This document shows positions 1 through 64,000 of a stretch of 64,000 nt of DNA, piece after piece. The DNA comes from Paragordius varius (Eukaryota > Animalia > Nematomorpha). A program made the translations under genes and the position numbers. Under the pieces are notes generated by a model. It did no database searches, had not been told where the DNA came from, and was given only the letters and a program-made list of their open reading frames with translations. Location: positions 2,418,001 through 2,482,000 of the forward strand of contig OZ176052.1 in assembly GCA_964247055.1 (NCBI GenBank). The letters run 5' to 3'. Every line of letters begins with the position of its first letter. Within the stretch, counting starts at the first letter, position 1.

Positions 1-300
1 ATATTGTAATGTGGGGAATACTATTGCCTTGATTAATCTGATTTTGGTTTTTAGTTGGATGATGTGGCATCCAAATCCTGTTGTATATGAATGTAAATGC
101 TTTTGCAAGGGCAATTCTTCGTTTTATTTCTGATGTAGAGTTGTTGTCATTGTTCGTAATACTGCTCCAAATACGTGTAACTGTTTACGATTTCAATCTG
201 ATTTCCGTTGTGGATTATTGAGTTAGTTAATTAAGCTACATGTATTACCTTTGTTTTATTAAGTGAATTTTAATCCGAATTTATTGCATTCAGATGTTTT
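1..300 (-). mobile_element. Decayed RTE-clade LINE fragment, C-terminal RT region; continues off the left edge of the window
   Basis: Minus strand, with frameshifts, reads ECNKFGLK..NKTKV..IHNGNQIEIVNSYTYL..NNSTSEIKRRIALAKAF..KTKIRLIKAIVFP, colinear with the RT C-terminus of the ORF at 23696-24607. Confidence 0.8.
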
Positions 301-419
301 TTTTACCAAAAATATTGATTTTATACCTTCTCCGAACATTAGACATAATTATATTATATTCCTTACATACCCTTAACATATTTCTCATTAAATTCTCCCA
401 TTCTAAGCACATTCTGTTT

Positions 420-2550
420 ATGCTGAAATCACGCAATCTCAGCATCCGTATCGGAACGTGGAATTTACGCGGAGCTTATAACAATAATAATTTAGATATA
501 GTAGTTAAAGAAATGACCAAGCATAAAATTGACATGCTAGGAATTTCAGAACCACACATTCCCTCTACCGGAACTTTAAAATTTGACAATAATATACTGT
601 ATTACTCCGGCCATGACTCGTTTAAATACAACGGTGTCGGTAAGCTAGCTAATTTATCTGACATTTTTAATCCAATCCATAAACATATAATTGCAATCCG
701 CATACAAACAACCCCTCAACCCATTACAATCTTTCAAATTTACGCCCCTACCTCCACTTACAGCGATGACGACTGTGAAAATTTTTTACAGTGATCTCGA
801 CTTGGCGATTTCCAAATATCAAAAAAGATATCATATTTATCTTAGGCGAATTCAATTCAATCATAGAAAAAGATAAAACGTCTTCTATGACGGGTGACAT
901 AGGCTTGGGCATAAAAAACGAGAGGAGATAGATTGATTGAATTTTGTGCTAACCATCGTTTCTTCGTCTCAAACACCTTATTTAAACAGCCCAAACGACG
1001 TCTATACACTGGCGTTCCCCGTGTCAGAGATACCAAATTCACTTCATATTAGGTATGGTTAAATATAAAAGTTCATTTAATAATGTCAAATGCCTACCAG
1101 GATCGGATTGCTTCAGCGACGCACAACCTATTGATCGCCAAACTCCGCATTAAATTACAACTCCCCAAAATATCCAAACCCACCAGAACAAGATTAAATT
1201 ATGATACAATTGACGACAAGTTTAGCACCGCTTTATCAAATCGTTTCGAGTGTCTTGATCATAATTCCGAAAACTATAACATTATAAATTCCTTTTGGAA
1301 CGCTATACACACAATCTGCAGAGATACAGCGGACGAATTTATTCAGCCTCTCAAACATACAAAACAAAAAATAAAATTGACAACAAAAAGTCGTGAGATT
1401 GCAGAAAAACGTAGAGAATCCAAAATCAAAGCAAATGGGATAGTACAAACAACTACAGCGAATTTTAAAAGATTACATGAGAGGACAAAAATAATTATTA
1501 TGACCAACTTGTGAAAAATTAGAAAGAGACGCCAAAAATAACCGAAACCCTTTTGCCCATACAAACAATATTATTCCACACAAAAAAGCTTTTTACAAGA
1601 GACCTACGAGAAACGACAACAACTCAATCGTCACCGAAAAAGACGAAATCCGCAACTGGCTTAAACACAAGTAGACTTTACAACGTAAATTATTCCCAGA
1701 CTATCAACGAACCTACTCAAGAGAAAGACCCACCTAAAATGAAAGAAGAAGAAGTTGAACACGCTATAAAACACTCTAGTATAGGCTATTCAGAGGGGCA
1801 CAGAGACATCCATACTGAAATAATAAAATATATCCCAATCGATATACTTACCAAATTATTTCAAAATATATTTGAGATGGAAATAATTCCTGAGGATTGG
1901 TGTACATCAACTATGATTCTTATTTTAAAAGAGGGTAATCCAGAACTGTGCGACAACTATCGCACCATAACGCTCATTAACCAGGTGGCCAAAGTTTTCC
2001 TAAAAATAATACAGTTTCGACTCAATACCATTCTTGACCCCGAGATATCCACGATTCAGGCTGGTTTTAGAAAAGGTAGATGATGCCGAGATATGCTATG
2101 CATATGAAGTGGATACTCGAGAACATCGAATTCAACAAAGAACTGCACATGTGCATTGTCGATTTTTCCAAAGCATTTTATTCCATCCAACATAATAAAT
2201 TAAAAACATTCCTAAAACTTGGGATATCAACGCATCTAATGAACGTCATATTCTCAATTTACTTAAATTCCACGGCTGTAATATCTACAACTCACGGTAT
2301 ATCTGATTCATGTAAGGTACAAGTCGGCCTAAGCCAAGGATGCGTTCTATCACCAATTCATTTTAACGCATACCTCGAATGCATAATAAATAACATCCCA
2401 GAAACTTATGGCATTAATTGTAGGTGGACTACTTACATCCGTTTATTACGCGGATGATACGGTCATATTCGCAGAGTGTAGACTCATTATCGCAAGCCCA
2501 TTTATGAAAAGCGAAATTTGGGAATGGCCCACATCTAAAAATTAAAATTT
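420..2550 (+). mobile_element. Decayed RTE-clade LINE: AP endonuclease plus N-terminal reverse transcriptase, many frameshifts and stops
   Basis: APE motifs GTWNLRG, DMLGISE, YYSG, IYAPT. RT motifs NYRTITLINQVAKVF, QAGFRKGR, VDFSKAF, GLSQGCVLSP, and YADD near 2447, spread over ORFs 294-794, 1083-1514, 1553-2083 and 2080-2457. Confidence 0.92.
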
Positions 2551-3055
2551 AATAAAAATAATGCTTATTTTATGCAATTATATTATAATTGAGTTTAGGA
2601 ATGAAGTGTGTTGAATATTTAACAAAATGCGCGCAAGTTTTGCGATTTTCTAATATAAACAGTTACCCCAAAACTGTAAATAACATTCTTAGATCACTCG
2701 TAAGAGCCAAAACTAAAAGCCTCAATAATCCTGTAACATATTCCTAACAGAATATATATTTTACCAGAAATTATAATTTGCGACACTGTTTACATATATA
2801 AAATTTCAAAGCTAATAATTTCGCAAAATCAAATTTAATTTTAAATAACAGTCGTTTAATCGGCAATCGTATTAGTAAAACATATTAATTATTTATATTA
2901 AAATATTGATCATATTATATTGATACTGTAAAATTATAAAAAATCGAAATATGTTATATAGGCCTAGCTGTATTTTTTTGGGTTAAGCCATCTGATGATT
3001 TATCCCACCATATGAGATATTACGGTAACCGCTGACATACTTTTTTCTCAAGAAG

Positions 3056-4969
3056 ATGTTGTTTTTTGTGTTATATGTCTGGTTTAACATATTATTTTCC
3101 CTGCTTAATGCCGATTGTTCAACTTATGGAATTTGCAAAGATGGTGGAAAAATGTTACCATGCAGTTATACTGGATCTCCGAAAACACTTGACCCAAATA
3201 CTACAAGTTTGTTGAGAGATATATGTCCACAATTGCCTGGAATAGATGGTTTATTTTTTAAATTTTATATATAGATAATAAAGTAAAAATGTGTTGTGAC
3301 AAAGAACAAATTCAAAATTTGGCGAAAAATATGAAAATACCAACTTCACTTTTACAAAAATGTCCCGCATGCCTTCAAAATTTTAAGAACATATTTTGCG
3401 GATTAACATGTCATCCTGAGCAATCAAAGTTTTTATTTGAAAAAAGTGTCATGGGCAAAACTGTTCATATTTTGGAATACCATATAACGGATCATTCCGC
3501 ACGTGACATTTATGGTTCTTGTAAGGATGTTTCCTTTCTCAATAGCAAAGTCGTTTACTTGATGTGTGGAAAGGCTGGGAAAAATTGTGATTATGAAAAG
3601 TTTTTTGACTTTTTAGGTCATAACAATCAAAACCCGTTAACGATTAATTTCGTGTTTGAATCTTTATCAAACTCCGATTCTCATCCTATATCTAATGTTG
3701 AAAAAATTGTTGATCCATATAATATCCCAGTAACACCTTGCAATCAACCAGTCAATAAGGTAATAATTTATAGTTTGATATATACAAATATAGGATTGAA
3801 TATCCATTAAATTATACTTGAAGGCTAAGACTACTTATTAAACAACAGAAGTTTTGCTTAAAAATTGTAAATTGTAACTTTTAAAACTTTTTTATCATCG
3901 TTTTTAAAATTGGGTGATAACCACCTATCGTGAGATAATTTATCAAAATTCTAACGCTTTTCTTAAAAAACATCAAAAAAATGTAGTATTATGGAAATTA
4001 TATCAGCGTTTTTGGGAAAATATTTAAATTAATATAGGATATAAAAAGTTTAGAGATGTTTATATACTTTAATTACCAATTTATATATATATATATCTAT
4101 ATCTATATATATTGATAACATTTTTTATTTAAAAATTTATTATTAATAAAACGATTAATTACTAATCTTTTGTTTAAACAATAATTTTGCGATTTTTTTA
4201 GACTTTATGAGTCATTTTTAAGCCAAATTTTGGGCAATTATTGTACATAATTGTTTTACCTTATACGATGGTTTGGTTTTTAATGTGCATGTTTTTATCT
4301 TGTGTGTTTATTTCAAATTCCTTTCTCATATACTAGACAGACCAGACTTCTTTTTGTTATTGACATAAAATGTATATTATCATAGTAATTGGAAATCGAT
4401 ATTTATAATTTCTTACTTACTTTTTTTATTTTATGCATAACACAATTTTCCGGATGTTATATAGTTGATAAAACATAAATATTACTTATCATATTTATGC
4501 ATTAATTTATAAAGGTAAGATTAACAAATTTGGTATTATATATATATATTATGGTATATGCGTGCGCATTTCTTAAAATGTTTTAAAGTTTTCTTTCTAG
4601 TTTAGTTTTAATACATAAAGCGGGAAATAATGATATATTATTGACAATTGTGACATTTGTGGTAAAATAACTTTTGTATGCCTAAATTAATTGATTTAAT
4701 GGAAATTTATTTTTCCTAAAATATCATTTGTTACCTAGGTATTTTTTTTATATTTTTGGATAAGTTTGGCTTTAAACATCTACGAGCCTATTAACTGTAT
4801 TATATGTGTTTAAAAATTTACAATATATATTAAAATTTTTTAATATTAGTGTTTTTTTTAAAGTAAATAATTATCATGTTTTCAATTATATGATTTAAAT
4901 TTTACCAGTGCAATAAATATTTAGTTAAGTTTTAAGTTAAAAAGACAAATTAATTATTGTTTAATTTGC

Positions 4970-5007
<38 letters not shown>

Positions 5008-8000
5008 TATATAAATTGTATTTTAGCAATTAACTTATATTGTTCAAATTTTATTTATGATGTTAAGAAACATGTAAATTTTCACATTATTGTTATGAGT
5101 TAATAATAAAAATGAGCGCAATTTTAAATTAATAAAGAATTTTTCAAAAATTTTAAGTTTCATATTATGCATATATATATATTGCATTGTGGATTGTTTA
5201 AAATTTAAATTATCTACATATATTTTTTAAAAAATGATTAATAAATTAATTTTAGAACTAGGCTTCATACATATATTAGCGGTCCTTAAACTTTCTTAAG
5301 GTGTGATTTATTTTTTGATCCATGAGATCATTTTTAAAATAAATTTGCAATGAACAACTTAATACCTTTATATATAATAATATTTAAAATCTTTAAATTA
5401 TTTTTTTTTTATAAAAAGTTGTGTTAAATTATTTTATTTAAAAGTTAACTGGAACGCCCAATGTTGCGCACATATAATTTTTATTTTTTTCAATCATAAA
5501 TAAAAATGCAGAATTAAAACAATTATCATAATGAATGAATATAGAAATATCATCGAAATAGATTTAAGTAGATTAGAATTACTGGAAATTTTTTGGTATA
5601 AATATATTGAGCATTTTAATATACTTTTAAATGTTTGTTTAATATGTTTATCGGGAATTCGAAATTAGACGTAACTTGTCAAATATTTTTTATAATGCCA
5701 ATTTGGCATGATGACCCTTTTTGAGAAGAATGAAATTGATTTTTCAATTGAATTACGATTGATATTCAGATTTTTCAATATTGATTAATTATTTAAATTA
5801 TTGGTTCACATTTTCAAAATACCCGAATTAGTTGTAAGTTTATAGGTTATCAAATTTGTTATTTAATAAGAAGGACTAGATTTAAAAATCGAAAACGTGC
5901 ATTATAATTATATTAAAAGTGCATTCATTAGATGGGTGCACTCCATTTTTTATAAAAACTTACTATATTATAAGAGGGAAAAGGGATGACTTTATAACCA
6001 AGATTGATCATAATTATTGTGCCCACGTTTAAATTTTAATAATTTTATATATCGAAAACATCTAAAATATTAGCTCTTAAATTTAAATATCCACATAAAA
6101 TTTTAGAATGGACAAAAGGTGGGCAGTCCATGTGACTGTAAAGATTGTGCTTCAGCCTGTATTGACCCTATGCCTGTCTTACAACCAGATGGACCTGATA
6201 GCGATGAAGACGGTTTCTTATGGTGGTACATTTTTGATTCTGGTATAATTTTTGAAAAGATAATTATAACTTTTATATACCATTTACAATTCAAATTCAT
6301 CTTTGAACAATTGATTTACTCCCTTGAACATATATACCACTCACAATTTGAACAATTCAAATTCATTCTTGAACATATATACCATTCACAATTCAAATTT
6401 ACCCCCTTGAACCATTCAAATTCACACCCCCTTGAACAATTCAAATTCACACCCCCTGAACCATTCATATTGACCCTATAATAAATTATGTGTTTTTTAA
6501 GATTGAAAATTACCTGTATTTTTTATCATCCTTTTAAAAAATGATATTTTGTTTAAAATTAAAATTATACGGAAAAATAAATATACTAAGCCATAAAGTT
6601 TATTTCATATTAATAATAATGAGTTATATAATAGCGCGAAAACACATAATTGTTTTTTAGGGGTAATTTGTATTGTTCAAGAAGATGTGAATTTGAATTG
6701 TAAAAATGGTATATTAAATTTTTTTTATAAAGAAGAATGAGTAAAAACACATGTTAGTTTTTTTCTAAGGGTCTGCATTTTGCTACCAAGTTTTTTTATA
6801 AATATGGTTGTTTAGTAGGGACCAATGTTTGTAAGGTAAAAATTTGTTTTTTTACTGCATTGTCAGTGTCGTATAATAGATAAACTTCACTGAAACTTTG
6901 TTTGTTTAAGAATAATAAGGTTGGTTATTTAAGAATAATTTTTTTAATTCTGAAATGTATTATTTTAATCAGTCATCTTAAATTTTATTTTTTTCTTTTT
7001 CACGCAAAAAATTGGATGGAGGAATAAAAGTAATTAATATTGAGTTTTTTTTAAAAATAATGTACAATATTTATAATCAACAAATGAATAATTTATATCG
7101 AGATTATATACTAACCATAAAACTCAGAGATAAGTAAGAAGTTCATTAATTTTATAAAATTTGGCATTTGTATGTATACTTTTATTCAACGATTAATGAA
7201 TTATTCTGCCAGCAAAATAACTTATAAATATAATTTTTAATTATATTTTTGCAACAAACTATCATATTATACAACGATAGAAAATATAATAAAATGAGAA
7301 CTTAAAAATCGATAATTTTAAATAATTCTTATAATTTTACTTAAAAAATATTTTTTTTCTGTGTTTTAGGAAGTCCCTGGAGACATACTATAGCAGGTAT
7401 GGACGCTATGATATTCATTATGACGATGTGTTTTGGCTGTTTTGTCCTTGTATTTGCCTGTGCGCTGGCTTGGAATGCCAAAGGTGGCGCTTATTTTTAA
7501 TGCTCTTAAAATTTTTTATAAAAAAATTGTAGAAATATTTTTTAGATAAGTTCATAATAATAAAAATAATTTAATATTTTTCAAAGGTATTTTATTTTGG
7601 CCCAATGTTCAATATGTGTAATCTAATTTCTATTATATTGAATTTATATAAAAAATTATGCTAAGAAAGATTATAATTTATGTTAATTTGGGTAGTTTAA
7701 AAATTTTGATAATCCATGCAATTATTAAAATCTATTATTTTATGCGTTCAAGTAAAAATCAAAATTAAAAAGATAAAAAACATAAATCATAGTAGTTTTA
7801 AAACCAAGTATTTTATACAACCTTTATTTTTTTATGAACAACCCTTTGTTTTGTCGAAACGAAGAATAGAGATGTAAATTAGTAATATATGGGTTAAGTA
7901 TTAATATAAATCAAAAATATGTTTTTTTCCTTATAATAGAATATATTATTTTTATTTATATATATTTTAGCTTCGAATTCAACTTTTATTTCTACGGCTT

Positions 8001-11000
8001 TTGAAAGGGAACCAGATGCATTGAAAAATTTGTTGTTGAGCCAAAATGGTACAAATACTGACAATGATGCTAATATAAATGGTAATAATAATCGATTTAC
8101 GGCCCCTGTATATGCTAATGACCAATTAGATGGAACTGGTATAATTTTATACGTATTATTGGGAAAAGATTATAATTTTAATTTTTGAAGGATTTTGTTT
8201 GTTTCTCATATAATAAAAATAAGAGATAAAAAACATAAATGAGTTTTGATAGATATGTATATTGTATGGTATAAAATGATATTTTTTAGGATATATATCT
8301 ATGAGAGTTTATTATTATTTTGGTTGAAATTTTGATATAAATTTCAGGATTTCTTTTATATATATATATATTAGAAAGATTGTTAATTTTTAATTAAAAT
8401 CATCCTCATCATATTAATTTTTTGTAGATTTGGGTGCGGATAATTTTTTTTTATTTTTTCCTTTTATTCATTTATAATGTTTTTTTGTCTGTAAAAGACT
8501 AAGAGTGATTTTTGGCTCATAAAATTTTATTTTGTCAGTTTGAAATAACTAAAATATTTAACATAAAATCTTTTTTTATAATATAAAACGTTTTAGATAA
8601 GGTTATCATCACGGTTTACTTAAAATTTGCAGACCTAATCCATATTTTATTATGTATTATACGAATTTATATATTTTATTTTAAATCATAGGTTTTTTGT
8701 CACCCGCTTCCCCGGGTCATAAGTTACGACAGGCTTCAGATAAATTCCTGAAAGAATTTGTTATGTTAAGACGTACAGGATCTCCTCTTCATAAAATATC
8801 GCTTAGGCGAAAAGGTGGTCCTGAATCCAAAAGTACATCAAAATTGCTATTGGCTGGGAATGGTAATACGGATACAATGAACAGTAATAATGGTGAGAAT
8901 AATATCAAGAATAATGAAATGCTGCCTCCTAATGTAAAAATGGTTGGAAAAAGTGAGTTTTAAAGCTAACTAAACTTTAAAATCTAGAAAATTTGGGTTA
9001 TAATAATGTTTAATTTGAGTGTATTTTATGTATTTGGGTAAAAACTCAAAAACAATTAGGCTGTCAGATGCCTTTTATAAATATTTATTTTTAAATCAAT
9101 GCCAAAACTATGCAAATTAATAAATAATAGGAAAATGCTTTATTTATAAACTTTTGTTTCAATATATCGACATTTATAATTTAAGCGTTTAAAATGCAAA
9201 AATTACATTTTTTATTCATAAAATTTCGCGAAAATTTGTTTAAGGGGGTACCTTTTTGAATGTACGACTTTAATTAAAGTATTAGTTTTTTTACTAAAAC
9301 GCATAGTTTTGCGCATTTAATTTTATGATTGTTTTTGCACAGATGAAACAGTATTTCTATCGTCTCATAAAAATTCTACCCTGTTTGGTATTGGTGACTC
9401 TGGTGATAATCACGATGATATAATTGCAGCATCACAATCCCCCTTTCAACGTTACGTTAGTAAACGATTTCGTGATTGGGCTTTTGTATGCGCTCGTTAT
9501 CCTGGAACCATATTAACACTGGGTATTGTCACATGCATTATCATGTCTTGTGGACTAACGCTAATGCGTGTAACGACAGATCCTGTCGAGCTTTGGAGTT
9601 CTCCACAAAGTCGAGCACGCACTGAATTGACGTACTTTAATGAACAGTTTGGGTAAGGATTGTATATCTTTTGAAAGATTTTAAGGGTAGAATTGATTAA
9701 AAAAGTCGGTTAAGATATTGTAAGGATTTACGGGTAAAATTAAATTGATTTTTTTAGCAAAAGAGTCTGTCTGGTAAATTTGGACAAGATTTTATTATAT
9801 TTATTTTTGAATTGGTAAGCCCTAAGTTAATCAAGACTTTAAATAGTTTAATGAATTTTGACTTGAGATAAATGTATCTTGGGTAAGCCCTCATAAACTT
9901 GAACTTTATTAAGACATGTAACAAGATTAACTCTATTGTAGCTAGATTTTGCTTATTACTAAATTGGCGGGTGTAACTTTAACTTTTAGGGTCCGACATT
10001 AATACGAGTTTTGGTAAGTTAATTTTATTAATAAATGCAGGGTTGAAAGAAAATGTATTGATTGTAGGCGTTTTATAAAAAAATAACCATACATATTTTC
10101 AAATATTTGATGGAAATAACTCCCTTATTTAGGCCATTTTATCGGATTGAACAATTAATTCTCGTTCCCACTGATCAATCGTCAGTCATGTATGGTGATA
10201 AAAGTTTTGGACCGGTTTTTAGAAAAGAGTTCTTGTTACAAGTAATTTGCCTTATGATGCATTTTACCACCATTTTTTTCCGAAAAATATTTTTTTTACT
10301 AATTTTTAATTTATAGTTTTATAGAAATTTTTTTCACATTGATATTTAATTGCAATTATAACTAAACATAAATAGTAAAAGACATTGGCCAATAACCTAT
10401 CATATTGGATTGCGAAATAAGGGATTTAATATGTAAATTGGTAATATATTCAATTATATATTTTACACTGGTTGGTATTCATATAGGTCATATGAAAAAA
10501 TTATGGATAAAAAATATGGTTTTTTTTCTTAAAAATATTTTCTTTCATTTAATATATTATTTACATTCATTTTTTAGTTTATTTAAAATGTATATCAACT
10601 TATTTTTAACAGGCATTATCATTACAAAAAGCCATTTACAATATTAAAAGCTCCGTATCAACCAACGCCTTACATAAGAATAGAACAGTCATTACACTTT
10701 CTGATATCTGTTTTACACCCCTGAGCCCACTAAATACGAATTGTACCGTGCAAAGTTTGTTTCAATACTACCAAAATGATGTCGATTCATTGTTGACCGA
10801 TATTACGACCAATAAAATGCAACATTTCGATTTTTGTTCAAAGTAATTCCTTTTTTGTAGATATTTTTTATAATTTACAATCATCAATATATTTATTGGT
10901 TTTTTAATAAAAAAACCTTTGTAGTAAAAAATAATTACTATAAATTAATGTTGGATATGCAAAGAAATTTTTTTATTTTTAAATAAAAATCCATATTTTA

Positions 11001-13467
11001 GAAATCCCTTACTTTCTGACTCTGCATTTGGTGACAAACCTTGTTTAAGTCTTTTTGGTGGGCCCATAAATCCTTGGTTTGTGCTTGGAGGTTTCAAAGG
11101 TTATTATTTGTTATAATATATCCAGTTTTTCATACTGTGTATAAAAATAATTTTATATATAAAGTTTGCATTTTTATCTAATGCTTTTTTCAATAAGTTG
11201 ATTTTAATTATATAGAACTTGAAAAATACGCGTTAATACAAATAAAGAAAAAAAAACGATCTAAATTTATTTTTATCTGAATTTTATATGCATATTTTTG
11301 TTTTTTTAGGACGGTTCATTATAAAAAATATATGGTTTTAGGTTTTTGTTGTAGATTTTCCAACATATTGATTTTAACAAAGAAAAAAAAGTTTTATCTT
11401 TAATATATCATATGTTTAAATTTAGGTGATGAGTATAGCGGTTCAACAGCTCTAGTCATAACATTTGTGGTCAATAATGCACCTTCCAATCAACTTTTGG
11501 CCCAGGCTTGGGAAAAAGAGTTTTTAATTTTTTCTTCTATTAAATTTTTTCTTTTTTTCTAAAAGGTAAAATTTTATACTATTGACTTTTTTTAAGGTTT
11601 TTTAAATTAAAACCTGCGCTTGTTAGCTAATGTTAATCATTAGGCACTTTTTCGATTTAATAAGGTGGAGTTATATCGTTTATAATTGAATGTACATTGT
11701 GTTTATCCAAATAGATAACATTAAATGAATGATATTATCAACGAGAACGAATATTTAATGTTAAAATAATAATCAGAATTCTCGTAAAATTTGTTAAATT
11801 AAACTATATTCAAAATTTTCAATACACACATGGTAGTATTTTTTTGCTGGATGAAATAAAAGCAAAAGAAATAGTATTGATAAAATATAATTAAAACAAA
11901 ATATAAAAAAATAATTATAAAAATCATATACACGTTTCCGATTTTCAAACTAGGTCCCTAGGTTTTAAGTTATAATCGTTTAAGGTTAATCATAAACTTT
12001 TGCTTTCCAGAAATATGTAAATTTAAATTACATATGACTCTTTTATAATTGATGAGTTTTTAAAAATACAAATCGCTTATTAATCTATAAGTTAATGCTA
12101 ATCATCATGCAATGTTTTTAAAGGGAAGTCTACATTTTTTATAAACAATTAGTTTAGGAGTATTTGGTAGAAAATAATCATTTTTAATAAATTCCATATT
12201 TTTTTGAAAAATTTTTTTTGCAAAAAACTTAATTTCATAACATCATTTTATTTTATTTCGATGCAGATCATGAGCTTAATATTTTTTCTCACATCACCTG
12301 AAAAATCTATATATAATTTTTTATTTTACCCATTTAGATTTTTGATGTTTATGAAAAATTACAGCAACCCATTGTTCACTGTTACTTATCAGGCTCAAGT
12401 ATAAGTTTTTTTATATTATAAACATCTAATATAATATAATTCTTTTTGCCAAAAAATAACGATTGAAAAAAATTATGATTTAGTTTTCAATTTCAAATAT
12501 AATATTTTTTTTAATATTTTGAATTAATGTGCTATTTTAGCGTTCAATACAAGATGAAATTGAACGGGAGAGTCAAAGTGATGTCAACACCATATTAATC
12601 AGTTATTTCGTTATGTTCCTTTATATATCCATCGCTCTAGGCCATTTCCGTAGTGCTAAAACATTTCTGGTATTTTATTTTTTCTTAATACAAAGTTATT
12701 ACAGGGTATTAAATTAAAATTATTACGACGACAAAGCATAAAAAAGGAAAATACGAACATTTTTTTTGCAAAAAAAACAACAACAATGTTATATAATTTA
12801 TGTATTGGTTATCGAAATAAGGATATTAATGGAATAACAAGCGCACTAAATTGCATATATATTTCACATTTGTAATCATAAATTAGGATCAAGAAATATG
12901 AATTGCAAAAAAATAAGGCTTTTACTTTGTTGTGTTGTTTAATAATGATTTAGATGTTTCGATAGATTATTTATAACTTTACCTTTTATTAAAGATTCAC
13001 GGAAAATAGTATCATTTTCATTAAATAATATAAATTTGTATGAATATTCTATTGATTGTGCTTTTAAAGTTATATCCCTATTAAACCAATTTTTTTTATA
13101 ATTTTTGTTCATTTTTAGTTTAACTTACCATTCAAAACTCTCTCTTACCTTAAAAAAGATGTCCCAATTTGGATATAATTAATTTTGATACTTTAAATAT
13201 TTAAACCAAAAAATCATATATAATTTTCCAGATTGATTCTAAACTTTCGATTGGGATGGGGGGTGTACTTATAGTGCTAGCCAGTGTTACCAGTTCGCTA
13301 GGAACGTTTTCTTACATTGGAATACCGGCTACGTTAATTATTATGGAGGTTGTTCCATTCCTTGTTTTAGCTGTTGGGATTGATAATGTTTTCATCATGG
13401 TACATCAATGTAGGGTAAGGTTTTTATATATAAAATTAGAAAATATTTGTTCATTTGTATTACATAG

Positions 13468-13512
<45 letters not shown>

Positions 13513-16079
13513 ATTACTCATTTTTAGTTATATACTGTGAAACAATTGCCCCTAATGGCATTTTTAATTTCAATTTACTAATTTACATAAATGATTTAAT
13601 AGTAAGTTTTAATGTCACTGTCTTCAAACCTTAACAATTTTATTACACAAACATTTAAAAATTATTATAAGGGTACATTTTTAAGTTTGATTTGCTAAAA
13701 TTGGAAAAATTGTTTCAACTTGTTATTCAATCACAGGATTGATTTAAAAATTGTTAGGGTAAATATTCTAATGTGCTAATTGATAATGGCATATTCTAAA
13801 AATGGTCATCATAATTGACTAACTCACAATAAAAATAAAATTATTTTTTTGTTATATGAGCCATAACTTTTTAAACCTAAATGATTACAACATTCATTGA
13901 GTCTGTAACCAATTTACATCCATCATTTCTTATTATACTTTATAATAGATTATTAAAAAAACTAAGATTTTAAAACATATGGTTGTCGTTTTTAATGCCT
14001 TTTAATTTTTACATTTTGCTGTTTTTAATTTGATATTTTAGTTTATTAGGAATTTTTTATTTTATTTTTCACTCACACGCTGTTATATTATTTAGCGTAT
14101 GAATAGAGATCCAAAAATTAGTGTTGAACAACACGTGGCTAATGTTATTGGTCATGTGGGTCCTTCCATGCTGCTAACCAGTTTGAGCGAATCAATAGCT
14201 TTTTTCTTAGGTTTTTTACATCATATTTGCTTTATTCTTTTTTTTGATTTTATAATGATATTCATGTTTCAGATAAATTGATAGATAGATAATAAATATA
14301 TCCAAAATTTTGGGTATATTATTATTATAATAACTTATTATGTAATTTTATTTGATGTCCCGTTTAGGAAATTTTGTAAAATAATTGTTGAATCTTGAAA
14401 AAAGTATTGCTCTGATTTAATTTTTTTTATATTTGTCAATCATCTATAACACTTAGTTAGGGGTGTGGATTTCATTTTTTATCACTAAAATTAATTCAAA
14501 ATATGTCGTTTTAAGGCTACTTATACTGATTTTATAGCTAAAAAGGAATGTTATTCATTTGATTAAATACATTATTATATTCTGACATTTGCAAAATTTG
14601 ATGTGTCAAAGTAGCGTTTTAAATTAATGATATGTAGGACTTTTTATATGCGTAAATATGAAAAAACTTATATTATTATATATATATTGGTGATATAAAA
14701 ATAATTTTTATATAGGCGCATTTTCCAATATGCCTGCGGTTCAAATCTTTTCCTTGTATGCCGGATTGGCTGTACTATACGATTTTTGTTTGCAAGTTAC
14801 CTGTTTTGTTAGTCTTTTAACCCTAGATCTTAAGCGTTATGAGGTAATAAAAAATTTTTAATAAAATTTTGTATTATATGGGGTATATGCTGTTGTTGTT
14901 TTAAGATTACATATATGTCACTTTTTTAGTAAATTCTACCCTTAAATAATATCAAATATATATTTTTGCAACACTATTAATGGAAAAATATATATTATTT
15001 GGGGAAAATGGAAAAAAATTAAATTATAATATTTTTTTCTACTAATTGTCTATAATTAATGTTAGATAAATACAATTTAAAAAAATGGTTTTATTTTATT
15101 GTTTTAATTATTTTTGGCTCGTTGTAAGGATGTACTTAACTTTAAATGATTACAATTTAAAAACTACATCCTCAATTATAAACCTTATTTCATATTTATT
15201 CAACATAAGCTAATTAGGTTTAAACTCTATTTTTTGTTCGGAAAACTCAGTACAAGGGAGGTCAGGTCTAATATAAATAAATAATTTCAATATATTGCTA
15301 ATATTTATATATTTTATAGGCTAATAAACCAGATATCTTTTGTTGTTTTCCTCCCACAAGCTCTGAACATCAAAACTCTGCTAATAATGGTAATTTAGCT
15401 ATCAATGCTTCAATCGAAAATTCAACGAAACAAGAACATAATAATAAAACAGCAAATAAATTTGGTGTTTTATATCGATGGACAGAAAAATATTATGCCC
15501 CATTTATCTTGAGTGATTGGATACGGCCTTTTATTGTATGATATTTCTGGTTTTTTTGTGTTTTTTAAACAAAAAATATTTTTTTAAATATTACTTAAAA
15601 TTATATTAATTTTTTATATTTTTTACCTTAATTTTTACAAAAAGGATATACTGGATATTTCAGTTATTTTATATACATCTAATATAATACCTCAAATCTC
15701 ATGGAAGGAAAAAAATGTAGATTTTTTATCCAAATATATGAAATTAAGAAATATATAATTTTGCAAATGTTATATGAAAAATTGCCTTTTTTATAGATGA
15801 TTCTGTTTGCCGCATTCATATGTTACTCGGCAGTTTTGGCATCTCGTGTTCACATTGGTTTAGATCAGAAAGTTTCCATGCCTCATGTAAGTTTAATAAA
15901 TTTTATGTGAATAAATTTTATTAACTTTTTACAATGTTTTTTTCAGAAAAATAATAATATTAATTAATTTAACGCAAAACATGTTCAAATTGTGTTAAAT
16001 AATTGAGAAAAATTTATATTATTTGTAAATAATAATTATTATTTTCATTATATATACTTGATTGAAATTAACAAAATTA

Positions 16080-16116
<37 letters not shown>

Positions 16117-18460
16117 TTTTTAAAATAAATATTACGGATATCAATTTTTGGTGCAGAGGACCTATCATTATTTTACACAGTATATATTAAATAGAAATTG
16201 CATAAACGAATGAATATCATTTTTTATTTTATCCCATTTATCATTTCCAAATATTCAATCTATGTATATATATATTTAATAAAAAATGTAAAATATATAG
16301 GATTCATATGTGTTATCTCAATTCGAAGCTATGGAAAAATATTTGGCTGTTGGCCCGCCCGTTTATTTTGTCCTTAAAACTTCACCGAATTCACTCCTAA
16401 ACTCTGACGGAAAAAATCAATTGTTGTTACAAAATAATATGAATTATAATTTTTATCCAGGAAAATTGAATTTTAATCCCTTACTATCTGCCAATATTGG
16501 TAAAAATGAAAGCTTCAACAATATTGAGACCAATAATAATAATAATTTTATAATAAATAATTACATGTTTCGTAATATGAAAAAGTTCCCCGCTAAAGAT
16601 TACTACCAGGATTATCATTTCAAAGACGGGTTTAAGGAGACGAGGTATGATGAACATATGTTTAAATATGTTTTAATTACTTTTTGAATATTTTTATAAA
16701 TTTATTATTGGAGACCTAAAACTATTTCAATTGTAGAATTACTTTATACCGACAGATATTATTGTCAAATTTACTTTAATTTTTGTTCAATATAACTTTT
16801 ATTGTAACGTATAAGAAGATTATATGATAAAACTATATAACATATGAATACAGCATACGATACTAAATATCAAATTTGTCTTACATACCGCCGACTTAAG
16901 CCACTATTTATTCTATTTATATCTCTTTAAAAAAAATTCTCAATACATTTCTAATTTTTATTTTAAAACCTACATAAGGTCAAAACACAATAATAAAAGC
17001 CTAGCAAACCTTATTTTTGGTTCTTACTTTTTTTAATGTAACGCAAATTATAACATTTATTAAATTTAAATTTGACTGTGCTAACAGTTTATATTTATAT
17101 TCCTTATTTCTAAACCCCAAATTAAAGGGTATATTGGAAAAAAGATTTAGAGAAAATGGGTTTCTTTTTATGAAATTAAAGATTAATCTTTACTCGGTCT
17201 TTGGTAGGCTAGTGTTAAAGCCTTTTATAGTTTTTAATACAATATTATGGAATCGAATATAATCATTGTCGATATATAGTATTTCTTAGGTTAATGTGCT
17301 CCAATTTACTCTGTTGTATGTAACCAAGGAATATACCTTTTTATAGTGAAAACTTTTTGATACAAAAAAACTTTTTTATATCCTTTTGTCTTTGAGTATT
17401 TGTATTTCAAAGCTTTATATCTACATTAAGGTTTCCATTAACAATCTTATTCCAAAGATCCTTGATCTAGTTTGTCTTTATACCTACTTATATTTTTCTC
17501 TTACCATTTATATATATATATATGTATTTAGTATGCACAATCAAGCAGTTGCTTTTAATTGGACCGACGTGGGGGCACAAAATTTGGTTTGTGGAGGGGA
17601 CGCGTCATGTGATCGTTACAGTTTAGTGCGTATGATTGCTTGGCATGCTAGTTATGCCAATATTAGCTACCTTTCACCCCAAAGTGAAGTAGCTAGTTGG
17701 ATTGATGATTATATGGCCTGGTCTGCCCCGGGTACTGGTTGTTGTCGAATATATGAACAAAACTCTCTAAATGTAAGTTTGATTAAAAATATTTATTTGG
17801 GTAAAATCACACGTTTTTTATGGAGTTTTGTAAAGACAGGTGCATCATAACATAAGACAACAAATTTTTCTTGCCACTCGAGTTTTTTGCATTTTCCAAT
17901 ATTTACTATCAGGTGTTTTTGTTCAACACCTCACTATCCTATAAGTAATTGGTTTTTAACATATTCATTATCTTTTGCATAATAATCTATTTTTTTTGTT
18001 AAACCAAAAAATTATTTATACCTAGTCTATTAACATTTACATAATTTTCAATATTTTTGTAACTAAAATTTATAATTTCTCGCTTATAGAATATGAGTTT
18101 TTGTCCAACGTCTCAGCCCATACCCCCTGGTAAACGCTGTGTTAAATGCCCCATTCATTACGGACCACCTTCTTCAAACGCCAGGAGAATAATGGGCACT
18201 GATTTTTACACTTTTTTGCCTTATTTTTTGGGTGACATACCTAATGCTAATTGTCCTACCGCGTAAATATATATTTACAATTTTTTTGAATATTTTATTA
18301 TGATTAAATTTGTATTTTAAAAAAAATATTCTTTTTTTTGACCATTTAATTGTGTAGTTTTTTGCAGACGAGAGTTTTAATTACAGTTATAAGGTGTACC
18401 TAGCTGAATTAAAAATAATTACAATATTTCGAATGATCTTTTATCTATTAAAAGAAAATG

Positions 18461-18493
<33 letters not shown>

Positions 18494-19503
18494 TTGTGAA
18501 ATACCTGGAAAACTTAATAATTATAATTTAACAGAAAAAAATTAAATAAAATGGTTATTTTTTAATCAATATTTTTAATTTTCATTTTTATCTCTACGGT
18601 TTTAATTTTCGATTATAAAACGACTTTTTAAATATTTTGTTTTTTTATTTTTATTAGAGGCAAAGCCGCATATGAAAATGCTGTTAAACTGGGAAACGAA
18701 TATGATGGAATACCGTTTATTGAAGGTATTCAATTATTATGAAAAAATTATGTTTTAAAAAGTTTTAAATTAACTACCTCAGATTTTGGGATATGTATTA
18801 TTCTATATTATAAAATCAATATTAATATTGCAAATTAAAATTATTTTGATACCATTTTACAGTAAAAATTAAAATAAACAGGCAAAACATACAAAAAGGT
18901 ATATATTTTTTATAAAACAACCCAATATTTTACCTTATTCTCTGTGTACATCATATAATCAAATTATTTTGAAGTTTATAATTGGTAATGTTACTAAACA
19001 TCTCTATTTTTTATTTTACAATTCAAAAAATAGGAGTTATAGTTTTTAAAAAAATCATGGTTTTAATATATGGTTGGTTGTTTTTTAAAAAATATATTTG
19101 TCCATTAAATTTTTATGTTTTGTGTGTATACTTTCAATTTTTATTGTATCACAGAGTTCTCTGATATATATTATTCTATTTTATCAATATTTTTGCAAAT
19201 TCAATATAAAGAAAAATGATTTTTCATACCATTTTATAAAAGGTAAAAAAATGATTTTTATAAATATGTATATCTTTTGATTAAAAAATAGCATCCCATT
19301 TCATGACGTATCACACAGTGTTAAAGACATCGGATGATTTTGTCCATGCTTTGAGGCATGCACGAATCTTGGCCAAAAATATAACTCAAACTATTAATGC
19401 ACGATTACGGAATATCACACTACAAAAACTTTCTGCAAACGGGAGTAAGAAATTTTTAATTAACCTCTTTTTATAAAAAATTGGTAATTTTAAAATAAAT
19501 TTG

Positions 19504-19536
<33 letters not shown>

Positions 19537-20899
19537 CTTACAAGAAAAATTCATAATTAACCCTATTTTTTATGTGAATTATATTTAACGGCATTTTTAG
19601 GTAATAGCGTAGTAATTTTTTTTGCATTGTATGTGTAATCCTATCATTTATTTGCTATTCAACACTTTACATATTATTTTATATATATATATTCTAGTAT
19701 TTAAGGGAGTATTTAAATTTGATTCATCGGCTTACATAATTCTTTATTTTATAAACTTTAAAGATAATTACATAAATCATCTTCTTAAATATTTATTATT
19801 GTGAAATATTTTTAAGATTTTTAATAATAAATAATCGCATTTGAGCCAAATTAATTATTATTATCATTATTATTAGGATAAGAATTTTAAAATTATGCAA
19901 AGTACCATAAATTCTCTTATATATATATATAATTCCCGTTTTAGAAAATTTGTCCAATATTAATTCTACTACAATCGCGTCGCCATCAGTTTATGTGTTT
20001 CCTTACAGCGTTTTTTACGTGTTTTATGAACAATACCTGACAATGGTACGAGATGCATTCACCAATCTCACAATCTGTATTACAGCCATATTTATGGTGA
20101 CACTTTTATGCTTGGCTGGACTCCCGGGGGCATGTTTGCTTACATTGTTTGTAACACTGAGTGTTGCCAGCATACTTTTAGGTTTATCTTAACTTACGAT
20201 TTTTAAAACAACACTTTTTTTTCGTTTTACAAAATATATAGTATAAAAAATTCTGTCTAACCGTATAAACTCCACGATACAAATAGATATTGCCCCATTA
20301 AACCTTGTTTTTTTTTAAATATAGGGTAAAAATTGAAATTATACGGACAAAATGTAAAAATATAAAGACAAGTTTTTTTCCAAAAAACAACCAAACTTTT
20401 TTTAAACCTTAATTTATCGTTTATTAACTTTTTAATTACAATCCTAAAATACATATTTGATTGTGTTACCAATTTACATATCTATATTTTACTTGTAATT
20501 TAAAACAATGAGTTATATTAAAAAAAATCAAGATTAAAAAAGTATGGTTATCTTTTTGAAAAAAATATTTGTCTTTATATTTTTACGTTTTGTCCGTATA
20601 ATTTCAATTTTTACTTTATCGTTTTGGGATTGCAAAATAAGGAATAGAGAGGCGTAAATTGGTAAACACAATTATATATTACATACTTGTAATCATTTAG
20701 GTCCTATACAAAAAATTAAGTAGGGATGGTTGTTTTGGCAATACAATCGCTAATAGATAAATAGATTTATTTTATTAACAAATTTTTATAAGGTGTCTGA
20801 TAACACATTATACCCAGAGTGTATAAACAAAAAAATTAAGTATTGTATATAATATTTTTTTGGAAGTTTCACACCAAAAAATTACATGATATATTTCCA

Positions 20900-20931
<32 letters not shown>

Positions 20932-23900
20932 AATTATAAAACTACAATCATACCTAATACATAATTTCCATAAGAACTGGAACTTTTTTTATTTAAAACG
21001 GATTTAGGGACAAAAACATTGATTAAAAAATGAACCAAAAAATGATTCCGTCTCTAATCTTTGTAGGTTTAGGCATTCATATACCATTTACAAAATCTAT
21101 ATAAACTTGGTTTATAGGTGTTTTTATCCATAATGTTTTATATAGGATATGGATAGTAATAAAAATCTAACGATTCATATCCAATTAACCAGCCTTCAGT
21201 AGTTTTATTTTAATAAGGGTGCTAAGTTTCATTGTGATTATTTTAAAACAATCTATTAATAATCGTATTGGACAAAATCATAAAAAGAGGTAAAAAAGTC
21301 AAAAAAGGTTTGAAAAAGCTTTACAGTATGCATTTTAATGGTTGCTTATTTGACACCATAGTACGGCAATTTGTTACACAGTAGTGTATCGAAAAAGGAA
21401 AGAAAAGAAATCGTTTTCAATATTTTGTTGTTTTTTCCAAACTCTAATGTGTTGGAAATAGCCCAACTATAATGTGAAATAAACAACCATTAAAATACAC
21501 ATTGTAATACTTGTCAGCCCAGGGTTTTATATCGAAATAGTAATTCTATAGCGTATAACAACGTACATAAGTAAGGTATTATTAAATTATATTTTTATAT
21601 AGGTCTGTTTGCATTCATGCGCGTATTCAGTATTGAGTTAAATGCCGTAAGCCTTGTTAATGCTGTAATGGCGCTGGGGATTTCAGTTGAGTTTGTTTCG
21701 CATATGGTGAGGGCTTTTTCACTTGCTTCTTGCCGTATAAATGCCTCATTAACGCAATACATTTCACAACTTCAAAATAGCAGTCTGCATAATCATGATA
21801 CTACCACCCCAATGGATAGCAATGAGGTTTAATTTAAGTTTATAGGTGGTTTAAAAGGGATAAATTTTTGGTTTTTCTTTTTATAAACACCTAACAGAGT
21901 TTAATATAATTGCTATATGGCAACATGATTTGGAATCATACGAGCAAAACTTAAAAAAAGTTAGGCTGCCTTAGATATAGATTGTGGTAACACAATCTAA
22001 TAAATATTTAACAATTAAATATTTTATATAAGAAAATTAAGGTTGAAGATAATGGTTGTCTTACGAAAAAAAAACTTTGTCCTTATGTTTTTACGTATTG
22101 AATTATTATTTTTTTTATGTAAATCCAATGAAAGTATTTAGAATATATATATATATATATTTGACCACATGATTTACGGAAAAGATTGTTATTATAAGGC
22201 AACGTAAAAAAGTAAGGTTATTCTAAACAATAAGGAGATGATTATATGACGTTTACTTTAAATCTAGTTAATGATATTTTTTATATGTTTCCTTGATGTT
22301 AAATACTAACTATCGTTTTTAAAGAGAGCAACAGAGATATTAATTGGTAACGCATTTAATTATACACTTTTGGATTGAAACCATTAAAATTATGTAAAAA
22401 AAATTTAGATATAGGTAGTATTATTATATAAAAATTTTATCCTTTTATCTTTTGAAATAAAACACTCATCATAGGTTACCTTGTCACCCAAATATCAAAT
22501 ATATTAGTATAAATAAATTTTAAATTTGATTTTATAATAATTCTAATTAAAAACAGGAATCAAATTCAAAAAATGGTAATGGGACTACTTCAGTTTTACC
22601 TGACATTGTATCACAAATTAAAGAAGAGAAAAAGATTATTACGGGCCCAAACTCTTTAACAAACGAAAATAATTCAACTCAAAATGATATTCATGATGCC
22701 AATAGTATTTGTTGCGATAATGTTTTGGATGTTAATAAAGCACGAATTAGGTTATGGGCCGCTAACAGAGCCTTGGTTGATACGGGGAGCAGTGTATTTA
22801 GTGGGATTGCTTTAACAAAATTATTGGGTAAGTTTTGAATTTTTCTTTTTTTTTCATTTAATATTTAGGAATTATTGGTGCTTTATTTTTTGATTCTAAG
22901 GATAATAAATTTTGTGGACAAGGATTTAGACTTTATATAGTCCGTTCTTGTTAGATTTCTATAGTAAAATTTATTTTGAATTTCGTTTATTTCTGTGTAG
23001 AGATTACTAAATATTTTAAAATGTTAGTATTAACTTGTTTTTAACACTTTATTACCTTTGTGAGCAAATTTTCTCCCGACAGTAATTGATTTTAATTGTT
23101 GACTGTCTTACCCCAGAAATTAAAAAAAAATCTTTTACATAATTGTTGGATAACCAATTTTCACAAAAATAACATTGAATACCGTAGTTTTTTTTAACAG
23201 GTAGTTTTAACCTCTTTAATAAAATGTATATTCTGTCTTACATTGAAAAACTTGATGTGTATGAAATATTAAATCATTTAACGACCCAAATTTTTTTTAT
23301 GTAAACAAAATATTTATTACTATACTTTTAGGTATATGCGTGCTAGCTTTCAGTAAATCACGCATATTTTCTCTTTACTATTTTCGCATGTACTTGGGTG
23401 TAGTTATCCTTGGAACACTTCAAGGCCTCTTTTTTCTACCCGTCCTACTGAGTTATTTGGGACCGGTGAGATCTATCAAATCCTACAATAATGTGCAACG
23501 AAATAAACTGAATAAAAGGGTATTTTACTTTCTTTCTTAACAATTATATGAACATATTACTTTTATGTGACATTTTTTTATACGATAAGATTTTTGGAAC
23601 CTAAATATTGCAATATTATTAATCCGTCTTTAAAACTTTTTATATTTATTTTACAAAAATTGGTTTTATATGTTAAGATATTACTAAATTTATTATTATT
23701 GGAGCAAAGATCGTTGTCGATTTATTGCTTTTTCGAGGGTGTATTTTCTCCAGTTTATTCGATTGTAAGTGAGTGATGTTAACTGTTGTAAAGAGAGATT
23801 GGTTTCTTTGGTTAGGTTTTCGATCCAACGCATCTTGCAGCGTCCACGTTTCCTGGATCCTTCGACCTTGCCTGTCATTAGTTGGAATTCCAAGTCATTA

Positions 23901-25189
23901 TCTCTGGTAATGTGACCAAAGTATAAAAATTTCATTTTGAGGCACATGCCAATCAGGTGTATCTCGGGGTTTATTTTGTCAAGGATTACAGTGTTTTTTA
24001 TTTTGTCTTTCCAAGTGATTCGAAGTATCTTCCGCCAGCACCAGTTTTCGAAGGCCTTAATGTATTTTTCGTCTACCTTTTTTATTGTCCAGCTTTCTGA
24101 TGCATATAGCATGCTAGGAAATATTAGGGCTTTAACTAAACGGATTTTTGTTTTAAGTTTGATGTCGTGTGATGACCATAGTTTATTATATTTTATCATT
24201 TTTGTCTTAGCAATTCCTATTCTTCTTTTGATGTCTGGGGTGCTGTTGTTTGTTGTATTTATAAGACTGCCTAAGTAAGTGTATTGGGACACTACTTCTA
24301 TTTGTTGGTTGTGAAAAGATAAGTTGTTATAGTGGTTATGAGCGTTTATAATCATGATTTTAGTTTTTTTAAAGTTGATCGTCAATCCAAATTTTTGACA
24401 TTCATTTGAGAATTCTGTAAAGAGTTTTTTCAGGTTGTCCACTGAGTTTGACAGCAGTATTGTGTCATCAGCATAGTGAAGTGATGATATAATATTGCCG
24501 GCAATGCTTATACCATTAGTTTTATCTATGTTCCGTAATACGCTTTCTATGCAGACATTAAAAAGAGTGGGTGAAAGGACACATCCTTGTCTTAAACCAT
24601 TGTTCATTTGTACCCAATTACTTATGCCATGTGGGGTTTTTATGTTTAGTGATGAATTGGAACAGAGAAGCGGGATTTAGATCCAATCGCGGATGCAGGG
24701 ACATGATCAGCAATATACGTTGGTTATTCGAAAAACAAATTGAATTTCAGAAAGAAACCCACATCTGCTTCATTGATTTTACAAAAGCCTTCGACAGCGT
24801 GAAACACGACACGCTGTGGAAGGCTCAGATGGGAGTTTCAGATCACATTTTAAACATTATTAAATCCCTCTATTCCAATTCATCACTAAATTTATACGAT
24901 TACTAATTAAAATTTTGACTATATTTTATTTAATGATTTTGTGATAAATAATGAAAATTAGAATGGTAAAAAACTTTTGTCTTGCTCTAATAAAACTAAC
25001 TCAAAGGACACTGACAATACAAGTATTAATAAAGCCTCAAATTTATCGACCCGAACGGATTTGAATGAAATTGAAAGCCCATCCCTACTTCAGAACCAAA
25101 GCGTGAAAAATAATTCTGATGCCAAATTACAAACTAACCACGATACTACTGGTAAATTAAATAACTTTTCATGCATAAAATTTAAATAA
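3056..25189 (+). CDS. NPC1: Niemann-Pick C1 lysosomal sterol transporter, ~1738 aa. Exons: 3056-3248, 3275-3759, 6107-6212, 7370-7483, 7971-8138, 8692-8952, 9343-9652, 10133-10241, 10613-10842, 11002-11099, 11426-11519, 12338-12398, 12541-12669, 13232-13414, 14096-14210, 14716-14843, 15320-15535, 15797-15886, 16301-16644, 17532-17772, 18090-18262, 18658-18725, 19292-19444, 19945-20181, 21603-21826, 22557-22827, 23332-23519, 24962-25189. The last exon is less certain; unspliced alternative stop at 23540.
   Basis: Signal peptide; Cys-rich NTD (CCDKEQ, CPACLQN, CDCKDC); [17 protein letters not shown]; [10 protein letters not shown]; AQAWEKEF; [21 protein letters not shown]; VGPPVYFVL; SWIDDY; FMTYHT; [15 protein letters not shown]; GSSVFSGI; [12 protein letters not shown]. 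All junctions are GT-AG and phases are consistent (5217 nt). Confidence 0.96.
3249..3274 (+). other. 26-nt spliceosomal micro-intron (NPC1 intron 1)
   Basis: GTTTATTTTTTAAATTTTATATATAG. Removal joins ORF 3056-3274 to ORF 3289-3810 in frame ([20 protein letters not shown]), restoring the NPC1 NTD. Confidence 0.9.
6276..6713. mobile_element. Foldback/MITE family A2 in NPC1 intron 3
   Basis: Ends TATACCATTTACAATTCAAATT ... AATTTGAATTGTAAAAATGGTATA. Left arm has tandem CAATTCAAATT(C/T)ACCCCCTTGAAC subrepeats. Related copy at 45526-45778. Confidence 0.7.
20324..20616. mobile_element. MITE family B (Tc1/mariner/pogo-like) in NPC1 intron 24
   Basis: Inverted arms GTAAAAATTGAAATTATACGGACAAAA / TTTTGTCCGTATAATTTCAATTTTTAC; same arms at 30130, 36046 and 55526. 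Confidence 0.75.
23683..24895 (-). mobile_element. 5'-truncated RTE LINE with 5' inversion, in the probable last intron of NPC1
   Basis: Minus ORF 23696-24607 ([37 protein letters not shown]) ends in a (TAA)n tail. The upstream RT part ([20 protein letters not shown]) is on the plus strand at 24665-24890. 11-bp direct repeat ACTAAATTTAT at 23683-23693 and 24885-24895. Confidence 0.92.
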
Positions 25190-26209
25190 AGTTGTTGAAA
25201 ATGAATTATTAAATTAAAAGAAGGGTAATTTTATAAAAAACCAATTTTTTACATTTTGATTTTATTCTCTAACATTGTTTTTGCGTTGTGAAACATAGAA
25301 TAAAATATAAATAGCTATTTGATTTTACAGAAAAAAAGTGAAAAATGCGGTTTTTAAAAAATTCAGTCTTTTCCCTTTTATGTTTTGTCTTTAATCTATC
25401 ATATTAAAAAAACCTTAAATTTGCCTTATTTGATATTTATTTTGTTTTTTTAAAATTTAACTATTTTAAAATTCGTATTAGAAAACAAGTCTCAAACTAG
25501 CGACAATGTGAAGGTTGGGTACATTAACCCATCTTTGAATGTGGTCGATATAGCAAGCACAAATATTACATAAAGTCATATATCTGATACAATGTTGCTA
25601 AATATTTCTATATTTTACCCATTTTGTGATATAAAGATCTTTTATTTTTTAATTTTTTATCTTTACAAAAAAAATATTTTATCTATAAAACATTCCCATT
25701 TCGATGAATATTCATATATAATTTTTAAATAATCATTATAATCTCACAAAAAACGACAAGTATATGCCTCACTATTGTTACAAAAAAGTTAAATATTTAG
25801 TAAAAATATGTGTAATATATATCTTATAGTAGAAATTAATACTAATTTTTGTCCCCAGCTCAGTTATGATTTTTTTGGAAAAAAATGTTTCAATTGCTAA
25901 CGATATTATTCTATGTATAAAATATTTTGCCTACAATTATTTTATTATTGCGATTGTGTAATAATAAGAAACAAAATTTATTATTAATGTAATTATTTTT
26001 ATATGTGGTATATATTAAGTTTTGCAGATATTTTATAATATTACCAATCCCCCTATCCCATATAAATTAATGCTGTGCGCTATAAATATATACTTATAAT
26101 AAATTTTAATATACAATTAATTTTATTTGTTATGTTATTTATACTGTAGATATAATTTAACCGATATTAAAAACTATGATAACAAGTAGATACTAACATA
26201 ACTCTAAAC

Positions 26210-27074
26210 CAGGGGTGTCCAACACAAATGGTTTCGCGGGCCACATTTGCAAAATATATGGGCAAACAACAAACATGTTGTTAGATATCAAATTTAAGAC
26301 TGAACAAACTACTATTTATATTAACAATTTTGTTGTTAATTGCCGTTCGGTAAGATTTACTCAGAAATTTGTTTAAAAAATCATAATTACTTAGATTTTG
26401 TAAAACTTTATATACCATTTGCACTTCAAGAGTGTCGTTGAACACTTCAAGTTGTCCTTAAACATTACACTGTTGGCCCTTGAAAACTTTGAATTGGTCC
26501 TTAAACACTTTAAATTGGTCCTTGAACACTTCAAGTTGGTCCTTTAAATTTTGAATTAACCATAATTTTTGCATGTATTTTATTATTTTTTAACCTAATT
26601 TTCTTAATTTATTATATATTTATTCATTTTAAAAATAAAAAATTTTATTCAAAAACCACTTTTTAATTCAAACTAATTCAACAATATTATTAATTTTTAA
26701 ATGTTTTTATATAAAAATTGTAAATAATAACCCAGAAAACTTATATATTTTTTAATTAGTTGTAAAATCTTATAAATATCCAAAATAATTTTAGAAAATT
26801 AAAAAAAGATATACGGTTTCTCAATTTTTAATAGTTGGTAGTGATTTAAATTATGTTAAATAATTAAATATAGGTCAAAAACGATAAAATAGATGAATGA
26901 TTTACGATATGATTGACATAAGTTTAAAACAAAACAAAAAAGTCAAAGGACAACTTGAAATGTTCAAGAACCAACTTGAAGTGTTCAAAACCACTCTTGA
27001 AGTGCAAATGGTATATTTAAAATTTCTCGAGGGCTGCAGAAATATTTTGAAAGGCCGCGTGTTGGACACCCTTG
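26210..27074. mobile_element. Non-autonomous hAT (Buster/Charlie-like) MITE carrying a nested family-A MITE
   Basis: TIRs CAGGGGTGTCCAACAC / GTGTTGGACACCCTTG (1 mismatch). Flanks CTCTAAAC (26202-09) and CTCTCAAC (27075-82), an 8-bp TSD with 1 mismatch. Confidence 0.8.
26411..27015. mobile_element. Foldback/MITE family A with 21-bp subterminal tandem repeats, nested in the hAT MITE
   Basis: TATACCATTTGCACTTCAAGAG ... CTCTTGAAGTGCAAATGGTATA; arms contain repeats of TTGAACACTTCAAGTTGGTCC. Second copy at 59650-60269. Confidence 0.82.
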
Positions 27075-27220
27075 CTCTCAACACATTTTAAAATATCAAA
27101 ATAACTTCTCAAGGATCACACCAAACATTTATACATTCTGACTATAACCAAATTAAATAATGATAGATAGATAGGTATGGTACAATTTATTAAAAACAAA
27201 TTATCTAATGTGTTAAACAT

Positions 27221-30200
27221 TTAATCCACCATTTCGTCAGAAGAGTTATTTGTCGATTTATGCAGGGGAGTTTTTTCTTTCGTTTTATTATTTGAGTTGC
27301 TACTGTCAAATGATTTCCCTTCAATAATATCCATTATAATGGGTGAAATTTTTTCATGATGTTTCGTTTTGCAAAGCATTTTTAATTGGCATTTTTCATC
27401 CTCTGTTAATGTGCTACAATATTTGGTCACAAAACTCAATAAGCACTGATGCCAAATGACTGGTAAATTATCTGGTATCTGAGAAAATCTATCAAAAAAG
27501 TTAAATGAACATATATGATTCTAAGTTATATAAAAAACAACTTAAACTTATACAGTATGAGTAGTTTTACATCAAAGCATATTCAACAAAGAAAAATTTT
27601 ATTGGCTAATAATAGTAAAAAGTAAAAAACATTTAAAACCAATGATTGTTCCCTTTGCTGAATATATACTATATGGTAAAAATAATGGAAAACTAGCAAT
27701 GTATACTCACTTATATAATCAAAATTATTTCGTCTTCAAAGTTATATAAAAATTAACAACTTAATTTAAGAGATTATAAATGTTTTATCATGACTAATAA
27801 AAAGTTTTTGTTTTTAATGATTCGCTTCTTTTTCAAAAAGGTATTTTTGCTACAATTGCATAGATTTATTTAACCGTAATAAAATATAAAATAATAGAAT
27901 AATTACCCCTGAAAATAATCAATAAAAGCTTGAATGACTCTATCAGGTAACTCATATCCCTTATCTATTAATACGCGTAACATAAGGCAAATAGGTCCAC
28001 TGTAAACTGAAATGGGCTTTTCCATTTCTATTGAGATATAAAAAATAAATGGTATTTCACATTTAAAACGAATTTCGTAGGACAAAAATGACGAAAGCAT
28101 CGTCAAAAAGCGATGATGGCTTAAATTTTGTTATAAGCTATTTTGTTCTATTAAACTTAGAGTTTAAAATACAAAAGCAGTATAAATATTTATTATGGTA
28201 TATTTTGGTTAAATTATTAAAATTTCCCTGTTAAAATCTTCATCAAATAAAACAGACTGTAGTAAAAAAATCGTATAGTATCTACCGAAATCTAATGTAA
28301 CACCTAGTGTTTATGTTCAAATTTTAGTTTCATATCTGTTAAAAAATCATCGACTGCATTTTTCAGAAAATTGCAAGACAGATATATATTGGAATTTGGT
28401 ATGTGATAACGCTAAGTCAAATAGTTTTTCCTAATGATGAATGTTAACAAGCACAAAACTTCTCTGCAATAATTTGACAAAGGATCACATATCACTTTTT
28501 TCTATCTTAATTTTTGTTGAAAAAATTACTATTATACTACCAAATTCTTTTTTGCTACTAATCATGTTCGCTTGTCATTCGTAAAAAAATATGTTGATAA
28601 CGACCCTACCGTATAATATTATTAAGGCTAATTCAAAAATTTGGACATAGGTAAATAACATTGACGCACCAATATAATAAAAACAATCAATCAAAAATAA
28701 CTAGATATTACTTATTTTATGATTTAAAACGGTAAAATTTAGATAACATTAACAAGGTGCATTAGCTAAATTACAATTGCTATTTTAACTTCATTTTTTT
28801 ATTTAGTAGAAAACCTTATTTTCACCCGTTGAATCTAAAAAACACACCTTAAAGTAACATTTTCCTGTATATTAGATCAAAGTTAAACTATAACACGAGA
28901 ATTTATAAGCTTAATTATCAACAAACCTTTCTCACTGTTTTCTTCTAAAACATCTATTCCATTTTCCTCATGGGAAGAATTGGAGTAAGAAATCATTGAA
29001 ATTTCTAGCAATTTGCACATACAAGCAGCGGCATGCAGAGGTGTTATAGATTGTTTTTGAAGGACAGTACAAAATATGTAGGCTTCCCTTAGGGTACATG
29101 CAAAAGATGCATCATTGTTGTTTTTATTAACAACAGTAGTATAATAGTCAGATTTATTAGGATTGTAATTTGATGTTAATTGAAGAGAGCTTTGAGCTAA
29201 TGGAATAATGATACCTTTGAAAAAGGCTCCTTGTTTAAACATGGCTTTAAAGAGGGCCTGTTGTCATATTATATGTGTAAAATCAATTTTTTGAAATAAA
29301 ATTATAGGAATAAATTTTTTTAGGAACAAATTTTAGGAATTACTTTTATTCAAAATGTTAAAAAAATAGCAATTTAGTACATTAAATGACATACCTGGTA
29401 AAGGTGAAAATTGAGTTTTTTATATTCAGCAATATCATCACGAACACGTGGTAACAATATTTTATTGTAAAATCTAATGATGATAACAAAAATATAATTT
29501 TAAAAAAATATTTTGTGTAAAATGCGTGTAACACATATTTTCGCAACATTTAATTTTATTAATTAAATTATAACTGAATAAATCCTAAAATATTATAAAT
29601 ATAAAAAAGGTAAAAAGCACAAAATCAACCCTTTTTAAATTAAGCCCTCTCTTCTTCACTTAAGTTTCAAATTTATTTTTTAAAAAATATTTAGTGAATT
29701 TAATTTTTTTGTTATATGTATATTTATTTCAATGAATTTTTAAAAGCCAAGAATAATATAGGATAAAATATACTAGTTGAGTTAAATTTGGTTGTCAATA
29801 AAAACTTTAAAAAATATATTAAGTAATTAAAAAAGATGGTGTAATATATATATATATATATAATACATATATTAGTAACATCAAAACTTAAAAATTATCC
29901 TAATTCTAAAACATTTTAAAATTTATTACACATTTTCAAAAATTATTTAAAATAAATAATTGTTTAATTAACCTTTGAACTAAACGAGAATTAAGATTTG
30001 AAGCAAATAATTTGGTAGCAGCATTCATGGCGGCAGAAGACCAATCTGTAGGATTCGTTAATTCTAAAACAGCTTCCCAATCAGATAGGGAAGGGATCAC
30101 CTGTTTTATGGACAAATAAAAAGAAAATACAGTAAAAACTGAAATTATACGGACATAACGTACAAATATGTAAAGACAAATATTTTTTTCTAAAAGACAA

Positions 30201-33200
30201 CCATACTTTTTAAATCTTAATTTATTTCAATATAACTAACTCATTGTTTTGAATGGCAAAGTGTGAAATAGAGATATATATTACTAATACAATCAATTCT
30301 ATATTTAACAATTGTAACTAAGTAGCTTATATGGGAAACATTAAGGTTTAAATAAGTATGGTTGTCTTTTAGAAAAAAATATTTGTCTTTATATACTATT
30401 CAACGACTTAGACTGCTTTCTTATAAAAATCGAACAGACAGAGACAGAAAAGAATGGAAAACTATAATACTCTCTCCTCCTTTGAAAGAAGAAAATAGCG
30501 TATAAAGGAGATATAAATTATTATCATTCCTATTAATTGATAATAAATATGTAAATTCTGCAAAATATTGAATAAACAAATGTTCAATTTTGTTTTAGAC
30601 TACTTTTGTTAATTCTCAAACAACTTCAGATAATATGGAAGTTTTTTAAAAAAATAATGGACCCCATGTAGGAAAAATACCTGGCTTAATATTCGTATCA
30701 TGACCAAAAAAAATAAAATTTTAAAATTAAATATATATTGTAATATTTTAAGAATATATTAAAAAATATTAATCGGATTTTTTTATTATGCTAAAAGATC
30801 AGTGTAAGCTTATTAAAATTTTCAAAAAAATTTCCATTCATTTTGTAATAAAATATCCATAAATCCAATTAATTTGTTTCATATAAATACATAAAGCATA
30901 TAAATATAATTTTATATTTCACATCACATATTAGAACACTATTTAATTTTACTTTTTGTCCTACTTAATAACCCTGGAACAAAAACACCATTTAAAGCTA
31001 GAGGTAAATCATAAAATTTTTTACATCATTATAAAAGGACAGACACATTTTTTCTAAATAGCCATCAAAAAACGAAGAAAAACAAAAAAATTTACTTTAA
31101 ACGCTTTAGGCAATTTTCCACTCCTATATTGGGCCAAAACTGAGCCCACACTTTTGTAAAGGGTTTGAATTTGTGCATTTCTTAGCATTGGTGTAGTGGT
31201 ACAAGAAATGGAACTTTGAGTTTTTGGAAAAATACCGCTAAGAGTATCAGACATTAGTTCACTTTTACGTTCGGTGAGCCTTTCAGAAAATTGTTCAGCT
31301 AAAGCTTCGCGCACACTAAAATCTGATGACATAAATTGTTCAAATGCATCTATTTCAGATTGCGACATTGCCGTTTCTTCTGGTTTCTAAGAGGGGACGG
31401 TATATAGACAAAAAATTTTTTTATTATAGGAGAAAACCACATTTTTAACTGAATTTTTTTAAACTATCGTTTTAGGTTTCAAAATTGAGAATAGGTAGGT
31501 TATTATACAATAAAACATAAAAAGTAAAATATTTCCTATAATGTTAATCACATTTAACATGATTTATTCAAGATAACCTATAATTTAGGGTTTTTGATGA
31601 TGATAGGAGGTTAAAACACTAAATATTAATAAAACGGCTAAACGTTTAAAATTTAAGGGAAACATTTTCTTTAAAAAAACCATATTTTTCAGACATGAAA
31701 TTCAAAAATAAACTATTATTTTGGGATTTTAAAATCGGGAAGAATAGGGGGGTTAAAATACAATCAAATCATAATAAACACAGAAAAGTAAAATATTTAT
31801 ATATGCATAAATTATTATAAGATTTTTTCCAAATTTTATATCTTCTTGAAAAAATGATTATTATAATATTGGTGTAACCCAAAAATTTAATTATAATTAA
31901 ACAATTTATAAATTATTTTATAGAATTATATCTTTCTTTACGTATGTGAGACTATTATTATATTTATTTTAAAAAAGCGTGATAATTTAATTACTAACGT
32001 TATGGATAACTTAATAAAGAATAGTGATGTAAATTAGAATTTAATTTTATTTCTAATCTAGGCTTATAGAGGAATCAAAAACCAAAAATGTGGGTTTCTT
32101 TATTAAAAATATTATTATTAATTATAATCTTTGTAATTTTCATTTTCACAGTTAAAAAATTAACAGTTTATATCAGTGGTACTCACCAAAAAAATTTGAC
32201 GGGCCAAATAAAATATATTTTTTTTCGAGGGCCATAAACCTTTAATGGCAAATATTCCATAGCTATTTGACAAATATGCACATATTTATACTCTAAATCA
32301 GCACGAATTTTTTGCGTATCGCATGATCAAACTAAAAATCGTTTTGCACCATTTAGTTTAAAAAATTAAAATATTTTGATATTAACCAAAAACAAGCCAA
32401 TCTTAATACGTCGTCCATATGATCATCGGTTAAGTATATGTATTCATGACATACTTCATTTTTAAATATGCCGTCTCACACGTGTAAGTTGAGGGAAAAA
32501 CATTTAGGATAACTGAACACATTTTTTTATATTTTCATATTTATTTGGCACATCTTACCAAAACTCTACATATCTTTCTACTCTACGATTCTCCTTGAAT
32601 ATAGCCTCCAAATTGGAATTTTTGAAATCTACGAATTCTTTAATGATATGCGCCTGATCAAAACCGAAATGCTCAAATCGCTTAATATTGGATCCATATG
32701 CCAAGGATTTTAAATGAGTTGTAAGCAATTTTATTTTTAAAATTAAATCTGGATTTCATCTCATTATATAAATGTTAAATGATTGTCTATTAAATTAATC
32801 TCCGCGGGAAATTTTATATTTTCTTCATGAATCGTTTTAAGTGTTGGAAAATATGGGAGTATTTTATTTATAAAATCTGGATTATATATTGTTAATTTTT
32901 CTTTAAGAGCAATATTTGATTATCAAATTTTTGCTCCTTTGAAGACTTGTATTAAAAATACTAAGTTTGTAAGTAAAGTCGGAAAGGTTAATAAAATCCA
33001 CCATTTGTCACTATTAATTTCCTCGTCAATTCTATTTTTATGATAACAGAATTTCATAACTTAAAACAAAAAATCTATTTAATACTTTGCAAGGCTTAGC
33101 CACCTCACACCGGTGTACAAATAATATCATCAAACTCACTGTGGACATCTTTCAGAAGGTTTTTAATATACGGGATTTAAATACTCTGCCACGGATGTGG

Positions 33201-35242
33201 TTAATCATATCCACAACCGTTTTAATTACTGAATTTAATGATTCATCTTTTACACGCGAAACCAAGTTTTGCTGATGAATGAGGCATATCGAAAAAAGTG
33301 CTAACTATTTCGAGAAAACCTTCTTTCGTGGTATTATTCATTGGTACGTTGATTATGTTGTCTGCAAAATCTCACGAAGAGCTCATATTGAGGTGTTGAA
33401 CTAATATTAGTCCTAGAATCAATAGCATTAAAATATTTGCAGTTTTTCAGAGTTAATATTGTATTGTTAAAAATATATTTAGACATATTTTGAATGGGCC
33501 GAGCACATGTTTCAATCAGAAAGTTTAATTTTTTTAAATTTGCCTCATGATTTGATTTTTATTATGGAATTTATCAACAAAAAAATGCAACCATTTATAA
33601 GATATTCTTTTATTAGTTGGGAATCAGTAAACGTCATATTTTTCCTAAAATATAGCTTTCATACGAACCTAATGTTAAAGCTTTTTCCTGGGAACTATGG
33701 ACATAATAGATTCCTATAATTGCTTAATCTTTTTATATTTTTCGTTTCTTTCCTCATGATTTTCAGGTAATTTATGAAAATGGATTGTAAAATATCTTTC
33801 AATATTTTTTTATAATTATGTTGCCCTTACATATATGGCAGGTAACAACATTTTTATTTTAAACGACAAAGAATTTTTCTTCCCATTCTTTTTTAAGAAG
33901 CGATTTTCATCGGTAATTTACGTTTTTTAATTAGATGTCATCCTTTGAATTTATGTTCAAATATTATGTAGATTTTTTGAAAAAATTAGGAATATAATTT
34001 GAATTATGATATAATAAACAGGTCGAAATTTAATGATGTTATTTTGAAAAATATTTTATGGGAATAAGTTATAAAAAATGATGCAGGATAGCAATGAAAA
34101 GAATATGTGTATGGAGTTTGAGTGAAATGCTTGCTTAAATACAAAAAAGGAATGCAATAAAAATGTTAAAATAAAGAAAATAGAATACAGAAACAGAAAC
34201 ATGTGCCAAAATTTCGAAATCATTCTAATGTATGAAAATTTTTCTACATTCAAATTGGGTAAAAAATAAAAGTAACGAAAATTCGTTTATGTGTATTTTA
34301 AAAATTCATCAATAAAAAAATAATATAAGTATCAATTTGGTCATAGGGCAATTTAAGAGCGCTCTAAAGGCCGCATGCGGCCCGCGGTTTGAGTATCACT
34401 GGTTTATATTTTTATTATAGGTTGTTAAAAAATGCTTTATTATAAATTGGTTTTGCCGTAGCTTTTACATTTTTTATAAAAATAAATTTTGTACGAGAAA
34501 GATCATAAAATTTTTTTTTAGATGAAATAAAATTTTAGCTGACTAAAGATTTCTCAAAATCCATTCAATATTATAATTTTTTATATATTAAATATCTACG
34601 CAGTTAAACTCAAAAGAACTTGATTTTTATAATTAGCTGTAAAAAATGCAGATGGATGGCGAAAAAATTAGAGAAATGTAAAAGAAAAGACACATAACAT
34701 AATCAGAATATTACTTTTATCAAAAAACATAAAGATAAGAGATGTAAATTAATAACACGAAATACTTCACATTAGTAATCTATATATTTACAAAAATGGA
34801 GGGATCAAAAATAGGGGTTTTCATAACAAAAAATGGTCTTTTACGTTGCAAAAATTGTGTCAAATTTTATTTATTACTGAATATCTTACCTGATGATCGG
34901 AGACATGTTTAACTTTGGGTTTATCTTCTTCGTTATAGGTAATTAAATTGATGGATGAATCCCAAATTTCTTTTTGAGATGGAGGGTTCACAGCAGATTC
35001 TTGCTCGTTCTCTTCTGATAATTGTTCACGCGCTTGGGCTAAAATTTTGTTTGTAAGTTTAGAATCAATGACCTGTAAATTATTATATGCAAAAATCTTA
35101 CCAAACTATCCTCCTCAAATTTAACTTTCTTAGGCCTTCTAAATTTTTCTTTCGTTTGTTTTTGAAGCTGTTCATGTAAGGGCCCACTCTTTCTTTTTTC
35201 AAACCCTGGTTTTTTGTCCAATCTTCGTTTTAGTTTACCCAT
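27221..35242 (-). CDS. BYSL: Bystin (Enp1), 40S ribosome biogenesis factor, 513 aa. Exons (minus): 35242-35102, 35072-34890, 31386-31096, 30100-29973, 29473-29395, 29257-28927, 28027-27907, 27488-27221
   Basis: [103 protein letters not shown]. Phases consistent (1542 nt). Confidence 0.96.
30130..30395. mobile_element. MITE family B, right arm truncated, in BYSL intron 3
   Basis: TA|CAGTAAAAACTGAAATTATACGGAC... left arm; right arm stops at AAATATTTGTCTTTATA. Confidence 0.65.
32174..34401 (-). mobile_element. Decayed hAT transposon of the Buster/SPIN/Charlie group in BYSL intron 2
   Basis: TIRs CAGTGGTACTCA / TGAGTATCACTG; perfect 8-bp TSD GTTTATAT (32166-73, 34402-09) fitting NNNTANNN. Minus-strand remnants [37 protein letters not shown] at about 33070-33300. 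Confidence 0.9.
35073..35101 (-). other. 29-nt micro-intron (BYSL intron 1)
   Basis: GTAAGATTTTTGCATATAATAATTTACAG; removal gives [23 protein letters not shown]. Confidence 0.9.
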
Positions 35243-35274
35243 TTTTGGTACGGTTTACATGTGAAGTCCTTCGC
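35243..35274. promoter_or_regulatory. 32-bp spacer between the divergent BYSL and NOC3L start codons; putative bidirectional promoter core
   Basis: TTTTGGTACGGTTTACATGTGAAGTCCTTCGC lies between CAT (35240-42) and ATG (35275-77), with central palindrome ACATGT and E-box CATGTG. Promoter function is inferred. Confidence 0.7.
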
Positions 35275-38200
35275 ATGGGATTTAAAAGAAAACGCATAAG
35301 TAAAACCAAACCAGTACGTTCAGCAGATTCAGATGAAGAGGCTGAAATTGATTTTATCCAAAATATTTATGATGAGGATTCAAATTTATATTATATTTCC
35401 AAGTATTTGTTTGAAAGTTTATATTTTATAGAAAATTAAATAAAGCTGGTGTAAAGTTAGAAGATGAATTAGAATGCGAAAAAAATCCAAGAATTGTTAA
35501 ACAATCAAATTTGAGAGCACTCCTGCCGATTAAGAAGGATGGAAAAATTATACCAATCTTTGATGCCAAACCTAAAGTCGTATATGGTATGTATATTTAT
35601 TTAAATTATCGTAGCTGATGATTTACCGACTCCTGTGCTAAAGAAAAAGACCGAAAAACAACCCATACAAAATTTTGAAAACTTGGAAGAATTTAAAATG
35701 TATCTTTCACGTGTTTCAAATCAAATATTGTCGAATCCAGAACAAAATGTATACAGTTTTTTATAATATATTGAGTATGATTGAATATAAATTAACCAAT
35801 CTATTTAAAAAACTTGCACATTGATAACATGGCATCAAAATATTAAAAAAATTATTAAAATTGGTTAAAAAACTTAAGAATATATTAAAAATTGCTAATA
35901 ATTTTTTTCCTGGTTATTGTCTCCCTGATCAATTTATTAAAAAATTTATTTTAGCTGTAGAATAAAAACAAGATATTTTACTAAATTGAAATAAAAATGC
36001 GATGTAACAATATTGATATGGAACTTTTTTAAAAATCAAAATTTACAGTAAAAACTTAAATTATACGGACAAAACGCAAAAAAAGGCAAATATTTTTTTT
36101 AAAAGACAAGCATACTTTTTAAAATCTAAATTTTCTCCATATAAATGATTTATTTTTAATTTATGATTGATTGTTTTACCAATATATATCTCTATTCCAT
36201 ACTTTGCAATTTTAAACAATTATTTAAATAATAAAAAATCAAGATATAAAAAGTATGGTTGTCTTTTAAAAAATATTTGTCTTTATACGTTTTGTCCGTA
36301 TACTTTTAATTTTTACCGTATTTTTATAATTTAGCCTCTTTTATAAAATTTTTATTTGGAGCAGAATTTTTTATAATCCTAATGTATTAATATCAATTTG
36401 AAGTTCGCTTAATAGATTCGATTGGAGAGACTAGTTTTATAATTTCATCAAAAGAATTTATTTTTTGGCATTTAATCAATCCCATTTATAGATTCATTCT
36501 ATTACAAAACTTATACGTTACCTTCAATGTAAAAACCGTCCCTTTATATTGAGTCAAGATAACTCAATTCATTCTCAAGAGGCTAACACGCAAAAAGCAA
36601 TTATATTAATTATAGCTTCATTGACTGAGATATTTCGAGATATTATCCCGGGATATAAAATCCGGAAAGCCACCGAACAAGAAAAAGATCAAATGGCAAA
36701 GAAAGAAACGAGAGAATTACGAAAATTTGAGGAGCTCCTGCTAAACTATTATGGCAAATTTTTTGCAATCACAAAGCGTTTTGCAACTCAAAAAAGTATT
36801 TTTAATTTCATGCATAAGATATACAGAAAAGTTTGAATATTTTTTTATTTCCTATAAATTAACTTAACATGAAACATAAAAAGAATGCTGTTTTCATATT
36901 AAACTGATTTGTTAAGAGATCTCTTGCTCGAAATCTATAATAAAACCTAGTTTTATGTAAAAATTAAATTTTATATTGACTTATTCATTTATACAATTAT
37001 ATTTCCTGTTACCGACTGCATTTATACCAAAACTGTAATGATATTTTTATATACAAATTTGTTAAAAGTTGCGCAGTGTTAACAACCACTGAACTAGTCT
37101 TTGATTACTATTGGCGAAGCGTATAACATATTATTTTATTTTTTGTTAAAACATTGACCATGCAAATATAATTTTACAAAAACTATCTTGTAAAATGGCT
37201 AGTCATTTATGAGCCATCTCTACTATTATTCGATCATGACAGCGGTTTCATATTGGCAATATTCTTATTTTTCCCAATAATTAAAAAATGGTCATTCTAC
37301 TTTTTACGGTTATTGCTTAAAGATTGTAAAAAGGAATTTATTATTTTTTTGTTTTGGAGAACTTTTGATTCGCCTAAATATTTGAGATGAGATTTTTTTC
37401 CTAAGTTAATAGTTCAGCACTTAAAAAATTATGTTTTGATATTGAGAAATACCCCTAGCTATTATTTTTTGTAGTATAAATATATAAAACACTCATGCAG
37501 AAATAATGAATATATTTTTTTGCATATCATTAAAACATAGGGTTGGTTTTTGAATACTGCTAGTTGAGGTATTAACTCTTCTTGGCCGCACCACATTTAT
37601 TAAATATTCAAAAAAATGGAAATAGTACATGTGGGTATTTAAATACATAATTTTATTTTTATATACACTTTAATCGCTATATTTATTCGTGTAAGGCTTG
37701 CTAAGTGTTTTGTTGAGTAACGCTTGCTGAAACATTTAAGTTTGAATATTTGCTGGCCCTGTAACGCTTCGCTGTGACTTAGTCTCACTGATATTTGCAA
37801 TAAATAGATGTGATGGAGATAAAATATGAAAAACATATAAAATAAAAAGTCTTTAATTATTCTTTTACGGGTTTTCGCATTGTTTACTCGAAAGTGACCA
37901 TATTTAAACTGTCCCATATGAAAGTTAATATTCAATTATCATTGGATTTCATTTAAGATTTCGTTTTTCGAAATTATGGTTGAAAGTTTTATTTTGTTGT
38001 GTTCACACAGCTGGGATCAAAGGATATAAAAAGTAACTTATTTTTTTTTAAAGGAAAGAATGATATACAAATTCGCCAGAAATGTGTTAAACTGAACTTC
38101 TATGTCTTCTTAAGTTTTTTAATCATCTCCAAAACCACGCCATTTTTGTATGGCGTCTCAGTTTTGAACCGGTAGACCCCTACCCATAGACCTATATGGA

Positions 38201-41200
38201 AAAGCGCTGAGCTAAAATCTTTTCCTTTATAGGGCAAATATTTGGAATCATCTTTAATTCCATCGTCTCATGGGGTTTTTGAAACCTCAACACTAAATTA
38301 TCGTTATGTGATGGCGCATTTTTAGGGGAATAAAGGGCCCAAATTAACGGCTGATTAAAAAGAGCCCGACCTTAATTTTTATCTAGTTAGGGTAATATTT
38401 CAAGCTTTTAATGAACTTATATGGCTTCATGAATTTTATGTAAATTAGTTTCAAAACAACGCAATTCCTATATAGTGGCGCAGTTTTTGGCTGGGAGCTC
38501 CTTACCCAGGGGGTAAAAAAAGCGTTGGGCAAAATTTTTGTCTTTATTTGGGGAATATCTGGAATTATCATGGATTCCATATGTTCCTATTAGACACATA
38601 GGTTTTCTGAAATTTGGCTCCAAAGGCATGTTGTATTGATATGATGTCGCAGTTTTATGCGGGTAGTCCCCTAACCAGGAGCGAAATAAAAAAACGCTCG
38701 ATTAAAATTTTTGCCTTAATTCGAGGAAAACCTGAAATCATGACTGATTCTATATGCTCACGTGGGATTTTCGAAAAATTGTCTCAAAGCCAATAAGTCA
38801 TTCTATGGTGGCGCATTTTTTAGGGCAAGGGCCTAATTAATCGGTAATTTAATAAAACCACTTTACTTAAATTTTTACGGATAATATTGCAAGCCCTTAT
38901 TGAACTCATTGGCCTGATATGTTTTCTAAATTTTGCCTCCATACTCAGGCTGTATCGATATGGTGCGGAGTTGTAGGCGGATAGCTCACTGCCCAGAGGC
39001 CAATGTAAAAAAGACGTTTGCTTAAAATTTCTGCCTTTATAGGGGAATGCTTGGAATCGTCATTCATTCCATATGTTCTTAATAGTTTTTGGAAGAATGG
39101 CTTCAAAACTATAGTTGAATGATAGCGCATTTTTTAGGGCGTAAAGGGCATTGACGGCTAATTTTAAAAAACCGCTCGACTTAATTGCCTTTTTACGGGT
39201 AATAATTCAAGCTCTCATCAAACTTATATGGCCTGATAAGTTTCTGAAAATCAACTCCTAAACAACGCAAATTTGATATGGTGGCGCAGTTTTAGGCGGG
39301 TAGCTCCCTATCCAGAGGCTGATACAAAAAAGGCGCTTGATTAAAATTTTGCTTTTTACAGAGAATACCTGGAATCATGATTGATTCCATATGCTCTTAT
39401 TAGTTTTTGGAAAAATTGCCTCAAAATTAAAATATCATTCTATGGTGGCGCATTTTTTCAGGGTGTGAAGGGCCTAATTAAAGACTAATTTTAAAAAGCC
39501 GCACGCTAAAATTTATGTCTTGTTACGGGTAATATTTTAAGCACGGATGGAACTCATATGGCCTGATAGGTTTTCTGAAATTTAGCCCCAAAGGCACGCT
39601 ATTCGATATGACGGATCAGTTTTTAGAATAAAAAACACACGTCTAAAGTTTTTGCCTTTTAACAGGGAATACGTGGAATCCTTATTGAATTTTTCGGTCT
39701 CATACCTTGGGCGAAAAATAAATTCAAAAAATTATTTTTGTAGGCAGTTTTTTTTGAAAAAAATGGCATTTTACGGGGGGAGCGGGTAAAAAGAGTGCCT
39801 AAATCAAAAAAGCGGACCGACTATGTTCGGCGCAATAGATAAAAAAAGTAAAAAAAAATCATATTTGAAATCAAATGATTCAACACGTTTTCCGGAAAAT
39901 TGTCTCAAAAACACGCTTTTTGTGGACTTTTGTTTTCAAAAAAAACCGTTTTTACACGGGGTCGACCCGAACTGGGGGCCTAATCCAAAAAAAGAGCTAT
40001 TGTCGGGGCATTCATAAATGATTATATTTTTTAACATTTGGATTTAAATGGGTCTACCAGTTTTTCGGAAACAGATCACAAAGTCAGCATTTTCCATTTT
40101 TATAAAAATATAGATATAGCCTAATGTAATAGGTCATTTTTTAATTATTATAATATTTTACATTGCTTTACCGTATACATATGCTCAAAAAGTTTTAAAA
40201 TAGTGAAAGCTATATTAATTTATTCTAGAATATCGAACCGCTAAAACAAATCAAACTTCCATGCTAATTATTGCTCGTTCACAACTAATTATCCAATCTT
40301 GGGGCGAATTAGTACGGTGTAAACCACACTTTAATTGTAACAAAGAAATTATACACGCCCTTGTCCCCAATCTAAATCACAAAATTGAAAAGGTATAACA
40401 ATACTTTACACAAATTTTATATTTCTATTATAATAAGACAATAAATAGTAGATAGCCCTCATAATGAACCCAATTATGAATCAAACATGATATCCGCATT
40501 ATGACATTTTTTATTAAATTACATTTTTAAATCTAAATTATAATATTAAATTTTTTATATAACAAGGATTAATTGATTCCCTTAAAAAATATAATTAATA
40601 AAAAATACATTTTTTTGTTTTTAAGACTTTAAAACGGCTTAAAAATATCCATAGACTAGTTACTTTGTGGCAAAATATAAAGAACAATTAGCGAATCGGA
40701 ACCAAATATAATACTAATTATTTAAAAATTCGCAATTTTAAATAGCCTAATTAGATTTTTGAAAAAAAAGATTCTTTTGGTAGGAGTTGTAATCTACATT
40801 GGCGTTTCAATCTTATATTCAACCAAAAATTAAAATCTTTAAAATGTATATACTATGATGGCTATTTCATATACACATTTTAGATACGTGAAGTTGCAAT
40901 GGACGTTATTAAGGGTATTTTGTTAAAGGGTGATACTGGGCACAGCAACAATGTTAGTTTATCACTTGAAATTGTCCAAGCTATCAATCAATATTTACGG
41001 GCCAAAAAATTTAGGGCCGTTCGTCCTGACGTGTTAGATGCCTTACTTTGGTTAAGGATTGATGATATAAATGCCCATATAGCGGCTCAAATGTCGCAAT
41101 TCAAAGAATCTGATTTAAAGGCCAGAAAACTAAAAAAAATTGACGTTAAAGGGAAACGGGATAAATTTTCCAAGAAAAAAGTTGTTTCTGCCACCAATAA

Positions 41201-41952
41201 AAAAATGTCTGCGGGCGATTCAGCAAAAAAGTTTTTATCACGCAAACAGTTTAAGGTAGTGATTTTTAAAGATGTTTTTGATTTGGTGTATGATGTGTCT
41301 TTTTTAGTTTTAATAATAAGGGATATTTTGCACGGTTAAAGCTTAATTTTTTGATTCCAAATGCAGTGTTTTGTAATACTTGAGACAAATATTTTACTTT
41401 TTTAATACCATGCTATTTGGTTTTTTAAACACAAATTATCATTCTTTTTTGTGGTATGACAATGAACCACCATATCGATCTAAAAAATTCGAACCTAAAA
41501 TAAATCATTGGTTACCGATATTAAACTCATAATATTTTTATCATCTTTATTTTTATTCTTTGAATTCAAACAATAACTTACTATTTAAAATAATCATTAG
41601 AAATCTAAGGCACTGGAACAATTTAAACGTGAAGTTGATACATTGGGAAACGCGGTATCCCTTAATTACAATAAACATAAAAACGATGCAACAATATGTA
41701 ATACCATCTTCACCATATACTTTAAAATTTTACGGAGTTTCCATCAAACTTACCATACAAATAATAATGATAATAATTTAAATGATGACAACACAGTCAT
41801 TGATAATAAGCGATTAAGTGGTAAAAGTATTGCATTACTTTCCGCAGCTCTAAGGGGTCTGGCTCAGTTTGCTCGTTTGATTAACATTGAAATGTTTCAT
41901 GACTTGATTGATACTTTGTATCAAATTTCAATCAATAAAGTAATTACGTGGC

Positions 41953-41995
<43 letters not shown>

Positions 41996-43996
41996 GGAAT
42001 CGAAATTAATAGATTATTGTTGACTGTATTTTAAATTTGTTTAATTAATAGTTTAATAAAGTAATTAATCTAGTGTTTTTATGTTTTATGACATTATTTT
42101 ATACTTAATCGATTAAACTTTTTTAAAATAGTATATATAACTATATATACTTAACAAAATAATTTGGTTTATTTAGTTATAAAAAGGTAAAACTTATATG
42201 TGTTTTGCTGTTTATATTTTTGAAAATTCATCTCATCCAATGAGTATACTAAATAAGCCTTACAATATATTTTAGTAACAAATCCAACATACTTAAATTT
42301 TTATACAAATTAATAGATTTTTATTACATAATGTATCCCATATTGTTGCCTAATTTATCAATATAGGAATTAAAGATTAGAGATCGATTAAATGCCATAT
42401 ACACGACGTTTGTAATCTTGCGCGGTGGTCAACATCAATACACGGCTGCATTCAATATCGATATGAACCGTTTTTATCAATCCCTATATAGCCTTTTGTT
42501 CAATTCAGTTTATATATATTATATATATATATATATCATAAAAGTTATAAAATATTTTTTCATATGCATTTAAAAATAATTTTTAAATGCATATGGTTTG
42601 TATATATAAGTTTTTGTTATCTTAGCAGTTATCTAACAATCCTTACATTTTTTATTTAGCAAACTGGACCGGCAAACGCGACAACCAAATTTACCATTAC
42701 TGATTTGACAGCTTTTGCAAAGTGTCTTGACATTTGTTTTATTAAAGGATCATCATCAACCACCTCGTCTTTAAACTCCAACAGCAATAAAACTGGCCAT
42801 CGAACAATGCCAAAATATAGTGCTGAGACGTTGATTGCCAGGTTACTTAAACCCGATGAACGCGTTCAGATGATTAGAGTTTCAGCTTTTATACAACGCT
42901 TGTGTTATTTCGTTGAAAATTTAACCGAATTTTGTACCATTCCATCAGCAGCTAAATGTGTAACTTACAACATGACATGTAATGTAGAAAATTCGGAGGG
43001 AATTAAAAATAGTTCTCAAGGGAATGATGCCAATATTAAATTGATTGCAAATGGTTATGATTTGTTTCAAAGCATACTTTTTACCCTGATGGCAAAGTTA
43101 TTACAGGTAATGTATGATGTAATTATAGTTAAGATTCATACATACGTGGTGAATAAGGAAACAAAAAAACAAATTTTATTATCATATAATTACACAATTT
43201 TAAATTAATCCGAGAACTTTTTTTAATATGATTCTGTGCGACTTTTTTTTCCTTTATTCACGAAATAATTAATGTATTTTAATTACCAATTTTTTATCGT
43301 TACCCACCCACACAATATATAAAAATATTTTGTATATAGGTATATTTAGTTTCAGTCTTTACGAACAATTTACATTATCCATGTTTTTAGGCTTTCCCAA
43401 CCTGCTTGCATTTGTTATCAAATAATTTGGACATAACTTCTATTAGTAATAAATCACGGAATCAAATCGAACTTTTATCGGCTTTTGAATTTACTGCTAA
43501 TCAAAGTTTTGCCATAGGCTTGGATCACCATCAGGTTATTAATGGCGTTAAATGGATCCATAATATAATTCTCAACGTATGCTCACAAAAACCTGAAAAT
43601 GCCAATATGCCAAAAAATATTGATGAATTATCATCAACAACAAATATCATGGAGGTATTTTTGATGAAAGGATTAACGCCTTGGATATATAAAACGATTG
43701 ATACCCTACAAAAAATGGAAATGACTGAAAATGGCCTTCCTCTATCTTCTCTCCAATCACAAACGACAAATAATAGTTATCAAAGAATAGTACAAAATTT
43801 TAATGCAAACACTTACTCTCATTGTTTGGAAAAGGCTTATAAGGTGTTGGTTCATTCACAAACAACGGGTACGACGATAAAATGGCAACCTCGTGATTTC
43901 TGGAAACCGTTTTGCGCTTTTAGTGAAGCGACCCCTCAAAATTCAAAGTTCCATAAAAAACAAAAAAGTTTTAATTTACCAACACGATCTAAATAA
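35275..43996 (+). CDS. NOC3L: Nucleolar complex protein 3 homolog, 929 aa. Exons: 35275-35402, 35432-35586, 35615-35748, 36492-36795, 40229-40392, 40884-41255, 41601-41939, 42367-42507, 42660-43106, 43391-43996
   Basis: LLPIKKDGKIIP, ILSNPEQNI, SLTEIFRDIIPGYKIR..EQEK..KKETRELRKFEELL, KPHFNCNKEII, VRPDVLDALLWLRI, IFTIYFKIL, GLAQFARLINIEMFHDL, FNIDMNRFYQSLY. Phases consistent (2790 nt). Confidence 0.94.
35403..35431 (+). other. 29-nt micro-intron (NOC3L intron 1)
   Basis: GTATTTGTTTGAAAGTTTATATTTTATAG; removal opens the frame into KKLNKAGVKLEDELECEKNPR..LLPIK. Confidence 0.88.
35587..35614 (+). other. 28-nt micro-intron (NOC3L intron 2)
   Basis: GTATGTATATTTATTTAAATTATCGTAG; removal continues the frame to ..ILSNPEQN. 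Confidence 0.88.
36046..36318. mobile_element. MITE family B in NOC3L intron 3
   Basis: TA|CAGTAAAAACTTAAATTATACGGACAAAACG ... CGTTTTGTCCGTATACTTTTAATTTTTACCG|TA. Confidence 0.78.
38110..40100 (+). repeat. Dispersed ~2-kb element with an internal ~320-bp (2 x ~160) diverged tandem array, in NOC3L intron 4
   Basis: GGCGCATTTTT recurs near 38313, 38808, 39124 and 39447; GGCGCAGTTTT-like motifs near 38475, 38645, 38962 and 39281. An inverted homolog lies at 60481-61950. Confidence 0.8.
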
Positions 43997-45525
43997 TTAA
44001 ACATGTTGATATATTGTTTATATTTCATTTATATGCATACTTACAACATTATTTTAGTAAATAAATTAAATCATCTTTGATTATACTGAATACGTCTTTA
44101 TGGTTTCAGAAATCTTATTTTTTAGATTTTTTATATAACCTGGTGTTTAAAGCATAAGAGATGTAACACCCATCGATAAAGTATAAATATATAGGTTATG
44201 TGATCAAAAAATATATTTAACCCTAACTTTTTATGTTTGTCTTTATAATTAAATTTTTACTGTATACATTTAGTTGTTTCAAATTAGGATGCGCTGACTG
44301 AATTATATATAAATGGTTCTAACAAGTTTTTAATATATTAACGATAAAAATATTTTTTTAAAATATTTGTAATAATATAATATTTTCTATAACACCTTCT
44401 TGTACATATTTTAAGTTTTGTCATTGAAAATATCCGACACTTAAATATTATGACTTTTTGGTATAAGGAAATTATTAATGTTGTATGTACCTATTTTGGA
44501 GTTATATAATCCACAAGACCTAATTTCTAATCTTGAAAATGAGGACCGTTGTAACCTTTTAATACTTTTACAATGTGTGTTTAATTATTATTATGAATTC
44601 TAAATATCTTTATATCATGGTAAGATCTAAAATATATGTAGTTTTCTATTTATTTTTAATTGATCTTTCTTTTAGCAACTTCACTAAAATTGTTTATGAT
44701 TTTGTTCTGTTAACGTCGCAAGTCAAATAGTTTTGTCGTAATGATAAGTGCTAACATGCACGCTCTAATCTTTAGCAAATTACATTGGTCTATTTAACTT
44801 AATTAATTTTAACTGTGCCCTGTAACGCCATGGCGTGGCTGGTCGAAATGAATTTTCTAGTCACAGGAAATTGCGACAAATGAAATTATATGAATTACGT
44901 AACAAAAAAATATCCCCTTTTATTCCTGTTTGTTTTTTACTATTATACGAATGCGCTTATAATTTAATTTATTATTCAAATCATAAAACTCTGAAATTTA
45001 AGATCAACCTTGTTTTTATCTAATGGGGATTAAAAACTATCTTACGCTCATTGAAATAATAAATGAATTATTGAATCTGAACAAGATATTTGTACTGGAA
45101 ATTTGTCAGCCAACATTCTTTATTTATGTGTAATCTGTAAATATACTTACACTTCAAGAGTGGTCTAGAAGTTGGTCTTTCAACATTTTTCTTTTGTTTT
45201 AAAATTTTATAAATCAAACGGTGTCTCATTCATCTTTTTTATTATTTTTATCTATTCTCTTTATTTAACGCATTTTAAATCATCATCTACTTTTTATCTC
45301 TCAGAAACCGTATATTTTTTTAATTTTATAAATATTATAATATTAATAAACAAGTAATTGAAAAATACTTTCTGGATTATTTTGAAATTTTTGTTAAAAA
45401 ACATTGATAAACATAATAATATTGTTAAATAAAAAAATAGAATTAAAAAGGTGGTTTTCTTATGAAAAATATTAATTTAGAATTAATGTATAATAAATAA
45501 AGAATAAGTTAAAAATTACGATATA

Positions 45526-45778
45526 TATACCATTTACAATTCGAATTTACCCTTGAACAATTTGAATTCACCTTAATTCGAATCACCCTAAATAATGTGT
45601 TTTCAAGATAAAATCATCATAAATATGAAATATATCTTTATGGCATAGTTTTAGTATTATTTTAATTTTAAGCAAAATTTCTTTTTTTAAAATATAAAAA
45701 ATATAGGTATTTTTTAGGGTGAATTTGAATTGTTCGAGGGTGATGAGATTTTCAGGGTGATTGAGGTGTAAATGGTAT
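45526..45778. mobile_element. Foldback/MITE family A2
   Basis: TATACCATTTACAATTCGAATTTACCCTTGAAC ... GGTGTAAATGGTAT; homologous to 6276-6713. Confidence 0.68.
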
Positions 45779-47039
45779 TTATCGATTTATACGTCTTATT
45801 GACTTAGCTGTGGCAAATTTTATTTTTTTCGCTTATAATATGATTTTAGAAAGGATGTGGTTAAACGCAAGGGCTTATTCACAGACTCGACCAGCCTAAA
45901 TTAATAAAGAATCCGTATGAGACCATAACGAATTTGAATGCCACCCATTTTCAGTAAATTTACTCAGGAGACCGGATTATTTTTTTGGAAGACATCTTCA
46001 TGCATTTAAAATCTTTACTTCATAGGACAAATACACAGGACCATTAACAAATTCTTTTGTCTCATAAGTGCAAAAAATTGGTTTAATATGTTTGCGAATT
46101 TTATTTTGCAAAGAAGGTGATTTTACGGAAGGATCTGCGGGGACCGTTTAAAAGGGATGTTTAAAATTTAATGGGTTTCCCTCTCTTCTATCTTAAAGCC
46201 ATATTCTACATTTTTCAAATAAATATTTTAATTTCAGGAATATCGATATCTTTCAATATAAAAACATTTGATTCCATTATTATCAATGTTAATTTTCATG
46301 TCCCATCCATAAATGGTAAATTTCGACGTCAATCATAATAGGAACTCTACATTAAAAAAAATACTTGATATAATTTTCTTACATATCCTAAGAATAAACA
46401 ATTAAATGGTTACAATGTTGAAGGTATACATAAGTTATGTATCATTCATTGCTAAGCCAAAGTTCCGTATAAAAATATTGCTATCCAACAATCTCTAATC
46501 GTAATTATTTAATAAGATTATTTTACCCTCTTTTTCCAAGGATGTTTTGTATCAATCAATAGGTAAACTTTGTCATTATTTTTAATAAAGGCTCAAGATT
46601 ATCATAATTGCACTAAAAAATATTGTGATCGTTATTCCATTATTATTAATTATGTATTTTAATCAATTATGGCATAATTTGAATTCCACATTTGAAATGG
46701 ACCATTAATTATTTGGCAGACGATTTGCTATGTAACGGCATTTTTCAAATTTTATCAGTTAGATTTTTTTAACTAATCCGTATATTTAAAGACTTTAAAT
46801 TCAAATTTATTAAATATATAAAACACACTCATCACCAATATTCAAATTTTTCGCAAAATGATTTGAATTAATTTTATAATACAACATGATATCTCTTGAT
46901 TATATTCGCAAGTGCAAATGTAATAAAATGTTATTATATTTTATTATGATATTATTAAGTCAGAAATTCCTAAATTCTCCCTGATGAATGTACAAAGGCA
47001 TTCCAAATTCTTAAAAATAACCCTAAACCTTATTATAAT

Positions 47040-50000
47040 ATGGGGGTTAAAAATATAAATTATTTTGAACCCATAATAATCGGCGTGTTATTTACCATGA
47101 TTTGTTTGGGCCAATCATTAACAACCTCCTTATTTGCAATTCATGATATTAATTCATTCCCTTTGAAAAAAGTGAGATAATTTGTTGTCAAATATTATTA
47201 ATTTTACATAGTATAATATATTTTGCAAATTTTTTGTCAAATATTTTTTATTTTACATATATTTTGCAAATTTTTTTGTTTGACATATTGACTCTTGAAC
47301 CTCAAAAATAGAGTTATTGTCTTAAAAACTTTCTGAGGTCTATAACCTTTTAACTCTTTTGAGTTTTCAATACTTTTTTGGGGGGTATTATTATTATAAA
47401 GATTAATGATAAGTGTATTATGTAGGTTTTATGTCACAAAAATATGATATATATACAAGTTGCTTTTACACGATGTGATTGATATTATCTCCTCAATCTA
47501 GGTAAAAAATATTGTCCTAAATTATTTAGTAATGCTATATTTATTTATAATTACTTTAACCAAAATATATTTTTGAACTGATAATGTTATTTTGGAATAG
47601 CAGGTGTTTATACATTTTTTACATAAATTTCTTAAAAATTATGTAATACGTAATATAATTAAATTCCGGAACCAGACTAAGCTGATTAAAATATAATTTA
47701 TTTATTATTATGTTTCATTTTCTCTTTGTACTTTTTTAAGCTCAAATTTTTATATGTTTTGACTCTATTTAGATGAATCAAACAAATGACATGCAAATAA
47801 TAACTCCATCTAGTCCAGGTAATAATATTTAATTTACATTTTCATACCAAAAGTATTTATAATAGTCAAATCCCAAAGCTTAAACAATCACAATGAATAA
47901 AATGATAAAATTTTTTAGATTCTATTTAGCTTTTAAGAGGGGCTTAGATAAAACTTTTTAGGAAAAGCTTAAGGTTAAAATATTATCATAAATATTTTAT
48001 AGTAAATGTACTTTAGAAGCTCCAAAAATATACCCTATAATTCCTATAATTTTATCTTAAAGATATACAAGTTGCGGAACGTAAGCCAAAATTTATATGT
48101 AACTTTCTTAAAATTCAGATTTCTAATTTTCTGAATAATCTAGTTTTTTATGAATTATTATGGAATCGCATCTAGATTAAATATATATTAAAAATGGTTT
48201 AATATTCCGCTACCTCTCAAATATTCTATCCAGATTTATATTTATCAAAACTTATATGGGATTTATGATAAACGTAAATTTTAATTATTATTATAAAAGA
48301 GCGGCTTACATTAACAGTGTTAATTGTGCCATTTAATAGTGTATTCGTGTACGATGATATTAAATATGCCATTGTTTCAAAAATTTATATTTTAAACGCA
48401 CGTGATGCCACGAATTGCTTGATCGCTATAATACTAAAATCTTAACCAAGTTAATAAATTTCCGTGATATATTTTATAATAACAATCAAATAATTTTTCA
48501 AACAATTTAAATATTTCAAAACTGAATGCGCAAATTTGCGATTTTTCGATTTTGGTTGATATGAAAGATATCTTAAATGATTAGCCAGCCCATAAAACTA
48601 AAAACACCATGGAATTCTACCATATCTATAAAAAAAATTTTTTTTTAAATAATTTTAACCCCAAATGTATGCAATGAGATGACATTTTTGCTTTAGATAT
48701 GTTTATAATTAATGATGAGATGTGTGGAATAAAGGCTTGTCAAAATTTTGGTAAATGTTCAATTACAATGATCTCATCCTCCGATTCCAAAACAGCCTAC
48801 CCATATAAATATTGCCATTGCCTCCCGGGATTTTATGGCAAATTCTGTCAGTTTCATTGTATGATAGTTTCCTTTTTTCGTATTTAAAAAATTTTAAGAA
48901 AATTAACTCAAAATATAGTTTTTACCTGTTAAATTAATGGAAATTATGACTATTAATACATATTTAAACAGACAAAATAAGGGAAGGGGCTGCATGTACT
49001 CTAAAGGCCCCTCAATCGACTCAAAGCAAACAACCAATTTCTACAGGATGGCCTTTTTTAGGTCATATCGATTGCAATAAATGTGTTTGTCGCATGGGTA
49101 TCGTGGCATGTTCTAGTGTAAGTCAATTTTTTTTACCCTTCTATCTTTTTGATTTTACCTGTGTTAAAAACGGTAATTTTGGATTCTTTACAAAAAATTT
49201 ATAATGTTTTACAAGATTTTAAATAAAGATTGCGTTTAGGATATATTTTCTATATCAAATGCATCTCTTTACAACCGTGATATATAGATCATTTGCGACA
49301 AATCTATATTAACGAATTCTCTGAGTCAATTATCAAGACAATCACCTGACTTCTGCTTAAAAGATCCCTGTAACATAAGTCCAAATACCAGACACGGGCT
49401 TAACGTTTCGCGAGCCCTTTCACCTTTATTATGTCAAAATGTTGAGAAAAATACCATCTATTGCCAATTGTCACAATTGCGTTTGAACGAAACAAATCTA
49501 CCTAAGGTATAATAAATTTTTTGTAAGCTTTTTTTTTAAATTTTTTATTTATAAATAGTTTTTGTCATTGTTTTTGATATTCTAGGGATTAAAACTTGGA
49601 AAACTCTGTCAACAAATAAAGATGCATGACGCTTTTCTGGATTCTCTCATTGAATACACATCAGCCCTTAAACAGGATGAACAATTTATTGAATCACAAA
49701 TAAAATATGATATAGACTGCTTTACAGATCATGTCCCCAATTCAGTTATCATAAAAACGGTATAAATTAATACTGTGCACATAAATTATTTTTTAAAAAC
49801 TTACAGTGAATACTAATAATGTTCTAAAAAAATTTTTAATCCGAAAAAATTTTTGTAAAAAAGTTGTGGCCTGGGTATTTACAATTAAATTTTACAAAAT
49901 GTAACTGGTCTTTACATCTTAATGCAATGATACCACTCATACTACTTTTTTACATAAATGAAAAAACTATTTTTACTAGGTTATTTTTAAAATATTTTTT

Positions 50001-50893
50001 TTCCAATATTCTTAACCTTTTAGACTATCTATTGTAATGATTGTGATTCAATGATACTTCTTAATATGGGCCCTTCAAACATCTCCTTAAATGGTATCTT
50101 GTCATCTAACCAAGATCTACTGGAAAACACAGTAACGAACTCCCTCAAAACGCTAGAAAACAAAATGGCACACTCAACTGTAAATGGGAATGTTGAAATC
50201 TCTATGGGTATACCCTATGTCATAGATGTTAAACCATTGCATATTGCAACACCACCTACAAAACCAAATGATTATATCCATAAAATTATTGAGACAAAAC
50301 CTAATGTTTCAACTTCACCGCCTACCTCAACAAATACACCAATAAGCACTAATGTTTCAAATGTCCCCCAAAATTCAATATACATACATAATGAACAACG
50401 TTATTACACTGTGGTTTATATGTTGATGTCACAAAGCACGACGACCACTTTAAAAACTCTTACAAACTTATTACCTGGAAAGGATCTAAATGCTAAGGGA
50501 GATTCACTAAAAACCGAGAACAATAATTTTACTCGGGAGATGAACACATTAATGTATGCACAAAACGTCTCACACATTAGTCCATTTCATCTTTTGCTGC
50601 TGATAAGTTCGTGTGCATTATTTATTGTGACACTGCTGCTTATCAAATATCGTGATACTATACATTGTGCGATACGAAGAAAGCATCAACCTACATACAA
50701 TCATGGCAACCATTCTAACAATACAAACTTTAACCGTACACACCTGCATGATTTTTCGGGACTTAGATATCAACCATCAATTAAACCGCCCAATAGGAAT
50801 GATATCATTACTTCATTCAATGTTCATGAAAATAAAATGATATATGCCGAATCTTACTTGCCAAGCTATGAGCAATGTGTTGCGGAAAAATAA
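47040..50893 (+). CDS. Jagged/Serrate-derived type I membrane protein lacking C2/MNNL, DSL and all but one EGF repeat, 582 aa. Exons: 47040-47171, 47773-47818, 48697-48858, 48972-49117, 49288-49506, 49586-49759, 50024-50893
   Basis: Signal peptide (IIIGVLFTMICLG); one 6-Cys EGF (CGIKAC..C..CHCLPGFYGKFC); VWC DCNKCVCRMGIVACSSIIC; Jagged-type juxtamembrane block C-x7-N-x6-GL-x5-C; T/P-rich stalk; TM LLLLISSCALFIVTLLLI; tail ending LPSYEQCVAEK. Phases consistent (1749 nt). Confidence 0.8.
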
Positions 50894-51102
50894 TTGCGAT
50901 ATTTATTTATTTATTTTTAGGGTTTAAAAATTAAGTTATATTATATAAACTAATCGTGTAATAATATATTTATTAATATAATCAATTACATCATTATACT
51001 AATTAATTATTCTATCATCGGCAATCGTCAGTAATAAATATAATGAATTTAGATAGTTTTTAGGGAGAATACAGAATAATGTTTCTAAAAATATTTTCTA
51101 AG

Positions 51103-52613
51103 TTATTTTGGGTTTGACACAGCTGTTACCACGATTTCATCAAGTTGGACGGAAAGAGGCATACGTAGAGCACTCATTAGGGCATCTGAAACATCTTCGG
51201 GTCTTAGATAAATTTTACTTGCAAAAAATTTATCGACTTCGGATTTGTCTAGAAAAATTTAAAAAATATTAAATTATAATTCTATTATTGATATAAAATA
51301 ATTGGCAATCTGGAGTTGAGTATATCCAAAAAACTACGTAAATTTTATCAGGCCATCAGCAATTTGTGTCAACTTTATTCACTTAATAAAAGAAAAAATA
51401 ACATTAATTAACATTTTTTTAAAAATATATGAATCTTTCAAAAATGGAATGTAAGATTGTTTGTATTGCCATTGGTTGCTGGGTAAATTTCACTCCAATT
51501 AAAATACATAACCAATATAGTCATATTATTGAGACACATATTATGTGCAAAATGAGTTTATATATAAATTTAAAACATGCAGTCCCCCTCTTCTCTGCTC
51601 AAAAACAAAAAAGTCTATGAAAAAACTTTTATTACCCTTGACCACTACTGACCTCCGTGCCACCCGTAATTTTACTACAATCATGCTTAATTATAACTTT
51701 AAAACAAAAGGTAAAAAACAAACTTGCAATCATTTCTTTGTCCCCCTTTTTGGCCAAATGATCAGCAAAGTTTGTTTTAATCCACCCTGGGCACAGAGTA
51801 ACTACTCTGATACCCCTAACATTTGGATGGTATTCATTCAATTCACGGCGTAAACATTGAGTCATAGCTGTTATAGCAAATTTAGACGCTGTGTACATGT
51901 GAAAAAATGTATCATTTCCTTCACCATCTTGATTGGGAAATAGAATGACATCCCGACCCACGATACTGCTCACATTAACAATAATTCCATCACGAATCCC
52001 CGCATGAGCCATGAGTATAATGGCTTCTTTAGCGCAAATGGAGAGGCCATATATATTAATTTTAAGCGTTGTCCACCAATGTTGATAAGTTTGTTTTCGA
52101 TTAGCCATTTCTTTTTCGCTGTACGGATCAAGTCCTTTACAATTTTTTTCGCTCTTTAAAAAGTAATCTGGAAAGGCTAAACCCGCGTTATTTATACAGA
52201 TGTGAAGGGCCTTGTACTTTTTCCAAATGTGCGCAAATAGGGCCATAACTTGGTCCATTTTACCCACGTCACATTGTATGGGCTCTATGGTTGTACCGCC
52301 GGCTTGGGTAACTTCTTGTACCAATGGCTACATTACATAAATGATAGTGTAAAATATAAAATTGTAAAGACAATTACAAATATAATTTTTAAACAATTTA
52401 TTTTTAAACTTGTTTTTTTTTTCAAATATAACTTAAATCGTTTTGGGATGCAAAATAAGGAATAGAGAGGTGATCTAAATACTGTATATCAACAATTGTA
52501 CAGGTTGTAGAAAAAAATAATAGGTTTAAAAATATGGTTTATTTATCTACTTATGTTATGTAATTATATTTTTTACTGTATATTTAATATGGGTAAATTA
52601 ATTAGTATATATA

Positions 52614-52651
<38 letters not shown>

Positions 52652-55019
52652 TACTCAAGTGTGATAGTATAAAATTTATTTTTTTATATTTACTATCATG
52701 TTCATAATATTATTTCTATATTCTATGACTAACCATAATGGAAACTTATGGCTTAATTTATATTGATTTATTGTATAAAAAGTCCTTTTATTTATTAATA
52801 TGGAAAATCTTATTAGTCTAAAAAAAGTTTAAAAGTATGCAAACGTTTGAAATTTTAAGTATATCAACGATTTATTTTCCAAAAGATACGATTTATATAA
52901 TAAATAAATAAACAGCTTATCAGTGCCTCAATTTGCAATAATGTTCCCTAATAAATGAACGAAAATTTAGACTAATATTAATATTAAAAATATATTAATA
53001 AAGTTTCAATACTTGAAGTTTGTCCACATGGCGACAAATAGCAATGACTTGAAGTTTATTGAGAGCCAAAGTTTTTGCCATTTCCCGCCCTATTCCAGCA
53101 GTGGCGTTCCGAGCATTTGCGGCGCCCGGGGCATAAAACTCTAATGGCGCCCCCTCTCTCCTCCTCTTTTTGAAAGTTAATAAAAATATAAAGTAAAAGA
53201 ATATTAACGTCCTTAAATGCTTCATTAAAATTAATTTTAGGATCTTGCAATCTATGTTGAACCCTATCGATTCATATAAGTATTAGATCGCAGAAAAAAA
53301 TCAATGTTAAAAAACTGAAATTTAAAACACTCTGTAAAATGGATGTCTCACTTCTTGTTTCACTAGAATTTGAAGTATTTTTACTTAAATCTTCTAATAG
53401 CTCTATCTAATCATCTATTCCCTCAATAATGGTAAGTACTTGAATTCTAGCACTCCATCGGGCTTCAGACTCACGCTTAACAGTTTTTTAGTTTATTTTT
53501 CAATTGGTCCCATCTAATAGTTAAAAAAAGATGGATATTTTCAATTATACCGAAACAGGTCACAACAAAAACATCTTATTTTCTACGTGACTTTTACCAA
53601 ATTCAAGGAACGAGTGTCACAATTAGCAAATATTGCTCGAATTCTTTGTTGAACGCCTGAAATGAGACCCGACATCACAGCTACATTATTGTAGAATTGA
53701 GATCTACAATTTGATAACTAAACATTATCCATATTTAAATTTTCTAAAATTACCTTTTCAATTGACATTGCATCTTTGTTGAATAACTGAAAAAACCCAA
53801 AAAGGATACCTTTATGAGAACTCTATTTTTCTCATATTTAATAAACACCTACCTGGCAACTTAAAAAATTTGTTCTCGGTGCGCTATATCTGCGTTAGAT
53901 CAAATATAAGTCCATAATATTTACTTTTTTAATGACATTTATCAATATAGTTTTAACTCCTGAAGCCAAAAGATGTATAAACCTGTTTTGGATTTTGGAT
54001 GAAACATAGGTTAAAGTGTTAGGAGATTCAAAGTTTCTCATGTGTTCTCCTTCTATTGGGTCAAAAAGGGAGATTTTGGTTGATAATTTCATGCAGGCCA
54101 ATATTCGATGTAATAAGATCGATCAAAAAGTAGGCAACAATAACCATACTCAGATCTGTTCTTTGGTGAATATAAAAACCAAGACCTCTCAACTTCAAAT
54201 CCTTCTTTTTTTACAGACACGTCGAAAAAATCAAGATTGGGGCATTAAACGATGATTTTTTGTTTCAAAGAGATGGCAATCATTTTGATATACTTAAGAT
54301 CCACGAAAAATCATTTCTGTGCGATTATTAGATTTTACTAGAGGAACATTATTATTAGAAAAAGGCGACATCATTACTATATATATAGCGCTTGGAATTA
54401 CTAATGGTATATTTGTAGTTTTCTCATCTCTATATATTGGATCAATAAGGGTTTTGGTGTATTAAAGTTATTTTGTAGGGGTACTGTTATATTTGGGTCG
54501 CATACAGTTTTTCAATGTTAGGGTCAGATATTTTCGTTAAATAACCGTTTCCTATTTGCATAACCGCTGAGTTTAGGCATTGGTATTAGATGAAAAGTAT
54601 TTATAAAAAATACAAGGCTATTATAAGAATAAGAGATAAGGTTTTGAACATAGCGAGAAGTTAAGATAATTTAATTAGAGGCACTAAAAGAATTAACAAT
54701 ATGTGAGTGATAAAGAAACGTTTATCAAGCGAAATAAGTTTTTGTTGAAGGGAATAATGAAAGTTGTTTTTTGCATAATGTTTGATCTTGATCTCATTTA
54801 TATAATTTTTATATAGAAATTACCTAAGTTGCTGAAAAATCTTACTTGAAAGTTGTTATTATTTTTGCATAATTTAAATGTAATTTAAAAAATCATTTAG
54901 GCGCCCCTAAATAACGGCGCCCGGGGCATGATGCACCCCCTTGCCCCCCCATCGGTACGCCTTTGTATTCCAGCCGAGGCACCAGTCACTAAAGCCACTT
55001 TTCCTTGCCATTTTTCCAT
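51103..55019 (-). pseudogene. DHRS11: DHRS11-like classical SDR (293 aa if intact) with exon 1 interrupted by a hAT element; probably an inactivated allele. Coding pieces (minus): 55019-54966, [hAT], 53090-53013, 52327-51724, 51248-51103
   Basis: MEKWQGKVALVTGASAGI|GREMAK, CDV, ICINNAGLA, NVSS, YTASK, LRREL, LCPGWIKTNFA, LRPEDVSDAL. No stop or frameshift other than the insertion. Confidence 0.85.
53099..54965 (-). mobile_element. Decayed hAT transposon (Tip100/ZMYM1-DUF4371-like), 1867 bp
   Basis: TIRs CAGTGGCGTTCCGA / TCGGTACGCCTTTG; perfect 8-bp TSD TATTCCAG (53091-98, 54966-73). Remnants TYVSSKIQNRFIHLLA, NVAVMSGLISGVQQRI..CDTRSLNLV, TVKRESEARWSAR. Confidence 0.92.
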
Positions 55020-55525
55020 AATGTCGAATTTTGATTCAAAAATGATTATTTGATAAATTAACCTTTTAATTATTTTTTATTATCAATTGTTATCGGTATA
55101 TATATAATTTAGTGTACATATACCTTTAAGCTATAAAATATCCCCGATTCATTCTGTTTGATTTATCATGTCTATAAATCACTTTGCGTGATCATTATTT
55201 TTTAATAATCTTCATATATCTTATGTTTTTGATACATTGAAAATATGCATAAATATTTTTATTTTTAAAATATTTGAATGTTTCAAATAATTTTGTTTTA
55301 TATCACTGTTTTGTGTAATGTTTATGCTGATAAGAGTGATTGGTAATATAGTTTAAATATTATAGCTAATACGAATATACCTAATCTATATAGGAATTGT
55401 CGTATAAGTTTTGAAATACATTGCTTTTCGCGTGTTAAAACTTTCATTATAATTTAGTGTTTGTGAAACACTTTAGAGATTAGTCTTAGTTAAACATACA
55501 ATATATATAAATGCGGTGTGTATTA

Positions 55526-55804
55526 CAGTAAAAATTAAAATTATACGGCAAAAAGTTTAAATATAAAGACAATATTTTTTTATAAAAGACAACCATATAT
55601 ATTAAAACCTTAATGTTTCCCATATAAGCTACTTAGTTACAATTGTAAAATATAGAATTAATTGTGTTAGTATTATATGCTATTTCACAATTTGCCATAA
55701 CAAAGAGTTATATTGAAATAAATTATGATTTAAAAGTATGGTTGTCTTTTAGAAATATTTGTCTTATATTTTTACGTTTTGTCCGTATAATTTCAATTTT
55801 ACTG
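55526..55804. mobile_element. MITE family B, complete copy
   Basis: TA|CAGTAAAAATTAAAATTATACGG ... CCGTATAATTTCAATTTTTACTG|TA; CAGT termini with TA TSD, typical of pogo/Tigger-type Tc1/mariner elements. Confidence 0.82.
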
Positions 55805-56979
55805 TATAATTTTCAAACTAAAATAAAGCTATCAACATATTTTCATGGTCGGTAGTCATGTATAATGTATCCTAACGAGGCAAAGCGTAATATATTTGGA
55901 GTAATTTTTTATACAGCATTTTATTTTATTAATTTGAATTTTTATAAAAAATTAGATATTCCCATCTAACTTTTACAGTTTAGTAGTTTTTTCTATTAAC
56001 CATATTTATAATTGGTATTATTTTTTAGTAGTTAATCGTTTAATTTTAGGGATCGAAACTGGAACCCTTTTAATAATAGGGATCGCAAGCTATTCCAAAA
56101 AACTTTTTTTGCGATCTTTAAAACAAAACGCAATAAAATTTTCATGGTTCAAGGCTCTATTTTTATACTGGCTTTGTATCAATGGGGTTAAAAATTTAGA
56201 TAAATAAACCAAAATATAAATCATTTCACTAAAAAACATTGTATGTGATCGAAATTAAAATCCATGTGAAAAAAAACAATATAAGCTCGATTCGATTGCA
56301 AAAATATTTTTTGAAAAACCACAGGTCTACCGTCAACTTTTGATTCTTATAAATGTTCAAAAATTGTATTTTAATCTATTTTCATTTTTGTATAATTATA
56401 TACCTAGTATCCGAAAAAATATCACTAAAATGTAATGTGACCAGATATTTTAGACTTTGGTGGAGTAAAAAATTAAAACATACTTTGCCTGTTTTTACAC
56501 CATCGGTGTGGTATATTACACAGTTTCCACAAAAAATATCCTGATGAAATAATAAAATATCAGGATTATCATGGTGCTTTTGGTTTTAATCTTTACGAAT
56601 TATTTAAAAAAGTTATTTATACTTTTGTGGTTGGTGCTCTGTATAAAATTGCAAAAGGTGCGCAATTTTTTCAAATATATTTTTTGGTGAAAGCTAACTT
56701 TAATTCAAAAAATATTACTAAAAAACCTACATATCAAAAGCTAAACAATATTTTTAAATTTTTAAATGTGGGCTCTGAAGGTCCCAAATTTTTTGGATCT
56801 TTTAAAATGGACTGTTCTCTTAAAATAAACGCAAAATTCCGACATTGTGCATTAATTTTAAATATATGCTATATTTTTATTCAACTAGATATATTTTTCA
56901 AAAATTTGATTTCTAGCACAATGAAGCATACTTCATACTATTTTATGCACGATGGAATTATAAACGGTTGAGGTTTTAT

Positions 56980-56983
<4 letters not shown>

Positions 56984-57038
<55 letters not shown>
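56984..57038. repeat. (TA)n microsatellite, the longest of many (others near 4975, 13470, 16087, 18465, 19510, 20905, 41957, 52610)
   Basis: Directly visible run of about 27 TA units. Confidence 0.95.
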
Positions 57039-57041
<3 letters not shown>

Positions 57042-57372
57042 CGATAATGCTAATTTCTCAATCAGACTTTTGATTATAATAATTGTTCGTTTTCAAATAT
57101 ATGTTATATAAAAATGATGTTTTTTACAAAATATCACCGAAATTTGGAAGCAAACAAACCTTTAAATTAAAATTCTGAATGCTCAACATTTAGAAAAGGG
57201 GTTTTCCTTATATCTTAAGGCGTTATACCGTTTTCATCATGCTTAAAGTTATAAATGCGCTAAATCTCAAATTTGTTTATGCTAAAAATAAGAAAACTAA
57301 TAAAAATTAAAGTTTAGGAAAAAAATTAATATCATACCTCCCACCTGAGTATAGAAAAAGTGATATACTTAA

Positions 57373-58475
57373 CACTTCGATTCAAATTGGGGTATCTAAA
57401 TACACCAGGTTAAATTTAAGTTATGATTTTTAAAAACTACTGAAGGAAACGTGCCCAATTTAAATTTATACTTCCTAATATGCCAAAATATCTAAATAAA
57501 ATTTTGTTTTGAAAAAAAAGTTTCATGTCAAACTACTACGCCATTTTTATTTTACAAAATTTTTGCAAATATCGTCTTCATTTAATTATAAGGGTGAAAT
57601 TAAAGCTAATTTTTTTATTTAAATTACATCTAACATTGAGAGAATTAGAAAAAGCCATTTATTTTGTAATATTTTTCAATTTTACCATTGCACATATGTC
57701 ACGTTCTAAATTTTTACCTTTTGGTTTTAGTTTAACACTTCTATTCGAATTGGGGTATCTAAATACCCCAAAATAAATTTGAGTTAGGATTTTTAAAAAA
57801 CTAAGGAAGGAAGCGGTCCCAATTTAAATTTATGCTTCTATTCTAATAAAAATTATATATATATGCCAAAATATCTTAATAAAATTTTGTTTTGAAAAAA
57901 AATTTCCATGTCAAACTACTTCGACGCCTTTTTATTTTATAAATTTTTTGCAAAATATCGTCTTCATGTATTTTTAAAGGTAAAATTAAAGCTAATTTTT
58001 TATTTAAATTACATCTAACATTGATCGAAATAGAAAAAGCGGTTTATTTTGTATTACTTTTTAATTTTATTATTTCACACAGGTCACGTTGACGAAATTT
58101 TTACCCTTCCGTTTTAGCTTAAAATAAGTAATATCAAGTATTTTTGAATAGAATTTTTTATATATTTCGGTTTATTAATGTTATATAAGTGCAAAATTTT
58201 GGCATGGTTTCGATTCCTTCCATACGTTTTAAAATATTTGATTTTAAACAGGCCTGGGGTATCTAACTACCCCAATTTGAATGACTAAAATGAGTGTGTT
58301 TTATCCAAGTGTTAAAATATGTAATATCAAATATTTTTGCTTAAAACTTTTTATATTTCGGTAATGTTATATAAGTGAAAAATTTTGCAATGGTTTCGAT
58401 TCCTTCCATATTTTTTAAAGAATTTAATTTTAAACAGGCCTGGTATTTAACTACCCCAATTTGAATCGAAGGACT
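57373..58475. mobile_element. Palindromic element with internally duplicated arms, possibly piggyBac-like and non-autonomous
   Basis: CTTCGATTCAAATTGGGGTATCTAAATAC at 57375 (repeated near 57738) is matched by inverted GTATTTAACTACCCCAATTTGAATCGAAG ending at 58471 (repeated near 58260). Left end is TTAA|CAC; right end is degenerate. Confidence 0.5.
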
Positions 58476-59649
58476 AAAATGAATGTATTGTAAGGTTAAA
58501 TTTATGAAAAAAAGGTTATTTTGAAATTATATGCCATATATAATAAATTTTATATAATAGTTACGGGAATAACAATTTTGTATATAATTTTCCGTTTGAT
58601 AATTATAACAAAACATGAACTTTCTAAACCTGATCAAATATTTATTAAAATATCATAAATTGATTAATTTTAAATTTTGAAGCACCTCTTTTTGCGGAAA
58701 CCTTAAGTCAAAGAGCATTAGCCTGATCTTACGGTAGGGAGTCTGTAGTTTCGCCACTGCGCGAAAGGCTGCAATCCTAAGCTTTAAATAAAATATTATC
58801 CAATTAAAAATAAGTCAATCTTAATTTTTTACCGCAAAATGAACCATTTCTTTACAAATTATGGGGTTATTTTTACAGAGGGTACGCTTAAATTCTAAAA
58901 TATTTTTTGAATAAATAAAAGATATTTAAAATAATTTTTTTCAATTTCAAAAAGCAGTACAAAAGTGAGTGCAGTACAGTCGCAGTTTTTTTCTGAAAAT
59001 CCAGTACTGTACTGCGAAAAACAGCCTATCTGGTCACGTTGCTAAAATATATTATAAACTACATATAAACAGCAAAACAATATTTTAGTTTTTTTGCTCT
59101 TAATGAGATAGTCCCCCTGAAATAATCGTAAAAATGCAGGATTACGCGATAAAAACTAAAAAAATGCTAAATTTTAACATCCGCAAAAAATATTTTTTAA
59201 AAATTTATTTTTTAGCATATTGATGTAGCGCACTTCATACTATTTTAAGTTATGATGAAAACGGTTTAAAGCTTAAAAATATATTAAAAAAATACTTTTC
59301 TATATAATTCAATGATGCTGAACATTTTCTCCCTCAGACTTTTAATAAAACATTCACGTCTTCAAATTTATGGTAAATATATCACTAAAATATATAGTAA
59401 AACACGCATAAGCATAATTTTAAAAAAATATCAATTTTACAAGTGGATTTCAACAATCTCAAATTTTCGGACCCGTTTAAAATGGGCAAGAATAAAGGCA
59501 AAAAGGACTATATTACACAGCAAAAATTTAAGATTTATGCTAAATTTAGAATAAATTTTGAAAAAATGGGTAGTTACTTTTAAATATAATTTATAACAAT
59601 ATTTTGGTGGAGCATACCTCATGTTATTTTCGAAGCACGATGGAATTGA

Positions 59650-60269
59650 TATACCATTTACACTTCAAGAGTGTCCTTGAATAGTTCCAGTTGGTCCTTG
59701 AACATTTTAAGTTAGTCCTTGAACACTTCAAGTTTGTCCTTGAACACCTTCAGTTGGTCCTTTGTCTTTTTTGTTTTGTTTTTAACTTTTATCAATCAAA
59801 TCGTATATCATTAATCTATTTTATCGTTTTTAACCTATTTTTTTATTATTTACGATATATTTTAAATCAATATCAACTTTTAATTATTGAGAAACCGTAT
59901 ATCCCTATTAATTTCTTAAAATTATTTTGGAAACTTATAAAATTTTAAAATGTAATTAAAAATATAAGTTTTCTGAGCTATTATTTACGATTTTTCATGG
60001 AAACATTTAAAAGTTAATAATTTTGTTAAATTCGATAAAAGTGTGAAACAAAAAAGTGGTTTTTAAATAAAATATTTTATTTTTAAATGAATAAATATGT
60101 AGTAAATAAAGAAAAATTAGTATAAATAATAAATTTAAAAAATAAATGCATAAATCATGGTTAAAAAATTTAAACATTTAAAGGACTAATTTGAAGTGTT
60201 CAAGGACCAACTTTAAATGTTCAAGGATCGACTTGAAGTCAAGGACACTCTTAAGGTGCAAATGGTATA
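59650..60269. mobile_element. Foldback/MITE family A with 21-bp subrepeats
   Basis: TATACCATTTACACTTCAAGAGTGTCCTTG ... CAAGGACACTCTTAAGGTGCAAATGGTATA; internal sequence resembles 26411-27015. Confidence 0.82.
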
Positions 60270-60480
60270 ATATTTTTAGTTTTTAATTTGTCTCCAGCAT
60301 CCTTTATACTAGGTAATTCTCAAGAAAATTTACCTATAAATTATATTTTTAAGCAAAGTATGCATTTGTCAAAAATATGTTTTTGTTGTCATATCTAGCA
60401 TCAATTATTTTTTATCCCGAAATCTTTACATTTTTGCGCTTAGAAGGGCAAAAATTTTTGGTCCACATCTAAAGATTAAT

Positions 60481-61950
60481 CTATATCTATTTATTAAAAA
60501 ATGGAAAATGCTTGCTTTGTGATCTGTTTCCGGAAAACTGTTAGACCCATTCGAATCCAAATGTCGAATAATATAATCATTAATGAATGCCCCGACAATA
60601 GCTCCATTTTTTTGATTGAGGCTCCCAGTTCGGGCCCACCCCGTATAAAAAACGGTTTTTTTGAAAACAGAAGTCCACAAAAATCGTGTCTTTGAGACAA
60701 TTTTCCGGAAAACGTGTTGGACCATTTGATTTCAAATATGATTGTTTTACTCATTGATTGTGCTGAACATAGTCGGCTTGCTTTTTTGAAGTCACTCTTT
60801 TTACCAGATCCAGTAAAATGCCATTTTTTCAAAAAAACCAAATCGACAAAAATAATTTTTTTCTATTTTTCCCCCAAGGCAGTAAAAATTCAATGAGGAT
60901 TCCAGGTTTCCCTAAAAGGCAAAACTTTTAGTCGTGCGTTTCTTTTATATTAGCTGCTGGGTAAGGAGACCGCTAAAAACTGCCCTTTCATATCGAAATA
61001 GCGTACCTTTGGGGCTAAATTTCAGAATATCTATCAGGCCATATAACTTCCATAGCTGATTAAAATATTACCCGTAACAGGACAAAAATATGGGTCGTTT
61101 TAAAATTAGCCGTTAATTTGGCTCCTCATCCCTGAAAAATGCGTCTCCATAGTATGATTTTTTAGTTTTGAAGCAATATTTTAAAAACTAATGAAAGCAT
61201 GTGGAATCAATCATGATTCCAGGTATTCTCCGTAAAAAAGGTAAAATTTGATCAAGCGTTTTTTTGTTTCGACTCTGGTTAGGGGCCGCGTTAAGCTGCG
61301 GCACCATATCGATACAGAATGCCTTTGGAGCCAATCAGAAAACCTATGAGACTATGTGAGTTCAACAAGGGCCTTAAATATTTATTATTCCGTAATAAAC
61401 ATGTATTTTAGCGTAGGGGTATTTAAATGAATCGCTAGTAAAGTTTTACCCCCTGAAAAATGCACCGCCATAGATCTTTTTAGTTATAAGCAAATTTCCA
61501 AGAACTTATAGGAACAAATGGAATCCGGCAAAAATTTTGCCCAACGCTTTTTATGCCTGCCCTTGTAAGGAGCTACCCGCCAAAAACTTCGCAACTATAT
61601 AGAAATTGCATTGTTTTGGAGCTAATTTACAGAAAATTTATAAAGCCATATCATTAAAAGTTTGAAATATTACCCGTAACTTGTCAGGCGTTTTTTATTA
61701 GGAGTTAATTTGGGGCCTTTATGCCCTAAAACTACGCCATCTTTTAACGATTATTTGTTGAGATATTTTTTAGAATAACCTATGAGACGATGGTATTAAA
61801 GATGATTCCAAATATTTGCCCTATAAAGCCAAAGACTTTAACTCAGCGCCTTTTTCATATAGGTCTATGGGCAGGGGTCTACCGGTTTAAAACTGAGACG
61901 CCATATAAAAATGGCGTAGTTTTGGAACTAACTTTCAAAAACTTAAAAAG
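60481..61950 (-). repeat. Inverted homolog of the 38110-40100 tandem-array element
   Basis: 60481-60640 is the reverse complement of ~39960-40100, and 61780-61925 of ~38130-38275. Internal spacing is 320 bp (e.g. 60975/61295, 61135/61455). Confidence 0.8.
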
Positions 61951-62752
61951 CCTTACGAACACAATAAAAGCTCAAAATAATACCGATAAAAAGGTAAAAA
62001 CTATATAGCTGTTTTTACCGTAAGCTGCCAATTTGGGGCCTTTACACCAGTAAACAATATATTAGTATGATTGCAAAGTTTTGAAAATATAATAAAGCAT
62101 TGTTTAAAAAATCCTATCAGATCATAACTATAAAATAATGTTTCGAAATAATTCACATATATGGATCACAAATTCGCCGACCCTTTTTTTCAAATAGCGC
62201 CTCCACAAGAAATCCGAAAGATTTTCACATTTTAAATAAATATTGCCATTATATTATATATTTTGATCATATTTTTAGTAATAACGCATTTAGTTGCCAT
62301 AATTATTTTCATTAAAAATATGCTGACTAATTTTGCGATTTTACGCGAGCATTTACCAGAAAAATACAACCAACCTTCATATATCTCGTAAGCCCAAAGT
62401 CTTAAAGAAATTTTGATTATTTCTCCGAATATATTATTTTGTTTAAAATATTTATTTAAAGACCATAGGTTTTGTGGCAATGTGAATAAATAATAATGTT
62501 GATGCGTAAAATTTTCAAATCTTCAAATATACTAAAATATAATTATCTATTCTAACTTTAAATTATTATGTTTTATTTATTAAATTTTAATTTTATTACA
62601 GCTTACCACCCTGTGTTTTCGTTAGCTGATATAGATAATTTATTGGCATTAATGACGAAAATTGTATTATGCCAAATGTCAAATCATTTAAGTAAGCAAC
62701 CACATATGTTATCATATGATTATATTTGAAAACAAAGGGCTTATTTTAAGAA

Positions 62753-63425
62753 ATGCCCTGGTACTTTCCGTGGTCTGAAACGTTAGTTTTAAAAGCATAC
62801 CGCTATGTATTAAACCGTTATTTTGGTTTTTATATATCGGAAAAGCTTATTTTAAATCAGTTGGATATAGATATATCATTAGGAACTAGTTCGATTAAAG
62901 ATGTATCCCTCAATATTGAAGTAATAATATATTTTATTTAGAACATAAATCAATTCTTACGTGATTTCAACATTCCCTTGGAATTGGAAAGCGGATTTGT
63001 GAAAAATGTGTACTTCAAAATACCCTGGTCATCAATTTTTACTTCTGCTTCGGAAATTGAGTTGATTGATGTCGACCTCATATTTCGATTAAAAAATATT
63101 TCTGATAACAAAAAAAGTATTTTTTCTACTAACTACTAGAATTAGAAATCCATGTCCCATGCATGACCGATAGTGTGGCTCTTGTAAAAGAATATTTGCA
63201 AAAGGATGGTACGAACGTTGATTTTGCCGATAATGATGTGAATAATTTTGAGGGTGTAGAATTGTTCGCTCATACATTAGATTCAAGTTTATAATTTTAT
63301 TTTACATTTATAGTATTAACTCGCATAAAGTTTTTGGCCAAGAATATTAATGTCCACCTAATAATGGACCCCCCTAACTACCCTTCACACAATCAATATG
63401 GATCCTTTAAATTACATATACCAAG
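62753..63425 (+). CDS. ATG2: Autophagy-related protein 2, 5' end only (gene continues beyond the traced region). Exons: 62753-62920, 62942-63116, 63140-63286, 63314-63425
   Basis: MPWYFPWSE..YRYVLNRYFG..EKLILNQLDIDI..G; PLELESGFV..IPWSSI; MTDSVALVKEYL; FEGVELFAHTLDSILTRIK match the ATG2A/B chorein-N region. Confidence 0.92.
62921..62941 (+). other. 21-nt micro-intron (ATG2 intron 1)
   Basis: GTAATAATATATTTTATTTAG. Its terminal TAG is an in-frame stop; removal gives VSLNIE-NINQFL. Confidence 0.9.
63117..63139 (+). other. 23-nt micro-intron (ATG2 intron 2)
   Basis: GTATTTTTTCTACTAACTACTAG, containing a CTAAC branch-like motif; removal restores the frame to MTDSVALVKEYL. Confidence 0.88.
63287..63313 (+). 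other. 27-nt micro-intron (ATG2 intron 3)
   Basis: GTTTATAATTTTATTTTACATTTATAG, with an in-frame TAA; removal gives AHTLDS-ILTRIKF. Confidence 0.88.
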
Positions 63426-64000
63426 GTATGTAATATGAGCTAACTTTTATATTATAAATATGACAAAAATATTTATTACTTTCAGTTAATGGATTATGGA
63501 AAAAATAAACAAAGGGGTATATAGAGTGCTCTTTTTATGTATAAAAGAGTTGGATGACTTTAATAGATTTTTGTATCTGTATTACCATTTAATGATAGGT
63601 TAATGAATATAGCAAAATTTACTGGTTGTCAATACTATCATCTTAAAAGAGAGATTACCTCCTTTAAGAACATTATATATTTCTAAGTTGGGTGCTTAGA
63701 ATTTAGATTCATTTAATTTATATTATTTCATATTTAAATGAGACAAAGGCATTCTTTTTTCGCAATTAAGTGATCGAACAACTAATTTTTCCAAGGTTTA
63801 GGGATAATTTATATTTAAAATTTTACCAATATACTCATTTATAGTTTTCCAATGTCTTGCTTAAAATTTTAAATCAGAACCAATTATTTGCCGTTTTTTG
63901 TGCATTTTTATTGGAAATATTTATATTATAAATAATTGCAATATATTTGACACTATTAATTTATCCAAATTTTAATCTTGTTTTCATATATACTTATATA

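Follow-up and report, generated by a model that had tools for sequence, protein, structure and literature searches.

Introduction

Parasitic flatworms carry microintrons of 32-37 nt that are clustered at the 5' ends of genes beside introns of kilobase length (PMC6530080, PMC4040987). Such 5'-clustered microintrons were described in Gyrodactylus salaris by Hahn et al. 2014 (PMC4040987), and for liver flukes (Opisthorchis felineus and others) the hypothesis of intron definition near the 5' end was already put forward by Ershov et al. 2019 (PMC6530080). The shortest flatworm class occupies ordinal positions 1-2, and a second short mode of ~58-90 nt lies further along, a feature shared with the hairworm layout described below. 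Introns of < 30 nt have also been reported in Myxobolidae (Myxozoa) and in Dicyema japonicum (Hadjez et al. 2026, PMC13644364), where the genomes are compact and transposon-poor and the median intron, genome-wide, is < 30 nt.

Here, a stretch of 64,000 nt from the hairworm Paragordius varius (the window), containing LINE elements, hAT-like elements and dispersed repeats, was analysed. As in the flatworms, a sharp short mode of intron size was set apart from a long mode (of kilobase size in flatworms), the shortest introns took the first ranks and adjoined one another at the 5' ends of genes, and the genome is transposon-rich; in both groups, gene finders with a default minimum intron length miss the microintrons. 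The differences lie in the phylum (Platyhelminthes versus Nematomorpha, which belong to Ecdysozoa), in size (32-37 versus 21-29 nt) and in order, which is absolute here, in a small sample, and a statistical enrichment in flatworms. The layout is of the kind known from flatworms, newly seen in hairworms; no account of a 5' micro-intron layout in hairworms was found in the literature. An earlier note on this DNA had held that introns this short generally occur genome-wide and in compact genomes, a view that misses the flatworm precedent of 32-37-nt introns at 5' ends. With Myxobolidae and Dicyema the hairworm shares the status of animal parasite, GT-AG introns of 20-30 nt and conserved intron positions; unlike them, it has the short class in only 7 of ~54 traced introns, at gene starts only and in a repeat-rich genome, and so falls outside that group.

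Results

Seven micro-introns in four genes

Seven GT-AG introns of 21-29 nt had been proposed in NPC1, BYSL, NOC3L and ATG2, and all seven were recovered at the following window coordinates:

3249-3274, + strand: NPC1 intron 1, 26 nt, phase 1, 8% GC; stop on read-through
35101-35073, - strand: BYSL intron 1, 29 nt, phase 0
35403-35431, + strand: NOC3L intron 1, 29 nt, phase 2
35587-35614, + strand: NOC3L intron 2, 28 nt, phase 1
62921-62941, + strand: ATG2 intron 1, 21 nt, phase 0; last triplet an in-frame TAG
63117-63139, + strand: ATG2 intron 2, 23 nt; TACTAAC inside
63287-63313, + strand: ATG2 intron 3, 27 nt, phase 1, 11% GC; in-frame TAA if retained

Each segment begins with GT and ends with AG, and GC content is 8-26% in the seven segments and 29-37% in the flanking exons. 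Retention of any one of them breaks the open reading frame, by frameshift in five cases and by an in-frame stop in the other two (21 and 27 nt). The start points lie 128-534 nt past the ATG (n=7), as the ~540 nt given previously had implied, and within each gene the micro-introns form an uninterrupted run at the front, two consecutive ones in NOC3L and three in ATG2, all no more than ~0.56 kb from the ATG.

The genes in which these segments lie were modelled as follows:

3056..3248, + strand: NPC1 exon 1, encoding the signal peptide and the first part of the N-terminal domain
3275..3759, + strand: NPC1 exon 2, NPC1_N match
from 3760, + strand: first long intron of NPC1, ~2.3 kb
35102..35242, - strand: BYSL exon 1, ATG at 35242; N-terminus aligns to Gordionus bystin
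27224..35072, - strand: BYSL exons 2-8, introns of 3503, ~890, 499, 137, 899 and 418 nt
35275..35402, + strand: NOC3L exon 1, ATG at 35275
35749..43993, + strand: remainder of NOC3L, introns of 743, 3433, 491, ~315, 427, 116 and 242 nt
62753..62920, + strand: ATG2 exon 1, human ATG2A match
63426..64000, + strand: ATG2 intron 4 onward, donor GTATGT at 63426; the gene continues past the window

It had been claimed that each micro-intron is needed to restore a conserved protein. Homology backs five of the seven (NPC1 intron 1, ATG2 intron 1, BYSL intron 1, and NOC3L introns 1 and 2). NPC1 exon 1 matches positions 2-46 of the Pfam domain NPC1_N and exon 2 positions 50-207 (E=7.5e-37), and ATG2 exon 1 matches residues 4-56 of human ATG2A (E=2.5e-6) and exon 2 residues 59-100; both joins are gapless. 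For BYSL and NOC3L, orthologous intron positions were compared with those of a second hairworm, Gordionus montsenyensis, which was the nearest relative to turn up, and all three micro-introns coincided in codon and phase with annotated Gordionus introns of 41, 44 and 37 nt, respectively. The BYSL intron and its 41-nt counterpart both lie two codons before DSKL, and NOC3L intron 1 falls after YISK, as does intron 1 of Gordionus (44 nt). NOC3L exon 1 is 74% identical to Gordionus NOC3L residues 16-41 over 27 aligned residues, and BYSL exon 6 matches human bystin. For ATG2 introns 2 and 3 the claim comes down to frame logic (open frames rejoined), GT-AG ends and base composition; neither exon 3 nor exon 4 of ATG2, nor a short peptide across junction 3, had an ATG2 match in PDB or Pfam.

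Small size alone would allow the segments to be assembly indels, programmed frameshift sites or products of ciliate-like developmental DNA removal. The GT...AG ends in all seven, the very low GC content, the perfect TACTAAC box in ATG2 intron 2 and the positional agreement with Gordionus in three of three comparable cases make this highly improbable. As judged from sequence, the seven segments are genuine U2-type GT-AG introns of ~21-29 nt.

Several other searches were made. In a control over 256 pairs of boundary dinucleotides, many alternative boundaries near the real junctions also restored the frame. In a sequence as AT-rich as this one, verified exons and non-coding DNA were not told apart by codon-usage log-odds. 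A protein search with NPC1 exon 2 or the exon of the SDR gene (see below) returned no hairworm or Paragordius varius relative, and exact look-up of the window's open reading frames returned no matching record. Open reading frames within BYSL intron 2 and within a transposon in the SDR gene had no Pfam match. A 27-residue insert in BYSL exon 6 was considered as a hidden intron and ruled out, being N-rich and coding-like with no usable GT-AG pair; a 60-nt GT-AG segment behind ATG2 exon 4 was rejected as an intron since a stop comes immediately after it.

Size classes and their order

Introns behind the micro-introns measured 79-3503 nt as modelled, reproducing both extremes reported before, and many contain repeats (in NOC3L, dispersed repeats occur in introns 3 and 4). 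None of the ~54 traced introns is 30-78 nt long, and the smallest of the distal ones measure 79, 92, 116 and 137 nt. Lower bounds taken from the gaps between open-reading-frame segments, which are independent of the gene models, were at least 105 nt in NPC1 and 76-3476 nt in the other genes. By its gene model, NPC1 extends to ~23537 and has at least 22 more long introns after its micro-intron. The first four introns of ATG2 lie within the window, the fourth being at least 99 nt if exon 5 is 63525-63598.

The chance that micro-introns would fill exactly the first ranks was 1/23 x 1/7 x 1/36 x 1/4 = 4e-5 over the four genes that have them, and 1.7e-4 when ATG2 was excluded. The statement that micro-introns never stand behind long ones holds with this rank statistic, subject to the partial coverage of ATG2 and to one candidate in a further gene. 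Two genes in the window are those in which the first intron is long:

47040..50890, + strand: Jagged-like gene, modelled introns of ~1.5 kb, 92, 170, 79 and 264 nt; micro-intron not confirmed
51106..55019, - strand: SDR gene, true introns of ~685 and 427 nt

In the Jagged-like gene, a frame-consistent GT-AG segment of 30 nt (48667-48696) lies behind the intron of ~1.4-1.5 kb; if real, it would break the rule that micro-introns come first. In the SDR gene, what looks like the first intron is an inserted transposon (53100-54965) marked by a target-site duplication, a hAT-like element of 1.87 kb placed 54 nt into the coding sequence, where it splits codon 18. Long first introns at ~+130 nt in both genes show that the 5' zone is permissive, not obligatory, for micro-introns. 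The earlier suggestion that genes without micro-introns are the "less housekeeping" ones loses force, as it draws on two genes of which one is disrupted by a transposon.

An artefact of detection or modelling might also produce such an order, if micro-introns had been sought only where an N-terminus needed rescue and distal ones had been missed. Distal micro-introns could go unseen when they are in frame and stop-free, as an estimated ~1/6 would be to frame analysis, or when they lie beside tiny exons; the distal NPC1 model is heuristic, and the 30-nt candidate of the Jagged-like gene points the same way. However, the distal parts of these genes are better conserved, so that frame-breaking micro-introns would be easier to spot there, and alignments of distal exons to Pfam and PDB contained no inserts of 7-10 residues bounded by GT and AG. 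Moreover, a window-wide scan for frame-joining GT-AG segments of 18-35 nt, with tight limits on flanks and AT content (loose settings were too noisy), recovered all seven and, inside homology-supported exons, no other segment with comparable flanks and AT content. With the independent RefSeq model of Gordionus showing the same polarity, we regard an artefact as improbable. The polarity of intron size is confirmed as real in this window, at the level of sequence.

Comparison with Gordionus montsenyensis

Introns of Gordionus were taken from RefSeq models on GCA_954871325.2, those of NOC3L being mapped exactly from XP_065320488.1. Gordionus NOC3L has introns of 44, 37, 47, 36 and 86 nt followed by 10048, 6669, 2476, 321 and 5240 nt, and BYSL has introns of 41, 47, 42, 44 and 39 nt followed by one of > 5 kb. 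The two hairworms share the genes, intron positions and phases, the short-then-long order and the head-to-head arrangement of BYSL and NOC3L. Because the second hairworm shows an equal layout in RefSeq, the polarity is not a product of gene modelling in the window; it has been seen in four genes with micro-introns here and in two genes of Gordionus.

The species differ in the size floor (36-47 nt in Gordionus, 21-29 nt in Paragordius varius), in the length of the run (4-5 introns over ~0.9 kb versus 1-3 over no more than ~0.56 kb) and in the distance between the BYSL and NOC3L start codons (3.9 kb versus 32 nt, on opposite strands). In NOC3L, introns 3-5 change class, from 47, 36 and 86 nt in Gordionus to 743, 3433 and 491 nt here, and it is only at the distal end of the run that the two species differ in this way. 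Those that are long here and short in Gordionus consist of 40-59% dispersed repeat. In a nematode outgroup, Aphelenchoides bicaudatus, the NOC3L introns are uniform, 15 of them measuring ~41-47 nt and a further one 71; the size is that of the Gordionus 5' class, but polarity and a long class are absent.

Discussion

The polarity may be explained by a minimum spliceable intron size that depends on position, with intron definition giving way to exon definition along the transcript; we put the probability of this reading at about one half. Ultra-short introns would be removable only while the transcript is near the promoter and cap, where recognition would take place across the intron and during transcription. 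Further downstream, recognition would take place across the exon, with a floor of ~80 nt. Once a transposon had enlarged an intron, any micro-introns downstream of it would be carried beyond the permissive zone. Only insertions at the far end of the run would thus be tolerated, and erosion would proceed from the 3' side. Such erosion would explain the absence of micro-introns behind long introns. The two splicing regimes proposed by the earlier note fit the size classes and the strict order, both of which are real; the regimes themselves we infer from these. Against this reading, splice-site motifs look alike in micro- and long introns, so that two modes of recognition are not apparent from the sequence.

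Polarity might instead arise at the level of DNA, with deletion bias shrinking all introns and selection purging transposon insertions within ~1 kb of the promoter (for example through silencing that spreads to the promoter or premature transcript ends), while distal introns gain repeats. Dispersed repeats are found in the long introns and none in the 5' blocks, repeats make up ~64% of the hairworm genome, the uniformly minimal NOC3L of the compact nematode makes growth of distal introns a plausible direction, and a long first intron is found in the two genes that are less essential. A single deletion floor fails, however, where distal introns are free of repeats, as these bottom out at ~79-140 nt and never at 21-29 nt. 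Nor does such a process account for the lack of any micro-intron behind a long intron (0 of ~47, the 30-nt candidate aside). The ATGs of NPC1 and ATG2 also have transposons within 0.6-0.9 kb on their upstream side, and the SDR coding sequence is interrupted by one after 54 nt; this insertion and the two long first introns likewise weaken the idea, raised previously, of a zone near the transcription start that excludes transposable elements. We consider the DNA-level explanation possible but rather unlikely, and the halt of short distal introns at ~79-140 nt favours the position-dependent floor over simple deletion bias.

The position-dependent floor can be given a more specific form, which we offer tentatively: two limits set by position, ~21 nt within ~0.6 kb of the transcript start and ~80 nt beyond, with the cap or early elongation assisting in the excision of the tiniest introns and with transposon-driven growth proceeding from the distal edge only.

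Polarity of intron size is now known from two phyla of parasitic worms that are not related to each other. That a 21-nt and a 3.5-kb intron can stand in the same gene provides a natural test system for minimum intron length, and for whether that length depends on the cap or on early transcription. There are also consequences for annotation. The first published Gordionus NOC3L model (CAK9302082.1) is without the first 269 residues present in the RefSeq model, a stretch that runs across short introns 1-4 and into exon 5; with a default minimum intron length, gene finders may therefore cut hairworm genes short or miss them. Errors of this kind could add to the "losses" of universal animal genes that have been reported and depress BUSCO scores (71.6% in Gordionus). 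Flukes arrived at this layout independently; if the two limits set by position are true, they would point to a general and as yet undescribed link of early transcription to the spliceosome's steric limit.

Results

The seven GT-AG micro-introns of 21-29 nt that the earlier note had described were all confirmed at their exact coordinates (7/7). Each carries GT...AG ends and contains 8-26% GC, compared with 29-37% in the neighbouring exons, and retention of any of the seven would terminate the reading frame. For NPC1 intron 1, the flanking exons 1 and 2 matched positions 2-46 and 50-207, respectively, of Pfam NPC1_N; for ATG2 intron 1, they matched residues 4-56 and 59-100 of human ATG2A, and the join was gapless. 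Because the N-termini of BYSL (bystin) and NOC3L are conserved only among hairworms, BYSL intron 1 and NOC3L introns 1 and 2 were judged against Gordionus. ATG2 exons 3 and 4, when searched individually, yielded no ATG2 match, the exons being too short and too diverged. ATG2 introns 2 and 3 are nevertheless probable introns, as judged from four consecutive open frames, GT-AG ends and base composition, and for intron 2 also from TACTAAC. In this 23-nt intron (63117-63139) the TACTAAC box is perfect, the distance from its branch A being 7 nt to the intron 3' end and 15 nt to the 5' splice site.

Heuristic GT-AG models reproduced the length extremes that had been claimed for the later introns, as well as the proposed size gap: among modelled introns, none was of 30-78 nt. 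The lengths were as follows.

Intron lengths in the window (nt, 5' to 3'; 5' micro-introns precede the semicolon)
BYSL: 29; 3503, 890, 499, 137, 899, 418
NOC3L: 29, 28; 743, 3433, 491, about 315, 427, 116, 242
NPC1: 26; at least 22 more
Jagged-like (modelled): about 1.5 kb, 92, 170, 79, 264

The later NPC1 introns are each at least 105 nt, as measured from gaps between open segments, independently of the gene model; an additional 30-codon exon likewise lies between introns of about 258 and 414 nt. The chance of micro-introns filling exactly the first ranks was 4e-5, or 1.7e-4 with ATG2 excluded; ATG2 exits the window after intron 4, and its later introns fall outside the count. The 5' polarity of the micro-introns is real and well beyond chance. 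In BYSL exon 6 (29106-29186, minus strand), an N-rich stretch of 27 residues that human bystin lacks separates the counterparts of residues 164 and 165 in chain 7mq8_SZ; this insert was considered as an intron and rejected, being coding-like.

One candidate in the Jagged-like gene, if real, would place a micro-intron behind a long intron. A strong acceptor at 48696 is required for a complete six-cysteine EGF, and its phase does not fit that of the strong exon 1 donor at 47172. One frame-consistent solution has an extra 82-nt exon followed by a candidate 30-nt GT-AG intron (48667-48696); alternative first-intron models for this region (48585-48696) use a weak acceptor or a donor at 47104. The candidate has 33% GC, above that of its putative upstream exon, whereas the seven confirmed micro-introns show the reverse, and it is unlikely to be a real micro-intron.

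The "first intron" previously assigned to SDR proved to be no intron; it is an inserted element that disrupts codon 18.

53091-54974, minus strand, hAT-like DNA transposon of 1866 nt at SDR codon 18

The element is flanked by a 9-bp target-site duplication, GCTGGAATA, ends in terminal inverted repeats, CAAAGGCGTACCG / CAGTGGCGTTCCG, and interrupts the TGxxxGIG cofactor motif. A search for a GT-AG pair that would cleanly remove the transposon found none, and the SDR allele in the window is therefore probably broken.

When a NOC3L exon was searched against 1.8 billion representative proteins, the sole significant match, about 40% identical, came from Gordionus sp. m RMFG-2023 (G. montsenyensis). 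At this level of identity the window belongs to another nematomorph than Gordionus. The RefSeq Gordionus NOC3L (XP_065320488.1, 807 aa) mapped exactly onto locus L001 of G. montsenyensis (OX940786.2), where bystin adjoins NOC3L head-to-head, as in the window.

Intron lengths in Gordionus (nt, 5' to 3')
NOC3L: 44, 37, 47, 36, 86, then 10048, 6669, 2476, 321, 5240
BYSL, 5' introns: 41, 47, 42, 44, 39; the next exceeds 5 kb and extends off the locus

The spliced 5' part of Gordionus BYSL was translated without stops; the 42-nt intron is less certain, being in frame and stop-free. Codon and phase are shared between window NOC3L introns 1 and 2 and BYSL intron 1 and Gordionus introns 1, 2 and 1, respectively. 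The later NOC3L introns also occupy positions common to both hairworms, but differ in size class: introns 3-5 are of 47, 36 and 86 nt in Gordionus versus 743, 3433 and 491 nt in the window, where dispersed repeat makes up 40-59% of introns 3 and 4. The short-then-long intron order is common to both hairworms, and the switch point shifts between species.

Other features of these genes were also recorded. The exons that separate one micro-intron from the next are mostly of 112-193 nt in the window (62753-63425, 35275-35748), and those between successive short introns of Gordionus NOC3L mostly 122-152 nt (L001 10001-11231), lengths that in both hairworms approximate the DNA on one nucleosome. The BYSL and NOC3L start codons lie 32 nt apart in the window (35242-35275), implying very short or overlapping 5' UTRs, versus 3.9 kb in Gordionus (L001 6107-10001). 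The first published Gordionus NOC3L model, CAK9302082.1 (538 aa), equals RefSeq residues 270-807 exactly; exons 1-4 are absent from it, as is most of exon 5, and the missing part holds four introns of 36-47 nt (L001 10001-11013). A gene finder overlooking such short introns would fit this N-terminal loss.

The window is very AT-rich (22-32% GC per 4 kb), and LINE fragments and dispersed repeats are scattered between its animal genes.

294-2457, LINE fragment (endonuclease and reverse transcriptase), among animal genes
23696-24607, LINE fragment (reverse transcriptase), among animal genes
35749-40228, 30206-31095 and 55100-62700, dispersed repeats of one or more families

The dispersed families (one or more) reach 8-9 copies within the window and occupy introns 3 and 4 of NOC3L, the third intron of BYSL and the sequence upstream of ATG2; none was found in the 5' micro-intron blocks of the window. 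The published Gordionus genome has 26.9% GC and 64% repeat, and the word "intron" is absent from that paper.

Discussion

Judging from the sequence, we give roughly even odds (about 0.5) that a position-dependent splicing limit on intron size underlies the polarity. Selection against transposons close to promoters, acting at the DNA level, could also create it and accounts for the repeat distribution, but is rather unlikely as the cause: it leaves both the two size floors and the strict intron order without explanation, and is weakened by transposons near gene 5' ends in the window, one of them within such an end. The position-dependent limit is favoured over a purely DNA-level cause because repeat-free distal introns bottom out near 80 nt, none in the window reaching down to 21-29 nt, and because no micro-intron follows a long one. 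Jagged-like coding positions 275-640 nt would be in the zone if measured on spliced mRNA, yet have no confirmed micro-intron; the relevant variable seems to be transcribed distance, or merely lying upstream of the first long intron.

From such a limit would follow "erosion" of the micro-intron run: as any upstream micro-intron that gained an insertion would leave those behind it stranded, growth would be tolerated only at the distal edge. This model fits the Gordionus comparison. The NOC3L gene of a compact nematode carries 15 introns of uniform length, 41-47 nt, and a further one of 71, which makes growth of distal introns a plausible direction of change. The earlier note's suggestion of distinct 5' and distal splicing regimes is reasonable, but unproven, and had already been proposed for flukes.

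In parasitic flatworms, the positional layout of short 5' introns has been published (PMC6530080, PMC4040987). The microintron peak of Opisthorchis felineus is at 37 nt, and two further intron peaks lie at 90 nt and 3 kb (PMC6530080); the introns of Gyrodactylus salaris are dominated by a 32-nt mode at the first two ordinal positions and by one of 58 nt thereafter (PMC4040987). The hairworm layout agrees with that of flatworms in every point, down to the second short class further along (about 79-140 nt, distal, in the window). A literature search on hairworms found no paper describing a 5' micro-intron layout. Among 51 animal genomes, a 2026 survey reports introns <30 nt for Myxobolidae and Dicyema alone, and it does not mention hairworms (PMC13644364). 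The layout is therefore a known one, here in a lineage new to it and with introns of a smaller size class: hairworms are a third animal lineage with introns <30 nt, combined with flatworm-type 5' clustering.

Follow-up and report, generated by a model that had tools for sequence, protein, structure and literature searches.

Bystin and NOC3L face each other with start codons 32 bp apart in the hairworm Paragordius varius

Within a 64,000-nt stretch of P. varius DNA (hereafter the window; GC content 26%, from a very AT-rich genome), two intact ribosome-assembly genes are encoded, bystin on the minus and NOC3L on the plus strand. Their 5′ ends face each other across less than 1 kb, i.e. in head-to-head orientation, and the two ATGs are separated by only 32 bp. 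The following features were delimited (window positions):

27224–30226, minus strand: remaining bystin exons, matching positions 66–283 of the Pfam Bystin profile
31096–31386, minus strand: bystin exon 3 (PF05291, 31.9 bits; 44% identity to residues 115–203 of Gordionus bystin)
31387–34889, minus strand: bystin intron 2, 3,503 nt, filled with high-copy repeats
34890–35072, minus strand: bystin exon 2, read from sequence and translation
35073–35101, minus strand: bystin intron 1, 29 nt, gtaag...ttacag
35102–35242, minus strand: bystin exon 1, 141 nt (47 codons), start codon at 35242–35240
35243–35274, no strand: spacer, 32 nt, TTTTGGTACGGTTTACATGTGAAGTCCTTCGC, read from sequence
35254–35265, no strand: near-palindrome TTTACATGTGAA, centred ~1 nt from the spacer midpoint
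35275–35402, plus strand: NOC3L exon 1, 128 nt, start codon at 35275–35277, with a tblastx match to Gordionus NOC3L exon 1
35281–35288, minus strand: TATA-like TTTTAAAT inside NOC3L codons 3–5, placing TTTAAA at –44 from the bystin ATG
35403–35431, plus strand: NOC3L intron 1, 29 nt, gtatttg...ttatag
35432–35586, plus strand: NOC3L exon 2, ...LLPIKKDGKIIP...
35587–35614, plus strand: NOC3L intron 2, 28 nt, sequence read directly
35615–35748, plus strand: NOC3L exon 3, 3′ end approximate
36549–36803, plus strand: NOC3L exon with the NOC3p domain (PF07540; 51% tblastx identity to Gordionus)
40285–43993, plus strand: further NOC3L exons, partly delimited

Both gene assignments of the original prediction were borne out. 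Six exon segments of the minus-strand gene matched PF05291 exon by exon between profile positions 6 and 283 (6–67, 66–114, 108–136, 160–197, 194–225 and 223–283), five of them exceeding the cut-off of 28.8 bits singly, and a tblastn comparison of residues 115–439 of the Gordionus protein P0001 with the window returned six bystin exons at 44–66% identity. Removal of bystin intron 1 is required because the reading frame is otherwise lost. The length of intron 2 agrees with the introns of up to 3.5 kb originally described, and summed contig depth in DNA run X3 ranges from ~155 to 5,000 over 31985–34545, compared with ~2 on exons. The plus-strand gene was recognized as NOC3L by a PF07540 (NOC3p) match of 65.1 bits at 36549–36836 in one exon (cut-off, 26 bits), and exons 1 and 2 were joined by script as a reading-frame check. 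Among its exon segments, searched singly, none reached an E of 0.01 for the C-terminal CBF domain (PF03914), which the Gordionus orthologue carries; colinear matches to Gordionus NOC3L are restricted to the first exons, up to 41012, with weak 3′ matches out of order. The first introns of both genes are identical in length and lie ~130–140 nt from the ATG.

Re-reading of the coordinates confirmed the predicted spacer: the bystin ATG appears as CAT at 35240–35242, and NOC3L opens MGFKRKRISKTKPVRSADSDEEAEIDF... at 35275. Likewise in agreement with the prediction, the bystin ATG is preceded at a distance of 15 nt by an in-frame TAA, and the spacer holds no in-frame ATG for NOC3L, whose frame is open upstream. 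The bystin ATG sits in a strong context (AAAAATGGG; A at –3, G at +4); that of NOC3L has a C at –3. A contig of run X3 covers 35063–35233 at 100% identity and fully explains the X3 depth in bin 35137–35333; X3 contigs stop at 35233, and none crosses 35234–35333. Elsewhere in the same window, there are multi-kb intergenic stretches and 3.5-kb introns.

A second hairworm, Gordionus sp. m RMFG-2023 (GCA_954871325.2, OX940786.2, 15214839–15242189), carries the same pair head-to-head, with like N-termini and first-intron positions. Its bystin P0001, recovered by exhaustive search only and not by word search, begins MGKLNRTLEK, and the P. varius N-terminus MGKL agrees (by eye) with it and with other animal bystins (MGK...); Gordionus NOC3L exon 1 reads ...SDEEAEIDYIQNIYNDENLFYISK. 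Since the Gordionus orthologues begin at the same residues and have their first introns at the same positions, both start codons are, as judged by orthology, the true ones. The next in-frame Met of either gene is found only in exon 3, beyond the conserved N-terminal segments, and no other in-frame ATG would retain these segments. A true ATG further downstream, which the original prediction had named as its possible undoing, is thereby excluded.

The spacing, in contrast, differs: the Gordionus start codons lie 3,893 bp apart. The DNA between them contains an LTR retroelement (LTRs of 98% identity at 6699–6827 and 9438–9566 of locus L001; integrase domains present), and GC-rich repeats occupy ~6244–6590 of the same locus. 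Gordionus further differs in its first introns (bystin, 41 nt; NOC3L, ~43 nt by eye; 29 nt here) and in the span of the first five NOC3L exons (~1 kb vs 5.2 kb here). In a filarial nematode, a tick and an annelid, a different gene lies upstream of bystin, and the annotated gap upstream of bystin is 629 bp in Ixodes, 872 bp in Acanthocheilonema and 338 bp in Owenia. As a new observation, judged from the two assemblies, bystin/NOC3L adjacency is common to both hairworm genomes; because the Gordionus pair sits 3.9 kb apart, the 32-bp spacing appears lineage-bound and is dispensable for the pair's persistence. The tight packing is, by the same comparison, a property of the P. varius lineage. The synteny check suggested at the outset thus recovered adjacency and orientation, but not the spacing.

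Other searches for relatives were less productive. Word searches with bystin exon 2 and a 146-aa NOC3L exon matched no relatives, none of eight window ORFs had an exact match in the protein collection, and a word search with the Gordionus protein returned no second hairworm bystin. P0122 (51% identity) proved no closer to the window than other animals. Comparison of a short exon with solved structures gave chance matches only, and the window's SDR gene shares only generic similarity with the SDR genes flanking bystin in Ixodes and Owenia.

Within the spacer, the near-palindrome reads TTYACATG on both strands, an initiator-like word with 6/7 agreement to YYANWYY (by eye). It yields ATG-TGA on the plus and ATG-TAA on the minus strand and contains CATGTG, an E-box variant; the initiator and the E-box are both putative readings of these letters. 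TTATAA lies at –40 upstream of Gordionus bystin, at near-equal distance to the TTTAAA found here (weak, n = 2). Motif matches were made by eye, and TATA-like and initiator-like words are common in DNA of 26% GC. The motif GGTATAACTA is absent from the 32-nt spacer, and GGTA-containing words upstream of four ATGs agree in neither position nor orientation. An inverted repeat (35224–35235/35298–35309) was rejected as a signal, being explained by the two Lys-rich N-termini read in antisense. A sigma-70/terminator scan, irrelevant to a eukaryote, gave nothing above chance.

Our favored reading, which we hold tentatively and put somewhat below an even chance, is an ultra-compact, interleaved bidirectional promoter, with initiation of both genes at the central palindrome or immediately next to it. 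RNA polymerase II would transcribe bystin and NOC3L from putative starts within the spacer, likeliest at TTTACATGTGAA, and the resulting leaders of ~16–20 nt would just meet or share a few bases. Each gene's –30 region, like its other upstream promoter signals, would then reside in the first codons of its partner, e.g. the TTTAAA in NOC3L codons 3–5 for bystin, and intergenic DNA would have been lost in this lineage from an older head-to-head bystin/NOC3L pair. Because the start codons are fixed by orthology, such leaders could not be extended by shifting an ATG. A palindrome at the spacer centre with the same initiator-like word on both strands counts for a shared start, and the TATA-like words at –44 here and, in DNA free of a partner gene, at –40 in Gordionus fit a start ~10–20 nt before the ATG in both species. 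The strong context of the bystin ATG meets the need of short leaders. Moreover, a bystin message from beyond 35276 would include an upstream frame of 13 to 20 codons that extends over its own start codon, while one from the spacer would contain at most an ATG-stop. Against starts in the spacer, 32 bp cannot accommodate two simultaneous pre-initiation complexes. Among contigs of three runs presumed to be RNA (X6–X8, same species label), none fell on 31000–36900 at ≥85% likeness, and a search of sequencing runs by words of the locus matched none that is registered as RNA.

Alternatively, the divergent 5′ ends may overlap deeply, by tens to hundreds of bases in antisense, with each gene starting within its partner's first exon or past it, such that each promoter is the partner's coding DNA; we regard this as possible, if doubtful. 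Divergent starts usually flank a nucleosome-free region, one on each edge, and such regions are much broader than 32 bp. The pattern of upstream ATGs would also suit longer, overlapping leaders and in this respect count against starts in the spacer: the bystin strand beyond 35297 is ATG-free for 369 nt (35295–35664), the longest CAT-free stretch in the window, and the 187 nt upstream of NOC3L hold only two plus-strand ATGs, both ATG-stop (base rate of an ATG directly followed by a stop codon, 7.6%). Both observations are, however, post hoc, and the window contains nine CAT-free gaps of at least 300 nt. With C at both –3 and +4, the upstream ATGs on the bystin strand (35276 and 35297) are weak in context, and leaky scanning could therefore reach the strong main ATG; yet the frame from either overlaps that ATG and would reduce translation. 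Deep overlap would further risk transcriptional interference and double-stranded RNA through antisense pairing, and in Gordionus both genes are intact at a distance of 3.9 kb that includes a retroelement, indicating that neither there needs the partner's adjoining exon.

Much less probable is that the 5′ ends derive from spliced-leader trans-splicing, or from a distant non-coding first exon joined in cis, in which case transcription would truly begin far from the spacer and the 32-bp gap would be uninformative on promoters. Nematoda, the sister phylum of Nematomorpha, trans-splices, and a good acceptor-like TTCGTTTTAG/T (TTTTAG) is present about 41–43 nt upstream of the NOC3L ATG. Both upstream regions are pyrimidine-rich (NOC3L, 67%; bystin, 58%), but this is explained by the Lys/Glu-rich N-terminus of the partner read in antisense. 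Bystin, in turn, has a single AG in its upstream 100 nt, GCGAAG/G at –28, whose AAG/G departs from the consensus 3′ splice acceptor, whereas each of the four cis acceptors examined is a YAG. A full-text literature search for Nematomorpha with trans-splicing or a spliced leader found no paper; the 64-kb window contains no Rfam SL RNA, a weak argument at this size. Hence, of the three mechanisms originally offered, short leaders from a shared element and transcript overlap both stay viable, while trans-splicing is disfavored by bystin's poor lone AG.

An artefact at the junction, be it a misassembly (a caveat of the original prediction) or a miscalled start codon, is very unlikely because Gordionus keeps adjacency and orientation, with both N-termini agreeing with the orthologues from residue 1, first-intron positions conserved, and 76% and 71% of the words sampled from 32300–38200 present in runs X1 and X2, respectively, even though none of the contigs or reads compared crosses 35234–35333 and the locus has no match in the searched protein collections.

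The original prediction further suggested that the arrangement could couple 40S and 60S factor output. For the 32-bp spacing, this idea is weakened by the distance and the retroelement in Gordionus; the conserved adjacency remains compatible with a degree of shared regulation, or with plain inertia. Should both genes start within the 32 bp as we favor, animal Pol II promoters could be fitted into protein-coding exons and use the same bases, and translation would operate from leaders shorter than 20 nt, with a bearing on the placement of core promoters, the +1 nucleosome and first introns. Gordionus, with the same pair 3.9 kb and a young retroelement apart, offers a natural contrast, and 5′ ends and expression can be compared across the two hairworms. 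Were a spliced leader found instead, Nematomorpha would join its sister phylum Nematoda in using trans-splicing. More speculatively, and on balance rather unlikely, this hairworm lineage may harbor near-zero-spacer divergent pairs genome-wide, with a single short palindromic initiator firing in both directions, almost leaderless messages and the remainder of the core promoter in the partner's coding exon; compaction would then be targeted to promoters rather than general, with kilobases of repeats tolerated within introns and between genes.

Among known systems, nematode outrons with SL1 trans-splicing would account just as well for closely packed start codons that lack visible leaders, but bystin here has no usable YAG acceptor upstream, and the literature search yielded no such report for Nematomorpha. 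Mammalian TISU genes (translation initiator of short 5′ UTR; consensus SAASATGGCGGC) are comparable in that leaders of ~10–20 nt would need an unusually strong ATG context, as bystin has; the full consensus is, however, absent here, and NOC3L has C at –3. As in animal bidirectional promoters (head-to-head genes whose starts lie within 1 kb of each other), a pair of housekeeping genes diverges here from a short region, and the pairing is kept in two species. In known bidirectional pairs, transcription starts are usually ~100–200 bp or more apart, with two leaders to be added before the ATGs, whereas the 32 bp found here lie between the ATGs proper, and the genome has introns that are kilobases long and filled with repeats. 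Compact protists such as Giardia and microsporidia likewise have nearly abutting start codons, promoter signals in or beside coding DNA and AT-rich initiator regions, and their leaders are a few bases long or their transcripts overlap. Their genomes are compact over their whole length and have almost no introns, whereas this one contains introns of 3.5 kb and intergenic DNA of several kb within the window.

Direct reading of the sequence (GC content of the window ~26%) places the start codons of bystin (BYSL) and NOC3L head-to-head:

35240–35242, minus strand: bystin start codon (CAT, i.e. the minus-strand ATG)
35243–35274: 32-nt spacer between the two ATGs
35275–35277, plus strand: NOC3L start codon (ATG), opening MGFKRKRISKTKPVRSADSDEEAEIDFIQNIYDEDSNLYYIS

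An in-frame TAA precedes the bystin ATG by 15 nt, as stated in the original prediction; the NOC3L frame is open 5′ of its ATG and contains no in-frame ATG there. The stretch from the TAA to the bystin ATG lacks any AG, which rules out a coding exon spliced in from further 5′. With bystin exon 3 as query, an exhaustive search of protein sequences retrieved a 465-aa protein (P0001), named bystin-like of Gordionus sp. m RMFG-2023 in its source records, whose N-terminus (MGKLNRTLEK) is comparable to that of the window bystin; the MGK start is common to the other animal bystins retrieved. Likewise, exon 1 of Gordionus NOC3L, MTVKNKKYVASESDDSSSDEEAEIDYIQNIYNDENLFYISK, shares with its window counterpart the splice position at its end (...YISK). 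For either gene the next in-frame methionine resides in exon 3, and its use as a start would delete conserved N-terminal segments. With N-termini matching the Gordionus orthologues, true start codons further downstream are excluded, and both starts are secure. The predicted head-to-head ATGs (35242, minus; 35275, plus) and their 32-bp spacer are thus real, borne out by the sequence and the Gordionus orthologues.

Gene models were matched exon by exon, not as joined proteins:

35242–35102, minus: bystin exon 1 (141 nt)
35101–35073, minus: bystin intron 1 (29 nt, gtaag...ttacag)
35072–34890, minus: bystin exon 2, followed by intron 2 (3,503 nt)
31386–31096, minus: bystin exon 3
down to ~27224, minus: remaining bystin exons
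35275–35402, plus: NOC3L exon 1
35403–35431, plus: NOC3L intron 1 (29 nt)
35432–35586, plus: NOC3L exon 2, then a 28-nt intron
to ~35748, plus: NOC3L exon 3, with long introns after it
36549–36803, plus: NOC3L exon encoding the NOC3p domain (65 bits)

Removal of the 29-nt bystin intron is required, as the reading frame is otherwise lost; matched in this way, the bystin exons cover Pfam Bystin profile positions 6 to 283. Introns of up to 3.5 kb had been claimed, and bystin intron 2 is of that size. Summed contig depth in the DNA sequencing run X3 reached hundreds to ~5,000 on 31985–34545 and 35925–36318, compared to ~2 on exons; very high-copy repeats occupy the first long introns of both genes. 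Further repeats and one neighboring gene, the latter identified by eye from its translation, were observed elsewhere in the window:

1–2457, plus: a retrotransposon at the window start
3029–23537, plus: NPC1-like long gene, tail-to-tail with bystin
23699–24676, minus: reverse-transcriptase fragment between the NPC1-like gene and bystin
38000–40100 and 60400–62000: GC-richer blocks (32–36%) with similar decayed ORFs (e.g. ...QHVFRKIVSKTRFLWT.VFKK..FYTG...), constituting one repeat family, in a NOC3L intron and the SDR/ATG2 intergenic region

In Gordionus (L001; GCA_954871325.2, chromosome OX940786.2), NOC3L (807 aa, NOC3p and CBF domains) and bystin (only 44–66% identical to the window protein per exon) are also head-to-head, so adjacency and orientation are common to two hairworm genomes. 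There, the start codons (L001 6107 and 10001) are 3,893 bp apart, and the spacer contains an LTR retroelement:

L001 6108–10000: Gordionus spacer
L001 ~6244–6590: GC-rich 'CCGGCCCG' repeats beside the element
L001 6699–6827 and 9438–9566: LTRs (129 nt each, 98% identical)
immediately after the 5′ LTR: primer-binding-site-like TGGCGACG

The element looks internally short (2.9 kb), with one zinc-knuckle ORF and one ORF with integrase domains; no clear target-site duplication was seen. Subtracting it still leaves ~1 kb between the genes. The first five exons of NOC3L take up 5.2 kb in the window (35275–40431) vs. ~1 kb in Gordionus (L001 6107–5056). Repeat location also differs, lying in introns in the window and in the intergenic spacer in Gordionus.

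In the three outgroups checked, the pairing is absent: the gene 5′ of bystin is other than NOC3L in a filarial nematode (Acanthocheilonema), a tick and an annelid, with annotated upstream gaps of 872, 629 and 338 bp, respectively. The 32-bp spacing is hence either specific to the lineage of the window genome or was lost in Gordionus. As the pair persists there without tight spacing, the proposal that the arrangement couples 40S and 60S factor output is weakened. In tick (Ixodes scapularis, L003 1–9371) and annelid (Owenia fusiformis, L004 3008–9662), the head-to-head partner of bystin is an adh_short dehydrogenase (SDR), a hint that the bystin/SDR pairing may be old. The SDR gene of the window (51632–53282, minus) lies 16 kb off and has only generic similarity to these neighbors.

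How transcription initiates within so little space was considered from the upstream sequence. Our tentative preference, held at somewhat below even confidence, is for short leaders starting in the spacer. A near-palindrome, TTTACATGTGAA, occupies the spacer centre, and both strands read TTYACATG, which may be close to an initiator; starts here would yield leaders of ~16–20 nt. Deeper overlap of the divergent transcripts is judged somewhat less probable, and the upstream sequence facts do not separate it from short abutting leaders. A TATA-like TTTAAA sits at –44 from the bystin ATG, within NOC3L codons 3–5; in Gordionus, TTATAA at –40 falls in free intergenic DNA. Upstream ATGs are as follows:

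35260, minus: ATG-TAA on the bystin strand
35276 and 35297, minus: ATGs from which a frame of 13 or 20 codons extends over the main bystin ATG
35174 and 35259, plus: ATG-stop pairs, the only ATGs in the 187 nt upstream of NOC3L

For both genes, the nearest upstream ATGs (35174, 35259 and 35260) all stand directly before a stop, against a base rate of 7.6% of ATGs (~4e-4 for three of three, post hoc). Beyond 35297, the bystin strand lacks ATG for 369 nt (35295–35664, spanning NOC3L exons 1–3), the longest CAT-free stretch in the 64-kb window, where nine gaps of at least 300 nt exist.

Leaders supplied by trans-splicing, also proposed originally, or by distant cis-splicing are improbable. The 100 nt 5′ of bystin contain a single AG, in AAG|G context, while all four cis acceptors read at the locus are YAG; NOC3L is preceded by TTTTAG at –43 and GAAG at –10. 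Together, the upstream facts argue against trans-splicing. Full-text searches of the literature gave no paper in which Nematomorpha occurs together with trans-splicing or a spliced leader.

That the junction is an artefact is very improbable, given the conserved adjacency and orientation in Gordionus. Short X3 contigs are 100% identical at 35063–35233 and 35740–36072, and none crosses the junction. X3 carries another species label (label B), and this and the window's label may cover one species. Among the sequencing runs found to match the locus, none was recorded as RNA; three runs presumed to be RNA, under the window's species label, gave no contigs on 31000–36900.

The Gordionus montsenyensis genome (26.93% GC, 63.79% repeats, RNA-seq-based annotation; preprint 10.1101/2023.06.26.546503) was described without mention of introns, intergenic distances, UTRs or bidirectional promoters, and in the literature we came upon no account of hairworm gene pairs with near-zero spacers. 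What the present analysis adds is proof of both starts from orthologues, together with the contrast in spacing to Gordionus. Bystin/NOC3L represents an extreme variant of the bidirectional gene pair.

Follow-up and report, generated by a model that had tools for sequence, protein, structure and literature searches.

A probable Jagged/Serrate-derived gene without the ligand head in the hairworm Paragordius varius

We identified a gene at positions 47040–50893 (+ strand) of the window, the 64-kb stretch of P. varius DNA analysed here, that is probably an intact, 'headless' derivative of Jagged/Serrate; its predicted product, a type I membrane glycoprotein of 582 aa, would descend from the C-terminal third of such a ligand. 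The protein would start with a signal peptide and a short linker leading into a single EGF; a degenerate VWC/Cys-rich region, a highly divergent juxtamembrane domain and a predicted glycosylated stalk would follow, and then a transmembrane (TM) helix and a cytoplasmic tail. Little is understood of what the membrane-proximal Cys-rich region of Jagged/Serrate does; X-Serrate-1 signalling requires it, and its binding to Notch1 EGF33-NRR and to the head of the ligand itself is only weak (bioRxiv 10.1101/2021.02.19.432005). A natural gene keeping just this region together with an anchor and a tail would isolate its function. Such a gene would also be the Jagged-side counterpart of the DSL-less Delta relatives DLK1/2, and would bear on the dismantling of Notch ligands in the nematode and hairworm lineage.

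The gene model was rebuilt in Python, which gave a seven-exon ORF (CDS of 1749 nt, 582 aa, no internal stop) and recovered every peptide quoted in the earlier note on this DNA, where the locus had been read as a Jagged/Serrate lacking the DSL domain. All six introns are GT-AG, with lengths of 601, 878, 113, 170, 79 and 264 nt and phases 0, 1, 1, 0, 0 and 0, and the five phases that the note had listed (1, 1, 0, 0, 0) are correct for introns 2–6. G+C is 30–43% in exons compared with 14–24% in introns. The encoded order is a signal peptide at a hydrophobic N-terminus, one EGF, a VWC-like Cys motif, a further Cys-rich stretch, a Ser/Thr/Pro/Asn stalk, a TM helix (aa 481–500) and an 82-aa tail. 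The five exons 3–7 together stay open for about 1570 nt and their splice sites are intact; the genome has a G+C of 25%. Exon 7 is open over 290 codons at 35% G+C, for which we estimated a chance probability of about 1e-9, and an AATAAA lies 140 nt past the stop codon.

Profile tests were run exon by exon. Exon 3 (48697–48858, +) encodes a single EGF module (aa 69–110) with six Cys and symmetric 1-1 phase. It contains the six-Cys EGF pattern CxCxxG[FYW]xGxxC, found by regular expression; its C3–C4 loop is unusually long, and its match to Pfam EGF_2 (E 0.0019, 18.9 bits) falls below the 22.1 cut-off. Exon 4 (48972–49117, +) carries the first half of a VWC-like module (C...GW...DCNKCVCRMGIVACSS), ends at a phase-0 intron, and includes only the N-terminal VWC sub-motif, with matches to Pacifastin_I (22.6 bits), FnI_RECK (19.1 bits) and PF23244 (16.9 bits) that are all sub-threshold. 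Because the VWC exon of JAG1 itself matches these same three families, the exon 4 matches do not argue against Jagged, and the assignment to a family such as RECK, which the earlier note had feared as a refutation, does not count as one. PF00093 matches JAG1 at 27.2 bits, and not the hairworm exon. Exon 5 (49288–49506, +) holds what remains of the Cys-rich region, closes with a strand-like segment that ends in ...NLPK at a phase-0 intron, and has no Pfam match. Exon 6 (49586–49759, +) opens with GLxxxxxC, continues through a helix-like stretch and ends in ...IDC...VIIKT, again at phase 0; its position corresponds to JAG1 exon C, and it was considered a candidate for the middle of the Jagged-type juxtamembrane ferredoxin-like domain. 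Exon 7 (50024–50893, +) supplies the end of the juxtamembrane region, the stalk (aa 366–416), the TM helix (50585–50644), the tail and the stop codon.

The note had proposed a profile search against the C-terminal ectodomain of JAG1. The Pfam family for its juxtamembrane domain ('JAG1', PF23575) scores 47 and 42 bits on JAG1 exons, with exon C covering positions 23–66 at 47 bits, and it gave no match to hairworm exons 5, 6 or 7, each tested singly. The proposed search for orthologs likewise returned none when exon 7 was used: a HMMER scan of 1.84 billion representative proteins gave 0 matches, and a word-index search found nothing for the exon (289 aa) or for its last 165 aa. Exons 4 and 5 had no usable match in the ESM Atlas, and phmmer searches of the PDB with exons 4, 5 and 6 returned only chance antibody and AraC matches. 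The neighbouring SDR gene, with which we sought to reach a related hairworm by synteny, had no word-index match at an overly strict E-value.

The introns were compared with those of JAG1. As reference we used a real JAG1 genomic fragment from a metagenome scan (L021), which we take to be ruminant rather than human, given a SINE-like ruminant-type intron stretch and a protein that differs from human JAG1; a second metagenome locus (L006), a mammalian and possibly human JAG1 exon, was left out of the comparisons. In the reference, the introns at the exon borders ACSK/VWC, EMMSP/GL and HVAI/SAED (slashes mark introns) are of phase 0, and the VWC exon is preceded by one of phase 1. Three MAFFT modes placed introns 4 and 5 of the hairworm gene (ACSx/xxC and xxPx/GL) exactly on JAG1 introns, column and phase agreeing, and the coincidence of one given intron position by chance has a probability of about 0.005. 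The xxPx/GL intron sits inside the Jagged-specific PF23575 region. Each of the four introns in this region can be paired with one in JAG1, two of them exactly and two approximately. The intron match stated in the earlier note holds exactly for two phase-0 introns, but only approximately for the pre-VWC phase-1 intron and the third phase-0 intron, which are plausibly common to JAG1. The two exact introns support descent from a Jagged/Serrate-type gene.

The evidence from sequence similarity was weak and concentrated in one motif. In DCN...ACSxxxC, 11 of the 19 residues are identical to JAG1, and local alignments including the motif gave z=7 to 10.7. Without it, z was 2.8 to 3.6 with BLOSUM45 and 0.1 to 0.4 with BLOSUM62, the latter being chance level. 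The Cys spacing shared with JAG1 is also at chance level (P=0.37), so the 'same Cys/Gly spacing' claimed previously does not stand out. The motif in its DCNxCxCxxGxxAC form is generic, with 26 of the 28 metagenome loci not being Jagged, and a scan of prokaryote genomes with DCNxCxCxxGxxxC[S/T]K returned seven bacterial loci, none of them Jagged. In layout, the gene resembles Jagged/Serrate in its order of EGF, VWC-like motif, Cys-rich stretch, juxtamembrane domain, TM and tail. It differs in having no C2/MNNL or DSL and one EGF, where Jagged/Serrate ligands carry 12–18 EGF repeats (PMC2770060). Unlike JAG1, it has no intron ahead of the TM exon, four of the CRD cysteines are missing, PF23575 is undetected and the tail is unrelated. 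The Mib1 N-box is IKNxx[D/E]K, with an essential central Asn (PMC11887331); inspection of the tail by eye found no N-box of this type, the sequence reading SIKPPNRND. Overall, the interpretation given in the note is partly supported.

The earlier statement that no C2/MNNL, DSL or further EGF is encoded upstream was borne out by six-frame scans of the 64 kb, which extend it to the 47 kb on the upstream side of the gene and the 13 kb on its downstream side. An EGF-core regular expression had a single match in all six frames (48813–48848), the VWC core CxCxxGxxxC also had one, a DSL-like expression, for a domain of six Cys in about 45–50 aa, had zero on both strands, neither the model nor any frame contains a C2/MNNL coding segment, and a Cys-density scan showed no additional Cys-rich segment near the gene. 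Everything in the window is thus consistent with the term 'headless', but the 5' end is less secure, as exons 1 and 2 remain putative because no RNA run matches the gene. No run recorded as RNA matches the stretch; the four best-matching runs are DNA contigs, which cover the introns too. Exon 1 (47040–47171, +) would supply the start codon and signal peptide (hydrophobic core aa 11–24), and exon 2 (47773–47818, +), the weakest part of the model, a 46-nt linker after which the frame is in phase 1. The G+C contrast of both exons is only modest (29.5% in exon 1 against 21% in the next intron).

These exons could instead be a chance open frame, with exons 3–7 forming the 3' end of a normal, complete Serrate/Jagged gene whose C2-DSL-EGF exons lie outside the window or were split off by a mis-join at a high-copy repeat in intron 2, although we consider this quite unlikely. 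The phase-1 acceptor of exon 3 could be fed by any EGF exon, hydrophobic open frames arise readily in AT-rich DNA, and there is a rival phase-1 first exon at 46171–46315, with G+C at background level. The sole link of exons 1 and 2 to exons 3–7 runs through this high-copy repeat (48385–48583), where word depth is about 44,000 compared with about 300 on either side and of which no second copy was found within the 64-kb window. All short-read (Logan) contigs break in this repeat, leaving loose ends at 48481 and 48514. The putative exons are also rather variable, with two replacement changes and one silent change in an exon 1 haplotype and three between-individual variants in the 46 nt of exon 2. 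Against a full-length gene, the 47 kb upstream has no EGF or DSL coding segment and holds NPC1, a retroelement, bystin and NOC3 across both strands, all of which a transcript from a distant upstream start would have to read through. Exon 1 moreover has a good start context, a phase-0 GTGAGA donor and raised G+C.

Similarly improbable is that the worm's own, already very divergent Serrate gene was partially duplicated and that this copy is non-functional or decaying. Besides the missing RNA match, the listed polymorphisms total 11 replacement and 6 silent changes, a ratio that is not significantly below neutral and so no proof of purifying selection, and exon 7 is highly polymorphic, differing by 4–9% between individuals. 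However, the haplotypes preserve the reading frame, a 9-nt indel between them in exon 7 being in frame, none of the listed variants touches a Cys residue, and the long open frame of exons 3–7 retains its splice sites despite the AT-rich background. Marginally less improbable, though still unlikely, is that the gene encodes an EGF-VWC membrane protein specific to its lineage and with no relation to Jagged, its resemblance being convergent or due to a common VWC module only. The generic motif, the unmatched PF23575, the chance-level Cys spacing and BLOSUM62 similarity outside the motif, and the orphan status of exon 7 would all fit such a protein. What speaks for Jagged descent instead is the domain order and the shared introns: one coincides in column and phase inside a Jagged-specific region, and the other splits the VWC motif where JAG1 does, whereas the VWC loci of invertebrates that the metagenome scan returned, L009, L013 and L015 among them, encode the entire module in one open frame.

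For the favoured reading, a Jagged/Serrate-derived gene, the protein would have no C2-DSL-EGF1-3 head and therefore should not engage Notch EGF8-12 or activate Notch canonically. In the mechanism that we prefer, it would present a Cys-rich domain of the Jagged type at the membrane and, by weak contacts close to the membrane, modulate Notch or full-length ligands. The dimerised CRD of mouse Jagged1 binds both Notch1 EGF33-NRR and Jagged1 C2-EGF3 (bioRxiv 10.1101/2021.02.19.432005). A Notch-independent role is about as likely as such modulation. Tentatively, and with considerable doubt, the gene may be either a selected, expressed CRD-only Serrate derivative with which hairworms tune Notch or their remaining ligands close to the membrane, or an EGF-VWC module that has survived on its own, such as has been proposed as a Jagged building block.

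Some known systems resemble the hairworm gene in part. DLK1/DLK2 and DNER are vertebrate Delta-type membrane proteins without DSL that are thought to modulate Notch rather than activate it canonically; they keep several Delta-type EGF repeats and have no VWC/CRD. Like them, the hairworm protein would be a DSL-less type I membrane relative of Notch ligands, but it has one EGF followed by a VWC-like/Cys-rich region and so would keep the opposite, membrane-proximal end, that of a Jagged-type ligand. C. elegans has DSL proteins and separate DOS-motif proteins such as OSM-11, the DOS motif lying in EGF1-2 and not in a CRD. This offers a sister-phylum precedent for ligand functions spread over separate genes, although a partner gene is not shown by our data. 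A Trichoplax protein with EGF and VWC and no DSL has been discussed as a possible Jagged precursor module (Gazave et al. 2009, PMC2770060). By its published description, on which our comparison relies, this placozoan protein shares the DSL-less EGF-VWC combination with the hairworm gene and has seven EGFs.

The putative headless, Jagged-like gene (47040–50893, + strand) was rebuilt from the sequence as seven exons (47040–47171, 47773–47818, 48697–48858, 48972–49117, 49288–49506, 49586–49759 and 50024–50893) with GT-AG at every intron, which reproduced the model of the earlier note, and all of the peptides quoted there were found in the product. The introns measure 601, 878, 113, 170, 79 and 264 nt (phases 0, 1, 1, 0, 0 and 0), and G+C content is 33–43% in exons 3–7, 30–33% in exons 1 and 2, and 14–24% in the introns. 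The coding sequence (1749 nt, 582 aa) specifies a hydrophobic N-terminus, an ectodomain with 20 cysteines, a Ser/Thr/Pro/Asn stalk (aa 366–416), a TM helix (aa 481–500; 50585–50644) and an 82-aa tail; nine of its 12 N-x-S/T sites are ectodomain. Six-frame pattern searches of the whole 64 kb gave exactly one EGF-core match, exactly one CxCxxGxxxC match and zero matches to a DSL-like six-Cys pattern. A Cys-density scan agreed, as both do with the earlier statement that there is no DSL or further EGF coding sequence upstream in the window. From the end of NOC3 to exon 3, there was no additional coding-looking, Cys-containing open frame.

The 5' end is less certain. We found no RNA runs containing the gene, and the four runs that best covered 45400–51350 were judged to be DNA, as their contigs span introns and intergenic DNA. 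The evidence for exons 1 and 2 is therefore their open frame, splice signals and a modest rise in G+C. A rival first exon (46171–46315, phase 1) is likewise hydrophobic, with G+C at background level. Since every short-read contig ends at a very high-copy repeat within intron 2 (48385–48583; word depth 1e4–1e6 vs about 300), the junction of exons 1–2 with exons 3–7 is putative. Either candidate 5' end results in a head-free protein.

The Cys-rich region is probably homologous to the CRD, the Cys-rich, membrane-proximal region of Jagged/Serrate, and the case for Jagged descent is built on domain order and intron positions, not on sequence statistics. For comparison we used L021, a 2191-nt metagenome contig that we take to be ruminant, in which four JAG1 exons follow one another, their borders being forced: exon A (entry phase 1, ending ...ACSK in phase 0), exon B (VWCGPRPC...EMMSP, phase 0), exon C (GLTTEHIC...IHVAI, phase 0) and exon D (SAEDIRDD...KSRT, phase 1 out). 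These confirmed the JAG1 strings and exon borders given in the earlier note. L006, a 1017-nt metagenome contig with a mammalian, possibly human, JAG1 exon, was left out. In three MAFFT modes and by Smith-Waterman, ACSS/IIC aligned with JAG1 ACSK/VWC and NLPK/GL with MMSP/GL (slashes mark introns), with the phase-0 introns in the same column in both cases, the latter inside the Jagged-specific PF23575 region. With 4 introns in about 825 nt, one given position would coincide by chance at about 0.005, and two of three JAG1 introns at about 7e-5. Two further introns claimed as shared agree less closely: the third phase-0 intron (IIKT/T vs HVAI/S) agrees under an IDC/IAC-anchored hand alignment alone, with MAFFT favouring another, and the phase-1 intron that follows the EGF lies one residue away from that of JAG1 and is generic for EGF modules.

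Sequence similarity to L021 gave z=7.0 (BLOSUM62) or 10.7 (BLOSUM45) with the motif that had selected L021 included; without it, z was 0.1 to 0.4 (BLOSUM62) or 2.8 to 3.6 (BLOSUM45, a score reached in 0.5–1.6% of shuffles). As for the asserted identity of Cys/Gly spacing, the three shared Cys spacings (5, 10 and 22 residues) are at chance level (random placement gives as much, P=0.37). Profile and homology searches were run per exon rather than on the spliced protein. Pfam returned EGF_2 on exon 3 and Pacifastin_I, FnI_RECK and PF23244 on the DCNKCVCRMGIVACSS stretch of exon 4, all sub-threshold. Assignment to RECK had been named as evidence against Jagged, but JAG1 exon A matches VWC along with the three models that exon 4 matches, so RECK or pacifastin matches do not speak against Jagged. 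PF23575 ('Protein jagged-1-like, predicted ferredoxin-like domain') matched L021 at the end of exon B and in exons C (47 bits) and D (42 bits), with no match in exons 5–7 of the headless gene tested singly. Neither word-index searches nor a full HMMER scan against 1.84 billion representatives turned up a relative for exon 7, and Atlas and PDB searches with single exons gave no usable match.

The motif alone is generic. Metagenome contigs scanned with a degenerate DNA pattern for DCNxCxCxxGx[IV]AC returned 28 loci. Of these, 26 are not Jagged but bacterial proteins, chordin-like VWCs or small modules of VWC or pacifastin-like type in repeats, and in nearly all of the 26 ACT follows the motif; two (L006 and L021) are JAG1-like. 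A second scan, of prokaryote genomes, returned bacterial loci alone. The same DCNxCxCxxGxxAC[T] VWC/pacifastin-like module occurs, sometimes in tandem, in secreted proteins of GC-rich bacterial contigs (L001, L016, L017, L019, L023, L026, L030, L032–L035; several Myxococcota or Polyangiales), so this animal-looking Cys motif is common in bacteria. Six AT-rich eukaryotic metagenome contigs (L009, L011, L013, L015, L020 and L028) form one family from one sample series; in each, one exon holds a complete single VWC (...DCNTCQCxxGEVACT...CCPTC), uninterrupted by an intron, whereas the VWC of JAG1 and of the headless gene is split by an intron.

Less probably, the gene is a dead copy that arose recently from a parent gene which had already diverged. 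Its 290-codon open frame at 35% G+C has an estimated chance of about 1e-9, and canonical splice sites are kept across five exons. In runs X3 and X4, which come from a second individual, the sequence diverges by about 1–9% along the gene, most in exon 7, with flanking non-coding DNA about 1% different. Around 50024–50440, 517 nt of intron tail and exon carry 45 differences plus a 9-nt insertion (50315/50316) that keeps the frame; in the tail (50603–50880), 275 nt carry 12 differences. Of the listed variants, 11 are replacement and 6 are silent, and no Cys is altered, a pattern compatible with weak constraint, its departure from neutrality not being significant. Between individuals, exon 7 is the region's most polymorphic part.

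The C2-DSL-EGF1-3 module of Notch ligands binds Notch EGF8-12; as it is absent here, the protein cannot trans-activate Notch canonically. The mouse Jagged1 CRD (857–1067) is compact and, as an Fc dimer, binds weakly to Notch1 EGF33-NRR and Jagged1 C2-EGF3, and X-Serrate-1 signalling requires the CRD (bioRxiv 10.1101/2021.02.19.432005). If tethered to the membrane, a CRD could act as a modulator of Notch or of full-length ligands. Competition for Mind bomb, as proposed earlier, is not supported, since no IKNxx[D/E]K N-box was seen in the tail. DLK1/2 and DNER likewise lack a DSL, but are relatives of Delta, and we know of no described gene that retains solely the CRD-to-tail part of Jagged. A Trichoplax protein also combines EGF and VWC without DSL (PMC2770060).

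The animal DNA of the window (25–30% G+C) contains an NPC1-like gene (about 3289–17850, +), bystin (−), NOC3 (+, last ORF ending at 43996) and, 740 nt downstream of the headless gene and tail to tail with it, a short-chain dehydrogenase exon (51632–52324, −). The latter had zero relatives at E<=1e-10 in the word-index search, which is odd given the family size, although the filter and strict cut-off may be the sole cause. Retroelement RT fragments are present, and non-LTR retrotransposon endonuclease/reverse transcriptase ORF fragments, split over several frames, lie at 294–2457 (+) and 23696–24906 (−). A further very high-copy repeat (45400–45797; word depth likewise 1e4–1e6 vs about 300) has partial copies at about 6270–6570 and 60002–60119.
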